A DNA stretch of 64,000 nt, from the NCBI GenBank assembly GCA_050273025.1, contig CP158635.1, forward strand, positions 11,656,001 to 11,720,000, written 5' to 3'. Made by a program: the position numbers and the translations under genes. Origin of the DNA: Cenococcum geophilum. Lineage: Eukaryota. This document shows, piece by piece, positions 1 to 64,000 of the stretch. Positions within the stretch are counted from its first letter, which is position 1. Each line of letters begins with the position of its first letter. The notes beneath the pieces are model-generated. The model saw only the letters and a list, made by a program, of their open reading frames with translations, was not told where the DNA came from and did not search any database.

Positions 1-2204
1 ACACTTAGACTTGCGGAAAACTAGTAATAAAAGTGTTACTAAGTACTAGGAGATACCAAGTTGCGTCTATTATGCAGAATAACCGCGTTTACGAAGATTT
101 GGTCAAGTACTTTAGGTTAGAAGTGTTACTAAACTTAAGGTCCTAAGTTAACGTCCGAAACGCGTCAAACGATATCCAAAATGCGTTAAATAACATCTCA
201 AATTTCCTACCTCTTAACAGCAAACCTACGAGATCCTACAAAACCGAAAATCCTACCTACCTTCGACGTACAATACCCCGTCGATTTTATACCTACTATA
301 GCGTTAACCTACCCAAAGAAGTACGAGGACGACATTAACCCAGAGATATAGAATAGAGACATTAACCCTGTAAACGCTAAGCAACAGAACCTAAACGGAT
401 TCTTATTACACTGTATAGCGCACTATAAAGACAGCGAATATAACAGTACTATGCTATAGTACTATATAAGGGAGGACTTTGTTAAATAGATAAAGAAAAT
501 ATAGGCTTATATAAAGAAGGATATTATATAAGACTTCCGTAACTTCTTACGGGAGTACGCAGTATTTATACCTATAGATGGGGGTACTATTAGAGATAAT
601 ATTTAGGAGCAAGTCCTTAACACAGAAGAAGAACATAAATGGACTCCATAAGAGATGAAGATTAAGCACCAAATACACGCTATAAAGAATAACTCTTAAG
701 GGAATCTTAATAACGGACAGCCACAAGCAACACTATAGTAATAGCCTCCGCAAGAACCTCCGCAGTAACTACCACAGATAACCTCGGGCTATTAAACACC
801 TCAAGTTCCTCAGGCTGCCGCATCTCAACCCGTACCTTAAGCTGCCGTATCTCAACCCATACCTTAAGCTCTGTCCCGCCAGCAAGCTTAACAAAAATCT
901 CCGCAAAAACCTCCGCAGTAATCTCCGCAGCAATCTCCGCAGTAATCTCCGTAATAAGCCTCTACTTCTCTATAAACATTTAATAAGCTTTAGAAGATTT
1001 AGCGTAGAGGGAAATTCCAAGACTCCTATAGTTCCTAAGGTAGCTATAGAGGTAGCTACCAGCGTGATCCAGATAGGAAGTTCTCGTGGAGGGTACCGTA
1101 AAGAGAGAGTGATATAGGGGGGGGAGCAGTTGGAACGGCACAGTCACGCAGGCAATCCATAAAAGAAAGAACTGCTAGTATCTACGGCAGCTACGAACTC
1201 GATAACTGTTGCAACTAATATACCTGCAAACTAACCCTATAACAAGACTCCGTGCCAATCTGCCTACGGAACCGACCCTGCGCTAGCACCGTACTGCTAT
1301 ATGCTATCAACAAACCGATAGCGCCGCTATGCCTGCTATTACGATACTAATCGCGCCGATATACCTGCGATCTACTAACCGAATAATCGTGCCGATATAC
1401 ATGCGATCTTAATTACCGTTATACCGACAAGAACGACCTAAACAGGACTAGCAGTACGGCCTGTTAACAAGACCTCGCGCCAATATACTTACAAGCCTAA
1501 ACCTGTCGCGGGCACCGTACTACTATTACAATAGACTACTGCCCTGCCTACAGTTAACTAACCCTTGCTACTTTATCAGCAGCTAACTAACCCTTACTGC
1601 TCTGCCTGCAGCCAACCGACTTCTACTACCTCTACCTACGATATTGTACAGACCCTGACTTTAACTAGCCAATTAGGATTTTCCATCCCTAGGATAGAAA
1701 ATTGCTATTAGCTCGCTTACCACTAGCGCCTTAGCGGCCTTCGTAAGATGTCTACCTACTACTACTTCTAAACGATTCTTTCTCCTTTCTCTTCTTTTCC
1801 TTAGTTTAGTATTTTCACTAAATAGTAATCTACAAGCTTTAGTTTGAAGGTATTTATATAAGCCGCTATAAGAGGCAAATTTTCAGATAGCGAGACTTAT
1901 ATTATAATAGCAATAGTAAGTAAGGAGGATTAATATTTGTCACGCTAGTTAAGCGGTATTTTATATGTAAATGGCAACTATAAAGAAGAGTTACCAGTGT
2001 TGGGAATAAGGCAAGTTGCCGTTATATACGGCAAACTGCTGTCACGTAATAGTAAGTTGCTATCACATGTCGCCGCGGCACTAGCGTAGCGAGGAGCCTT
2101 AAGTTCCTTACCCTCCCTTATTCTAATAAACAAGCTTTATTAACCAACATCACTATAACCTACTTAAGTAGTCGTTATTAGTAAGTCACTCTATATAACT
2201 AATA
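1..2204 (+). mobile_element. Internally deleted (gag-only) GalEa-type Copia derivative, 5' end outside window; 3' LTR 1998-2204
   Basis: 1-~700 is the reverse-complement match of the gag region at ~11800-12505. A Q/P-rich repeat tract follows, then the family 3' UTR (~1645-1997), a purine tract aaagaagag and an LTR tgttgggaataag...aactaata matching 4170-4335. No pol present. Confidence 0.85.
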
Positions 2205-2836
2205 CTTATACCCTTTTTGCTAATTCTATAAGGTCTATATAAAGATTTATTAACGTCTTTATTCTTTCTTTAGCCGTACTACTTATTTTCTTTACTTACT
2301 ATAGTAACAATAATATTCTTAGCTTATATCCGTAATTTGCCTTAAATAATAATATACCTATTTCTTCTTATAGTGTTATATTATATATAAACTATATAAC
2401 TAGTAATAACAATACCTAATTATTCTACGCGTAATTAATATAATATTTTAAATACTATTCTAGTATTTAATTTAATCTTTCTATTTAATTGTCTGTTTAT
2501 AGATAATATATAATAAAAGTTACTGCTCTAACTCCTTATTCCGCCAAGAATACCTCTTAGAATGCTGCTATAAATCTTAAATCTCTATCCGATATAATCT
2601 TACTTAGTGCTTTATATCTTATAAATACTTCTTTAATATAAATTCTAGCGACGTCTTTTACTAATATTTCTTCTATATATACTATAAAGTATCCCCACTT
2701 TATAAGCTTATCTACTATTACTAAGATTATATTATAATCTTATCCGGTAATAGGGTCTCTTAACCTTAGTAGCTTTATAATAAAGTTCTATAATATAACC
2801 TCCTATAGTCTCTTTAGTATTTTAATAGGTTGTAGC

Positions 2837-2982
2837 TATTATACCTAAGGCTCCAACCCACCTGGCCATATAAACCTCTAAAAAGGTAGTAGTAGTATCT
2901 CGCGACTAGACGGGCTGCCGGTTAAAATATCTTATAAGCTCTCCAGCCCATACATAACGTATAGGTAGCGCAAGGCATGACA
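2837..2982. mobile_element. Solo LTR (146 bp) inserted in Gypsy integrase
   Basis: Termini tattatacct (RIP of tgtcatgcct) ... aggcatgaca. 5-bp TSD GTAGC at 2832-2836 and 2983-2987. Removal restores the integrase KPYG-LQP-like motif. Confidence 0.85.
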
Positions 2983-5865
2983 GTAGCCCGCTATACGGCT
3001 TATACCTTATTAGTTTATTTCTCTAGCAATCTAGACATTCCTTTATAACTTTTCGCGCTAAGCCCTAGGTTCTATTAATAATATACTCCTTTTAAAGTCT
3101 TAATACTAAGCCCGTGGCTCTATTATGTCCTTAAGTTATTCCCTTATAGAAATCTTCTATAAAGTGTTCTGCTATGCTTCTTGGGATATACTTTACCTCT
3201 CTATATTTATATAATATTTCTTCTTCTAGATATTCTAACTATTTCTCTAGCTATGCTTTAAAGATTCTTTATACCTAAAAGCTTTCTAATAACTTATAAA
3301 CTTTTTTTAGTTCCTCTTAAGTTACTATAATTTTTAGATAATTATATCTAATTAGTCTATCTATATCCTTTTATAGTAAAGCTCCTAATAGCTTTTCGTT
3401 ATTTTATAGTTTAGCTTTTTAACTTAGAGCGTCTGCTTTTATATTATTTATACCCTTAGTATACTAAATCTTAAAATAGTATTCTATAAGTATCTCCGCC
3501 TCTCTAACCTATCTTTAGTTAAGTTCCTTTATTATTAGGAATCCTATTAGGTTCTTATAATCCGTCTTAACTATAAATAGTTTTTCTATACCTTATAAGA
3601 ATGCTCTTTATTCCCTTAATACTGTAACTATACCTAATAACTCCTTATTATAGATGTTATAGTTTAACTCTAGTAGTATTATCTTCCGACTATAGTATAC
3701 TACTAGGTGCTATCTATTTTAATATTTCTATATAAAGTATACCCCTAGTATAAAGTCTAATATTTTTATTTTTATAACCGTCTTTAGTCCTAGTTAATAG
3801 ATTTTAAGAACTAGCTCCTAGGTAAACAACTCTTTAACTTTCTTAAATAATTTTTACTATTCCTCTCCCTATACCTATAGTTCTTCTTTCTTTATTAATT
3901 GCGTAAATAGTTTAATATCTTTTAACCATTGCGCTATAAACCTTCTATAGTAATTGCAAAACCCTAAAAACAACCTTAACTATATAACGTTCTCTAGTTT
4001 TTACCAATTTACTATAGCCTTAATCTTCTTTAGATCTATACTAAGTTAGCCTAGTTTAATAATAAATCTAACAAAATTAGTCTTCCTAGTAAAGAACTTA
4101 CATTTCTTAATTGCTACTAGCATCTATTCTTCTTATAGTTTCTTTAAAACCCATTTAACGTATTCTTTATATTGGTCACATAGGGTAACTCACTAATAAC
4201 GACTACTCGAGTAGGTTACAGTGATGTTGGTTAATAAAGCTTATTTATTAGAATAAGGGAGGGCGAGGAGCCTAAGACTCCTCGCCACGCTAGTGCCGCG
4301 GCGTTATGTAATAACCGCTTGCCTTATTCCCGACACTAGCAACTCTTCTTTTATAGTTGCCATCTATATATAAATACTGCTTGACTAGCGTAATAAATAT
4401 CAATCCTCCTTACTTACTATTGCCATTGTAATATAAGTCTCACTATCCTAAAAGTTGCCTCTTAGCACGTGGTGCTTTCTTACTTAGAGTCGTGGGAGGA
4501 TATTATACTAGGGCCGCTAAGGCGCTAGTTATAAGCGAGCCAATAGCGATTTTCTATCCCGGGGATGGAAAATCCTAATTAGCTAGGTTAAGTTAGGGTT
4601 TACAGAATGTTATACTCCCCCCTCTAAAAAAGTCTTAGTAAAAGAATCTAACTAACCAGACAACCTCAACCGCTGGTTAAAGTTCCCAAACATCTTAAGA
4701 CCTTACGTGACTAAGAAATTTCTAGGGACTCCCTTTTAACCTAACCTTTAACTCGTATATATAGAGTATTTATATTAACAAACGTCTTTAATGCCTTATT
4801 TAGGTTCGCCTTTGTTATTATATCTGCCGGGTTATCTTAGCCATTAATTTATTAAATCTTAAAGAGTTTTTAACGCTTATAGGATTGCTAAAGTACCATA
4901 ATATCGATTATAAGGCGCTTCTCCTTTATAGTACTAAGCTTAACTAAACACTTATAAAGGGAATATAAGTCGGTGCATATAATTATAGGGATAATAGGAA
5001 CTTTAAGTTAATCTATAATTATCTTTAGGGTAGTTCTAATTGTAATTGCCATATTAACTCCGCTAACTATTCTATATATCTCTAACGCCAAAACACTTTA
5101 GATAACGCGCTTGCTCTTTATTAAGCTCTAATAGATAAGATTGCTATAGATTGTAAAGTTATTCTCTCTAGTAAATTCATTCGCGATAATAATCTTATAT
5201 CCTAATTAGGAGCTAAAGTCTTTATTGTTTATAAATAATCCATTAACAAATATAAAGAGCTTAGCAGTAGGGAGATTAATAGGCATATAGAGTAGTCCCT
5301 AATTAAGATAGTTTATTTACCAAAAAAGACGTTTATTTAGGGCAAAAACGTCGTCCTTAGTTAGTTCCTAGTATTAGGCGGTAATAGAGAGATTAAATAA
5401 AGCCTTAGGTTAACAGATAGAAGTAATATAAGCTTCGCAAGCGCATTACTCTACATATCCTTACTTTAGGGAATTAACGTTAATAACATTAATCTTTTTA
5501 CCTTAACCCTTCTGGCGCAAAGCAATAGAATCCCCATTTAGGGAGAGGATGCATCTATTAAAGAGTAATAGTGTTATTAAATTAAGCTTTTCCTTTAGCT
5601 TTACTATAAGATTTACCTTTACTAGCTCATCTTCTTTAAGAGCTAAGAACTGGTCGTCTCCTAAGATAATTATATTATTAGTTTATATGCTAACGATTCT
5701 AAATAGAGTTCCCGTAGTTGTGATAAGGAAGTAGGGATTAAATATAAAAGTAGTTATTAAAAGCTTCTCTTTATAGTACTTGCTATAGGTAGCCCACCAG
5801 TAAGTTCCTACCTCTGCGATTTTATATAATGGCTTAAGTATAACCATAATCGTATCTTCGGGATA

Positions 5866-8387
5866 TGTTACGGCACTGTTACAGACCCTCATTAGGGGCT
5901 CGTCTGGAGCCTTGGCGCCATGTATATAGACGTGTCCTTTCCTCGACCTTCTTCTAGTCCTCGTCTTGATATTCTCGTTAATAGACTACCAATCGTACAG
6001 GCTTGCGCGTCCCTCGTGCCGTGCTCGTGCCTCGATTGACTGAGTCGCTAACATTATATCAAGACCATCTACCCTTTCTTCCTGAGAAGGAACCCAAATA
6101 TATCTACAGACTAAGGACAGGACAAGGACACAGAACAGGACCCCAAGGACAAGGACACAGAACAGGACCCCAAGGACAAGACCAGAACCAAGAACAAGAA
6201 CCAGGACCCTAAGAACACGAACGGAACACGAACGGAACACAAACAGTATACGAACACGACCACGACCCCAAGAACCAGATACGCACGGACAAGAACCCCT
6301 AAAAGAACCTACTAGAAGTTACCTAATACCCCTACACCTAGCGATCAACAGAGGCCTTCAATCGGGCCGACGTCTCCCCCAGATTAAGGCCTTCTAGGAG
6401 AGCACTAATACCAGAACTAGAACGAGCCTACAGAGAACCGTCGACAGACCCTAGTCGTTAATTGTTTAAACGTACAGCCAGTGAACAGAGAACGATTTGG
6501 TCGATTAATCGAATTAAAATTGCGACAATTAATTTAGACCACTTAAAGAACCTATGTATCTTAACTTCTGAGCAAGCTTCTGCCATTAGTTCGCTTAGGT
6601 GTATGTGATTAAAGTTAAATCTAACAACTGCCTACCCCGTAGGACTCTATTATTATTCTTATTAAAATACACGGATATCTAACACGCAGATGTTAGATAT
6701 ACGTGATAGCAGAGGCAGCAAATATTACTAATGAAATGGCCCTATTAGCTGTCCCGTTCGAGCCGTCCTATACGGCGTTAAAGAACCTTTATTAAAAGAT
6801 CCACAAGTATACCACTACCTCTGTTAACCTTACCCTACCTATTTAACTATAGGACCTCTCCACGGACCTAAACCCTTACCTAGATAGCGCAATAGGCGTG
6901 CTAAGCGACTTGACAGCGTTCCTATATGATGACAACGCCCCTTAGGCCGTAAGAGTTATAGAGGTCAAAAGGGGTGTAGATCGAGTCGATGCCAAGGTTG
7001 CGGAAATCAAGACTGAGATAAAGTCGATGGATGAACGTCTTACGATATAGATTAACGACGTTAGGAACAGCCTTTTTAACTAAACGCAAAGCCTTAATAA
7101 CCATACATTTATTTAACTAAATTCTATACAAAAGTGGCTTAACGACTTAATTAAACCTATCTCAGCTCCTATTTAGGATGGAGGCTGCTAGAGGTATATT
7201 ATAGCCAAAGGTTTTCCTAATAGAATTAAAGACTTCTAGAGGCTTGTTTTAGACCCTACTACCCTAACGGAGCTTATAAGACATTACTTAGTACAAGACT
7301 GGGAACGATAGAAGAGAGCTAGCTTAAGGGATACCAACGTCAGCTGCTATACGGAGCTAGAGGATGCAGTTACTGCGCAACCCCTTATATGTCTTAGGGC
7401 CCTAGCCATAAGGTAGGGCCTATAGTACAGCCTTCTGGAATACCCGGGACAACAGGAAGGCCTAGGAAGACAACAGAAACGTAAGGTAGAGACGGATAGT
7501 GGATCGAGACGAGTTAGGGCATGAGAAGACCAGGACAACGATTCTGTAATAGGATTAGAATCAACCTCTTTATAAGATGTTAATGACCAAAGGTCTTAGC
7601 CAAGTAGGGTAATATCGGTGTAGATACGGGTACCTTCTAATATAGAGAGAAGAGATCTTATAGAACTACTAATAGTAGCTAAAAGAGAGGATCCAGGAAG
7701 ACGTAGCCCTAAGTCTATATATTGGGAGCCTAGTAATTCTCCTAAGCTTAGATAGAGGATTAGATCTACTCCTTCTACTAAATAACGGAGGAATTGGATG
7801 CGTCATTAGGACGGTTGATCGGTCTATACCTCTAAACTTATTAGACGATATTAGGACCGCGGCTCTAGGGACCGCACCCCTAGGGAAGAGCCTTGTTAAC
7901 TAGTCTCTAGCCCGGAACCTACTTAACCATTCTCTAGTAAGGAGCTTAGATAATTGGCCCCTAGTCTAGATCCTACTTAACCATTCTCTACACTATAACC
8001 TAACCTAACCTAACCGACAAGACGTCGCGCTGATACGCCTACGACACTAATCCTAACGCTAGTACCGTATTACTACCCGATTAACCCTTACTGCTCCACC
8101 TATAACGACAATTTAGAACGGATCTATAATATAGCTTTCTTAACGGGGAGGATAACTACAAAGCCTAAGGGCAGGCTTTTGCGGAGGGGGGGGGTAATAT
8201 TACGGCACTGTTACAGACCCTCGTCAGGGGCTTGTCTGGAGCCTTGGCGCCATGTATATATAGACGTGTCCTTTCCTCGACCTTCTTCTAGTCCTTGTCT
8301 TAATATTCTCGTTAATAGACTACCAATCGTATAGGCTTGCGCGTCCCTCGTGCCGTGCTCGTGCCTTGATTGACTGAGTCGCTAACA
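5866..8387 (+). mobile_element. Small non-autonomous LTR retroelement (2.5 kb) without recognisable gag/pol
   Basis: LTRs 5866-6053 and 8198-8387 (tgttacggcac...gctaaca); TSD GGATA (5861-5865, 8388-8392); polypurine tract ggagggggggggg just before the 3' LTR; inserted in the Copia RT region. Confidence 0.93.
6736..8000 (+). pseudogene. RIP-damaged ORF of unknown function inside the small LTR element (coiled coil + globular domain + low-complexity tail)
   Basis: One frame from ATG 6736 reads protein-like: heptad region VDRVDAKVAEIKTEIKSMDERLT, then GFPNRIKDF(W)RL...HY..QDWER(W)...Y.ELEDAV...P..CLRALA..(W)GL. No frameshift seen. End position is approximate. Confidence 0.55.
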
Positions 8388-11300
8388 GGATATTGGTAGC
8401 GAATTTGCTCTAGAAGGTATGCTAATATTAAGCGCTAAAGGTGCGTCTCTAATTAGGTGTAGGCCTAAGTAATATCTTATAGATAGACCGCTATTCTATT
8501 CTTTATTAGGGAGGGAGCTAGTGCAATAATAACTCGCTAACTAGCTCGTTAAATTATAGGAGATTGCGTAAGAATTACCTTCTTACCATCATCGTTATAA
8601 CCTTAGATAATAAGCCTTAATTTCTTAAATAGGGTATTAGTAGCTTTGCCCTTAATCTCGTTAACTATTCTTAACTTAAAGATGCGGACTCTATTGAATT
8701 TGGTAGGGTCATACTTCTTAAATTTAAAGACTCCTTTTATAATAAGACTATTAATTTCCTGCTTATTAGATACTTGGAAAGGAGCTCCTAAAGTTATAAT
8801 ACGACCTTTCTTTTAGAGCTATTTTGCGAGTTTAAAGTTAGCCTTCTCCTTAGCTGTTATAAAGGCCATTAATAGCTTAACTCCATTCTTAATAGCGGCA
8901 ACAAATTGCTCTTTAAAATTAATAAGATGTTAGCAATTTTGTAATCCCTTTGGGCGACCTCTACCGCGCTATAGTTATGGCGTATCTACTATAATTATAT
9001 TAGAATCGTAGTTGCCTTCTAGAGTACGTTAATCGTGGCTCTCCTCTAGGGCATTTTCTATAGCATCCTACAAAGGCTTGGAGCTGCTATCCTTATAGTA
9101 AGGCTTAATAACAGTTAAACGGAATTAAGTGGGTCTGTAAGGTATCTAAATAGTATAAGTCTAACCATTAATTGCAATAAGTTAATATAGGCCTAACTAT
9201 CCTCCCTTTTTACGCTATACGCGTACCTTAGACTAGAGTGGCAGATTAAGTGTAGTTAAGGTGTTTAGACCATTTCTTATTCCTAGTATATCGTTAACCT
9301 AGCGTGTAGCGTAGAGACGTTATACCTCCTTTATTACCTTACGAATAGCCTTAGCTTATTATATAACGGAGGGAGATGGTAGAGAATTGTTAGTTATTTA
9401 AGGGTAGGCGCTAAAGACTAGTAATATGGGTATAAGTCCATTTGGGCCAGCGGAATCTTTAATAGCTTTAACAGCTATTTATAAGGTAAGTTCTTTGCTA
9501 GCATCCTCTATTTCTAAAGAGATAATCTTATATACGCGGCGTAATGGCGTATAATATTGCTCTACTTTTCTAACACTATTATATGCCTTAATAGGGACTT
9601 CCTTAACCTTAATTACCATTACTTTTATCTGTTATTAAAACTCTATAGATAAGAAGTTCTTTTCTGCGTTATAGACGATTTAATTAGGGGGTCCTAGATA
9701 GACATCGATCTAGTATAATTAAAGGGTATCCTATGCGTTCCTAGCTAATATATCCTTTAAGAATCGTACGGCTTAGAAGGAGGTTAAGAAGTTAATAACT
9801 TAGAGTACTAGCTTGCCACTAAGATATATAACGTTAATAATAATACAGAAGTTAAAGTTATAGTTATCTTTAAGGGTGAACTTAAATCGGCCAGGGGACT
9901 TCTGGTTTATTTAGCAGTAATAGCAGTACTTTATAAGATGCTTAATTGCCTTAACCTTAACTTTATAGCCTACTTATTAAAGAACCCTAAGTAATTAATA
10001 AACGGATAGGTGGCTAAAACGACGGTGTAGTTAGCGTAACTCTAACTTAGTTAAATAGCTCTAAGTAATACTCTTTTCTAGTTAATAAAGGAGCAACTAG
10101 GGGTAACCCTACTTGCGCACAATAGGCACCTAATTATCTCCCTAAATAAGTACATTCTTAAGGTTATTAAGCTTAACGCCTAATTTATTTATATCTCTAA
10201 TGTAAAATAGAAATGGGGTATTTATAAGAACAATATGGAAAGTAATGTACCCTAAGGGGGTTTAGACCCTAATTGTGCTAAGAGAGATTATAGTACCCTT
10301 GCTAAAACGAATTATATATTGGCCTGCCGTTAAATAGTTAATCTAAATAGAGCTATTAAGTTGCTAAAGGGCTTAAACTTAAGGTTCTCCTACTATAGAT
10401 ACTTCTACGGCTCTAGTATCTAGCATAATACTATAGAAGACGTTTACCGAGTATCTATTATTAAAGGAGAACATAGAACTTTCCTATAGCTCGTTAAAGA
10501 TATCTAACTTTATAATAGAGTAGAGCGTAGATTAGTTATTAAGAATAGTAATAGTTTGTTTGCTATCTACCTTACTATACTTAGTAAAGTATTGGTTAGG
10601 TAAGTAGTCCTTAATTTCTATATCTATAAGGAGCTATTTAGCCTTATTAACCTCACCCTTAAGATCTTCTACGCCTTTATATTAAATTAGGAAGCTTTAG
10701 AAGTAGGCCACAGTAACCTTATAATTTTTAACGTTTCTTATACTTTGGCGAAACTTATTATATACCTCCTTTTACTTATTAAGAGAATACCTAGTTAACT
10801 AGTAATTCGGTTTCTTATAAACGTAGTACTTTTTTTAGCGATTACTTTAAAATAAACCTCTATAAGGGCCTCCACCTTTACCTTATAGTCGTTAATTATA
10901 CCCTCTACTATATTATCTACCTCGGCCACTATATATTTAATTAGTTTAGTTATAATTATATTAGTCGGGCGGGTTAATTAAAGTAGGTTAGAGTTAGGCG
11001 TTAAATTACTATACTTTTTAAGAGTGTAGAGCGGTGCTAATAGAAGATCTTAATTAAGTACATACTCCTTTATAAGTATTTATAGGATTAAAGAGTATAA
11101 GGTTGCATTCTTTAACGCCTCGGCATACGCTAATAACTTAATTATATAGGCTAAAATCCTCTTAATATAATTCGGATAAACCACGCTAAATTATTTAAAG
11201 TTAATTAAAGAGCTTTTAAAGATAATTAAGCCGGGGGATACCTGGGTTTATAGTAATAATCCTTAAAAAGGTAGTCTCTCTCCATTCTAATATATACTAC

Positions 11301-14300
11301 TACTTATTCTCTTCTGTTTTAAAATGGCATCTTGACTTATATATTATGCGGTTAAAATGATATCCTTTTCCTGCTAAATAATTATAATAGAAGGTACTAG
11401 CTTAGCCCTTAAGCATAACGGAATAGGCGTTATAGTATTAATTAGACTCTATTCCTACCTTTTAGCAACAGTTATAGAAGATACGTAGTTTTAAATTAAG
11501 AATATTATATAATTCCCCACTAAACTTCTTCTCCTAATCCGAGTAGAGCTTCGTAAGCTCTATAAGCAATTTTAAACTGCCTCTAATTTAAGATTAAGAT
11601 AAAAAAGGTGGGGGTTGCATTATAGGCTGTAGTAGGGACATAGGTCTGGTTGGTAGAGTCTAAGGGTTGTTAAATCGCGAAGCAATAGGATCCTGTGTCT
11701 GCTCTCATTAGGGTATAGTATCTAACGTCGAGGTTATAGGTTAAATTGGATATAGAGGAGTTAAAGGTAAAGGTAGGTTCGTCTTTAGAGGTATATTGCT
11801 TAGGTTCCATCGTGAGTTAAGCTTCCTTATAGTGCGTAGTTGGTGCTTAATCTCTTATGGAGTTTATTCGTGCTCTTCTTTTGCGTTAATAACCTACTCC
11901 TAAATATTATCTCTAATAGTACCCCCATCCATTAGTATAAACACTCTATACTCCCGTAAGAAGTTACGGAAGTTTTATATAATATCCTTCTTTATAGGAG
12001 TCTATATTTCCTTTATCTATTTAATAAAGTCCTCCTTTATATAATACTATAGCATAATATCGTTATATTTGCTGTCTTTATAGTGTGCTATACGGTATAA
12101 TAAGAATCCGTTTAAGTCCTGTTGCTTAGCGTTTATAAAGTTAATTATATTAGTATTCCATGTTTCCGGGTTAATATTCTTCTTATACTTCTTTAGATAG
12201 GTTAACGCTATAGTAGGTGCAGAATTGACGGGGTATTATACGTCGAAGGTAGATAGGATTTTCGGTTTTGTAGGATCTCGTAGGTTTACTATTAAGAGGT
12301 AGGCAATTTGAGATATTATTTGACGCGTTTTAGACGTCGTTTAACGCGTTTTGGATGTTAACTTAGGACTATAGGTTTAGTAACACTTCTGACCTAAAGT
12401 ACTTAACTAAATCTTTATAAACGTAGTTGTTCTATATAATAGACGCAACTTAGTATCTCCTAGTACTTAGTAACACTTCTATTACTAGTTTTCCGCAAGT
12501 CTAAGGTAGTATAGTGTCGCTAGGATCCATTCCATGTAAGCGCATATAGCACCCCTATATAAAACTATCTCTTCTATTTAAAAACCTAGCAGCTCTATAG
12601 TTAACTATATATTTAACCACTAATTAGTATTAGTTAAATAGGGTAACTCACTAATAACGACTACTTGAGTAGGTTATAGTGATGTTGGTTAATAAAGCTT
12701 ATTTATTAGAATGAGGGAGGGCGAGGAGCCTAAGACTCCTCGCCACGCTAGTGCCGCGGCGTCATGTAACGACCGCTTGCCTTATTCCCGACACTTTATA
12801 TTCTTCCTTAGTTATTAAGTAAATAATAATAATATTAAAATATACTATAACAAATTAATTTAAGTATTCTCCTAATATATTATTAATACGCTTTTAGAAC
12901 GTTACTAGTGCGTTTATAAGCCTAAATTGTATAACTAATAGTTTATATAGCCCTTCTATTAACCTAAAGGCTAACTTTTATTTATTGCCTTCTTTAATCC
13001 TAATCTAATAGTACGCCTATCTTAGATCTATCTTTATAAAGATTTACATATTACCTATTCTGTCTTAAATTTCGCTAATTAAGGGTAAAGGATATCTATC
13101 CTTCCTAGTAATGCTATTTAACTATTTATAGTTAATATATAGCCTTAGTTTGCTATTTTTCTTTAGTACGAACAGTACTAGATAACCCGCTAATAACTGT
13201 AATAGTCTAATATATCCCTTTTGTAAGTTTTCCTAGATAAACTCTTTTAATACTCTACCTTTTTCTTTAGTAAGCTTATAGATTAGAAAGAACCTTAGGC
13301 TTATTTCTAGTTTTAATTCTATTTTATAGCCCTATATTATATATTCTAATAGCTTTTTACTCTTTAGTAACTATAGTTTCTTACTATACTTATAGTATCT
13401 CTTTAGTATATAGCCTAATCCTTTTTCTGTTTCCTTATAGGTCGCTCCTACTTAGTACTATACTAACTTAGCTTATTATTATATTTTACGTTATTAAGTA
13501 TTTTTAATATTAACCTAACCTATAATCTAATTAATTTTTAGATTATATTCCTATAACTAAGGCATTTCTAATACTGCCTTATTATTTCCTAATAGTAATA
13601 TATTAAAAGACATCTCAATTTATCTTCCTTTAATAGTTAGCTAAATAGGTCCTATTTTAAGGTTAATAATACCTCCTCCATAGGCTATTGGATCCCCTAA
13701 AATTGTTACTAATAGGTAAAAATGCTCCTTTTTCCTATATAGTAACCCTATCCTTTTAACTGCTACTAGTAATATATAGTTCCTTATTACTCTACTATCT
13801 ATTAGTACTTTAAACTATTAATCTTACTATTTAACTTATAAATTTAGGTGTTGTCCTTAAATTCCTTTAAGGGTTTAAGGCTCTATTACTAGTTCCCTTT
13901 AATTTTATAGGCCTCTACTTTTCCTAATTATTAGCTGTTTAATTTTATTTATACTTAATCCTCTTTTAGTTAATACTTAGTTCACTTCTTATCTTTAATA
14001 TACTATAAATACGTATTCTCTAGGTATTCCTACTACTATTATCCGTCTAGGTATTCTTCTATAAGGAATCTTTTTAGCTAAAGTATTAAATCCCCTTAGC
14101 TTTGCACTTCTACTAGGTGCTAACTATATATATACTTAGCGTTCCTATATTTCGCCTTATCTAGTACTTAATATATTCTTACTAAGTACTTCTAGTTCTT
14201 ATCTTTAGGTACTCTATATATATTATATATATTATCTACGTATATAATCTATACTAATATATATAATATGCTTAGTGTTTTAGGTTAACTCTTAGTTCGT

Positions 14301-17178
14301 CTTTATTCTTAAGTTTAAACCTTTCTTATATTAATCTAAGCGTTATAACCTCGTTTATAGGTACTAAGATTCGCCTCTTCTCTAATCCTCTAATTGCTCT
14401 TTTAAATCTTTTAATATTATAATTAAGGCTCCTTTAATATAACTTATAGCCTTTTTTATAATTAAGTGGTTTTAGACAACCTTTTTATCTAGCCATATAT
14501 AGAAATCTTCCTACTTATCATTATATCGTTGTCTATACTACTTTTAGTATAACTCCTTAAGTATATACGGCTTGTCCGTAAGGAAGTATCTTCTTATTAC
14601 TACGTTATAATAGCCCTTTATATATCGTTCTTCGAACCTAGTTAAAATCCCTAAATCCTCTTTATTTTCTAGTTTAGTAAGCTACTTAGCTTTTAGTATG
14701 CCTGCTCTAGGCCTATTAGTAATTCTTTATACTAGTGCTTTATTTTATATACGTCCTAATATACTAGATCTCTTATCTAGTTTCTAATCTTGCTATGTAA
14801 TAATTCTTTACTTAAATTCTTCTATAGTTTCCTTTAGTTTTCACCTTATAAGTAAATCCTTAAAGTCTTCTTACTTCTTAATCTTGTTAATAGTCCTTAT
14901 TTATATTTTAAAATCTCAGTCCTATAGGATTCTTAATCCTAAGCTTACTTCTATCTTAAGCTTAGCTTCTACCTTAGTCTAACTAGGCTTAGGTATTTGT
15001 ATTTCATCTTAAGAGTCTTAAATTTTACTTATCTCGTCTTAAGAGTCTTATACCTATAGGAAACTCTATCCTCAGCTTATTCGCATATCTTTAAACTAAG
15101 CTATTACCCTACTCTATTGGTTTTTATTTATTATAGGTCCTTAGGTATACCTTATCTTATCTTAAGAATCTTAGTTATCTCTTATCTCGTCTTAAGAATC
15201 TTAAGCCTTTAGCCTTTTGCCTTTATTAAGTGCCGAAGTGGTTTTTATTTTACTTCTTTTACGTCTTATAAAGCGATAGATATCGTGTCTAGTAGGGTTT
15301 TAATCCCTACTAATGTTCCCTATTCTATAGTAGAATTATTTTTTACCTCTAGTATAACATCTCTAAGGTTTATATACTCCTAGTAAGCTACCTTTATTAC
15401 CTTATTATTATTAAATATTTCGCCTATATTAAATTTATTATCCTTAATATTTAATCTATAAACTAGTTCGTTAGTTCCTTTATACTCTAAGAACTTTAGC
15501 TCCTATAGCCAATAGCTTACGCTATACTTAGCGTCTTTATAAATTTAGTATGCGTTATTATAACAAAATGTAAAACTTTTAATTAAACACTCTTTTGTTC
15601 CTTATAGTATACTATTATCCCTTTATATATATATACCTTCTGCTAATCTAGTTCCCTTTATTATATAATAACTCTAACTATCTTTATAATCCCTTATAAA
15701 ATAACCTTATTTCCTGCAATTTATATAAGCTCTATTTTTAAACTACTAACTTTGCTATAGAGTTTACCTAAACGTCTTCTGTTGCTAAGATCCTTAGTTT
15801 AGCCTCTACTCCTTAGTCCTATAATTACTAGATCCTTAACCTCTAGGTTTTTATAGTTTTTAACTCTATCTCTTATAGGCTTCTTTAATACTACTTAGGT
15901 CTATTAGCTCTACGCCATACTATAGTTTCTAATTTAACTTTAGTTATTACGTATTTTGCGCCTTATATAACTATAGAACTCTATTCTAGCCTTTTTTAGC
16001 CTATTCCCTTTAGTAGATCCAATTATTAATCTTAATCACTTAATTTATTAGTTCTCTTAGGGTATTTATATCTTCTATTAGGATAATCGCGTCCTAGACT
16101 TTAGCCTTAAGTCCCTATTTATACTATACTATAAGCGCCTTATTATTTTACTTAACTTATATAGCTAATATCTAGAACTGTGTTATATACTTAATTACTA
16201 AGGTTTGTTATATAATATCTTAGAGTTTTTTTTCCGCTATAGTTACTGCCTCTAGATCTTTAAATATTTATATAAGTTGCTCTATAAACCCCTTTTAGCT
16301 TAAGAATATAAACCGTACCTCTTAATTGGTGGTTATTATTCCGTTTACTTATATTTCCGTTAGGTAAATTTTAAACTATTTAAGTGCTCTTCCTAATAGA
16401 AATAGTCCCGCATATACTATTTGATCTATAGGTATTAATAGCTTTACCACTTCTTATATAACTTTAAAGTACATTTATATAAGAAATCCTTTAAGTTTTA
16501 ATCTTTCTCCTAAGTATCTTTTAATTAATAGTAACTTAATCTTTACTACTCCTATTCTATTAACCCTTTCTTCTAGCGCCGCATTATTCGTTATTAATTA
16601 GTTAACTATCTCTTATAATTATCTAACTGTTATAAGTTGCTATAAGTTAGTATCTGCTATACTAGTGTTACCTCCTAACCTTAAAGTAGTTGCCGCCGTT
16701 AATATCATTATAATGGCTGTTTTTAGTAGCATATTATTTAACTTTCTATATTTAATACTATAACTAAGTAGTAATTATATAACGGAACCTTATAGCAAGT
16801 ACTACAATAGGCTTATTAATAGGCTAGGTGTATAGGTAATGTAAATTAAAGTTAACAACGTAATAATAACTAGTGGAGTGGTTACCTAATAGATTAACTC
16901 TAATTATATTCTAAGAATTACTATAAGAAAGGAACTATCTAGGTAGGGACTAAGGGTCCTTAAATACACAACCGTACTCCTATAAAATCCTTCTTATATA
17001 TAATATACGTATACTCTATCTACTTTATTACGGATTTTATAGATTTTATAGATTATATAGATTATCCTATATAACCTTAGTTACTATTCCTTGTTATATA
17101 GCTCTACCGGCTCTATCCCAGACCGTGCTTTAATTAACTAACTAGCTTCTTCCGACTTTCTCCCAAGTAGTTATAACA

Positions 17179-17201
17179 TTGTACTTAAAGCGTCCGTAAT
17201 A
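17179..17201 (-). mobile_element. Probable 23-bp terminus of another LTR, cut by the Gypsy insertion
   Basis: Minus strand reads tattacggacgc (RIP of TGTTACGG..). It does not match the Copia sequence expected at this position. Confidence 0.4.
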
Positions 17202-18041
17202 GTAAACTTAAATTGGCCAGGGGACTTCTAGTTTATTTAGTAGTAATAGCAGTATTTTATAAGATGCTTAATTGCCTTAACCTTAACTTTATAGCCTACT
17301 TATTAAAGAACCCTAAGCAATTAATAAACGGATGGGTGGCTAAAATGACGGTATAATTAGCGTAACTCTAACTTAGTTAAGTGGCTCTAAGTAACACTCT
17401 TTTCTAGTTAGTAAAGGAGCAACTAGGGGTGACCCTACTTGCGTATAATAGGCACCTAATTATCTCCTTAAATAAGTATATTCTTAAGGTTATTAAGCTT
17501 AACGCCTAATTAATTTATATCTTTAATGCAAAATAGAAATAGAGTGTTTGTAGGAATAATATAAAAAGTGATATACCCTAAGGGGGTTTAAACCCTAATT
17601 ATGCTAAGAGAGATTATAGTACCCTTGCTAAAACGAATCGTGTGTTAGCCTGCTATTAAATAGTTAATCTAAATAGAGCTATTAAGCTGCTAAAGGGCTT
17701 AAACTTAAGGTTCTCCTACTATAAATACTTCTGCGGCTCTAGTGTCTGATATAATACTATAGAAGATATTCGCTAAGTATTTGTTATTAAAGGAGAATAT
17801 AGAACTTTCTTTTAGCTTATTAAAGATATCTAATTTTATAATAGAATAGAGCGTAAATTAGTTATTAAGAATAGTAATGGTTTATATACTATCTACCTCA
17901 CTATACTTAGTAAAGTATTAGTTAAGGGAGTAGTCCTTGATTTCTATATCTATAAGGAGCTGTTTAACCTTATTAACTTTACCCTTAAGATCTTTTACGC
18001 CTATATATTAAACTAGGAAGCTTTAGAAGTAGGCTATAGTA
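17202..18041 (-). mobile_element. GalEa-type Copia internal fragment (protease to start of integrase); continues at 48287
   Basis: Near-identical to 9877-10715. Ends ...gaagtaggctatagTA at the Tc1 insertion. Confidence 0.9.
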
Positions 18042-19790
18042 TAAGGGGTACGGCCGAGTGTAGAATTACATACCAATCGCTTTAAGTTTAGCGTAGATAT
18101 TCTACCTACTAATTAACTCCCCTGCATATACAAGGCGGTAAAGCCCTTAACCTTATATTTTTGGTGTTAATTCTTAATAAACGCGTAAACAATACTATAA
18201 AATGCCCTCTTACTACGCTAGCGGCCGCTTATATGGCTTAATTAACACTCCTTATATAATAAAGGCAGCTATAATTACCTTAAGGCTCTTTAAAAAGGAT
18301 TCTTGGCATAAAATTAAGCGTTAAACTGGGGTTAATTACTCTATATGCATTAAGATCTTCTAAAAAGTAGAGGAGGATACTGGGAATTGCAATTTCTATA
18401 ATATATTAGCTATACTAGATAGAACCAAGCACCCTAGGCAACAGCTAAAGGTAAAAAATAGTAGTAAGTTGTCTTACAAGATATGGTAAAACATCCTACG
18501 CTTTAAAGACTATTTATTTAAAGAAGCTACGGCACTAGCTATTACTATAGCTAGCCTCCCTTTATAAAAACTGGGCTATAAACCGCTTGCTAGATTAACT
18601 ATTAAAAAGATTACTTATAAGCACCGGGATCCCCTCTATAATAAGCCAATTATATAGGGAATTAGGCCTTATAAGCTAGCTCTTAATATAAATTAAAAAG
18701 ACCTAAGATTTAAGCACTATTCTTAAATTTAAAATACTATTAAACGGACCTAGGGAAATATTATTTTTATCTATTCTAATAAGAGCCCTAAGTAGTTTAG
18801 GCTAGGTAAATTTAGGGGAAGAAAAGCTAGAGTCTCTAGGTCTTAGGGAGCTGATGCTAATAAGTATATGACTTATACGTAAGCCCCCTATTTCTTCTTC
18901 TCTTTTTAGGGTATAATATACTTAGATCTATCTATTCCCCAGCCTTATATTATCTGGGAGCCTAAATCTAATAAGCAGCAGGCTAAATTACAGCGGGAGG
19001 TAATTATTAATAATAAGAAGGCTAAAGAAAGGGCTAAGAAGAAGTAGGAGAATATATTTATTCCTAATACTATAGAATATAATTATATACAGGAGATTAA
19101 TAATAAGATTGCTAGGGATAATTAGCGTCTTAAGTAGTAGGGGATTAGGAAAGGAAGATGTTATCTTTATAGGCCTAATTAAGAGTATCTATATAAGGTT
19201 TTTATAAGAGGAAAAGGTAAAGGGATAGATATAGCTTAGTATATAAACCGTATTCTTAAGCCTCTTCTTTATCTTTACTATATAGTAGTTAAAAAGGCTA
19301 ATTCTAATAAGGAGGTGTGGTTAATTAAGGATAATATAGCTCTGCATAGGTTTGCTTAAAGGAAGCTTTCTTATCTAGCTAAAGAGCTAGGTATTCTCTT
19401 TATAGATTATCCTTTTAATTCGCCTAATTTACACCTAATTAAGCGGTGTTTTAGGAGATTAAACTATAAGGTTAATATCTATAATTATAATAGCGCTTTA
19501 AAGGCTGCTAAGAAGGCAGTAAGAGAGTAGTTAAGTAAAATATAGAGGGAGGATAAAGATTTAGGTAATTACATCCTCCATTAGGCCTTAAATAATACCT
19601 TTCTATTGGTCGCAGAGAAGTATAAATTAAAGGGTGGAAATAACAACTTCACGGCATAAATTTGTACTTGGTTTGGTGTATTATTATATAGAATTAAATA
19701 AGTTGTAGTGGTTTAAATGCGGGTGCAGCATTTTGGTGTTCGCACCCCTGCGCTTACGTAATGTGATTCTTCACTCGGCCGCACCCCTTG
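18042..19790 (+). mobile_element. Tc1/mariner DNA transposon, copy 1 (RIP-degraded DDE transposase ~18203-19659)
   Basis: TIRs (c/t)aaggggt(g/a)cggccgagtg ... cactcggccgcaccccttg with TA flanks. De-RIPed motifs SDES, W-LIEDNA-H and NSPDL-PIE. Confidence 0.92.
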
Positions 19791-19792
19791 TA

Positions 19793-20483
19793 ATAATACA
19801 GGGCGCTCCCCCTTGTAATGCCTAAGTTACGTAGTGCTGCATAGCCGCCAACGGGGCCTGCTGCGTTAATCGATTTCTACAGTATGCAACGCCGAACATC
19901 GCCCACCACCAAAATTCTTATAGAAATTGATGAATCGCGTTACATCCCACCACCCACGTATAATAACCTTGCTGTCGCTATCAGAATCGTGCTTTTGCTT
20001 AGCCGGAAATTTTGACATTGTATAGCCCTGCCCTTTAGTAAACTTATAGATATCATCAAGCACAAGCTTTTGAAACTCGTACAGCTTTAACGGAGGTAGG
20101 TTGAGAACTATGGTGGATGGGACAAATGCGATGTGTTGATTTGAGTATGGGTGCGCACTTTGATTTTCGCGATGCAGAATAATGCTCACGCTAAACCGTA
20201 TTAAATTTCTGTCCACACCGCTAAGCTAAATTGAATTTCTGTCCTAATTCTTGAACTCCCCGACTTTGCAGCAATACAATAACCCAACCATAATAGATAT
20301 TTAAAATCTGAAACCTACGCGCGACTTGCCGTGCTTTATTCTACCTTGCCCGCGTGAAAAAATCACTATTACTTACTAGACCTATTTATTTATGTTGTGG
20401 TATTTGCATGGCATTTTTGGTGTTCCTCGCTCAAATTTTCGCCAAGTCCCCGCCGCGTCCACTTAATCCTAACACCCTAACTC
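19793..20483 (-). mobile_element. Mutator-like (MULE) element 5' fragment
   Basis: Minus strand starts GAGTTAGGGTGTTAGGATTAAGTGG (MULE-like terminus). ORF 20216-19866 contains LPPLKLYEFQKLVLDDIYKFTKGQGYTMSK, resembling the FAR1-like N-terminus of fungal MULE transposases. Confidence 0.5.
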
Positions 20484-20774
20484 GTGTGAGGTGTCGCGAC
20501 ATTTACAGTCGCCATATTTACCGCAGAGGGCCACGTTAAGGGGACGCAACACTTTTAAATATCGAAGTAGCACGTCTAGCGAAGCTTTACTTAAGGATAG
20601 TGTTGCAGGGGAACCTTCCATGGCGCTTCTATGTCGTTAGCCCATGAAAATCCAGGTTTATGGTCGCAACTAATTGCTGGGTCACTTATTGCACGACCCG
20701 CATACCTCGCTTACCCTACTTTTGTATGGGAAATTCACTTATTGCTCAGCACCAAGTCGGAACCTAACGTTAAT

Positions 20775-21710
20775 TAATTGTTATAGTGGTGGTTAAAATG
20801 TTATAGGGGGTAGTAAAAAGTTTTCGCATAGGATGGTAAGATCTCGAAAACCACTACTAACGGTACTCCCTTTATAGTAGATAACTACTATATTCTTTTA
20901 TTTAACCCTATATAACCCTTATAGATATAATATAAAATCTAATATCCTTTAACCCCTAATTAAAAGTATTAATAACCTTATATTAATAAATAAGCAAATA
21001 TATATAAATAGATAAGCAAATATATATAAATAAATAACTAAATATATATAACTAAATAAGCAAATATACGGCCCCTTTTTAACTCCTAGGGCGATCGCCT
21101 ACGGAGTATATAGTTATTTACCATTAACTACTAAATACCTAGTAGCCTGGATTGCGACCTACGGTTTTCCCTATCTCCTTTTATCAGAGTTATAACCCTT
21201 AAAAAGGGCCTAGCTAGGGCCTAGGCATAAAGATACCTAAAGTACATAATATATCCCACTATTAGTACTACAGTAGCTAGAATAGATAAATCCCCCTTAT
21301 ACTTTTAATGGCTTAGGGGGGGAAGGCAAGGCATATATAGTAATAGTTAACAAGAGATAGTATATAAGGGACGGTTAAGATATAGGAGAAATAATAAGTA
21401 TACAGCAATTAATTGGCAAGGCCTAGCTGGGATATAGTAAACCCCAGCTTAAAATAAGCTAGAAAAGGAAGTAGTGGTTCCTAAAGAGTTTAAAACATCT
21501 AAGTAGGAGGACATGTATAGGCCTATAGGGCCGCTACTATGTATAAACATAGTAAATTGGGTTTTTTTTTAATCTAACTAAAGTAGCTTATAGAGTTTTT
21601 CCTCCCCTAACTACAGGGGTTTTCTTCCTATAAATATATAAGTTTTCCCCCCTATAATATGGTAGTCTATATAGGCCAGTGGGATCTATATTAGACGTTA
21701 ATCAAAGAAT
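20775..21710 (+). mobile_element. SINE-like retroposon, RIP-degraded copy lacking the 5' ribozyme
   Basis: Reverse-complement homologue of 48452-49330 (e.g. gatggtaagatctcgaaaaccactact; 3' ttagacgttaa). No clear TSD found. Confidence 0.8.
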
Positions 21711-22212
21711 TATTATTGTATAAGTTATAATATTAAAGCCTTATTTATAACTTATATACTAAAAACTAAACTTAATTAAATATTAATATAACTTACTTAA
21801 TAATATAGCTAGAAAGTTCTAAATATACCTTAAATCTTTATTATTATTATATAAAAAATAACTAAAGTTTAAAAGAGTACTTTTTAAACTTAATTTTTAG
21901 TATATATATATTAAATATTTATAAAATAAATATTATAAAAAGATAAATTTAGTATTTAATAAGCCAGATTTAAATTTTTATATAAATATCTATAATTGTT
22001 ATTAAGCTATAAGTATTTAAAAAAGACGTATTTTGGTGTTTTTTGGTGTATTTTAGCCGTGCATTGAGTGGGACCGTGCACGGAACGGGGAGAACTCCTA
22101 GTGCTGGCACCGATAAAATCTTATCCGATACGAACCGATAAAATATCGGTATTGCCAATATTGCCGATATTCCGATAATATCGCAATATTTCTTGGCACA
22201 CCAAAATATTAA

Positions 22213-24411
22213 TATCTCAACAACCACTTAATAATAAATTCTAATAATTTAGATTTAGGCTTTTATATATACTCTATAGCTTCTATTAAAGTTGCATAAT
22301 AAATAACGTCTTAGCCACCCAGACGAGACAGCCACCTACCCGAGACAGTGCACGGACCTCCTACGAAAATCAAAATTAAAACATCAAAATACTCCTCTAC
22401 TACATCACCACTATGTCCTCTACTACCCCCCAATTGCTGTTGCTTGGCCAGGAAGATCGAATGCAAATTGTTCTTTAATTATTGGAAGCTAATCCTAATT
22501 AATCTGGCTGTTTGCTTGCCCGAATATACAATCTATTACCTTTTTTTGTTTACTATTGTTGTAACAGTCGCTAATTAAGTAAGGAGTATTACCAAAAGCT
22601 TTAAAAGCTCTTAGTTATTAAGGAGGACTCCCTAGTTAAATAGATTAATATAATAGGAGCCTAGGATTGGCCACCTTAAATTTAACACCTTAAATCTATA
22701 GCTAAAAGTATCCTTACTGCAAAGAAGCGTCCTCTAGAGTTTGGCCAATACTAGTATAAAAACTTCCTTACCCGATACCTAAAGCTTAAAGCTTAATTCG
22801 CCTAAGGCCTTAATTAAAAGTAAAAGGATACTAAGAATCTAGAGATTATTAAAGAGTGGTTTAATCTTTATAAAGCTACTATTACCAAGTATATAATTCC
22901 CCTAGGCGATTAATATAATATAGATAAGAAAGGAATTATAATGGGGTTAGGCGATAAGGTTAAGGTACTTATTCCTTAATTAGAGGCTTAAGCCTTTATT
23001 ATAGAGCCAGGCAATCACGATTAGGTGTCTATTATTAAGTGTATATTAGGAGGCCAATTAGGAAGTTAATTAGGAGGTTAATTAGGAGGTTAATTAGGAA
23101 GTTGATTAGGAGGCCAATTAGGAAGTCAATTAGGAGGTTAATTAGGAGGTTAATATCGATTACCTCCCTACTTTATCTTTTAAGGAAAGCAAATATAACG
23201 ATCTTAAATATTACCTAGACTTAATCGCGAGACAGTAATTTAAGTAAGCAATTCGGGGTAGACAAATTTGGATATTGCAGTTAATTAGTTAAAATACTTT
23301 AACCAGTATACAGAGCTACGCCTTTAAGGAATCTATTACCTATTAATTCTTAATGGACACAAGAGCCACGTGTTAATATAATTTATTAAGTATTACGAGG
23401 CTTATAAGATTATCCCTCTTTATCTACCACCTCATTTAATATACCTACTTTAACCCCTAGATATTGGCATATTTAGTCCCTTATTAAAAGCCTATTAAAA
23501 ACGCCTCTACAACTTCGCCTTCTATAGAGCTATTAATATTACTAAGCCTACGTTCCTTAAGTATTACTAAGCTATATAAGACAAAGCTATATTATTAACT
23601 AATATAGCAAGTATATAGCGGGCAACTAGCCTTCTACCGTTTAACCCTTCGGTTGTTTTAAAAAAGATTTAGCTAATAACTCCTTCCTATATAAGCTTTA
23701 CAGATAAGAATGGCCACAAATTTAATATACCCGTGTCTCCTTCCGTAGAGAAGAGACTTACTAAAATATTTGGGTAGCTCTTACAAGGTGCATCACCCCT
23801 ATATTCTTAAGTTGTGTATAATATTCGGCAGTTTATATTAAGTACGGTAGCTAATAATATAATCCTCAAGCGAATAAATTAGAAGCTTCTTAAAAGACAG
23901 AAGAAGGAGCGTATTAGTAAGACAAGAGCTGCCTATAGGAAGGTATGAGTTTTATTAGTAGCAGAGGCATAGAAAAAGAACAATAAAAAGCTTTAAAAGG
24001 AATAGGAAGAGAAGAGGGTAAAGGAAAGAAAGGCTGTATTATGGGGGGTTATTACCTTTATAAAGAAGGTTTAGAAGGAACTACCAATGGATTATAGTGT
24101 ATTTATATAATAGGGTAGATTTAGGTTGACTTTGGGGTTGATTTTAGGGTCGATTTTGATATCAAATTGATTTTGATTTTCGTAGGAGGTCCGTGCACTG
24201 TCTCGGGTGGGTGGCTGTCTCGTCTGGGTGGCTAAGACGTTAGTTGAGTAGTTTTTAAGATATAGTAATTTGGCCTCGTTTTGGCCCCTAAAATTTAATA
24301 TTTTAAAAACTACTAAACTATTTATTATGTAACTCTAATAGAAGCTATAAAGTATATATAAAAGCCTAAATCTAAATTATTAGAATTTATTATTAAGTGG
24401 TTGTTAAGATA
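22213..24411. mobile_element. Fold-back MITE (~110-bp arms), left arm interrupted by pogo element
   Basis: tatctcaacaaccactt... is inverted to ...aagtggttgttaagata; flanked by TTAA on both sides. Confidence 0.7.
22306..24240 (+). mobile_element. pogo/Fot1-like DNA transposon (RIP-degraded transposase ~22413-24110)
   Basis: ~70-bp TIRs acgtcttagccacccagacgagacagcc...; TA TSD; de-RIPed DDD motifs YNMDEKG, LLILDGHKSH and QPLDIGIF. Confidence 0.95.
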
Positions 24412-25255
24412 TTAAGGTACGAATTTTCTAATTTTTGGTAAGGTTTAAGGTAAACGGGTTACCTATATAAATAGGCTACCTATAAACTATATTATCTTCT
24501 ATCTATATAATATTATAATATATTAATTTAAGAGATTAAGGATTTTAAAAAAATTTATTTTTAATACTATTGGTAAAGGGGGGGGAGTAGGCGTATAGGG
24601 GACGGAGCTAGCGGTCTTCTCCCCATAGGGTGCCTATAAGGTTACTAAGGTTTTAGGGGTATTTAGCGGGTCTAGGGGCATAGACCGCCTAAAATCTCGT
24701 TACTTAGGTGACAGAGCCCCCATAACTTTAGCGATCTTATAGGGGTTAGCCACTAGTCCCAAAAAGGAACCAATATTGGCAATATTATATTGCCGATATA
24801 TTTCCGATAGCCGATATTTTATCGGTTCGTATTGGTTCGTATCGGTGCGTGCGTATAGGTCGGCCAGACCACGCTAAAAGGTCGGCCCAATAGGCGAAAC
24901 CTCCGCCCGCCACACCAAACCCCACCCTTCCCCTCCCAAACTGACCCTACCATCCACCCTATCTTTTCTTATATATCTATCTTAAATCTATTATAAAAAT
25001 ATTTTTTATATAATAATTATTACCTTAAAGAGCTATATAAGCTATTTATAGCTTATTTTATAGTAATTTTAATAGTTTAAGCTATTTATAAAGCCTATTT
25101 AAACTAAAATAAAATCCTATAAAGGTAAATAATAAGTTTTTTCTAATATATTTAAAATATGTTTCTAATACGTTTAGAATATATTTATAACTAGTTATAA
25201 ACCTATTCTAGCTATATATAATTAAAATATATTAAGAATTATTATTAAATATAAT

Positions 25256-28200
25256 AATAATAATTTATTACTTAACGTCCGATTTAGATCCCTATTAGGC
25301 CCACGCGGACTACTCCTTATGTATATATGGGGAGAAAACTCTATTTAAGAAAACCCCGTAATCCATCTCCCCGCCTTTTAAGACTTGCCTATAAGGCGCC
25401 TACGAGGCGCCTGCGAGTTACCTATAGTGCTCCTACTACTTTACTTTTTAACCTTCTTAGGAACTACTGCTGCCGTAATAAGCCTATAGACGCGTTAGTA
25501 TCGCAAACTTTACTCTACTACTATAGAGTCATTAGGGGGCGCCCGTTGCTCGCCCCCCTACTCTTTATTACCATTTCCCTTATAACCCGGAACTGGTTTA
25601 GTATATTTTAGCTAATAAGCCACTAGGTAACCGCCTTAAGGCCTTTTTATATTAAGAGTAGTATATTATAGTTCTTTATGCCAGCTACTAAAAGTATTAC
25701 TTTTTGGTTAGTGCGTAAGGGGTATAACAGTATTATATGTTTTAGTGTCTGTCTTAGCCAGCCACATTTATATCTTAGGCTACCTACTAGGACACCCACC
25801 CGGTAGAGCCAGTCTTTTAGTCCTATTATTCCTATTCTTAAGAGTATCGCCATTATATTTTCTACCTTTATTAGGCTTTCTTAGAGCCCTAAAGTGTTTA
25901 CCCCCTATAGCGTTAACCATGCTACAGCTTAGGTTCCTCTTATTTTAGTTAGCCTCTGTACCTTTAACTCCTATACACCTCTTTAGCGTTAGTCTAACCA
26001 GTATTATATTACGGTAGATAGTTTCCTAGCGTTCTTTTATGCTCTGCTTTAGCTCCTTTCTCTTTCTTACTGTTATCTTTACTGGCCTCTTACGCGTCTT
26101 CCTTTTTCCTCTATATAGGCCTAGGCCCTAAAGCAGTACTATTCTTCTTCTGCTTTCTTTACCTGTTTCTCTAATATGTCTTTCCTACTTTAGGGTTATT
26201 AGTTTGTTCTCCTATAAGGCGCCCTAAGGTCCCTCTATAGTTTATTTAGGCGTGTCTTAATATACTTTATAATATTAGAGTTACGTTTATTTTAGGCCCT
26301 TTATATTGCAGCGGCTTTAATATATAGTTATAGGGGGGGAATATTAGCTTCCTTCTTAAGCAGTGCTGTGGCCGTTTACTTATATCCGCCTATTATACTT
26401 TAGAGGTAGGCTGTTTGGACCTTTTGGAGTGGTTTAAGGAGCGACTTAGGGGGGCCTTTCTTAGATTCTCCAATGGCCCAAATACTGGACCTATATGTCA
26501 TGGTTGGCCGGACAACTACTATATATAGTAGACGTGACCTCTAAAAGCATGGGCCCTATGTAGAATTAACAATCCTAGATAATATAATATACTATACTTA
26601 GCCCTTATAGGCCGCTTACGCCGCATATACGCTCTATTAAAGCTTACTGTCTACCTATACTCCTAATACCCTTAGGCCCTAAACTAGTTAACCCCTAAAG
26701 CCTTAGATGCCGATTATATGCTAGAGATCTATAGATTAGTTACGTTTTCTTATAAAATAGATTAGCTGGTATTTCTCTGGTAAGAATTAGACTTTATATC
26801 GTCTTACCTATTCTATATAGGTGTTATAAGCTTTCTCTAGCATTCTACAATTCTCTATAGCTGATAGCCCGTATATAATTAGGTTTGTGTCGTTAACGAA
26901 GCCTATCCCCTAGGTCGCCCCTTCCTTAAAGGAGTTAAGCAGGTTGCTTATAAAGAAAAGGAAGAGTATAAGCGAGAGGGGTAATCCTTATAGTATTCCT
27001 ATTACAACTGCGATAGGGGGGCTCTGGTATCCGTTAAAGACTAGTAATGTTTCTTTCTAACCTATAAACCCTTAGATAAATTATACAATCTATTCTAAAA
27101 AGCCTTTTACCCTAAGGATATATAGGAGACGCTCATAGGGTACGTTATTGTAGGCGCCACTAATATCTAGGCTAAGCATTAATACTACAAAGTCCCTTCA
27201 TATCGCCTATGTAGATTTAATGGTGGCAGCGAGTAGCGTAAGTGCTAATAGTGTTAAGCGGTTCTTTCTTGCCCCCATTTAGCTCTGTAGTAGTAGGGCG
27301 TGTTCCTTAGCCGTGTCTACTATATAGTCCGCTATTACCTTTTCTAAGATCTTGCTAAGGGTGTTTTCTAAGGCAATAGGGCGGTAGCTTCCTGGGATTG
27401 AGTAATCTGCTTTACCTTCTTTTCGTAGGACAATTATCGTCATAGATCTTCTAAGTCGTGGGTAGTAGCCTATAGTAAAGTATGCTCTAGCTACATCTAT
27501 AAGCTAAGGTACTATAAGTGGTCCATAGGTCTTTAAGGCCTTATTTAGAATCCTATCTAAACCTAATACTATATTATTTAAAAGGCGGCTAATAGTTCTA
27601 GCTATTTCCTCTATTATTATATCACTGTTAACCCGTAGGTAAGTCACCGGTGCTTTACCCGTAATATTACTAAGGTCTACTAAAGCCGGTTAAAGGAAGA
27701 ACCTTTCTATAAAGATCTTTGCCTTCTTATCGTTATTATTAGTGGCCTGTAATTCCCCTGCTCTTCGTAGGGGTAGTAGGTATAGGTCTTCTACTAGTCG
27801 CCCTGCCTTTTTCTTTGCCTATTTTGCTATAGCCCACAGGCCCTTATTATAGGGAAGGCTTAGGTTAAAAGTATGCTTATTTATAAATTATCTCCAGTTG
27901 TTCCTTACTTTTTTTTTTAGGGTATTCTTTAACTAGTTTCTTATGTCTTTATATTGTCTCTTATCTTTAGGATTGTGGCTGCTTAAGTATTTCCTTCTTA
28001 CTCGTTGTTAGCTAGCTATAAAAACCGCGCATTATATGGACCAAGCGTATTACGTATAGGGGCCCAGTCTTAAGACCGGGCAGTGCTCTTCTAGCCCATT
28101 TTTAATTGCTGCCTAGATCCTTTCTAGTCTTCGGTTAATTTCCTTAGGGGTGGCTAATAAGCCTTACTTATTTAGTATCGGGTGGATTTCTTCTAGGTCT

Positions 28201-30801
28201 TAGAGTTATTATTTAACTATATTAAGGAAACTGTCTGCCTTAAGCATCCTTATTACGTATCTTTTGCTATTTAGTTATGCCTTAATGTCTAAATCTAGCT
28301 ATATCTGGATGGGGATATGGTCTAAGGTAAATGCCTATTCTTCTTTAGGGTTATACCTTTTAAGTCTCTAGTATAGGCCTTCATCTATAAATATAAGGTT
28401 AATTATACTTCTAGCAGATCCTCGTTGCCATATAATTGCTTTAGGGGGGGTAGCTAGCTTAAGGCCCCAGGTGTCTATAGCTTTTAGTAGGCACTCTACC
28501 TATTATTTAGCAGCGACGTAGATACCCCCCTACCGCGGGTAGTAGGGGTTTATGTCTCCTAATAGGATAAACTCTATACCTTTAGTTTTAAGTAAGCTTA
28601 TTACTAATATAATATTCTCTGTTTATAGGACCCCTTTAACCCTAGGGTTATATACATTAATAATTTATACCGGTCCTCTATATATCTAGATTATTATAAC
28701 TACAATATCTAGATTAACTGCCTACTATAACCATAAGGATAGGCTAATAGTTTTACTGATTATAAAGCATACGCGTGTGGCTGCTTTTGGTTCGTATAGG
28801 AGCTGGAATCCTTAGGGGCAGTATGTCGATTATATATAGGTATTGTAGTACGGCTCTTATATAGTAAGGATATAGTATTTCTTTGGGTCTAGACTGTCTA
28901 GTAGGGGCCTTACAAGACGGTGGTTTGTATTACTATAGTTATACTATATAATAGATAGGTAGCGGACCCCCAGTAAGGGTCCTTCGCCTCTCTCTTATTC
29001 CTTACTTCTTCTATTTCCACTTTCTCTAAAATATTTAAAACTTCTATCTCTTGTGTCTACACCCTGGTTACTACTTATTTTATATAGAGCTTTCCATTTC
29101 TGTGTCTTATATTCCTACTAGCGCTTCTATATCTAAATCTATTATTATCTCTAGTTCTTCCCCTGTTCTTACTAGTTAGCTATATACCCTTTAAGAGTCG
29201 GCTATAAATGTTATATTTACCGCATTAAGTCTAATTCTTAATTGTCCTGGTTTTAAGCTTACTATAGCTATTTATAAGGGTCTTCCTACAGGGCGTCCTC
29301 TCCCTTATGTCCTCTATAACCCTTATATCCCTATACGGTCTAGTGATATCGCGCGGCGTCGCTTCTAGCCTATTAAGGCTTAGGATAGCTAGCCTAGCCC
29401 CCTAGTATTAAAGATAGGAAACGCTAGAAGGGCACCTGCGCCCCCCTAGCTTATCGCCTGTTATTTCTATTCGTATAACCTAGTATGTAGTTATTCCCGT
29501 AGCTGTTAAGCCCTAACCTTCCGTCTCCTATATTTAATGCAGTCTTCTCTCTCTCACACCTTATGTATGCTTCGGTGGCAGTTTACGCATTTTGTTTGGT
29601 CTTAATTTAAGTAATATCTTATATCGTGGGGGCCTGTACAGTGGCCGTAGCATACCTATACTGCGCATGTAGATTAGGTGTGCCCCTATTATGCGCAGCG
29701 ATAGCATCGTTTTAGGCGAAGTCTGTAGTTATAGAGCCTTACGTCGTATATAAGGCCATTTATAATAATACCTTTTTAAATAAGGAGTTTTTGCATTCCT
29801 AGTATATATGTGCTAACGATAAGGGAGCCATGCGTTTGACCAGCGTTTCCCTAGCGAGTCTCTAGCGACCCTTATATTCTTTTATTATTCTCATTATATA
29901 CTTGGTTTGTATTTTCCTATTAAAGCCATTAGATTTAGGTAATCTTAAGTCCTAGTATAAGGCGTTCCGTTTGTTTTACTATCTTATATATAGTTGCTAT
30001 ATTATCCGCCTAGCGTCCCTTTTCTACCCTAAGGCTTAGGGGAACCGCTAGGACTTCGACTAGGTAATCTTTACGGAGCACTTTTATACTAATACGTTCT
30101 TCTAGCCTATCCCCTGCCCTAACAGCTCGTTCCTTTACCTATTAGTCCCTTAAGGTAACTCTAATATCTCCGCTCCTAAGGTATTGGACTATAACAGCAT
30201 TATAGACCTCTTTGCGAATTTTTGTAAGGACTTTTATTTCTAATTGTCCCCTAAGCCCCTCTACTTTTTCTATATTTGGTTATATTATAATTATATACCC
30301 AAATATTGTCTTTAGGGGGGTAGGTTCCCTATGCTATAGACGCGCAGCTACGGCAGCCCAGGTACGGTTCGCCGGTAAGGAGGGGTTTTATTTATTTTTA
30401 ATTTTACTTAGCCGTTAAAGGATTTGATTAAGGGTTTACTAAAGGGGCGCCTAAGGTTCGCTAAACTGGCGGAGCCATTCTGCTAGCTATATTAGTTTAT
30501 TATAGCTAACGGTTACTCCCCCGTAATTACGGATACTAGACGCGTCTAATAGGCTTTATACTTTATTAGATGCCTTCTTAATAGAGGTCTTTCCGCTTTA
30601 TGGTGTAGTATTCGCCTATTCTTATTATAGAGGGCCATTGCTAGGCGTGGTTCTGGTGGACGCACACGAGTGCAAACCACCGTCGTTTGACGTGTACCTC
30701 CCCTACGATGCATGCATCTTAGGGGGATTCTCTAGGTGTTTTTCAGGGTTTTTTTTTAGTTGGTTTTAGTCTTTTTAGGCCAGGTGCAGCAAGAGCTCCT
30801 T
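25256..30801 (-). mobile_element. Full-length Tad-like LINE (ORF1 from ATG 30638; ORF2 endonuclease-RT-zinc knuckle), RIP-degraded
   Basis: 17-bp TSD ttattattaaatataat (25239-25255, 30802-30818). ORF1 has CCHC knuckles (~29550-29700). Endonuclease QYN...IQEP (~28950-28850), RT GFVDD (~26890), C-terminal CGW-RQT-KH (~25760). Confidence 0.92.
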
Positions 30802-30889
30802 TTATTATTAAATATAATTTTAGTAGTTTAAGCTACTTTATTATAACTAAAAACTATATATCTTTATATATATAAATAAGGCTTAAATA

Positions 30890-32973
30890 ATAATAATAAT
30901 ATTTAATTACGCTGTTGCGGCTCCCGTTAGGGTCTATATAGCGGGTCTATATAGGTGTATATATATTTAAGAGGGGAACTGTATAACTATAGCTGGATAA
31001 AACCTCTCCTTTTGCTGTCGTGTGGTCTGTATAGCCTCTCTTCTAATTAGTAACTGCTAAGCACGAGTAGACGTCTTCTTAAGGCGCTATAGAAAAGCCA
31101 TCTTAATGCGTACTCCTAGGTCCGTCCGGTAGGGTATATAGCTAAAGTCCGAGTTCTGTCTAGCTATTCTGGTTGTCTAAGTAAGGCGAGGGCCAGCGGC
31201 CCGTAAGGCTGATGGTGGTAGTAGTAGTAGTAGTGGTGGTAGTGGTGTTGTAGATGGTTTGAGGTAGTAAGGTAGATAGAAAAGGAAGGAGAGAAAGGGG
31301 GTTGTAGGGGTTTGACGTGTACCACTTACGCTACCGTCTACTAAATTCTGCCGAGTTCTGTTAAATTGCCAAATTCTGCTAAATTCTGCTAAATTCTGCC
31401 AGCTTGCTAAGTTCTGCCAACTTCTGCCAACTTGCTAGATTCGCTAAATTCTACTAAGTTCTGCTATATTGCCAGATTTGGGTTCTGCCGAATTCTGCCA
31501 ACTTGCTATAGTAATCTGCTATATTCGGCAAATTGCCGCGACCTATTGTAATTTACCGCAATTTGCCGTACTCCGCGGTCCTCTTCTTCCTCTTAGAGCA
31601 CTTCCTGGCCTCCTCCCTTTGCCCTAGCTAGCTCCCTGGCTAGTAAAAGGTATAGTAGGAGGTTTGTTTATATAAACTAGTCCATAACTGCTTTAGCAGC
31701 CTTTAGCTTAGCTAGCAGCTCCCTATATAAGGACGTTTTAGTATAGTGATACATTTTTACCTGGCTAGCGGCGTGCCTAGGGCAGAACATTACTACGTGT
31801 ATTGTCGATTGTTGGTCGTGGCCGCATAGGCCAGGATATATTTGCATTGCAGAGCTACAAGAGTTATATACAAAGTAGAGTTGCGAAGGCCCTCCTGCTA
31901 GGGCCCTCTACTATAGTTTTCCACTTTGGACGCCCCTTAGACGCCTATCTGCTTCTATAGCAGCTAGCCGGCTAAAACTAACCACTGCCTATATATACCT
32001 AATTTACTCTATAAGCTTATCCTTATAGCCTACCCCTGCCTAGATAGACCGATACGCGCGTCCGTCCTTTCGGGCTATATAGACAGTGTTATTAATAAGG
32101 TGTTGATCCTTCCTCCAAGATAGGTCTACTAGGAGTTAGAGCCTAGCAAAGGGGTAAGGTTCCTAGAGTTGTCCGTCGCTACTATTATATACTACGCCCT
32201 ATAGCCGTTGCTAGCTGCTTCGCGTTACCTATGACGCTTTTGCGATAATAGGCCGACCGTGTCTTATAGGCGTGGGCCTATAATAACTCGAGCGCCGCGT
32301 AGCTATTGTCCCTTAGCCGCCTACTAACTAAACTTATTGTCCTTTTATCTTAACTAATATCTACATCTAAGTCCGTTCTAGCCTAACCTTATAAGTTTAT
32401 CCTATCTCTTTCTTAGTCCGTTTTGGATTAACGTTACTGCCTAAAAAAGGGTACCCCTAGCTCTTTCTTAGTCCGTTTTAGATTAACGTCGCTGCCTAAA
32501 GAAAGGTTAACGCCGCTGCGTAGAAAGGGAGGATTAACGTCGCTAAATGTGGTTAACGGTGTTGAAATTCTTCCTATACCCTTACTGCTAGTATAGTCTT
32601 AGAGCGGAACAAGTACAGAGGTGCCCTATCGTCCCCTTAGGTTCCTATTGCTTTTACTAGCAAGTATAAGCGCTGACTTATAGCCCTAGGTTGGTTGCCC
32701 AGGTAAGAAGATATTAGGTAGTTTTTAAAACCATTCCTCTATTTGTGGTAAGTTATCCTTATAGTTTTAAGTCTTGCCAAGACCTGTAAAAACTCTGCTA
32801 TTCTAACGGCGTTAAGGACTGAGCATTCAAACAGCGCCCTCTAGCCACGACGTAACGCCGCTGTATTAGTAATAGATGAGATCCTTACTCTTAGCTTAAC
32901 CGTATGGACAAGATGAGACGGAAAGGAACCCCTATAGGACAGTATGGGTCGGATCTCGATTTTGGTATTCCTA
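30890..32973 (-). mobile_element. LINE-derived 2.1 kb insertion (second family, rearranged)
   Basis: 12-bp TSD aaggcttaaata (30878-30889, 32974-32985). ORF2 C-terminal motif CGHDQQSTIHVVMFCP...(W)FI(Q)TNLL at ~31640-31830. aattctgcc-type repeats at 31345-31530. Confidence 0.7.
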
Positions 32974-33069
32974 AAGGCTTAAATATAAATATAAATATAT
33001 TTTATATATTTATTATTATATACTAGCTTTTATTACTTTTAATAATAATAATAATAAATATATATATTA

Positions 33070-33765
33070 AAACTATTTACTTTCTTTATATTAGATCTTA
33101 TATTTTATAAAAACTATTATAAATTCTAAGGGTATTTATAATATTTTTTACCCTTTATATTTAAAAGAACTAATATTATTAGCTTAAAAATATATATTTA
33201 TACTTATTAAATTAATATAATAAATATAACCTTTATTTAGTACCTAAAGAGCTTAAATAATTCTTAATTATAAATATAATAAAAGGAACTTTAAATTATA
33301 TATATTTAAAAATAGATTAGAATATATTTAAAACTAAATTAGAACTAGATTAGAACTAGATTAAAACTAGATTAGAATTAGATTAGAACTAGATTAGAAT
33401 TAGATTAGAACTAGATTAGAATATATTTTAAATTAGATTAAAATATATTAGGAACTTAATTTACTTTTATAGCTATATTTAACTCTAATATACTATTTTA
33501 TAGCTTAAATTTTTTTAATTTTAATTATTACTAAAAGGAAGTATTTTAAATTAGAATATATAGTAAATATATTCTAAACATATTCTAGCTAGTTATTTAT
33601 AATAATTAATTTTAATTAAGAGGTAAGTTATATAGTAGGATAAGCGATTTAGGCTTAGTTAACTATATAACTTTATATTTTAAGTTAAGGCTACCCTATA
33701 TAGGGATTATATATTAGCGCTTATAGTAAGCTAACCTTTTAACATAGTTTAGCCGACTTATAACT
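33070..33765. repeat. Tandem duplicate of the right end of the TA-flanked TIR element
   Basis: Matches 33766-33987 joined to 40088-40485. Contains a second degraded TIR ending 33760, the empty Copia site tttagtacctaaagag (~33236-33251) and a ttagaactaga microsatellite. Confidence 0.8.
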
Positions 33766-33987
33766 ATGCTATTTACTTACTTTATATTAGACCTTATATC
33801 TTTTAAAAAAAATTAAAAATTTTAAGGGTATTTATAAATTTTTATTTTTTACCTTTTATATTTAAAGAACTAATATTATTAGCTTAGGAATATATATTTA
33901 GCTAGTTTATATTATATTTAAATATTATAAACTTATTTATATATACTTTTTAAATAAATATAATAAATATAACTTTTATTTAGTACC

Positions 33988-36900
33988 TGTTAGGAATAAA
34001 GGCAAGTAGTCACCATATAAGGCAAATTGCCATTACGGGTGGCAAGTTGCCGTCACGTATCGCCGCGGCAGTAGCGTGGCGAGGAGCCTTAAGCTCCTCG
34101 CCCTCCCTAATATATATAAGAATAATAATTATTATACTATCTACGAACCATAGCTATATAATATCCCCTTATATAACCAACACTAATTAGTAGTTAACTT
34201 TACTATTATACTATAAAATAGCTAAGTATTCCACTAAGAAGAGACAAGCCACTATACTAGTGCTACTCGTGCTAGAGGAAGCTATCTTTTAAGGTTAGAA
34301 CTAGTCCTAAACCTTAAATAGAACTCTTCTATAAATCTAAGAATCTAAAGGCTAGAACTGGTCCTAAGCCTTTTTAAGATTATAGATTTTTATATCTATT
34401 ACGTAGAATAACACGCTTTATAAATCTTTATAATTTAAGGCTAGAACTAGTCCTAAGCCCTATAACCGCAAATATACGTTATAAATATATATTAAACAAT
34501 AAACGCGTACTAAACAATAAATACACATTACGAACGTGTACTAAACGACAATCCCTATACTAATAACACTTCCCTCCCTCTAAAAATATGGCTACGCCTA
34601 CCTTAAATAACTAGAAAGACTTCTTACTACTAAGGGTAGCTAAGTACGTAAAACTTATTAATAAAGATTGGGACGAATTCGCCTTTAATATAATAACTTA
34701 TACCGCAAAATAAGTTAACGGCTTTCTCCTATACTATATTATATTCTACTAAAATAAATACTACGCCAACTTATAACTATAGGAGTATTTTAGGGAAGAT
34801 TTTATAGGATAGACTACTAATACCTAGGCACTTGGCAATGTTAATATTGTTTAAAACTTTTAAGACTTCCTCTATAGGAATAGGGTATATATTACTAAGA
34901 ATAATAACCTAATTACTAGTAATATTTAGGCCGTTATTACTAATATAGAAGAACTAATATAGACGGAAGCTAAGATTATACATTAACTACGGAAACCTAA
35001 AAACAACCTATATTCTTTAGAAGGCAACTTTAATTTATATTAAAACCCCTAGAACGCTAACTCTCTACCTAAAGCTACTCTCCTACCTAGAGGTACTCTT
35101 TTACTTAGAGTTGCTCCGCCTCTACCTCCTTTACTCTAGCTAACCGGTAAGCCTTTACTATAAGAAGTTATAAATCTAATAAAGGTATATTTAGACGAAG
35201 AGAAGAAGTTTGGAGAAGAACTATACAATATACTTAGAGTAAAACTATAGGTTTTTTATAACTGTTGTAATAAGGTTAGAATTTAACACCACTAGTACTA
35301 TTACGCTTTCTCTATTATATTAAAGGGACGGGCGGTAATATTCTATTATAACTATATTACGGGTAAAAACTATAACTTTAATATAATGCTTTAGCTTACT
35401 AAAGCCCACTTTAAGACTAATAAGAATCGCTAACTTTATATATCTAAATAGCGGGAGACTATATTTTAGAGAGTTATTACTTCTAACCTAATAAAGACTT
35501 ATTTAGAGTGCCTTTAACTACTCTTTAATAAACTCTAGAAAATCTAATATAGCCTTACTAAAACTTACTAAAATAAGAACAGCCTAAGGGACTAGGTTAT
35601 CTTAGCATGCCGTGGCGTTCCTAAGTATAACTTAGCGCTATATAAACCTATAAATACGTTTAAAGAAGTATATGCTAAGCTACGCTCTGCCGTAGGTACT
35701 ATAATATAAATATAAGAATCTTAATAGTTCTATACTAAAAACCCTACCTAACTAAGTATTCCTAATTAATATAATTATAACTAGACTAATTAAATATATA
35801 GTAGCCGCGGTAGGAAATATAAAAGAGGGTATAATTAACGTTAACTATAAGGTAATTATAGAGGTCCTTATAGAGGTTTATTTTAAAGTAATTGCTAAAA
35901 GAAATACTATATTTATAAGAAGCTAAATTACTAGTTAACTAGATACTCCCTTAATAAGCAAAAAGAGGTATATAATAAGTTCCGTCAGAGTATAAAAAAT
36001 GTTAAAAATTATAAGGTTATTATAGCCTACTTCTAAAGCTTCCTAGTTTAATATAAAGGCGTAGAAGACCTTAAGGGTAAGGTTAATAAGACCAAACAGC
36101 TTTTTATAAATATAGAAATTAAGGACTACTTACCTAACTAATACTTTACTAAGTATAGTAAGGTAAATGGCATATAAACTATCGCTATCCTTAATAACTA
36201 ATCTACGCTCTATTCTATTACGAAGTTAGATATCTTTAATAAGCTAAAGAAGAGCTTTGCGTTTTCCTTTAATAATAGATACTTAGCGAACATCTTTTAT
36301 AGTATTATGCCGGATACTAAAGCCGCAGGAGTATTTATAGTAGGAGAACCTTAAGTTCGAGCCCTTTAGCAGCTTAATAGCTCTATTTAGATTAACTATT
36401 TAACGGCAGGCTAGTATACGATTTGTTTTAGTAAAGGTACTATAATCTCTCTCGGCACAATTAGGGTTTAAACCCCCTTAGGGTATATCAGTTTTTATAT
36501 TATTCCTACAAACACTCTATTTCTATTTTGCATTAAAGATATAGATAAGTTAGGTATTAGGCTTAACAACCTTAAGAATATACTTATTTAGGAAGATAAT
36601 TAAGTGCCCATTATACGTAAATAGGGTTACCCCTAGTTACTCCTTTATTAACTAGAAAAGAGTATTGCTTAAAGCTACTTAACTAAGTTGGAATTACGCT
36701 AACTATACCGTTATTTTAGCCACCTATCTATTTATTAATTACTTAGGGTTCTTTAATAAGTAGGCTATAAAGTTAAGGTTAAGGTAATTAAGTATCTTAT
36801 AAAGTATTACTATTACTACTAAATAAACTAGAAGTCCCCTAGCTAATTTAAGTTTACCCTTAAGGATAACTACAACTTTAACTTCTATATTATTATTAAC

Positions 36901-39900
36901 GTTATATATCTTAGCAGCAAGCCAGTACTCTAAGTTATTAACTTCTTAACCTCCTTCTAAGCCGTGTGTTTCTTAAAAGATATATTAGCTAGAAATATAT
37001 AGGAGACCCTTTAGTTATGCTAGATTAATATCTATTTAGGACCCCCTAATTAAATTGTCTACAATATAAAAAAGAACTTCTTATTTATAGAGTTTCGATA
37101 ATAGATAAAGGTAATAGCAATTAAGGTTAAGGAGGTCCCTATTAAGGCATATAATAGTATTAAAAAAGTGGAACAATATTATGCGCTATTACGCCGCGTA
37201 TATAAGATTATCTCTTTAGAACTAAAGGACGCTAGTAAAAAACTTACTTTATAAATAGCTGTTAAAGCTATTAATAATTCCGCTAGCCTAGATAGACTCG
37301 TACCTACATTACTAGTCTTTGGCGCCTACTCTTAAATAACTAACAATTCTCTACTATCTCCCTCCATTATATAATAAGCTAAGGCTATTTATAAGGTAAT
37401 AAAGGAGGTATAATATCTCTATGCTATACGCCAGGTTAACAATATACTAGGAATAAGAAATAGCCTAAATACCTTAACTACGCTCGATCTGCCACTCTAG
37501 TTTAAGGTACGCGTATAGCGTAAAAAGGGAGGATAGTTAGGCCCACACTAACTTATTATAATTAATGGTTAAACTTATATTATTTAGATACCTTACGGAC
37601 CTACTTAATTCCGTTTAACTGTTATTAAGCCTTATTATAAAGATAATAATTCCAAGCCTTTATAAGATGCCCTAGAAAATACCCTAGAAGAGAACTATAA
37701 TTAATATACTTTAGAAGACAACTATAATTCTAATATAATTATAGTAGATGCGCCATAACTATAATGCGGCAGAGGTCGCCTAAAGGGATCACAAAATCGC
37801 CAATATCTTATTAATTTTAAAGAACAATTTGTTGCCGCCATTAAGAATAAAGTTAAGTTATTAATGGCCTTTATAACAGCTAAGGAGAAGGCTAACTTTA
37901 AGCTCGTAAAACAACTCCGAAAGGAAGGTTGTATTATAACCTCTAGAGCTCCTTTCTAAGCATCCGATAAGTAGGAGATCGATAGTCTTATTATAAGAGA
38001 AGTCTTTAAATTTAAGAAGTATAACCCTACTAAGTTTAATGGAGTTCGCATCTTTAAGTTAAGAATGGTTAATAAGATTAAGGGTAAAGCTACTAACGCC
38101 CTATTTAAGAAATTAAGGCTTATTATCTAAGGCTATAACAATAATAGTAAGGAGGTAATTCTTATGTAGTCTCCTATGATTTAACAAGCTAGTTAGTAAG
38201 TTATTATTACGCTAGCTCCCTCCTTAATAAAGAATAGAATGGCGGTTTATTTACGAGATATTACTTAAGCCTATACCTAATTAGAGACGTACCTTTAGCA
38301 CTTAATATTAGCATACCTTTTAGAGTAAATTCGCTACTAGTATCCTAAAGATACGATTATAGTTATACTTAAGCCATTATATAGGATCGCAGAGATAGGA
38401 ACTTACTAGTGGGCTACCTATAGCAAGCACTATAAAGAGAAGCTTTTAATAACTACTTCTATATTTAATCCCTACTTCCTTATTATAACTACGGGAACTC
38501 TATTTAGAATTATCGGCATACAAACTAATAATATAATTATTTTAGGAGACAACCAATTCTTAGCTCTTAAAGAAGACGAGCTAGTAAAGGCAAATCTTAT
38601 AGTAAAGCCAAAAAAAAGCTTAGTTTAATAACACTATTACTCTTTAACGGATGCATCCTCTCCCTAAATAAGGATTCTATTGCTCTACGCCAGAAGGGTT
38701 AAAGTAAGAAGATTAACGTTATTAACGCTAATTCTCTAAAGTAAGGATATATGGAGTAACGCGCTTATAGAGCTTATATTGCTTCTATCTATTAACCTAA
38801 GGCTTTATTTAATCTCTCTATTACCGCCTAATACTAGGAACTAACTAAGGATAATATCCTTGCCCTAAATAAGCGTCTTTTCTGGTAAATAAACTATCTT
38901 AATTAGGGACTACTCTATATGCCTATTAATCTTCCTATTACTAAGCTCTTTATATTTATTAATAAATCGTTTATAAATAATAAAGATTTTAGCTCCTAGT
39001 TAGGATATAAGATTATTATTATAAATAAATTTACTAGAGAGAATAACTTTATAATCCATGGTAATTTTATTTATTAGAGCTTAACTAAGAGTAAGCGCGT
39101 TACCTAAAGTATTTTAGCGTTAGAGATATATAGAATAGTTGGCGAAGTTAATATAGTAATTGCAATTAGAACTACCCTAAAGATAATTATAGATTAACTT
39201 AAATTTCCTGTTATCCCTATAATTATATATACTAACTTATATTCCCTCTATAAGTATTTAGTTAAGCTTAGTACTACAAAGGAGAAGCGCCTTATAATTA
39301 ATATTATAGCACTTTAGCAATCCTACGAGCGTTAAGAATTCTTTAAAATTTAATAAATTAATAGCTAAAATAACTCGGTAGATATAATAATAAAGGCAAA
39401 CCTAAATAAGGCACTAGAGACGTTTATTAATATAAATACTTTACATATATAAGTTAAAGGTTAGGTTAAAAGGGAGTCCCTAAAAATTTCTTAGTTATGT
39501 AAGGTCTTAAGATATCCAGGAACTTTAACCGGCGGTTAAAGTTATCTAATTAGTTAGATTCTCTTGCTAAGACTTTTTAAAGTATAACATTCTATAGACC
39601 CTAACTTAACTTAGCTAATTAGGATTTTTCATCCCTAGGATAGAAAATTGCTATTAGCTTGCTTATTACTAGCGCCTTAGCGGCCCTCTAAATAAGATAT
39701 CTACCTATAACTCCTAAGTAAGAAAGCACTACGTGCTAAGAGGCAAATTTTGGGATAGCGAGACTTATATTATAATGGCAATAGTAAGTAAAGAGGATTG
39801 ATATTTGCTACGCTAGTTAAGCGGTATATATATATATAGATGGCAACTATAAAAGAAGAGTTGCTAGTGTTGGGAATAAAGGCAAGTGGTTACTATATAA

Positions 39901-40082
39901 GGCAAATTGCCATTATAGGTAGCAAGTTGCCGTTACGTGCGGCAAGTTGCCGTCACGTGTCGCCGCGGCAGTAGCGTGGCGAGGAGCCTTAAGCTCCTTG
40001 CCCTCCCTGACATATATAAGAATAATAATCATTATACTATCTACGAACCGTAGCTATATAATATCCCCTTGTGTAACTAACA
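33988..40082 (+). mobile_element. Full-length GalEa-type Copia retrotransposon (RIP-degraded)
   Basis: LTRs 33988-34182 and 39868-40082; TSD GTACC; ctaattagt after the 5' LTR; gag-pol ~34588-39480 with de-RIPed IMPDTGAA protease, LHRRFGH integrase and GMQTDD RT motifs. Confidence 0.95.
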
Positions 40083-40722
40083 GTACCTAAAGAGCTTAAA
40101 TAATTCTTAGTTAAAAATATAATAAAAGAACTTTAGATTATATATATTTAAAACTAAATTAAAAAGTACCTAAAATTAGATTAAAATATATTAGAAACTT
40201 AATTAAATTTTATAGCTATATTTAACTCTAAGATACTATTTTATAGGCCTAAAAAAATTATTTAAGTTAGAATATATATTAAATATATTCTAAATACGTT
40301 CTAAATACGTTCTAAATACGTTCTAAATACATTATAACTAGGTAAGTTGTGTAGTAGAATAAGCGATTTAGGCTCGGTTGACCATACGACTTTGTATTTT
40401 GAGCTGGGGCTGCCCCGTACAGGGATTGTGCATTAGCGCTTATGGTAGGCCGACCTTTTAGCGTGGCCTAGCCGACCTGTAACCACTATCGGTGCCAGCA
40501 CTGAGAACTCCTAGTACCGCCGACCTTTTGCCGGCGGTGACCACGTTCAACTTTTCCGTGACTGCACCCCGCGAAACCATGACACAGGGTTAACAACTTA
40601 CCGACCTCTCGACACAGACCCTGTAGGGAGCTACATCCTCGGCCGCCACTCACTCCGAGTTACCGTACGACAAGACAATCTATTAAGAACGGCTTCCTAA
40701 GCACGAGCCCTCCGCCGCCGGC

Positions 40723-43442
40723 ATGGCTGTTCGGCGACCCTCTGGGCGCAAAGACTTCGAGATTGGGATAATTTGCGCATTACCACCAGAATACGACGCT
40801 GTTTCCCTTATCTTTGACGAATTTTGGGATGAAGATGGCGACCCGTACGGGAAAGCGACTGGAGACCACAATTACTACACGACTGGTCGCATTGGCAAGT
40901 ATAACGTCGTCCTGGCTCTGCTTTCTCACATAGGTAAAACCAACGCTACCAGCGCAGCCCATAGCTTACGGCTAAGCTATAGTGGGCTGTGGCTTGTTCT
41001 CCTTGTTGGAATCTGCGGCAGGGTGCCTCGCGTTGGCGCTAAGGAAATCTTGCTAGGCAATGTGGTTATTAGCAAGACTATCGTCCAATATGACTTTAGC
41101 AGGCGATATCCTAATGGGTTTATACGGAAAGATACCATTAAGGATAACCTTAGCAAGCCAAATAAGGAGGTCCGGAACTTATTAGTTATGTTTAAGACGG
41201 ACCGTAGCATAGAACTGCTTTATCGAAGAACTGCGAGCTTCCTTAAAGAGCTCTAGGCAATAGCCGCGAAACGGAGGGGGGGTTGAGGTAAATACAACTA
41301 CCCTGGGACGGCTGAGGATAAGCTATTTGAATCGAATTATACACACGGTAGGGAGTACCGTAGAACACCCAGCCATGTCTGCGACGAGTCCTTTAACCTA
41401 TCTTGCGAGGAGGTGGGATGCGATAAAAGGCGCTTGGTGCCAAGGGAACGACTTAAGATAAAACAACAGCTAGAGCCTAATAATATCAACGAAGCATAAA
41501 AGCCTGCCATCTATGTCGGGCCTATTGCGTTAGGTGATATAGTTATAAAGTCTAGGGAAGACCGAGATACAATTGCAAGGAAAGAAGGTGTTATTGCATT
41601 CGAGATGGAGGCAGTAGGCGTCTGGGAAGAGCTGCCTTGTTGCATTATTATTAAAGGAGTATGCGACTATGCTGACAGTCATAAAAATAAGAAATGGTAG
41701 AATTTTGCTGCTGCTACCGCGTCTTCCGTTACAAAGGTTCTTCTAGAACGTCTTATCCAAGAAGACAAACCGTTGGCGCCGGCTATGCGTGACGGTGGGT
41801 TCTAAATTTCTTTGAACCTACTAGTAAGATTACAAAATCTAAACTAACACTGCTAGTGCCTTAGAACGAGCTGATGCGTCCAATATGCTCCAAAACAGTA
41901 TCCTAGGTTATAATATTGCGAGATTATAACAAGGGAACAATATTATAGGACTGCCAGAACCAAATTAGTTAACTATTCTTATAAGCCAACTAGCTTAAGG
42001 CCTGCCTCCCCAAATCAAGTATCAAGACCCTGTGATGGTAATTGATGCGCGGAATCGACCTATACCCTTTTTTTTAGACACAATAGGTTCTGTAGAGGTC
42101 CGCAAAGACGCTTTATTGCAGCCTTGACGTAGTATAGGGACGCTAACGTATATCTAGCTCTTCACCAAAATTCTAAAGGAGAAGTTTAAAGACCTTGGGT
42201 TAGGAAAGATAAAGCGAGGGGAATAGTACCTTAAGGACCACTATTCTGGGCAAATCCTTAATCTTACAAAACCTTGGAAATCGCTTATAAGGGTAGGTCT
42301 CCTAGGCTAAAGGAGGTGTATGCTAGTATACTAACTCCAGTAGCCTGGCCAACGCCTTAATATGGCTATGATATTCCGCCGACGGAATATATTATCTATA
42401 TAATGTCCAGTATACCATTCCAAGAATATTGGTGATCCTAAAATATAAGTAACATAGTAGGTATTCCTAACTGTTATTATATTGGAACTGCTTAACTTAG
42501 ATATAGTATAGCCATGTATGCGCTTTAACGTATCGCCGTATTAAGGAAATCCAAGAGATACCTGTCCTAGAGGAAGATTCTTAGCCTCAGCCAAGGACAG
42601 CAGTCCCTCAAGTAACTCCTAAGGGAAAGCATAAAGTTCTAGCGCCCTTACTAAGACCTAGACCACTAAAACCACAGAATAACGACGACGATATTAGCCG
42701 TTATAGCCGTGTGTAGGTTATTGACACTAGTTTCCAGATCCAAAAGGCTGGGAAAGGTAAGATGGTAGCGGGTCTAGCTACGCTAAGCATGCAGGATTTG
42801 GGCGATCCCGAACGCCTAGCAGCATATCTTGCAACAGTTTGCGGTCTCCCGGAGGAGGATTGCCTAGTCGCTCTAAGGGAGTGCGAGGCGCAGCTCCTAG
42901 CTATAAGGGCCGAATTATCATCGCCTATCAAAATGGGTGACCCAATTAGCTCTGCATTTGGTATTGTCCGTGTCCTCAAAAGCGCCTACGACCTCTACAA
43001 TGCCTGCACACAGGCCGGAGAAGATTTTCGTACCCTTTCGAAGCATGTGCAAGGCATGATGATTGTTCTCGAAGGAGTCAATTCTGATCTTGTTAAAAAT
43101 CCTCGGTCCGTCGTCAATCGCGGAGATTACATAGCAAGGAACAAATCAACGCGTCTGAAAAATTTTATCGTGAGCTGCGAGGCTAGCCTAACGAAAGTAG
43201 AGGCGTTACTAGCAAAATATCACAGTTTCCAAAGGATCCGTCCTAGCGACTGGGATAGCTTCAAATGGGGGGCTAGTGGAAAAGCCGAAATCGCAAATAT
43301 TGAAGCCGATCTAATCTTATCGACTCTACTGCTGAACGCATTTATGGCGAAAGAGGGACTTAACGTACTCGACCGAGTTGAGCAAGCGATTTAGTCATTG
43401 ATAGGACGGTTTGACCGGCTAGGATACGGACAGTAACACTTG
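40723..43442 (+). pseudogene. RIP-damaged fusion gene: PNP_UDP nucleoside phosphorylase domain + ubiquitin-like domain + HeLo-like (fungal STAND N-terminal) domain; 3' end cut by an LTR
   Basis: PNP motifs IGIICALPPE, LLVGICG, AFEME, KGVCDYADSHKNKKW (40723-41790). After an intron: QDPVMVIDARNRPIPFFL...PGQRLNMAMIF...CP-C (~42000-42550). In frame with MGDPISSAFGIV...AYDLYNAC...WDSFKW (42933-43394). In-frame stops at Gln/Trp/Arg positions (41254, 41284, 41497, 41698, 43392). Confidence 0.85.
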
Positions 43443-43872
43443 TGTCGAACGGAATCTGGATGTCTCAGTTGCCTGTACTCCTCTCCCCCTCATATATATA
43501 GCCTCTATTTCTTCATAGATCAATCTTTACACGAGTCCTCCTGTAACCGACTACGGTACCCTACCAAAACACTACCCTGTCTTGTCTCGTGTCACCGTAT
43601 AAACCTTGACTCGGTCACCGACTCGGTCACCGACTCAGTCAATTACCCACTTATTGTCTACACCTTTCTCATGTATATATATCACTTGATTTCCATAGAT
43701 TTACAATTAAGTCGCTTATTCAATCCTTCACACTGCAAAGCTTACACCTCCTTTCCTGACCTTATTTTCAGGTCGACAGTTATGAGCCCGGGGTTGTTTC
43801 CCACACAGTGATTACCACTTTTGATCAGCTGTTCCTATAGGCTCGTGTCCGGGTACCGCTTGTACTCGTGAT
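43443..43872 (+). mobile_element. Truncated Copia 5' end: LTR 43443-43778 plus PBS-like site
   Basis: tgtcgaac...ggtcgaca followed by gttatgagccc, typical of fungal Copia leaders. Confidence 0.65.
43542..43746. mobile_element. Solo LTR nested in the preceding LTR
   Basis: tgtaacc...gcttaca; TSD CCTCC; related to 50379-50593. Confidence 0.88.
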
Positions 43873-46557
43873 CAGGGTGGTTTTGGATAAATCTTATCGC
43901 GATAAGGATATCCATTACGTCGTATCGCGATAAGTCTTGGCATACCCCAAATAAATCCCCAGTCGCCTTCTTTTTCTTTATTATCGTATAAAATATAGCT
44001 TTAAAAGTAGAATTAGAAATTCTCGACTCTATTAATACCTCTAAATTAAAAATATAAGAGGTTACTTAGCTAGGTGGTTATATATTTTTAATTAAACGTT
44101 ATTATTAACCCAAGGTACGAGTGGTCTATATTTTCGGGTCCCAGATTTCAAACTTTGCCAAGCCAGCTTTTAATTAGTCTAAAAAAAGCCGCGGGCGGTA
44201 TCTACCTGCAAAATACACGTGACGAACTTCAAAACATTAAGTTTAACTAAAGCTCTGCAAAAGCTCTGTATTAAGCTCTACCAAAGCCCTGCAAAAGCTC
44301 TACACAAAGCTCTACAAAAGCTTTACCAAAAGCTCTACCAAAGGCTTTGCAGCACCTCTGCCTACTTAGTGTACTGGCCACGTAGTAAATGGAGCACGCA
44401 GTGCGCAGGGGGGTCCAAGGGGGTCTCCCCCTTGAAGCTCTGCTCAAAGCTCTGCTCGAAGCTTTACTTGAAGCCCTATACGGAGCTCCAAAGCTCTACT
44501 AATACGCAGCACTAATATACTAGGAAGTCTCACAATCATCTCGATGAACGCCTCTACAAACACCTCTACGACGGCTCTACAATTGGCTGTATAATCGTCC
44601 GTACAAACGGCTCTATAAACGGCTCTACAAACATCTACACGATCGCCCGTACGAACACCCATACGATCGATTAATCAAACATCCATACAATCAATCAATC
44701 AGACGCCTATACAATTAATCAGACGCCCGTATAAACGTCTCTACGAGTGTCTATAAACGTCTCCACGAACGTCTACAATCGCCTATACAATCGTCCATAC
44801 GAACGTCTATACAAACGCCTGCACGAACGTCTACACGAACGCCTGCATAAACGCCTGCACAAACGCCTATATAAAGCTCTGCTCGAAGCTCTATACAAAG
44901 TCGTTTATAAGGCCTTTAAAAACAAGCCTAAATACAAGCTCTATTAAAGCTCTACATAAGGCTCTATCAAAGCTCTGCATAGAGCTCTACTAAAGCTCTA
45001 CAAAAGCTCTGCATAAACCTCCGTACAAAGCTCTATAAAAGCTCTGCACAAACCTCCGTACAAAGCTCTGCAAAAGCTCTACTAAAAGCTCTACTAAAAG
45101 CTCTACCAAAGCCTCTACTAAAGCCTCTGCAAGAGCTCTGCCTACGCAATAAATGGAGTACGTAGTGCGCAGGGGGGTCCAAGGGGGTCTCCCCTTAAGC
45201 TTAAAGTTCTACTTGGAGCTCTATTTAAAGCCTAATACAGAGCTCTAAAGCTCTACTAATACGCAGTACTAATATACTAGGAAGGTTCTATAATTGGCCA
45301 TACAAACATCTGTACGATTAATCGCCGTATAATTGTCTCTACAAACGGCTCTATAAACGGCTCTATAAACGTCTACACAATTGCCCATACAAACGCCCGT
45401 ACAAACACCCATATAATTAATTAATTAAACACCTATACGAACGATTAATTAAACACCCATATAATTAATTAATTAAACACCTATACGAACGATTAATTAA
45501 ACGTCTATATGATTAACTAATTAAACGTCTATATGATTAACTAATTAAACGTCTATATAATTGCCTATACGATTGTCTCTATAAACGTCTCTATAATTAA
45601 TCGCCCGTATAAATGTATGCATACCTATTGTAACGTGGCCCGCCTCCACGTCGCCATACGGCCAAAAAGACTGAGAGTGCTTGCGAACTTGTCGCAAGCG
45701 CGGCGGGACCTAATATATATACTCTTACACCTATATATAGCTCTATAGAAGCTCTATATAAAGCGCTATATAAAGCTCTACACAAAGCTCTATAAAAGCT
45801 CTACTAAACGCTCTACTAAAGCCTCTATAAAAGCTTTGCCTATGTAGTAAATAAAGTATATAGTGCGCAGGGGGGGTCTAAGGAGATCTCCCCCTTAAGC
45901 TTAAAACTCTACTTAAAGCTCTACTTAAAGCCTAATACAGAGCTCTAAAGCTTTACTAATATATAGCACTAATATACTAGGAAGGCTCTATAATTATCTA
46001 TATAAACGGCTTTATAAACGGCTCTATAAATATCTATATAATCGCCTATATAAACGCCTATATAATTGGTTGATTAATTAATTAATTGCCTATATAAACG
46101 CCTACATAATTAATTAATTAATTGACTAAACGCCTATACAAATGTCTCTATAAACGGCTCTATAAATAGCTCTATGCATAGCTCTATGCATAGCTCTATA
46201 AACGTCCATATAATTAATTAATTAAATGCCTATATAATTGCCTATACAGTTATCTCTATAAATATCTCTATAATTAATCGCCAGAATAAATGGCTGCACG
46301 TTTATATATCTATATATCTGCACGTAGCTCTACGCAAGACTCTATATAAAGCTCCGTATAAGGCTCTATTAAAGCTCTACCTAAAGCTTACCCCCTACTA
46401 TAAAGCATAATGAAGGTATAGGATTTACGAAATAAATCTATACCTATTAGTATATGTTAATTAAGCTCTATACAATACGGCTCTAAATTAAAGCTTTAGG
46501 TTAATTAATTAGCTTATTAATTATAAACTTAGGTTAAATTTTTTGTTAGGAGTACTA
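43873..46557. repeat. Unpaired DNA-transposon-like ends followed by a higher-order tandem array (about 3 x 700-760 bp of ~12-bp subunits)
   Basis: CAGGGTGG start with tatcgcgataag repeats (43873); TTAA-CCCAAGG at 44105-44115; unit marker gcgcagggggg(g)tc at 44403, 45167 and 45865; aaagctcta/aaacgccta subunits. Confidence 0.75.
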
Positions 46558-48286
46558 TAAGGGGTGCGGCCGAGTGTAGAATTACATACCAATCGCTTTA
46601 AGTTTAGCGTAGATATTCTGCCTACTAATTAACTCCCCTGCATATATAAGGCGGTGAAGCCCTTAGCCTTATATTTTTAGTGTTAATTCTTAATAAATGC
46701 GTAAACAACACTATAAAATGCCCTTTTACTACGCCGGCGGCCGCTTATACGGCTTAATTAACACTCCTTATATAATAAAGGCAGCTATAATTACCTTAAG
46801 GCTCTTTAAAAAGGATTCTTGGTATAAAATTAAGCGTTAAACTGGGGTTAATTACTCTATATATATTAAGATCTTCTAAAAAGCAGAGGAGGATGCCAGG
46901 AATTGCAATTTCTATAATATATTGGCTATACTAAATAGAACTAAGCACCCTAGGCAATAGCTAAAGGTAAAAAATAGTAGTAAGTTGTCTTATAAAATAT
47001 GGTAAGATATCCTACGCTTTAAAGACTATTTATTTAAAGAAGCTGCAGTACTAGCTATCACTATAGCTAGCCTCCCTTTATAGAAACTGGGCCATAAACC
47101 GCTTACCAGATTAACTATTAAGAAGATCACCCATAAGCACTGGGATCCCCTCTATAATAAGCCAATTATATAGGGAATTAGGCCTTATAAGCTAGCTCTT
47201 AATATAAATTAAAAAGACCTAAGATTTAAGTACTATTAAACAGACCTAGGGAAATGTTATTTTTATCTGTTTTAATAAGAGCCTTAAGCAGTTTAGGCTA
47301 GGCAAATTTAGGGGAGAAAAAGCTAGAGTCTTTAGGCCTTAGGGAGCTGATGCTAATAAGTATATAACTTATACGCGAGCCCCCTATTTCTCCTTCTCTT
47401 TTTAGGGTATAATATACTTAGATCCATTTATTCCCCAGCCTTATATTATCTAGGAGCCTAAATCTAATAAGTAGCAGGCTAAATTATAGTGGGAGGTAAT
47501 TATTAATAATAAGAAGGCTAAAGAAAGGGCTAAGAAGAAGTAGGAGAATATATCTATTCCTAGTACTATAGAATATAATTATATACAGGAGATTAATAAT
47601 AAGATTGCTAGGGATAATTAGCGTCTTAAGTAGCAGGGGATTAAAAAAGGAAGACGTTATCTCTATAGGCCTAATTAAGAGTATCTATATAAGGTTTTTA
47701 TAAGAAGAAAAGGTAAAGGGATAAATATAGCTTAGTATACAAACCGCATTCTTAAGCCTCTTCTTTATTCTTACTATATAGCGGTTAAAAAGGCTAATCC
47801 TAATAAGGAGGTGTGGTTAATTAAGGATAATATAGCTCTACATAGGTCTGCTTAAAGGAAGCTTTTTTATCTAGCTAAAGAGCTAGGTATTCTCTTTGTA
47901 GATTATCCTTTTAATTTACCTAATTTATACCTAATTAAGCGGCGTTTTGGGAGATTAAACTATAAGGTTAATATCTATAATTGCAACAGCGCTTTAAAGG
48001 CTGCTAAGAAGGTAGTAAGAGAGTAGTTAAGTAAGATATAGAGGGAGGATAAAGATTTAGGTAATTACATTCTTTATTAGGCCTTAAATAATACCTTTCT
48101 ATTAGTTACAGAGAAATGTAAATTAAAGGGTAGAAATAACAACTTTACGGCATAAATTTATACTTAGTATAGTGTATTATTATATAAAATTAAATAAGTT
48201 ATAGTGGTTTAAATGCGGGTGCAGCATTTCGGTGTTCGCACCCCTGCGCTTACGTAATGTAATTCTTTACTCGGCCGCACCCCTTA
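46558..48286 (+). mobile_element. Tc1/mariner DNA transposon, copy 2 (direct repeat of 18042-19790)
   Basis: Same TIRs and TA flanks. Differs from copy 1 by RIP-type changes and a ~20-bp indel near 47235. Confidence 0.92.
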
Positions 48287-48451
48287 TAACCTTATAATTT
48301 TTAACGTTTCTTATACTCTAATAAACTTATTATATACCTTCTTTTGCTTATTAAGGGAGTGTCTAGTTAACTAGCAATTTGGCTTCTTATAAACGTAGCA
48401 CTTTTTTTAGCAATTATTTTAGAATAAACCTCTATAAGGACCTCCATAATT

Positions 48452-49445
48452 ATTATTCATTTATTGCTTAACGTCTAATACGGATCCTATGCGGCCCACG
48501 CAGACTACTCCGTACACAGGGGAAACTTGTAAATTTATAGGAAGAAAAACCCCTGATATGTTAGGGGAGGAAAAACCCTATAAGCCACCTCAGTAGGATA
48601 AAAAACCCCGATTTGCCATGTCCGTCCATAGCAGCGGCCCTGCGGGCCTATAGCTACGTCCTATCCTCCTTAGATGTTTGAACTCCTTAGGAACCACTGC
48701 TTCCTTCCTTAGCTTATCCAAGCTAGGGTTTACTACGCCCTAGCTAGGCCTTGCCAATTAATTGCTGTATACTTTATGTTCCAAATCTTAACCATCCCCT
48801 ATATACTATCTCCTGTAGACCATTACCATATACGCCTTGCCTCCCCCCCCTAGAGCCATCAAAGGCGTAAAGGGGATTCATCCATTAACCACTGTAATAC
48901 CAAGCGCGCGGGATATTGTATATTTTGGGTATCTTTTATGCCTAGGCCCCAGCTAGGCCCTTTCTAAGGGTCACCACTCCGTCAAAAGAAGACAGGGAAA
49001 ACCGTGGGTCGCAATCCAGGCTGCTAAATACTCGGTAGATGATGGCGAGTAACCACATGCTCCGCGGGCGATCGCCCTAGGGGTTAGGAGGGGCCGTATA
49101 TTTGCTCGTTCGTTCGTTCGCGTCCGTTCGTTCGTTAATATAAGGTCGTCGATGCTTTCAATTGGGGGTCAGGGGGATGTTATTGAATGCCGTGCATCCA
49201 TGTTAGATCGTACAGGTGCCCTAGGTAGGAGAACAGCGTAGTAGCCGTTTTGTAGAGGGCCAACAGTAGTGGTTTTCGAGATCTCACCATCTGAAAATTT
49301 TTCACCACCGCCCACAACGCACAACCACCACCAGGTCCTGCCCGCACGCTGTGCGACGTCTCTGCGTTGGCTCTGAGTCTGAACTTCGAAGACTTAGGTT
49401 CGTAGCCGTCACCACGTACAGGTGCAGAGTCCGTTTTCGACGGCC
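48452..49445 (-). mobile_element. 994-bp non-coding SINE-like retroposon with 5' ribozyme and LINE-like 3' end
   Basis: 15-bp TSD aggacctccataatt (48437-48451, 49446-49460); the empty site is single-copy in the sister Copia (~35853-35870); A-rich tail; no long ORF. Confidence 0.92.
49360..49445 (-). ncRNA. HDV-like self-cleaving ribozyme (predicted)
   Basis: RNA GGCCGUC GAAAACGGA CUCUGC ACC UGUACGU GGU GACGGCU AC GAAC CUAAGUC UUCGAAGUUCA GACUCAG AG CCAAC GCAGAG. 7-bp P1 with G1.U wobble, 6-bp P2, 3-bp P3, 7-nt L3, 2-bp P1.1, P4 hairpin and J4/2 with candidate catalytic C, all in HDV order. Confidence 0.85.
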
Positions 49446-50378
49446 AGGACCTCCATAATTGCTTTATAGTTAACGTTAATTATACCCTTTACTATATTCC
49501 CTACCACGGCTACTATATATTCGGTTAGTCTAGTTATAATTATATTAGTTAGAAACGCTTAGTTAGGTAAAGCTTTTAGTATAAAACTGTTAAGATTTTT
49601 ATATTTATATTATAGTACCTATAGCGGAGCGTAGCTTAGTATATACTCCTTTAAATATATTTATAGGTTTATATAGCACTAAGTTATACTTAGGAACGCT
49701 ATAGTAGGCTAAGATAATCTAGTCCCTTAGACTGTTCTTATTTTAGTAAGTTTTAGTAAGGCTATATTGGATTTTTTGGAGTTTATTAAAGAGTAGTTAA
49801 AGGCACTCTAAATAAGTCTTTATTGGGTTAAAAGTAATAACTTTCTAAAATATAGTCTCCCGCCATTCGGATATATAAAGTTAGCAATTCTTATTAGTTT
49901 TAAAGTAGGCTTTAGTAAGCTAAAGCATTATATTAAAGCTATAGTTTTTACCCGTAATATAGTTATAATAGAATATTACTGCCTATCCCTTTAATATAAT
50001 AGAGAAAGCGTAGTGGTACTAGTGGTATTAAATTTTAACCTTATTATAACAGTTATAGAAAACCTATAGTTTTACTCCGAGTATATTATATAATTTTCCT
50101 TTAAACTTCTTCTCTTTATCTAAATATACCCTTATTAGATTTGTAACTTTTTATAATAAAAGCTTACCAGTTAGCTAAAGTAGAGAAGCTAAAGGTGGCG
50201 GAGGTAGAGGAAGAGTACCTTTAGGTAGGAGAGCACCTTTAGGTGGGAGAGCACCTCTAGGTAGAAGAGTAGCGTTTTAGGGTTTTTATTTTAAATTAAA
50301 GTTACCTTCTAAAGAATATAGGTTGGTTTTAGGTTTTTATAGTTAACGTATAATCTTAGCTTCTGTTTATACTGGTTC

Positions 50379-50593
50379 TGTAACCAACTACTAGACCTTG
50401 CATATTACCCTATTCACTAGCGTTAGCACTACCCTCGTATACCTCGTATATCTTATATTACCCTATTTCGACTACGTATTAGTCTCCCCTTTTATCTTAT
50501 TGCCTATACCTTTCTCATGTATATATACCACTTGATTTCCATAGATTTACAATTAAGTTGCTCGTTTAATACCTACACACTATAAAGCTTACA
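50379..50593. mobile_element. Solo LTR in Copia gag
   Basis: tgtaacc...gcttaca; TSD GGTTC; related to 43542-43746. Confidence 0.88.
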
Positions 50594-53500
50594 GGTTCTT
50601 CTATACTAATAATAACGGCCTAAATATTGCTAGTAATTAGGTTACTATTCTTAGTAATATATACCCTATTCCTACAGAAAAAGTCTTAAAAATCCTAAAT
50701 AATATTAATATTGCTAAGTGCCTAGGTGTTAGCGGTCTATCCTATAAAATCCTCCCTAAAATATTCCTATAGCTGTAAATTGGCGTAGTATCTACTTTAG
50801 TAGAATATAATATGGTATAAGAGAAAGCTATTAACTTATTTTGCAGTATAAGTTATTATATTAAAAGTAAATTCGTCCTAATTTTTATTAATAAGTTTCG
50901 CGTATAAAGCTACCCCTAATAGTAAGGAGTCTTCCTAGTCGTTTAAAGTAGGCGTAGCTATGTTTTTAGGGGGAGGGAAGTATTATTAGTGTAGGGATTG
51001 TTATTTAGTACGCGTTCGTTATTTAGTACGCGTTTATAACATATATTTGCAATTATAGGGCTTAGGACTAGTTTTAGCCTTAAATCGCAAAGACTTATAA
51101 AGCGTGTTATTTTACGTAATAGACGTAAGAATCTATAATCTAGAAAAGGCTTAGGACCAGTTCTAGCCTTTAGATCCTTAGATTTATAAAAGAGTTCTAT
51201 TTAAGGTTTAAGACTAGTTCTAACCTTAAAAGATAGCTTTCTCTAGTATAAGTAGCACTGGTATAGTAGCTTGTCTCTTCTTAGTAGAATACCTAGCTAT
51301 TCTATGATATAACAGTAAAGTTAACTACTAATTAGTGTAGGTATTATAAGGTAATATTACGTATCTATAGATTTATAGGTAGTATAATAATTGATATTCT
51401 TTTTCTCTCTTCCTTAAGGAAGGGCGAGGAGCTTAAGGCTCCTCGCCACGCTAGTGCCGCGGCGACACGTGATGGCAACTTGCCTCGCATAACGGCAACT
51501 TGCCTATATTCCCGACAAAAAGACTTCTAGTTCTAAAACCACTCCGCCTTACTAATAAACTCCTATCCGGGTTTATTACCTACTACTTTATAGCAATAAT
51601 AACAATTAACTACTATATAGAATTTATACTCTTCTACGTTATAAAGTTATTACCCTCTATACTAGTAATTCTTAAAATACCCTAGCTTAAAAAGTATAAC
51701 CTAAGGGCAGACTTTCTCGCCCTAGAGCTTAAGTTTAACTCTAATTACTATACCTATAACTGTCTTTTATAGCATATTCCTGACTATAACTTAGTAGTAC
51801 TACGCGGACGCATTATACGGCTAATGCTTAAATACTATTAGCTAATAGTAAAAGAGGTGCCTAATACTAGTAAGCTAATATACGTAGTAAACTAAGTAGA
51901 GATTCTAGAAGACTAGACTACTACCCTATTCTCTAAAAAATAAACACTGCTAGAACTATAAGTCCCCTATATATACCCGTTTAACCTAAATTAGCTAATA
52001 AGATACCTAATCTTAAGCTATTTACTATACGTATATACGACCGCACGTATAATAGCTAAGGGCGTTATAGCTAAGACTAAAACCAAAGTAATTAAGACCT
52101 CTCCCCTATAACGCCTAACCTTATACTTATCCCCTACGCGTACTATATAGAGCCACCGCCTTATTTCCGCCCCCTTAGGCTAACTAAGCTATACTAGCCT
52201 AGCTATAGCACTAGAGAACTAAATACGCCCTAACCTAGATAATATTAGATATATTTATACCGTAAATTTTACCTAGTTCTATAAATAAAAAGACGTAAAG
52301 GTAATAAGGATCTATATAGCGGAGCTAGTAAAACTAGTTAAATAAAAAGAGCATTAATAGCTGCTTAAAGAGCTGCCTATAGGCCTAATAGAAGTACCAA
52401 CCCTATTAAAAAGGTCTTTCCGCTAGCTAGTAAAAGGCGACTATATAATAGATAAAGCCCGTAAAGCGCTACCCCCTTATTTTTATAACTTTCTTAAAAT
52501 AAACCTAAAAATAAAGTCTAAGTTTTTATGCCAAAAGATAGTTAATACTAATATTAAGAAATTTCTAAAAGGTAAACTAGGATTAACCTACAAAGACATT
52601 TTATAATACTTACTAAAAGAGTTTCGCGAATATATTAAACACTTCTTCCCTAAAAACGTAGATAAGCTACCCCCTTACCAATTATAGGACTATAAAATTA
52701 AGATTATACCTAGAAAGTAGGCCCTATATTATAAAAATAGACTACTCTTACCTACTAAACTTAGTTATATAAAGAAGTGGATTAACGAGATACTAGATAA
52801 GGGTTTTATCCGCGAATTAATCTTACTAGCCATTATATTACTCCTCCTTACTACGAAACCTAGTAGTAGTATATAAATCTACTATAACTACTAAGGCCTA
52901 AATATAGTTACTATTAAGAATCGGTATCTATTGCTACTAGTCCACGAGATACTTAACGCACTTTATAGTGCTAAGTACTTTACTAAGCTTAATATAATTA
53001 CTACGTTTAACCAGATCCGGATTACGGAAGGCTATAAGTAGCTTATAGCATTTATTACCTAGTTTAGGCTCTATAAAATATTAATTATACTATTTAGTCT
53101 CTATAACGCACCCGCTATATTTTAAAACTATATTAACTATATTCTACACAATGCCCTTAATAACTACTATACTGCGTATCTTAATAATATCCTTATCTTT
53201 TTAAAAACACGCGCTAAGTATATAAAATATATAAATAAAATTATCTAAAGACTTGGTAATGCTGGACTCTAGATTAATATTAATAAGTTTAAGTTTTATA
53301 CTACTAAAATAAAATACCTTAGCTTAATTATCTTAACTAATAGCATATCTATAAACCCTAAGAAGGTATAGGCCTTATAGGAATAGAAGGACCCGACATT
53401 AGTTAAAAAAAACTATAGTAATTTCTTAGCTTTACGAACTTCTACTAATAATTCATCTAAGGCTACTCTAAGGTAGTTAAGCCTATAACTAGGCTACTAA

Positions 53501-55684
53501 AGAAGAGCATTAGCTAGTTATAGGGCCCTAACTAAACATAGGCGTTCTAGACCCTAAAAACAGCGTTTACTACAGCACCGGTCCTAGCATATTATAACTA
53601 TATAAAGAAGATTATAGTAGAAACAGACGCCTTAAACTAGGTTTTAGGTAGAGTACTCTATTAAGCCAACGAAAGTAATAAGCTTAAGCTAGTTATATTC
53701 TTCTCTGCTAAGTACTTAGCCCCTAAATATAATTATAAAATATACAATAAGGAGCTTTTAGCAATTATTAAGGCACTAAAAGAATGGCGCCCTAAACTAT
53801 AAGGAACTAAGTAGCCGTTTAAAATTATTACGGACTATAAGAACCTCTAAACCTTTATAATAACGAAATAATTAAACTAGTGCTAAGTCTGCTAGGCTAA
53901 GTTCCTTTCCTAATTTAACTTTATTATTACCTATAGGCCCAGCACTAAAGCTATAATCTTAGATACTCTTAGCTGCCTTCTAGGCGTTATATCTACTAAT
54001 GCTAATAATAAATGTCTATAATACCGAGACCGCGTTATCTTACTACCAAAGAAAGTCGACCCTACTATCCTAGAAAAGCTACTAAGCGAATTATAAAACT
54101 AGAGTATTAAAGACTTTATCGCAGTAATGGACCTAAAGCCTAAGAAAAAAACCCTTAAGGAGCTTATTAAGAATGCCTATATAGAAAATAAACTCGCTAG
54201 GAATATATTAGCTATGCTATATAAATAGGAAGACTATAAAGTACGCTATTGGTTTAAGCAGATTAGGAAGCTGCTTCGCTGTAATAAATCTAAATATTTA
54301 ATTATTAACGGCCTAATCTACTATAGGAATTAAGTATTTGTCCCTAATTTACCTAAACTCTAACTAGAAGTTATATACCGTATATATAGTTTAGGCCCTA
54401 TAGGTTACCTAGGCCGCGTTAAAACACTAAACCTCTTTAATTAAACGTATTAGTAGCTAAGTATTTTATAGTTTACGGCTACCTTTATAAGAGACTACAC
54501 TCTCTACTTCCGTATAAAAACCCTATATTTAGCACCGCCTAATTTCCTAAAACTACTAGAACTACCAGTCTACCTATAGATTATTATCTCTATTAACCAC
54601 GTTATTAACCTACCTAAGTGCCTTTATAACAGCAAAACATATAGATATATTTTTATCATTATTAACCGCCTAATAAAGATAAGACACTTTATTCCTATTA
54701 CTAGCCTAAATACTAAAAAGCTTATTAAAGCATTTATTTACACTATCTATAAGTTACACAGCGCTTTAAATACCATTATTTCTAATAAAGGCTCTTTATT
54801 TATTTCTAACTTTTAGCGTTACCTAAACTAGCGCCTAAAGGTAACCCTAAGCCCTAGCTCCGTATAGCACCCTAAAATAAATAGTTAAACTAAGATTATT
54901 AATATAGCAATAAATAAGTACCTACGCGCCTTTATAAGCTTTACCTAAGGCAACTAGGTAGATTGGCTTCCCCTTACTAAGTTTGCTATAAATAACTAGG
55001 TTAATAAGACTATGGAAATCTTACCGTTCTTTGCCAACTATAGCTATAACCTACGTCTAGGTATTAAACTAGCAGGCCCCTAGCTATTAGCCGTATCTAT
55101 ATATATAAAAAAGGAGTACCTATAAGCTAATACTATTGCTAACCACTTTAAGCGCATCTTAACCTAACTTAAAGCCCTAGCTTATATCTCCTAGCAACGC
55201 TATAAAGATAACGCTAATATAAAACAAGACGAAGGTATAATATTTAAAAAGGATAATATAGTTATAGTTAGCCTTAAAAATATAAAGACTAACCGGCCTA
55301 AGAGGAAGTAGGATAATAACTAGGATAGCCCTAGTCCATCTTAGCTACCTATAAAGGAGTAGTTATAGTTAACCTCCTAAACTATATCCGTGTTAATAAG
55401 TCTTTTTATACTTTAAAAGTCCGCCTCTAGTTCCCTAAAGAGATCTCTAGTTAAGTATATATTAATAAAAAGGAACGTTATAATGTTATAGGCAGAATAG
55501 CTAAAAGGGATAATAACAGCAATATTACAGATAAGTAGGAATTTAAAAAGATCTTTAATATATATAATAAATAAATAGACGAGCACGGCTTAATATATTA
55601 TATTAAGTGGAAGTATTATAATAAGGAAACCTAGGAACCTAAGAAATCCCTAAAAGGGTGCGAGCGTGTACTACTAAAGTTTTA

Positions 55685-56171
55685 TCCCTTAACACGTCAA
55701 CTTGGGCACCCGTGTTATCGATAAGAGCCTACCAATCAGATTAATAGAATTTAATGCCTGTGCTTAAGAATATCCCTTAACCCGTTAATTCGCGTCCAAC
55801 GGTTATCGATAAGAGCTAGCCAATCAATCGAGCTGAATTTAACGCCCGTACTGAGAAATACGAAGCTTTTGATTAGGTGCACGCGTTGTTTTGGAACTGG
55901 TGTTCGCGCATGGACCACTTCTCGTTGGACACTAACGGGTTAAGGGATAAAGCTTTTAATTTCATAGCGAAATAATATATAAGCTTATCTTTGGAGTTGA
56001 GTTGCTTGATATAAAGTCTCTAGCGGCCGTACTTCTTGCAGAACGGTATTTTATAGATACTGCAGCTAAAATAAGTCCTTGAATGACGCTGCCGCCTAGA
56101 TAAACGCGTTGTTTAAGTTTTGGTGTTCGCGCACGGGCCTTCTCCTCTGGGTGCCCTAACGTGTTAAGGGA
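55685..56171. mobile_element. MITE with TA TSD in the Gypsy chromodomain
   Basis: TIRs tcccttaacacgt / acgtgttaaggga; TA flanks. Confidence 0.85.
55773..55947. mobile_element. Related shorter MITE nested in the previous MITE
   Basis: TIRs tcccttaacccgtta / taacgggttaaggga; TA flanks. Confidence 0.85.
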
Positions 56172-57624
56172 TAAATAATACCCTAAGAAGCTAGGACCCC
56201 TAGACTAGGTATAAGATAAAAAAGAGTTACGCCAAAACTATAGCTAACTATAAAGATAATTTATGGTGGTTAAGATCTTATAAAACTTTAACTACCGGTT
56301 AAAGTTGTCTAATTAGTTAGTTTTTTGCTAAAAAGCTCTATATAGCGGCGGTGTAAAGTTCTACCGACTTTATTTATTAAATTAACTAATTAGGATTTTC
56401 CATACCTAGTATAAAAAATTACTATTAGCTTAGTTAAGAGCGGTAAGTGGAAGTAATATCTTTACAGTAAAAATAAGTTACTTATTTGGTTTAGGGACTA
56501 AACCTTCTAGGGAGGGGAGTACTGTTACGGCACTAACCTGACGCATACTGTTTTATACTATTTCGTACTATCTCGTACTATTTCGTACTGTTGGCTGGCC
56601 CACCACTAGCGCCTTGGCGGCTGGCCCTACTATTTGTATACGATACCCCCTTTTGCCTTCTTCTCCTCTTTATACCACAACGTAGTTATTTAGTCTACTT
56701 CATTGCAGCACCGTGACACCCCCCCATACATTTCATTATACATTTTGCAGATGCAGAACACTCTATACTATACCCCGTCCCTATACTCCTTAGAATAGTA
56801 AGCAATATCTCTACTACGAGCAGCATAGGTCTTAAAAACACTATACAACGCCGCAGAAGGCCTGTATTACTGGCGCGATTAAGTTTAACCACGCGATGGG
56901 CTTCTAAGGCCTTAAAATTCTCAAATTTTAGCTGTATAAGCTCCGCATAAGAATACAAAGCTTTATTCTACGTATAAATGTGTAAGCATAGTTCCTATAT
57001 AAATTTTGGTAATGGGCGATAAGAACGTGGACCTCGCGAATTTTGCAGTCTCACTTTTTCTGTCAATCGCGTGCGTGCTAAGGGATAGAGGCCCTAGAGC
57101 CACATTTAATAGACAGAGTCCTCATCCTTTATTGTCCGGCCGACAACAGCTCCCCCACTGTTGGTTAGCCTATCGATAACGATCGACGTGCTAGGCAGCA
57201 ACTTACCTCAGTGTCAAGACCCAAGACCAGACCAAGTTCCTCCGGCACTGCTATATGAAACAGAGCAGAACTGTCGATCGGTAGTCCGTGCACCGATCGT
57301 AAGAAAAGAATGAGGACTCTCTATTCAAACTATGAAGAAAAGAAGCTATTTATACATGAGGTAGGTGTCTGAAATAGGAAAGGGAGGGGGGGTATGTAAC
57401 TGAAACGGGGGTAGTAGTACAACCGGAATAGGAACAAGGATAGGGTAATAGGCTAAATTCAACCTAAATCGACAAGAACATTCAAACAAGTCCCCTACTT
57501 CAAAGCGATAATCATATACAGCGGTAGCTCTTGGCATCTCTTCATATAGAAGGGGATTTTGCGCTTCAGTCAGCAGTAGTAAGAATGGAGCTGCATGTGA
57601 GTGACGTCATAATTCCTTCAGACG

Positions 57625-59676
57625 ATGCTGACCGGTTGTGCGCTTCTGGAGATACCCATACCCCCCACCCCAGACACACTCTGCAACTGCTGTCAAACTT
57701 TTGACCTCCAGCTTGCAGATTTTCGTCTCGAAAGCGCGCCAGAGATTGATGAAAATGGAAACACCGGAACACCGCGCAAGATATCTTTAGGCGTGCTATC
57801 GAGTATTCCCCGTCAAGGCAATTGTCCGTTGTGTCGTTTAGCCGCTAAAGTCTGGGAGTTTGACCATAAATGGGACCACAAATATATGGAGGACCCAATC
57901 TGTACAGCACTCCTATGTCGCGGTGAACCCTTTAAAGACCACAATACCAGAAGGATACTGTATCCCAAGTATGTTTGCATTTCCTTCAGCAACAACACGG
58001 TAAGTTCGAGGATCTTTGTCCCGTCAATTACAAACAAGCTCCACTTAGGCACTGGGCAACACACCGGTCGGTATTTATCTACGCGAGAGGAGAAAGCTCA
58101 TTTGATACGTCAATGGATTTGGCGCTGTGATCGGCAACATGGACCGCACAAAGATTCTGGAATAGCGACCTTTCCACCGGTCCAAGGTTTGCTTGTTATT
58201 GATGTCTGGAACGATTGCCTGGTAGTATTGCCAGTTAATTGCAGATACCTTGCCCTAAGCTATGTCTGGGGAGTTCATACTTGCCCAGGCGCAAGGAAGA
58301 GCAACATCGACCTTCTCAAAGTACCAGGAGGGCTCACAAAGGGGTGTGAGCCAATGCCAGGGACGATCGGGGACGCAATTTGGCTTACCCATAATATAGG
58401 CGAGCGATACCTTTGGGTGGATCTTCTTTGCATCGTACAAGACGATAACAGCAATAAACATTCCATGATCTCTTCGATGGATCAAATATTCCTACAAGCT
58501 TCCCTCACTATCGTCGCAGTTACTGGTGAGAGCGCCGACTCTGGTCTTTTTGTCAGCGATCCTGAAGGCTTCCGACAAGGCGAGCGAATCAGCGAGGAGC
58601 TTACTCTTATTTCTATTAAAAACTATCAGTCTTACTGGAGCAAAGACAACTGGTCTCATTATAGAAGAGCATGGACGTAAGTAATGCACCAGTTAGGTTG
58701 GAAGGAGAAAAGTAGATGCTTACTAGTTACCAGCCTACAGGAGCAACTGCTCTCCAAGCGCCAAATAATTTTCGTTGACGGCCTTGTTTTCTTTCTTTGC
58801 CCTCAAGTAAGCTGGCGAGAGGATCTTATTGCAGAAGAAGTTATACACCTTCAAGGTTACCATTACGACCTCTTCCATGTCTTCGGACATGTCCTTCACG
58901 AAGGCTCAAGGAAGACGTATGATGCTTTTAGCAAATTCGAGATCTGCGTTTCCGACTATGTAGAACGAGACATAAGCTACCCAAGCGATATCATGAACGC
59001 ATTTTCCGGTATCAGCGCGGTGTTGGGACGCGAGCTCGGCACGCCATTACTTTTTGGCTTACCGATCGAATACTTCGACTGGGCCGTCCTGTGGCAATCT
59101 TCTGAGTATCTCGGTGAATCCAGGAGGCGGAACCTATTTCCCAGCTGGAGTTGGGCGGGATGGACCGACAGGATATCATGGGATGACTCCATAATCTGGG
59201 CAGGGTCTAATAGTCTTGCCTCGATGGCTACACTATTCTCGTCCAAGTCTGTTCGTAAGATGATCGTGTGGCAATACCGGCCCGCCAGGTCAGAACGGTT
59301 TGAGCTGTTGCAGAACGGCGCAGGTCAAGAATCTCCGACTCCGAGTCCAATGAGCACAGGTTGTCCCCCCGGTCAGAGGGGTCACAATCACGGATCTAAT
59401 TCAAGCTACCTGAATGATGCCGTTAGGGAGACTACAATTTCCTCTCCAGCAGAGGGCGCTGGCCAACTGAAGTTCTTCGCGACAGTCCTTACTTTCGAAA
59501 TCGTAAAGAAGGAAAGAAAACTTTGCCTTCATGACTGCCTCGGGAACTTTGCCGGAGAAATTCATGGCGATCTTCGATCAGTTGATACAATGCCGCCATT
59601 TGTCGGAAGGCATGAAGTTTTCATTCTTTCTGAGCGCTTGTGTGGGGGTGGGAGAAGCAGTGATGTCAGCGGTTAG
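57625..59676 (+). CDS. Heterokaryon-incompatibility (HET) domain protein; intron 58677-58733; 3' part interrupted by a MITE at 59658
   Basis: YLALSYVWG, TIGDAI, ERYLWVD-LCIVQDD; RAWT/LQE joined by a gtaagt...cag intron; FPSWSWAGW. A short first exon from ATG 57585 is possible. Confidence 0.88.
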
Positions 59677-60413
59677 GTTAGGTTACAAAAATGAGGCCAA
59701 AACCGATCCAAAATTCGGATTTAGGCTACTAACCGGTTATGTAACCGGTTAAACCAGATCAACCGGATAAAATATATAGATTTTGGAGTAATATAGTGTA
59801 TAAAGCGGTAAAGGTGCTTAAGGAAGGTACGGAGGAGTTGTATAAAGTAATGAAATAGTATATAGAGGTCCTATAAAGCTTGCAGGACGTCAGCAGTGAT
59901 ATTAGCGATCAATACGCAAATTAGAACGTCGTACTTACTATCGCGAGTCTTGGCATGGTGTTGAACGACGATTAGTCGTCAATTATAAAATAATGAGGGT
60001 AGTATATGGGTAGTAATAAGGGTAGTAATAATAAAGGCGACGCGTTATGGGCGACGTGATATAGGCGACGCGATGGGGATAACGCGGTTAGGAATAACCA
60101 CCGTAACTTTATTAACTCCATTAAATTAACTACATCCAATGGATCTGGTTATCTATAAAGCCTTGAACGGATTAACTAGGGCGTTGCTACACGGCAATTT
60201 TAAGCCAATAGACGAGGCTTGGCTCCCTTAGGTGACGTTCGCCCTTACCCAAATCCTTACCACTAAGGCCTTACTGGTTCCTGGTTACCTGGTTATCGCT
60301 AAAACTTCAGAACCGATCCAGATTAAGCCAATAAAATCGTCTAACCGGTTAGGCTTTGAATTTTGGTTTAACCGAACCGATCCAATGAAGTAACCTAACC
60401 AGTGACATCACTG
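59658..60413. mobile_element. hAT-type MITE (756 bp) inserted in the HET coding sequence
   Basis: TIRs CAGTGATGTCA / TGACATCACTG; 8-bp TSD GGGAGAAG (59650-59657, 60414-60421); aaccg/ggtta subterminal repeats. Confidence 0.95.
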
Positions 60414-60692
60414 GGGAGAAGAAAGGGCATTGTTGCTCAATTTTCACTGCCTAATAAAGACGGAGCATATAAATCGCTCTTGAACGATATAGATACTTAT
60501 CCCCCGGATCTGCCACATACACTACGACAATTCGTCCTTCCTGAGCCTTGGACGTGGAGCCTGTACAACGTTATGGCCATCGAATGGAGAGGTTGTATTG
60601 CATACAGGATAGCCACGGGGTGGATATATCGCGAAGCCGCCGAACGGAGCTTCGAGCCGGGTCGTCGTCGTATAGAGATAGTACTTGGCTGA
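60414..60692 (+). pseudogene. Separated C-terminal coding segment of the first HET gene (or final exon if the MITE is spliced)
   Basis: Removing the MITE and one TSD gives ...LCGGGRRKGIV...YNVMAIEWRGCIAYRIATG...EIVLG*, a typical HET-protein C-terminus, in frame and without stops. Confidence 0.8.
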
Positions 60693-61513
60693 ATGATAGG
60701 CTATGGTTCCTCTTGTACTTAAGTAAGGTGCTATTTAGAAGCGGAGTAGACCTGAACTCGTCCGTGCAAAGTTTCCTCTCGAAATAGCCAGGGCTTAGGC
60801 AAAATAAAAGCTACCTCACGGTATAAACAATTGGCCGCATATCGTGGATAAGATCAACGCTAACTCTGAGAGATGGGTTGCTCCGAAGAATGACAGCCAC
60901 TCCAGCTGAAGAGCATGCAAAAGTCTCATGTGATGTGGCTGTGCTAGGTTTGCCCAACTGTGGATCCAGTTCTGGCTGTCCCTAAATAACGTATGCACGG
61001 TCCCATCTTGTGCACGGCACCAAAATATATTAAAATAAAACGAGGTGGTGGCAAAATGCATGCAGAATCCTGAGGGCCTGTCTCATTAGGTATCTATATC
61101 TAGCTATCTAAGAATACAGAATAAACCTATTCCGCTGCCGCCTATCACCATCTTGCTTTATTTCTCCTTGACATGAGGAGTCTGCTGTGGAAGAAACTGG
61201 TCTCGCATAAATAGAAACCTATCGCCATCCTGCTTCATTTCTTCTCGATATAAGAAGTCTGCTGTAGAGGAAGGTCCCGCATAAACATAGTGGCTACACC
61301 GCCGACTGCAAGCTATATATTATTAGAAGGTAGGATATCCCTTCCAACGGTGGTGTCCTACGAGAGTTGGACCGTGCGCGAATACCAGAATCAAAAGTAC
61401 GCATATGGTTGATCCTATTGATTCTATTGGGTAACTCTTATCGATAACCGTAGGAATTCCACGTTCTCCAACTGCCACCCATTCAGAGCTTCAAGCGACG
61501 AAAACCAGTCACG

Positions 61514-63547
61514 ATGATGGACGACTTCGATATTGACATTGATCCAGCCCTGGTGGAGCGGATGCCATGGCTCGAGACCCCGTTAGATACTAGTAAACCC
61601 CACATCCGGATTCTTAAGTTGCACAAGGGAGCCGACGATAGTCCGATTACCTGCAGGTTGCAGATTGTGTCCTTAGATGATAACCCAGAGTACGAAACCC
61701 TTTCTTATGTTTGGGGCGATCCGGAGAAAACCAAGTCCATCATTATCGGTGGTGAGATCTTCAATGCGACAGAGAATTTGGTCGATTTCTTGCATTGCTT
61801 GAGGCAGCGAATCGCCGATCGGTTCCTATGGGTTGATGCTATTTGCATCGATCAGTCGAACGTTGAAGAGAAAAATCGTCAACTTGGATTGATGGCCAGA
61901 ATCTACCGTCAAGCAAAGGAGGCCCATATCTGGTTCGGCCACTTTACGCAGTCATGGTCTAATGAAATTATATGCGACTCGGACAAGTACACCCGAGCGT
62001 CTGAAATGACATCAGATCAATGGAATCAGGCAGAACAAATCTGCTGTGACGAACTGAGGCATTTCCTGAGAGCGGGTGGCAAAGCTCCACAACAATATGA
62101 GCTGCCCGATTCAAAGAAGCAATCTTGTGACGAACTCCTATCCCGGACATTGGATGTGCTGGACGGAGCCGCAGGGGGGAAGCATCTACATGAGTTCCCA
62201 CTTTTCCTCCTCGCTGACGATGTCAGCAAAGGCGGTCGATTTGCGATGAATAGGCACTGGCTTACGATTCTTGACTGCATTCGGTGGTTGCTTTCACGTC
62301 AGTGGTGGACTCGAGTATGGACTCTGCAAGAAGCCGTCTTGCCCCAGGTCGATTCCTTCATACACGCTTATCCATACTCGTTCCGCATATCAAGGCTGCT
62401 GAATGGCATTCAATCTATGATGGACCACCGTCTTGAGTGCTGCAAGGACCTAGGAAGACTCTTTCTTGGAGAATATCAGAGCTTTCCCTTCTACCAGTAC
62501 ACTCGAGCTTACGCCCTGCATGGCCATCGCAAGAGATTTACAGAATCGGAATCGCAATGGCTGTCTCTTGAAGAAGCCATTAGTTCAGCTCAGGGACGGA
62601 AAGCTACTGATCTACGAGATCATTTCTTCGGGATACTAGGGTTGCTACCTCCAGAGTGGCAAGATGGTTGGTTCTACAATCAGGGTTACTCATGCACCAC
62701 CGCTGAAATATTTGGTCAATGCGCCAAATTACTTTATACCAATTACGACAGCCTTGGACCACTCAGCGACGCAATCGGTGTTAGAAGAAGTATGGTTAGC
62801 GACTTGCCCTCATGGGCTATTGATCTCAGCAACCAGCTTCCTGACGGTGAAGACGACAACAATCGCTGGGAGCTCTACGATGCATCCCGTCAGTCACGCT
62901 TTGAAGGAGTCGGGTTCATGCATGAATTGACGGGCCTAGATCTATCGATTAAGATGATCCCGATAGGAACAGTGCATGCCTGTGCTAGGCGGGTGTCTCA
63001 AGACGAACTGAATTCAAATCGCACATCTAATGTGGTGCTCAGCCACGTATCTGAATGGCAGCGGCTATACAAAGACTGCGCGGATCCTCCTGACAACGAC
63101 AAGTTTTGGAGGGCTGCCTTCATGGATAGAGACATCTGGAGATACTGGCTGCACGAAAGGAAACCGCTGCCTTGGCAGAGGCTGGCCGATATAAAGCAAT
63201 GGTGGAGAAGCTGGAGCGAAACGGGAGACAATCGAGATCTCACCGTAGACAAGCAGGCTGGTGACGGTAGCCATGGAGACTATCACTATAGAGCGCTTAA
63301 GCTCAATGCAAAGAACCATCGGTTCTTTTGTACAGCCAAAGGTGAGCCGGGACTCGGACCCCATTTTATGCAACCTTCAGACGAGGTATGCGTGCTTGCG
63401 GGCTGTCGGGCACCTGCTGTTCTACGACGTGTAATGAGGGATGGAAAAGATGCTTTCTTGTTTGTTGGTCTTTGCTTCGTCGACGGGTGGATGTACGGAG
63501 AGGCTACACTTGGTCGTCCAAAATGGCAGACTGTAACATTGCATTGA
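61514..63547 (+). CDS. HET-domain protein, HET-6-like, 677 aa, intact single exon
   Basis: IRILKL, YETLSYVWG, LWVDAICIDQ-N-EK-Q-MARIY, WWTRVWTLQE, ATDLRD, LPSWAID and C-terminal GLGP...DEVCVL-G...VLR...GLCFVDGWMYGE. Confidence 0.95.
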   Translation: MMDDFDIDIDPALVERMPWLETPLDTSKPHIRILKLHKGADDSPITCRLQIVSLDDNPEYETLSYVWGDPEKTKSIIIGGEIFNATENLVDFLHCLRQRIADRFLWVDAICIDQSNVEEKNRQLGLMARIYRQAKEAHIWFGHFTQSWSNEIICDSDKYTRASEMTSDQWNQAEQICCDELRHFLRAGGKAPQQYELPDSKKQSCDELLSRTLDVLDGAAGGKHLHEFPLFLLADDVSKGGRFAMNRHWLTILDCIRWLLSRQWWTRVWTLQEAVLPQVDSFIHAYPYSFRISRLLNGIQSMMDHRLECCKDLGRLFLGEYQSFPFYQYTRAYALHGHRKRFTESESQWLSLEEAISSAQGRKATDLRDHFFGILGLLPPEWQDGWFYNQGYSCTTAEIFGQCAKLLYTNYDSLGPLSDAIGVRRSMVSDLPSWAIDLSNQLPDGEDDNNRWELYDASRQSRFEGVGFMHELTGLDLSIKMIPIGTVHACARRVSQDELNSNRTSNVVLSHVSEWQRLYKDCADPPDNDKFWRAAFMDRDIWRYWLHERKPLPWQRLADIKQWWRSWSETGDNRDLTVDKQAGDGSHGDYHYRALKLNAKNHRFFCTAKGEPGLGPHFMQPSDEVCVLAGCRAPAVLRRVMRDGKDAFLFVGLCFVDGWMYGEATLGRPKWQTVTLH

Positions 63548-63725
63548 GGTCGACTACAGGAATTATAATAATATCACAGGATTTACATTGCTAATTCCTA
63601 ATGAGTTTCTTAGGGACATAGCCTTAGGAATCCGCGTGCGGAGCCTGCTTTCAGGAATCGTGACACATGGTGCTTTAACAGTGATAAGTATTTGAGCGAA
63701 TGAGGTATTTATTGGGCTAGGCGCC

Positions 63726-64000
63726 AGAGCAAACCTGGCGTCGACGTACAAGAACCAAGGGCGGTGGAAGGAGGCCGAAGAGCTGTTTGTGCAAGTGAAG
63801 GACACAAGTTTAAGGGTGCTTGGGGCCGAGCATCCAGACACGCTAACCAGCATAAACAACCTCGCATTTACATTTAAGGCCCAAGGCCTCAACAAAGAAG
63901 TTACCTCACTGATAAAAAATGCTTCCACCTGCTGAAATAGGTTCTTGGTGCTTAGCATCCATATATAAACATTATTGCTTGAAATTCTAAATAAGTGGTA
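63726..64000 (+). pseudogene. Kinesin-light-chain-type TPR repeat relic (NLR C-terminus-like)
   Basis: ANLASTYKNQGRWKEAEELFVQV...VLGAEHPDTLTSINNLAFT, followed by a frameshift and stops; no upstream NB domain or start. Confidence 0.8.

Follow-up and report, generated by a model that had tools for sequence, protein, structure and literature searches.

We describe in Cenococcum geophilum a 30,245-bp block, made of two directly repeated copies of a Tc1-type transposon and the 26,767 bp between them, that occupies a single TA site of one Copia element, and we propose, with somewhat more confidence than doubt, that it is a dead macrotransposon (composite transposon) moved by way of its outer ends. 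The window, that is, the whole stretch of 64,000 nucleotides that was analysed (G000:C1:11656001-11720000), is part of a 178-Mb genome in seven contigs and is an AT-rich transposon nest with C-to-T and G-to-A changes, as in fungal repeat-induced point mutation (RIP). The structure is that of a composite transposon or macrotransposon: two copies of one element bound unrelated DNA, a single target duplication lies outside an otherwise intact target, and the inner ends stem from separate insertions. We infer movement as a unit from this structure, no scar or second location having been found in genome G000, and the mechanism is likely rather than proven. The two elements and their target sites are located as follows.

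18040 to 18041: left copy of the duplicated TA target
18042 to 19790, plus strand: Tc1-type copy 1, with imperfect terminal inverted repeats (TIRs) of about 30 bp and a transposase frame at 18202-19659 killed by RIP
46556 to 46557: inner TA before copy 2
46558 to 48286, plus strand: Tc1-type copy 2, in the same orientation as copy 1, with a 20-bp deletion
48287 to 48288: right copy of the duplicated TA target

Each of the four Tc1 junctions lies exactly at an element end and at a TA (the one to the right of copy 1 at 19791-19792), which argues that a transposase was involved. An earlier note on this DNA had placed the 30-kb block, with a Tc1 copy at either end, at 18042-48286, and the TA read at all four ends bears it out; its estimate of 26.8 kb of cargo, about 8 kb without a hAT-type nest, agrees with the 26,767 and 8,354 bp that we measured.

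The block is hosted by one Copia element, Copia C, whose two halves form the outer flanks.

17193 to 18039, minus strand: host Copia C to the left of the target site, running on past nested Gypsy elements to a 3' LTR about 14.4 kb left of the window
48289 to 51517, minus strand: host Copia C to the right of the target site, comprising a pair of small nested inserts and a 5' LTR at 51335-51517, followed by the AAAAG duplication

With 60 kb of upstream DNA added, Copia C is present once and is colinear, without gap or duplication, through the nested Gypsy and other inserts, and its halves overlap by three bases at the Tc1 site. Its two LTRs (about -14440 to -14278 and 51335 to 51517 in window coordinates) agree at 154 of 162 aligned positions and have in common the 5-bp target duplication AAAAG over a distance of 66 kb. 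Furthermore, both halves follow the relative L164 at most of the shared transversion sites, with three mismatches (B positions 35125, 35297 and 36171). The shared AAAAG, the single colinear copy and the single haplotype rule out two different Copia copies or Copia+Tc1 units, a case that the earlier note had raised against its own reading. That the flanks are halves of one site, as the same note held, is confirmed by other copies of the element, since the target site is uninterrupted in the two sister Copia copies within the window and in all 30 Copia loci fetched, among them a sister copy that lies in the window itself (of 1275 candidates, 40 had been scored); none of these 30 carries a Tc1 at the site. 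One of the 30 reads TG there, which makes it probable that RIP created the target TA. With a high-copy Copia as its target, itself marked by a target duplication, the case is unusually clean.

The two Tc1 copies differ by 110 transitions and one transversion in 1729 sites and by one 20-bp indel, the deletion in copy 2. Their transition distance of 6.4% lies within the range of six nearby LTR pairs (4.1-9.3%) and below that of ten pairs of separate copies (9.3-14.7%), which indicates that they were practically identical before RIP. The pair looks younger than its host: Copia C departs from the family majority at 11 of 3057 sites (p 0.002), about half of these departures being shared with a minor subfamily. 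Copia B, a sister of the host nested in the cargo, shows 0 departures in 3135 sites, measured against a comparison set made of its nearest matches. Judged from these counts, the order of events would run from the old gene duplications and fusion partners described below (1.3-1.6% transversions) to Copia C (11/3057) and then to the Tc1 pair (1/1729).

Neither copy encodes a working transposase, given that both frames are broken by stop codons, of which 19, the terminal one included, are common to the two copies and three and four are private. More stop codons are shared than would be expected had the copies mutated independently: 15 shared, 3 and 4 private and 7 unmutated positions gave an odds ratio of 7.4 (p 0.015), but for ten control pairs the ratio was between 0.6 and 4.1 in nine and 25 in one. 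With controls spread this widely, the excess of shared stops could mean that the element was already dead when it was duplicated, or may lean towards recombination at a third copy or later gene conversion. Three of the four terminal bases of the two copies are now mutated, both outer ends included.

Canonical Tc1 transposases have the spacing DD34E, with 34 residues from the second D to the E. Like members of the Tc1 family (DDE_3 transposases), the element has a TA target duplication and terminal inverted repeats, the C3 relative being likewise flanked by TA, and its intact relatives carry a D-D-E triad that ends in the motif SPDLHPIE. It differs from that family in its spacing: the relatives P0004 and P0006 have 36 residues between the second D and the E, against the canonical 34, and a long insert brings the distance between the first two D to about 180 residues. 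The element represents a Tc1-like lineage and not a canonical Tc1. Copy 1 aligns with its two closest relatives at 53-57% and gave no Pfam match in the window; the relatives themselves score 21.1 and 28.1 bits against Pfam DDE_3 (PF13358), below the curated cut-off of 28.6. The nearest named relative of the transposase is the Mytilinidion resinicola protein P0005, which matches the C3 relative at 64%.

A third close copy of this Tc1 was not found in the 178-Mb genome by DNA, protein or two TIR-pattern searches. The DNA search scored 3 of 3 candidates, the third being only 71% identical; the TIR patterns gave 6 and 4 matches, with 0 in the controls; and the protein search scored 46 of 46 candidates, all of these genome counts being lower bounds. 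Close copies turned up only at the two ends of the block, which supports macrotransposition. So does the sister subfamily, with three detected copies, two of which form an inverted pair 1.4 kb apart: it suggests that this Tc1 lineage hops locally and makes close pairs. Scans of metagenomes for the TIR and for the start of X_R, the inner flank to the right of copy 1, each gave 0 matches.

Between the two copies lie the following features.

19791 to 20785: inner flank X_R, beginning with TA, single copy when taken as a whole, and holding short dispersed repeats
20786 to 21720: dispersed 0.93-kb repeat of the family found at 48452-49446, probably a truncated non-LTR element
22099 to 40503: hAT-type nest of 18,405 bp with the 8-bp duplication AGAACTCC, holding a MITE, a DDE_1 (pogo-like) element, a LINE-like element and Copia B
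33988 to 40072, plus strand: Copia B, an uninterrupted sister of the host Copia
40723 to 42926, plus strand: pseudogene with PNP_UDP and ubiquitin-like (ULD_2) parts, 88% identical in DNA to G000:C2:2771109-2773432, with an intact form elsewhere (P0002)
42913 to 43423, plus strand: SesA/HeLo-like fragment of N-terminal type, 93% identical to G000:C5:22701471-22701981
43443 to 43778: solo LTR without a matching target duplication
43873 to 44104, plus strand: left part of repeat W, which is split by element Y and whose right part is missing here
44105 to 46555, plus strand: multi-copy repeat Y, truncated at a RIP-made TA that directly precedes its final 13 bases

The assignment of the 0.93-kb repeat follows from the long target duplication of its sister copy. 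Repeat Y lacks a target duplication, its insertions lie mostly between A and T, and it may be Helitron-like. Without the hAT-type nest, the cargo amounts to 8,354 bp of repeats and a gene-derived fusion; since the nest may have inserted before or after the move, the moved unit would have measured between 11.8 and 30.2 kb. Three open frames of at least 120 aa lie inside the block, none of them at a block end, and both block ends are whole Tc1-type copies. Starships carry a tyrosine-recombinase captain gene at one end.

The SesA-like fragment lies in frame behind the PNP part, the junction being at about 42913, and its Pfam match to SesA is weak (E 0.03, below the cut-off). Aligned with the intact protein P0002, the copy in the window shows 17 stops within three PNP/ULD matches, some of them possibly in introns, and the C2 copy shows 6. 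In its present state the cargo gene thus reads as a RIP-damaged chimeric pseudogene and not as a working host gene. PNP_UDP and SesA/HeLo-like domains are often found at the N terminus of NLR immune proteins in fungi (PMC4986451). The paralogues on C2 and C5 differ from the cargo halves by about 1.3-1.6% transversions and have no flanks in common with the cargo; they are therefore much older than the Tc1 pair and are ruled out as donors. Nor does the fusion junction lie where 6 bases match the C2 copy, as P0002 extends two residues further. A weak search for homologues of the whole fusion among the longer proteins returned three matches, none of which spans both sides. The earlier note had the block move a host-type gene: the PNP/ubiquitin-like/HeLo-like sequence is there as it said, but as a RIP pseudogene with these 17 stops and with older paralogues elsewhere.

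Repeat Y, which adjoins copy 2 on the left, breaks off at a TA and lacks its final 13 bases; among 16 distinct Y ends this position reads CA in 14 and TA in 2. The sequence to the right of copy 1 is unrelated, and it is single copy when taken as a whole. Other copies of Y continue with their own 13-base end and then, to judge from W copies, with the right half of W, and because Y split repeat W the missing flank is predictable. X_R resembles the right half of W no more than expected by chance, with 495 out of 1000 shuffles scoring as high. On these grounds we reject the inner flanks as one empty site; they are unrelated, and the two Tc1 copies therefore come from two separate insertions. A circle into which a single Tc1 transposed is excluded by the same failure of the inner flanks to join (495/1000 shuffles as high), and the joined flanks that the earlier note had named as the sign of a circular intermediate were looked for without success.

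A RIP-tolerant pattern of the Y end followed by the right half of W, searched for in the genome without a positive control, gave 0 matches at up to two mismatches, and all 30 W right halves fetched (of 40 matches) keep their normal left context. The earlier note had suggested looking for the cargo at other loci; neither a second location of the block, nor a donor pair, nor a duplicate of the block was found in genome G000. The donor region is absent from the assembly or altered beyond the search pattern. Of 17 loci with a match to 20483-20766, 15 are no more than 250 kb away from a contig end; a subtelomeric donor was not upheld, the seven compared pairs sharing large blocks and the two closest copies being interstitial.

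Both Tc1 variants are represented among the short-read contigs from runs X1, X5 and X6, and one contig of X1, which may be the source sample, bridges the junction between copy 1 and the cargo (19540-20632) with no differences. This comparison covered 4 of 24 runs over 16800-22600, that is, the left junction only, and bridging was seen at one of the four junctions among the pieces listed. No allele of Copia C with one Tc1 was seen in the 4 runs at the left junction. Run X12 has no contig cover over 18158-19903, where the Tc1 lies; a contig hole proves nothing. An artefact, by misassembly at the Tc1 repeats or by the combination of halves from two Copia+Tc1 units, deserves hardly any weight in our view: it can appeal to the bridging of one junction out of four by a listed contig, possibly from the source sample itself, but it has to face the AAAAG of LTRs 66 kb apart, the one colinear Copia with the same haplotype on both sides, two Tc1 copies that differ at 111 sites and an indel with both variants in contigs of three runs, and the absence of a Tc1 at this site from all 30 Copia copies fetched. 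Misassembly, which the earlier note had given as another ground for abandoning its reading, is in particular very unlikely in view of the 6.4% distance between the copies, the presence of both variants in short-read contigs and the bridging of one junction.

Our working model is as follows. A low-copy Tc1-type element would have inserted twice into a donor region rich in repeats, both times in the same orientation and at a distance of 8-27 kb, at one TA near the end of repeat Y and at another to the left of X_R. The outermost ends would then have been paired by the transposase, and element, cargo and element cut out together and pasted into a TA of Copia C, which was duplicated. The linked pair was mutated by RIP and both transposases were killed, a step that is visible as a pattern, and the donor chromosome region would have been lost, for example by segregation in the sexual cycle that RIP itself implies. 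We favour this outer-end model because one event suffices and no third copy is needed, and maize offers a direct precedent with the reported excision of a 28-kb Ac macrotransposon (PMC9910405). Against it stands the fact that the structure is the same end product as that of recombination at a pre-existing Tc1. Of the two mechanisms put forward in the earlier note, composite transposition by the outer TIRs and recombination between Tc1 copies, both are plausible and we prefer the former. Homologous recombination at a third, now lost copy in Copia C is in our opinion a serious but rather unlikely alternative. Tc1 alone would first have entered Copia C; the cargo with one Tc1 would have left the donor as a circle, through pop-out between two donor copies or aberrant one-ended transposition, and recombined into the Copia C copy, unless two successive ectopic Tc1 crossovers took place instead. 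The four junctions and the outer TA duplication would be identical, the non-joining inner flanks fit a pop-out circle, and an exchange between the copies, by recombination or conversion, would be consistent with their excess of shared RIP changes. However, three insertions and two homology-based events are required, no other close copy was found in 178 Mb, and the predicted donor product with one Tc1 was not found in G000. The low copy number is compatible with a lost third copy, because the donor region is missing anyway.

A route absent from the earlier note is a composite insertion of the maize type, which arises when reversed-ends transposition takes place while DNA is being replicated. 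A donor pair would insert its inner ends into an unreplicated site, the elements and their outer flanks would be re-replicated and the broken ends would fuse, so that the cargo would consist of two fused flank duplicates. This route predicts element ends, an outer target duplication, unrelated inner flanks and one internal repair junction, over 14-24 kb (PMC4270019), and the cargo offers two candidate internal junctions, namely, the PNP/SesA-like fusion at about 42913 and the solo LTR without target duplication. We nevertheless consider this route improbable: the donor pair and the cargo duplicates should persist, usually linked, and none was found, and the paralogues of the fused halves are on two other contigs, at about 1.3-1.6% transversions and with flanks not shared. 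Routes other than these would have to share a very small remainder. Returning to outer-end transposition, we offer a broader and more doubtful proposal, namely, that low-copy, locally hopping Tc1-like pairs act as true eukaryotic composite transposons and that this one may have brought parts of immune-type genes (PNP_UDP, SesA-like), within up to 27 kb of accessory chromatin, into this genome from a different nucleus or lineage. Such an arrival would explain the absence of a donor, of a scar and of another close copy.

Maize Ac/Ds macrotransposons were reportedly described by Huang and Dooner in 2008. In Ac/Ds macrotransposons, as in our block, two linked cut-and-paste elements and the intervening DNA form one unit, of about 10-28 kb, with an outer target duplication, and excision of a 28-kb Ac macrotransposon is on record (PMC9910405); in contrast, Ac is a hAT element that was seen moving in maize lines, whereas the block is of Tc1 type and is the fossil of a single event in a fungus, for which neither an excision nor a second site was observed. 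Maize Composite Insertions likewise have element ends and a target duplication outside and flanking DNA inside, over 14-24 kb, but their duplicate donor DNA stays nearby and there is one repair junction (PMC4270019); here, no donor or duplicate was found. Bacterial composite transposons such as Tn5 and Tn630-NC1 also consist of two copies of one element flanking unrelated cargo. Tn630-NC1, made of two IS630 copies with TATA ends, even belongs to the same IS630/Tc1/mariner superfamily and is also inactive (PMC11544213). Unlike our block, with its direct copies, 30 kb, eukaryotic chromatin and a pseudogene, these bacterial composites measure about 6 kb, carry intact cargo genes and have copies that are apparently opposed (PMC11544213). 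Finally, the 14-kb ToxhAT of fungal wheat pathogens is a TIR-bounded unit with non-transposon cargo in a RIP-affected island, but it has one pair of 74-bp TIRs and occurs in several species, and not two whole elements at one locus (PMC6737239).

Host DNA moved between two whole transposon copies is textbook knowledge in bacteria and is documented for Ac in maize. Word matching in the open-licence literature of PubMed Central and bioRxiv, which is weak evidence of novelty, found no natural Tc1-type composite in a fungus. There is reportedly older work on aberrant transposition of impala in Fusarium. The weight of the present case is limited, with a single dead event and a pseudogene as cargo. 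If our reading is true, small elements of Tc1 type are able to move tens of kilobases within fungal genomes, and such events would have a simple searchable signature, that of a direct pair with outer flanks that together make up one site of a known repeat. The broader and more doubtful proposal made above would further give fungi a route for cargo that depends neither on Starships nor on single-TIR elements like ToxhAT.

Copia A (window 4170-12796) is a recombinant element, since its LTRs match but its gag region is only about 66-68% similar to those of its sister copies. Repeat family Y (window 44105-46555), which has many copies inserted mostly between A and T, shows no target duplication. 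Inside it are tandem repeats and a hairpin motif rich in GC; we infer that the family is Helitron-like. A short repeat at window 20483-20766 has its other copies mostly less than 250 kb from contig ends, in large shared subtelomeric blocks. Two intact-looking HET-domain frames (window 57613-58680 and 61454-63547) directly adjoin the repeat nest.

Within the cargo, the DNA between the two Tc1-type copies, a 225-codon open frame (window 42717-43394) spans the in-frame PNP-tail/SesA-like fusion, and a database search for a protein covering both sides of this fusion returned no such protein among three matches. Past copy 1, 28 bases into the cargo (window 19800-19818), CCCCTTG and then TA form another TIR-like end, which was unique in the genome in a pattern search.

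The Tc1-like transposase lineage represented by the frame of copy 1 (window 18202-19659) and the related proteins P0004-P0007 has DD36E spacing, and its first two catalytic D residues are separated by ∼180 residues with a charged insert. Its database relatives are few (4 matches). Elsewhere in the source genome, G000, locus L198 (G000:C7:12628667-12629701 and surroundings) contains, in a non-RIP region, a 568-residue frame without stops that is 40% identical to the Tc1-like transposase, and a TIR pattern search detected no TIR there. L198 is an intact or domesticated member of the lineage. A sister Tc1-like subfamily is present at the following positions:

G000:C3:15151483-15153221 and 15154622-15161953 (L196-L197), inverted pair, 1.4 kb apart
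G000:C5:4422978-4437511, third copy

A 71% relative of the window element, with the outer 19 TIR bases in common, is found at L022:4772-6502 (G000:C3:1224773-1226500), inside a MITE-like element, in its terminal repeat. This relative has suffered less damage from repeat-induced point mutation (RIP). An element of its kind might have provided transposase in trans.

Follow-up and report, generated by a model that had tools for sequence, protein, structure and literature searches.

A non-coding ascomycete retroposon family whose RNA probably begins with an HDV-like self-cleaving ribozyme

Ribozymes of the HDV-like class adopt a nested double pseudoknot formed by the helices P1, P1.1, P2, P3 and P4, with a core contributed by L3 and J4/2, and they are inactive when no spacer separates P1 from P2 (PMC4908430, available text). 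Their presence at the 5' ends of non-LTR elements and of non-autonomous derivatives of such elements, which the first-pass annotation of the DNA considered here took as its premise, is established in the accessible parts of several reports (PMC6765202, PMC3414825, PMC3383444). The R2 SIDEs (short internally deleted elements) of Drosophila carry no ORF and possess a 5'-terminal HDV-like ribozyme that fixes their 5' end by self-cleaving the co-transcript (PMC3414825, PMC6765202), and in the L1Tc/NARTc elements and the ingi clade of trypanosomatids the ribozyme L1TcRz resides within the Pr77 hallmark (PMC3185411, PMC3383444, PMC4035085). In fungi, Li and Breaker (2017) described HDV variants with 230 representatives in 26 species, two of which were shown to cleave; genomes carry several copies each of these variants, whose gene associations are "widely variable", and the available text proposes no specific biological role for them, contains 0 occurrences of the word "retrotransposon", and credits 11 canonical fungal HDV hits to Webb et al. 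2009 (PMC5640933). The general type is thus known already, both as ribozyme-headed non-LTR elements (R2/SIDE, L1Tc/NARTc) and as fungal HDV ribozymes. As far as our literature search reached, it returned no description of a fungal retroposon family headed by an HDV-like ribozyme.

We analyzed a 64-kb stretch of DNA, hereafter the window, which probably carries one copy of such a family, namely a high-copy, non-coding ascomycete non-LTR retroposon of about 1 kb whose RNA begins with an HDV-like self-cleaving ribozyme. Self-cleavage is suggested here by the fold in conjunction with the genomic boundaries of the copies. A HET-domain gene and RIP-like decay from GC to AT (RIP, repeat-induced point mutation) point to an ascomycete genome, in keeping with the fungal host that had been proposed, and the element has no conserved ORF, as had also been proposed. 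Both of its boundaries are exact, because the host repeat into which it inserted also exists in an empty-site form: in run X1, five DNA contigs align with the flanking sequence from 49446 on, and their left part corresponds to the sequence left of 48437, with 14 of 19 bases identical and all five differences being transitions. Together with the perfect direct repeat, these contigs bear out the retroposon delimited by a 15-bp target-site duplication (TSD) that the first-pass annotation had described.

Table 1. Positions in the window of the retroposon copy, the parts of its predicted ribozyme, and related features.
Feature	Position	Strand	Remarks
Non-autonomous retroposon copy, 994 bp	48452..49445	minus	between perfect 15-bp TSDs; non-coding
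Upstream TSD, 15 bp, AATTATGGAGGTCCT	49446..49460	minus	direct repeat
Downstream TSD, 15 bp, AATTATGGAGGTCCT	48437..48451	minus	direct repeat
HDV-like ribozyme fold, nt 1-86	49360..49445	minus	sole descriptor match in the 64-kb window
P1 5' strand GGCCGUC, nt 1-7	49439..49445	minus	pairs with 49404-49410
P1 3' strand GACGGCU, nt 36-42	49404..49410	minus	U42 opposite G1 (G1.U42)
P2 5' strand CUCUGC, nt 17-22	49424..49429	minus	pairs with 49360-49365; helix present in the minimum free energy (MFE) fold
P2 3' strand GCAGAG, nt 81-86	49360..49365	minus	partner of nt 17-22; helix present in the MFE fold
P3, ACC (nt 23-25) with GGU (nt 33-35), closing 7-nt L3 UGUACGU	49411..49423	minus	
P1.1, G27-C44 and U28-A43	A43/C44 at 49402-49403	minus	G27/U28 in L3
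P4 hairpin, nt 49-73	49373..49397	minus	CUAAGUC (49-55) with GACUCAG (67-73)
J4/2 AGCCAAC	49366..49372	minus	candidate catalytic C76 at 49370
3' tail common to the retroposon and the LINE (25263-25319)	48459..48514	minus	blastn 80.7%, 57 nt, E=5.6e-8
Second copy, 5'-truncated, RIP-like decayed	20787..21705	plus	starts at element nt ~111-116
Degraded endonuclease/RT LINE with the same tail type, candidate RT source	25256..30801	minus	domain search with X at stops

With the element numbered from its 5' end (nt n = 49446-n, minus strand), all five helices P1, P1.1, P2, P3 and P4 are found within nt 1-86, placing the predicted cleavage site immediately 5' of G1 (Table 1). Every pairing that the first-pass annotation had assigned to P1, P2, P3, P1.1 and L3 is present, whereas two of its details require amendment. 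The P4 helix stands, but instead of the bulge drawn there it has seven positions with one A51.C71 mismatch, a position that is G-C in seven other copies; the GCCAAC of J4/2 likewise stands, but it is preceded by one A (nt 74) that had been omitted. The J1/2 spacer between P1 and P2 is 9 nt long, reading GAAAACGGA in the window copy and GAAAUCGGA in other copies. C76 of J4/2, which is followed by N-A-A, is presumably the catalytic cytosine, by analogy with its role in HDV.

A descriptor search of the kind the first-pass annotation proposed, demanding P1, P3, a 7-nt L3, P1.1, P2 and C.AA in J4/2 with no condition on P4, yielded one match in the window, and this match begins at G1. The same descriptor produced 36 matches on both strands of 200 simulated 64-kb windows, or about 0.18 per window and about 1.4e-6 per position, and at so low a rate per position a match on the first base inside the TSD is not expected by chance. 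A stricter version requiring four perfect outer P4 pairs gave 0 matches in the window and 16 and 8 in 200 simulated windows of two compositions, missing the window copy because of the A.C mismatch in its P4. Positions 1-74 of the Rfam model RF02682, its full length, align to exactly 49445..49360 with 14.2 bits (E=2), well below the gathering score of 44, so that by score the window copy is no member of that family; at the gathering threshold, no Rfam family matched anywhere in the window. The 16-nt P3/L3 core, used as a query, retrieves members of the Rfam family HDV-F-prausnitzii at 71-75 bits. The pseudoknot-free MFE of the ribozyme region is no better than that of shuffled sequences (z=-0.48), a measure that is uninformative for the HDV class. 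A covariance-model match at 42143-42239 (14 bits, E=0.11) was rejected, as its sequence lacks the P3/L3 core. No second ribozyme was detected in the window by covariance model, and in a transition-blind (R/Y) scan for one decayed by RIP the best other match (32/38) lay within chance.

Among 121 loci fetched, 21 are further copies, all from metagenome contigs, which bears out the family that had been postulated and shows it to be dispersed; they were chosen by demanding 14 intact core bases, and 19 of the 21 derive from two metagenome data sets. A covariance model run over the other 98 fetched loci found no further family member, the best score (30.5 bits) belonging to bacterial HDV-type sequences, and the flanks of the 21 copies yielded nothing further. 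Rfam searches at E<=1 returned no HDV match for four copies (L041, L019, L009 and L074). All 21 copies begin at nt 1 or, as placed by blastn, no later than nt 8, and upstream of nt 1 the similarity ends in every one. Ten are full-length and 80-88% identical to the window copy over its whole length, each flanked by its own TSD of 12-15 bp. In all 11 TSD-defined copies (the window copy, L003, L008, L009, L010, L013, L019, L036, L038, L041 and L074) the TSD directly abuts nt 1 with no extra base. Thus, the common 5' start anticipated by the first-pass annotation recurs in 10 of 10 full-length copies, and copies extending 5' of G1, which it had named as evidence against its reading, were looked for and none was found among these ten.

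The fold is maintained across the three subfamilies of which the family consists. In the 21 copies, 96.2% of 503 pair cells are paired, compared with 30-41% when the partners are slid, a control that favors any structure derived from one of the sequences; for P2 the value is 99.2%. Pair 5-38 of P1 is G-C in 17 copies, C-G in three and G.U in one, and one P4 pair is G-C in eight, A-U in seven, G.U in two and unpaired in one. Exchange between GC and AU occurs in seven P4 cells; L019, L098 and L102 have a longer P4 stem owing to paired insertions, and L006 and L095 a shorter P4 loop. Changes on both sides were found in 2 of 25 pairs, a number that 170 of 500 shuffles reach, and the count of individual cells changed on both sides is 10, where shuffles average 3.8 and 0 of 500 reach 10. 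As judged from these alignments, covariation support for the helices is thin; the family is young, and informative changes are accordingly few. At the cut site, 18 copies have a G.U pair, two have A-U and one has another combination; the three copies of subfamily C carry a U3.C40 mismatch in P1, and A27 in 5 of 21 copies breaks one P1.1 pair. Within J4/2, conservation of C76 and C77 reaches at least 90%, and no copy departs from A78, A79 or C80. Invariance of the P3/L3 stretch among the copies arises by construction, as that stretch was fixed by the search pattern. With the pattern-fixed bases left out, the ribozyme core still has a lower substitution rate (Fisher p=4.7e-5): substitutions per site amount to 0.048 in nt 1-21, 0.041 in nt 38-48 and 0.029 in nt 74-92, whereas P4 has 0.108 and nt 93-994 have 0.111. 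By this measure no other part of the element is conserved as well as the ribozyme core.

RNA from the element is abundant and strand-specific, and its coverage ceases at nt 1-10. In stranded raw reads (X21), the sense depth is 941 at 49399-49435, 25.6 at 49436-49472 and 0 beyond, and 244 RNA fragments end at 49436, which corresponds to nt 10 and not to nt 1. Random-primed libraries usually lose the extreme 5' end of an RNA, and the pile of ends at nt 10 fits this behavior; it is no demonstration of a 5'-OH at G1. A sharp RNA edge near nt 1-10 is compatible with initiation and with cleavage alike.

The LINE-like tail that the first-pass annotation had recognized is shared with the RVT_1-bearing LINE in the window, over a segment that includes a terminal hairpin (48473-48505) common to both elements, a GACGTTAA box and an A/T-rich end; in the consensus tail, the hairpin has a U-A pair in retroposon copies and C-G in the LINE. 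This LINE matches RVT_1 at E=3.8e-14 and Exo_endo_phos_2 at E=5.5e-5, the latter below the curated cut-off, and is bounded by a 17-bp TSD, ATTATATTTAATAATAA (30802-30818 and 25239-25255). Its 5' end has no similarity to the ribozyme, with 57 of 300 and 181 of 300 shuffles scoring equally, and so this one decayed, TSD-bounded copy lacks the ribozyme head expected of the partner of a deletion derivative. The second diverged copy reported at 20775-21710 does exist, at approximately 20787-21705 and with 79% identity (118 of its 176 mismatches being G>A or C>T), but it is devoid of the ribozyme owing to its 5' truncation. Variable TSDs in 11 of 11 copies, a 5'-truncated second copy, the lack of an RT gene and a 3' end in common with an autonomous LINE are all characteristic of a LINE-mobilized retroposon, and the TSD-defined copies end in (TAC)n, (TAT)n or (TTA)n. 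As the first-pass annotation had stated, there is no tRNA or 5S head: ARAGORN found none, and no other Rfam head appeared at gathering. Runs of T5-T6 lie in the sense strand ahead of the 3' tail, and from these features together we conclude that the element is, by its sequence, not of the Pol III type. It is therefore not a SINE in the strict sense, which entails a tRNA, 7SL or 5S head and an internal Pol III promoter, and at 994 bp it would also be long for one.

These observations can be accommodated by a cycle in which RNA polymerase II would transcribe a copy from neighboring promoters or from some internal one. The nested double pseudoknot formed by the first 86 nt would then cleave the transcript immediately 5' of G1, removing the upstream host sequence and leaving the whole ribozyme on the element RNA. 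A LINE endonuclease/RT, in a partnership suggested by the shared tail, might recognize the 3' hairpin with the GACGTTAA/A-T/(TAC)n tail, nick A/T-rich DNA and copy the RNA by target-primed reverse transcription, for which the TSDs of 12-17 bp and the occasional 5'-truncated copies are the observed genomic footprints. As the cut would fall upstream of the ribozyme, each full-length daughter would inherit an intact ribozyme with the same starting G.

Initiation might, however, set the 5' end without any cleavage, if the first ~90 nt were mainly an internal promoter starting at nt 1 and the fold an inactive relic or the bearer of a second function, as in Pr77/L1TcRz. A promoter, too, would be strongly conserved, as nt 1-48 and 74-92 are; the sharp edge in RNA coverage near nt 1-10 fits initiation as well as cleavage, and expression is abundant and strand-specific. 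Moreover, according to the available text of PMC3383444, there is already a case in which one sequence combines promoter and ribozyme. A promoter nevertheless leaves unexplained why all five HDV helices are retained, why the variation in P4 takes the form of compensating changes and paired insertions and why the core equals that of validated ribozymes, and in 0 of 11 junctions is the TSD separated from nt 1 by an additional base. We consider this account unlikely, though it deserves to be kept in mind.

Less probable again is that the fold, active or merely structured, acts mainly at another step, such as LINE-protein binding at the 5' end, RNA stability or translation-like recruitment, with the 5' end being set otherwise. 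The HDV-like ribozymes of R2 and L1Tc have indeed been proposed, in the accessible text of PMC6765202, to serve also as IRES-like or protein-binding elements, but the present element has no conserved ORF to translate, and in 11 of 11 copies the element boundary falls exactly on the P1 base, as cleavage predicts. We regard it as very improbable that the likeness to HDV arose by chance in the GC-rich 5' region of an ordinary retroposon. The Rfam E-value of 2, a descriptor that is not very rare in simulated windows and the MFE z-score would all permit this, yet the match begins on the element's first base despite its low expectation per position, the fold persists in three subfamilies with compensating changes, and conservation within the element is highest in its core. 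Cleavage by a ribozyme that remains on the element RNA is thus the reading we favor.

If so, filamentous fungi would join animals and trypanosomatids, the groups documented so far, as hosts of non-LTR retroposons whose 5' ends are defined by a ribozyme, and canonical HDV-type ribozymes in fungal genomes would acquire a possible biological role. A natural, abundant and expressed family with three subfamilies offers material for the study of cleavage, 5'-OH ends and LINE dependence, and for genome annotation it represents a repeat of about 1 kb that tRNA-based SINE finders would miss. More speculatively, and with considerable reservation, the family could exemplify a composite SINE-like class in which an HDV-like ribozyme, not inherited from the LINE partner, replaces the Pol III gene head, such that an element could do without its own promoter and spread by excision from any host transcript. 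Were this the case, many fungal HDV ribozymes with variable gene associations might be retroposon heads.

The ribozyme resembles RF02682 (drz-Fpra type) in its near-identical core across P3, L3 and the start of P1 (CACCU-N-UACGUGGUGA), its GAAA-rich J1/2 after P1 and its GC-N-AA in J4/2; unlike that bacterial family, it has the C-G of P1.1 flipped to G-C, and its P1, P2 and P4 sequences differ. With the variants of Li and Breaker it shares the HDV class, an occurrence in filamentous ascomycetes and multiple genomic copies. Those variants, as characterized in the available text, are distinguished by a C-G pair where cleavage takes place, by an E-loop in place of part of P4 and by one additional base separating P2 from P3. 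In the window family the cut-site pair is G.U and P4 is a plain helix, as in the canonical type; C22 might be taken for the additional base, yet it is able to pair with G81. SINE-like elements of schistosomes are likewise short, non-autonomous retroposons with a self-cleaving ribozyme, used there for transcript trimming, but according to the accessible text they employ a hammerhead, Pol III-type transcription and a tandem arrangement (PMC6765202). The L1Tc/NARTc elements, in the available accounts, are similarly of a dispersed, TSD-flanked non-LTR type with an HDV-like ribozyme head (their first ~77 nt), and these 77 nt are also a proven internal promoter, common to autonomous and non-autonomous elements; the window family differs in its fungal host and in a ribozyme sequence unrelated beyond the class core. 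R2 SIDEs, in the portions of the literature available, are R2 derivatives produced by deletion, with both R2 ends retained; they target a specific site in 28S rDNA, and their 3' end is recognized by the autonomous element's protein, a role for which a LINE is the putative counterpart here. The window family, unlike them, is dispersed with variable TSDs, and the sole LINE copy examined shares its tail and not its ribozyme; like them, it is non-autonomous, has no ORF and appears to bear an HDV-like ribozyme at its extreme 5' end.

The 15-mer AATTATGGAGGTCCT occurs on the minus strand at both 49460-49446 and 48451-48437, bracketing 994 bp. Five DNA contigs of sequencing run X1 match the flank from 49446 rightwards and, leftward, carry in place of the element a sequence that is 14/19 identical to the window left of 48437, all five differences being transitions. 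These contigs are the empty-site form of the repeat that received the element, and the boundaries of the insertion are exact. Flank depth in the DNA runs is high, and thus the host sequence is itself repeated; this repeated DNA surrounds the insertion at 48400-48436 and 49461-49500.

Direct reading of the first 86 nt inside the upstream target-site duplication (TSD) bears out the helices of the HDV-like ribozyme that the first-pass annotation had placed there (see table; nt 1 is 49445).

Features of the ribozyme and of related elements in the window (nt, element numbering; other positions are those of the window)
Feature	Position	Strand	Detail
P1	nt 1-7 with 36-42	-	includes G1.U42
J1/2		-	9 nt
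P2	nt 17-22 with 81-86	-	
P3	nt 23-25 with 33-35	-	
L3		-	7 nt, UGUACGU
P1.1	G27-C44 and U28-A43	-	
P4	nt 49-55 with 67-73	-	single A51.C71 mismatch
J4/2		-	AGCCAAC; C76 = 49370
Second retroposon copy	~20787-21705		starts at element nt ~111-116
LINE	25256-30801	-	~5.5 kb, heavily decayed, endonuclease/RT, 17-bp TSD

No Rfam family matched the window at gathering thresholds. In a sensitive-mode search, the sole ribozyme model to surface was RF02682 (HDV-F-prausnitzii), whose full model (1-74) aligned to exactly 49445..49360 with 14.2 bits and E=2. A descriptor search, as the annotation had proposed, specified a 7-bp P1 with an initial G, a 3-bp P3, a 7-nt L3, a 2-bp P1.1, a 6-bp P2 and C.AA in J4/2, and recovered the ribozyme at that same position as the single match in the real window; a set of 200 sequences simulated from the window under a first-order Markov model, searched on both strands, yielded 36 matches. 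A match anywhere in 64 kb (~0.18 expected) is unremarkable, and one beginning at the first base inside the TSD (~1.4e-6 per position) is remarkable. A stricter descriptor requiring four perfect outer P4 pairs failed on the window copy because of the P4 mismatch. Nucleotides 3-6 (CCGU) can also pair with nt 12-15 (ACGG) of J1/2 (49431-49443, minus strand), and this small hairpin appears in the minimum free energy fold in competition with P1, making it a possible folding switch.

Metagenome contigs were scanned for the P3/L3 core with both P1.1 positions left free, which returned at least 121 loci; among the matches listed, at least 21 loci are copies of the element (13, 6, 1 and 1 from four data sets). 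A covariance model built from 21 copies scores those copies at 67.7-120.8 bits and gives nothing above 30.5 bits on 98 other loci among the matches listed. In all 21 copies the alignment to the window element begins at nt 1 or, by blastn placement, within the first 8 nt, and the sequences 5′ of nt 1 are unrelated among them. At 80-88% identity, the alignment runs through nt 978-987 in nine whole copies and through nt 914 in L042, which is cut off where its locus ends. Each of the ten sufficiently flanked copies has its own TSD, of 12-15 bp or a near-perfect 14-16 bp, directly adjoining nt 1. Full-length copies extending 5′ of G1, named at the outset as grounds for abandoning the ribozyme, were looked for, and the proposal survives this check: with the window copy included, the TSD adjoins nt 1 with no extra base at 11/11 junctions. 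At their 3′ ends the copies carry GACGTTAA, then a brief run rich in A/T, then 2-6 TAC/TAT/TTA units and the TSD. Most TSDs start TA(T/A), as might be expected of an AP-type endonuclease nicking A/T-rich DNA. We found no open frame conserved among the 11 full-length copies, in agreement with the description of the element as non-coding. One internally deleted copy (L076:308-481) joins ribozyme nt 1-66 to ~155-180 and then to ~836-913, and would therefore be without the 3′ strand of P4, J4/2 and the 3′ strand of P2.

Variation among copies was examined by aligning the window copy with those of 20 loci, 21 sequences in all; L076, whose deletion removes everything after nt 66, was excluded for that reason. 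The five-helix structure is paired in 96.2% of 503 cells, as compared with 30-41% when partners are slid by 1-3 columns, a contrast that is partly built in because the structure came from one of the aligned sequences. Only 2/25 pairs have changed on both sides, which 170/500 shuffles equal; counted by cell, 10 have changed on both sides against a shuffle mean of 3.8, which 0/500 shuffles equal. The P1 pair 5-38 is G-C in 17 copies, C-G in 3 and G.U in 1, and one P4 pair is G-C in 8, A-U in 7, G.U in 2 and unpaired in 1. Beyond what column counts capture, P4 is remodelled as a helix: it is perfect in L041 (CUGAGUC/GACUCAG), CUGGGUC/GACCCAG in L105 and CUGG-UC/GAUC(C)AG in subfamily B, its loop is shorter in L006 and L095, and its stem gains three additional pairs (CUGCUG...CAGCAG) in L019, L098 and L102. 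Counter to the fold, these last three copies have a U3.C40 mismatch within P1, and in 5/21 copies an A at nt 27 disrupts one P1.1 pair without compensation. The A27 copies carry further GC-to-AT changes and so resemble products of decay after insertion.

Conservation along the element, measured in 11 full-length copies as substitutions per site relative to the majority base and with the 16 search-pattern positions excluded, is 0.048 at nt 1-21, 0.041 at nt 38-48 and 0.029 at nt 74-92, against 0.108 in P4 and 0.111 at nt 93-994 (core plus P4 versus body, Fisher p=4.7e-5). The HDV class shows this combination of a conserved core and a free P4. Conservation of the region is also to be expected of a promoter, but the helical remodelling of P4 is not.

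The window stretch, or part of it, is contained in runs comprising 20 rows from 17 studies, among which X1-X4 represent a single sample that may be the source; from these we mapped X21 (stranded RNA, raw reads), X1 and X5 (DNA) and X13 (metatranscriptome contigs). First mates in X21 fall overwhelmingly on the plus strand, which in most stranded libraries denotes minus-strand RNA, the sense strand of the element. Sense depth in X21 falls from 941 (49399-49435) to 25.6 (49436-49472) and 0 (49473-49500); over the same bins, depth in X13 falls from 185,714 to 1,369 and 0. The 5′ edge of the RNA is therefore sharp and falls between nt 1 and nt 10. Because mapping was at 90% likeness on a copy that differs by 12-20% from others, depth along the element mostly mirrors conservation. 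In X21, 244 fragment ends coincide at 49436, next to a depth of 810; this position is nt 10 rather than nt 1. Random-primed libraries usually drop the last several nucleotides at an RNA 5′ end, and thus this pile is compatible with an end at G1; such an edge fits cleavage and transcription initiation alike. In the RNA run, 341/1042 reads at 49395 are without one A of A51/A52 in P4, and several insertion/deletion variants cluster at 49319-49342, just 3′ of the ribozyme; these variants represent expressed subfamilies distinct from the copy in the window.

ARAGORN detected no tRNA, which, together with the negative Rfam search at gathering thresholds, agrees with the proposed absence of a tRNA or 5S head. 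Sense-strand T5-T6 runs are located 5′ of the element's 3′ tail and would be expected to halt RNA polymerase III before the part needed by the LINE protein. That tail was described as LINE-like, and its last 57 nt indeed match the tail of the window LINE (25319-25263, minus strand; 80.7%, E=5.6e-8). With X at stops, the LINE matches RVT_1 (E=3.8e-14) and, below the curated cut-off, Exo_endo_phos_2 (E=5.5e-5); its TSD lies at 30802-30818 and 25239-25255. A C-terminal Cys/His-like motif is also present, and the LINE ends in GACGTTAA plus (TTA/TAT)n. A predicted terminal hairpin is common to the retroposon (48473-48505, minus strand) and LINE (25277-25309, minus strand) tails, with one stem pair that is U-A in 12/12 retroposon tails and C-G in that of the LINE. 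The reverse transcriptase may recognise this hairpin.

The LINE 5′ end has no similarity to the ribozyme, 57/300 (strict) and 181/300 (transition-tolerant) shuffles equalling what is seen, and neither the covariance model nor a transition-blind scan found another ribozyme anywhere in the window. Judged by this single LINE copy, the element is therefore no simple internal deletion of that LINE. The parent may nevertheless be this LINE, itself 5′-truncated by ~100 nt, or another LINE family.

The second diverged copy, annotated at 20775-21710, is real, with somewhat narrower limits, and it begins downstream of the ribozyme and is without it. Of its 176 mismatches, 118 are GC-to-AT changes (69 G>A, 49 C>T), against just 18 in the opposite direction, and T precedes 33/69 of the G>A changes, a RIP-like pattern (repeat-induced point mutation). 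Directional GC-to-AT decay typical of RIP is seen at 20787-21705 and 25256-30801, and AT-rich blocks alternate with blocks of 42-49% GC across the window. A 697-codon open frame at 61454-63547 (plus strand) encodes a protein with a HET (heterokaryon incompatibility) domain, and the protein clusters nearest to it are ascomycete.

The fungal RNA resembles validated ribozymes of the HDV-F-prausnitzii family. The same 16-nt pattern retrieved gut-metagenome loci L070, L084 and L116, which Rfam assigns to this family at 71-75 bits; the match in L109 is identical to that of L070 under the family covariance model. All four loci lie on metagenome contigs, of which two carry a human gut label, and were retrieved solely through the common core. 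HDV-F-prausnitzii shares with the fungal RNA the GAAA after P1, the CACC-U-N-UACGU-GGUG core, two bases following P1 that pair with L3, and a J4/2 of GC-N-AA, whereas its P1.1 has C-G where the fungal RNA has G-C, both sides being altered. Membership in RF02682 is rejected by score (14.2 bits against a gathering score of 44). The soil-metagenome loci L033:1084-1169 and L089:287-369 form an HDV-like candidate with the same P3/L3 core and its own P1, P2 and P4, for which Rfam makes no call at E<=1; L069 and L112 are a further candidate pair, L069 scoring 24.8 bits to RF02682. The HDV class, as outlined in PMC4908430, arranges its helices in two coaxial stacks around a core of L3 and J4/2, is cut at the nucleotide that opens P1, and needs a spacer between P1 and P2; by architecture, the fungal RNA would belong to that class.

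In fungi, PMC5640933 describes 230 variant HDV ribozymes in 26 species, two of the ribozymes having been shown to cleave, alongside 11 canonical examples from earlier work. It reports 'widely variable gene associations', and its text never uses the word 'retrotransposon'. A search of the full-text literature on HDV-like ribozymes and fungi or Ascomycota found no published link to a fungal retroposon, and an earlier listing of the family is possible. Our results uphold the annotated ribozyme-headed element, with the fold at nt 1-86 and the boundary at G1 in 11/11 TSD-defined copies. The data are best read as a SINE-like retroposon that would free itself by self-cleavage and borrow a LINE reverse transcriptase; the decisive step, cleavage, we infer. 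Elements of this kind are already known: HDV-like ribozymes process R2 from 28S co-transcripts and also serve the R2 SIDEs, which are non-autonomous derivatives (PMC6765202), and ribozyme-headed elements extend to NARTc and the ingi clade (PMC3383444, PMC4035085). The novelty lies in the family being fungal and, apparently, independent of the window LINE's 5′ end.
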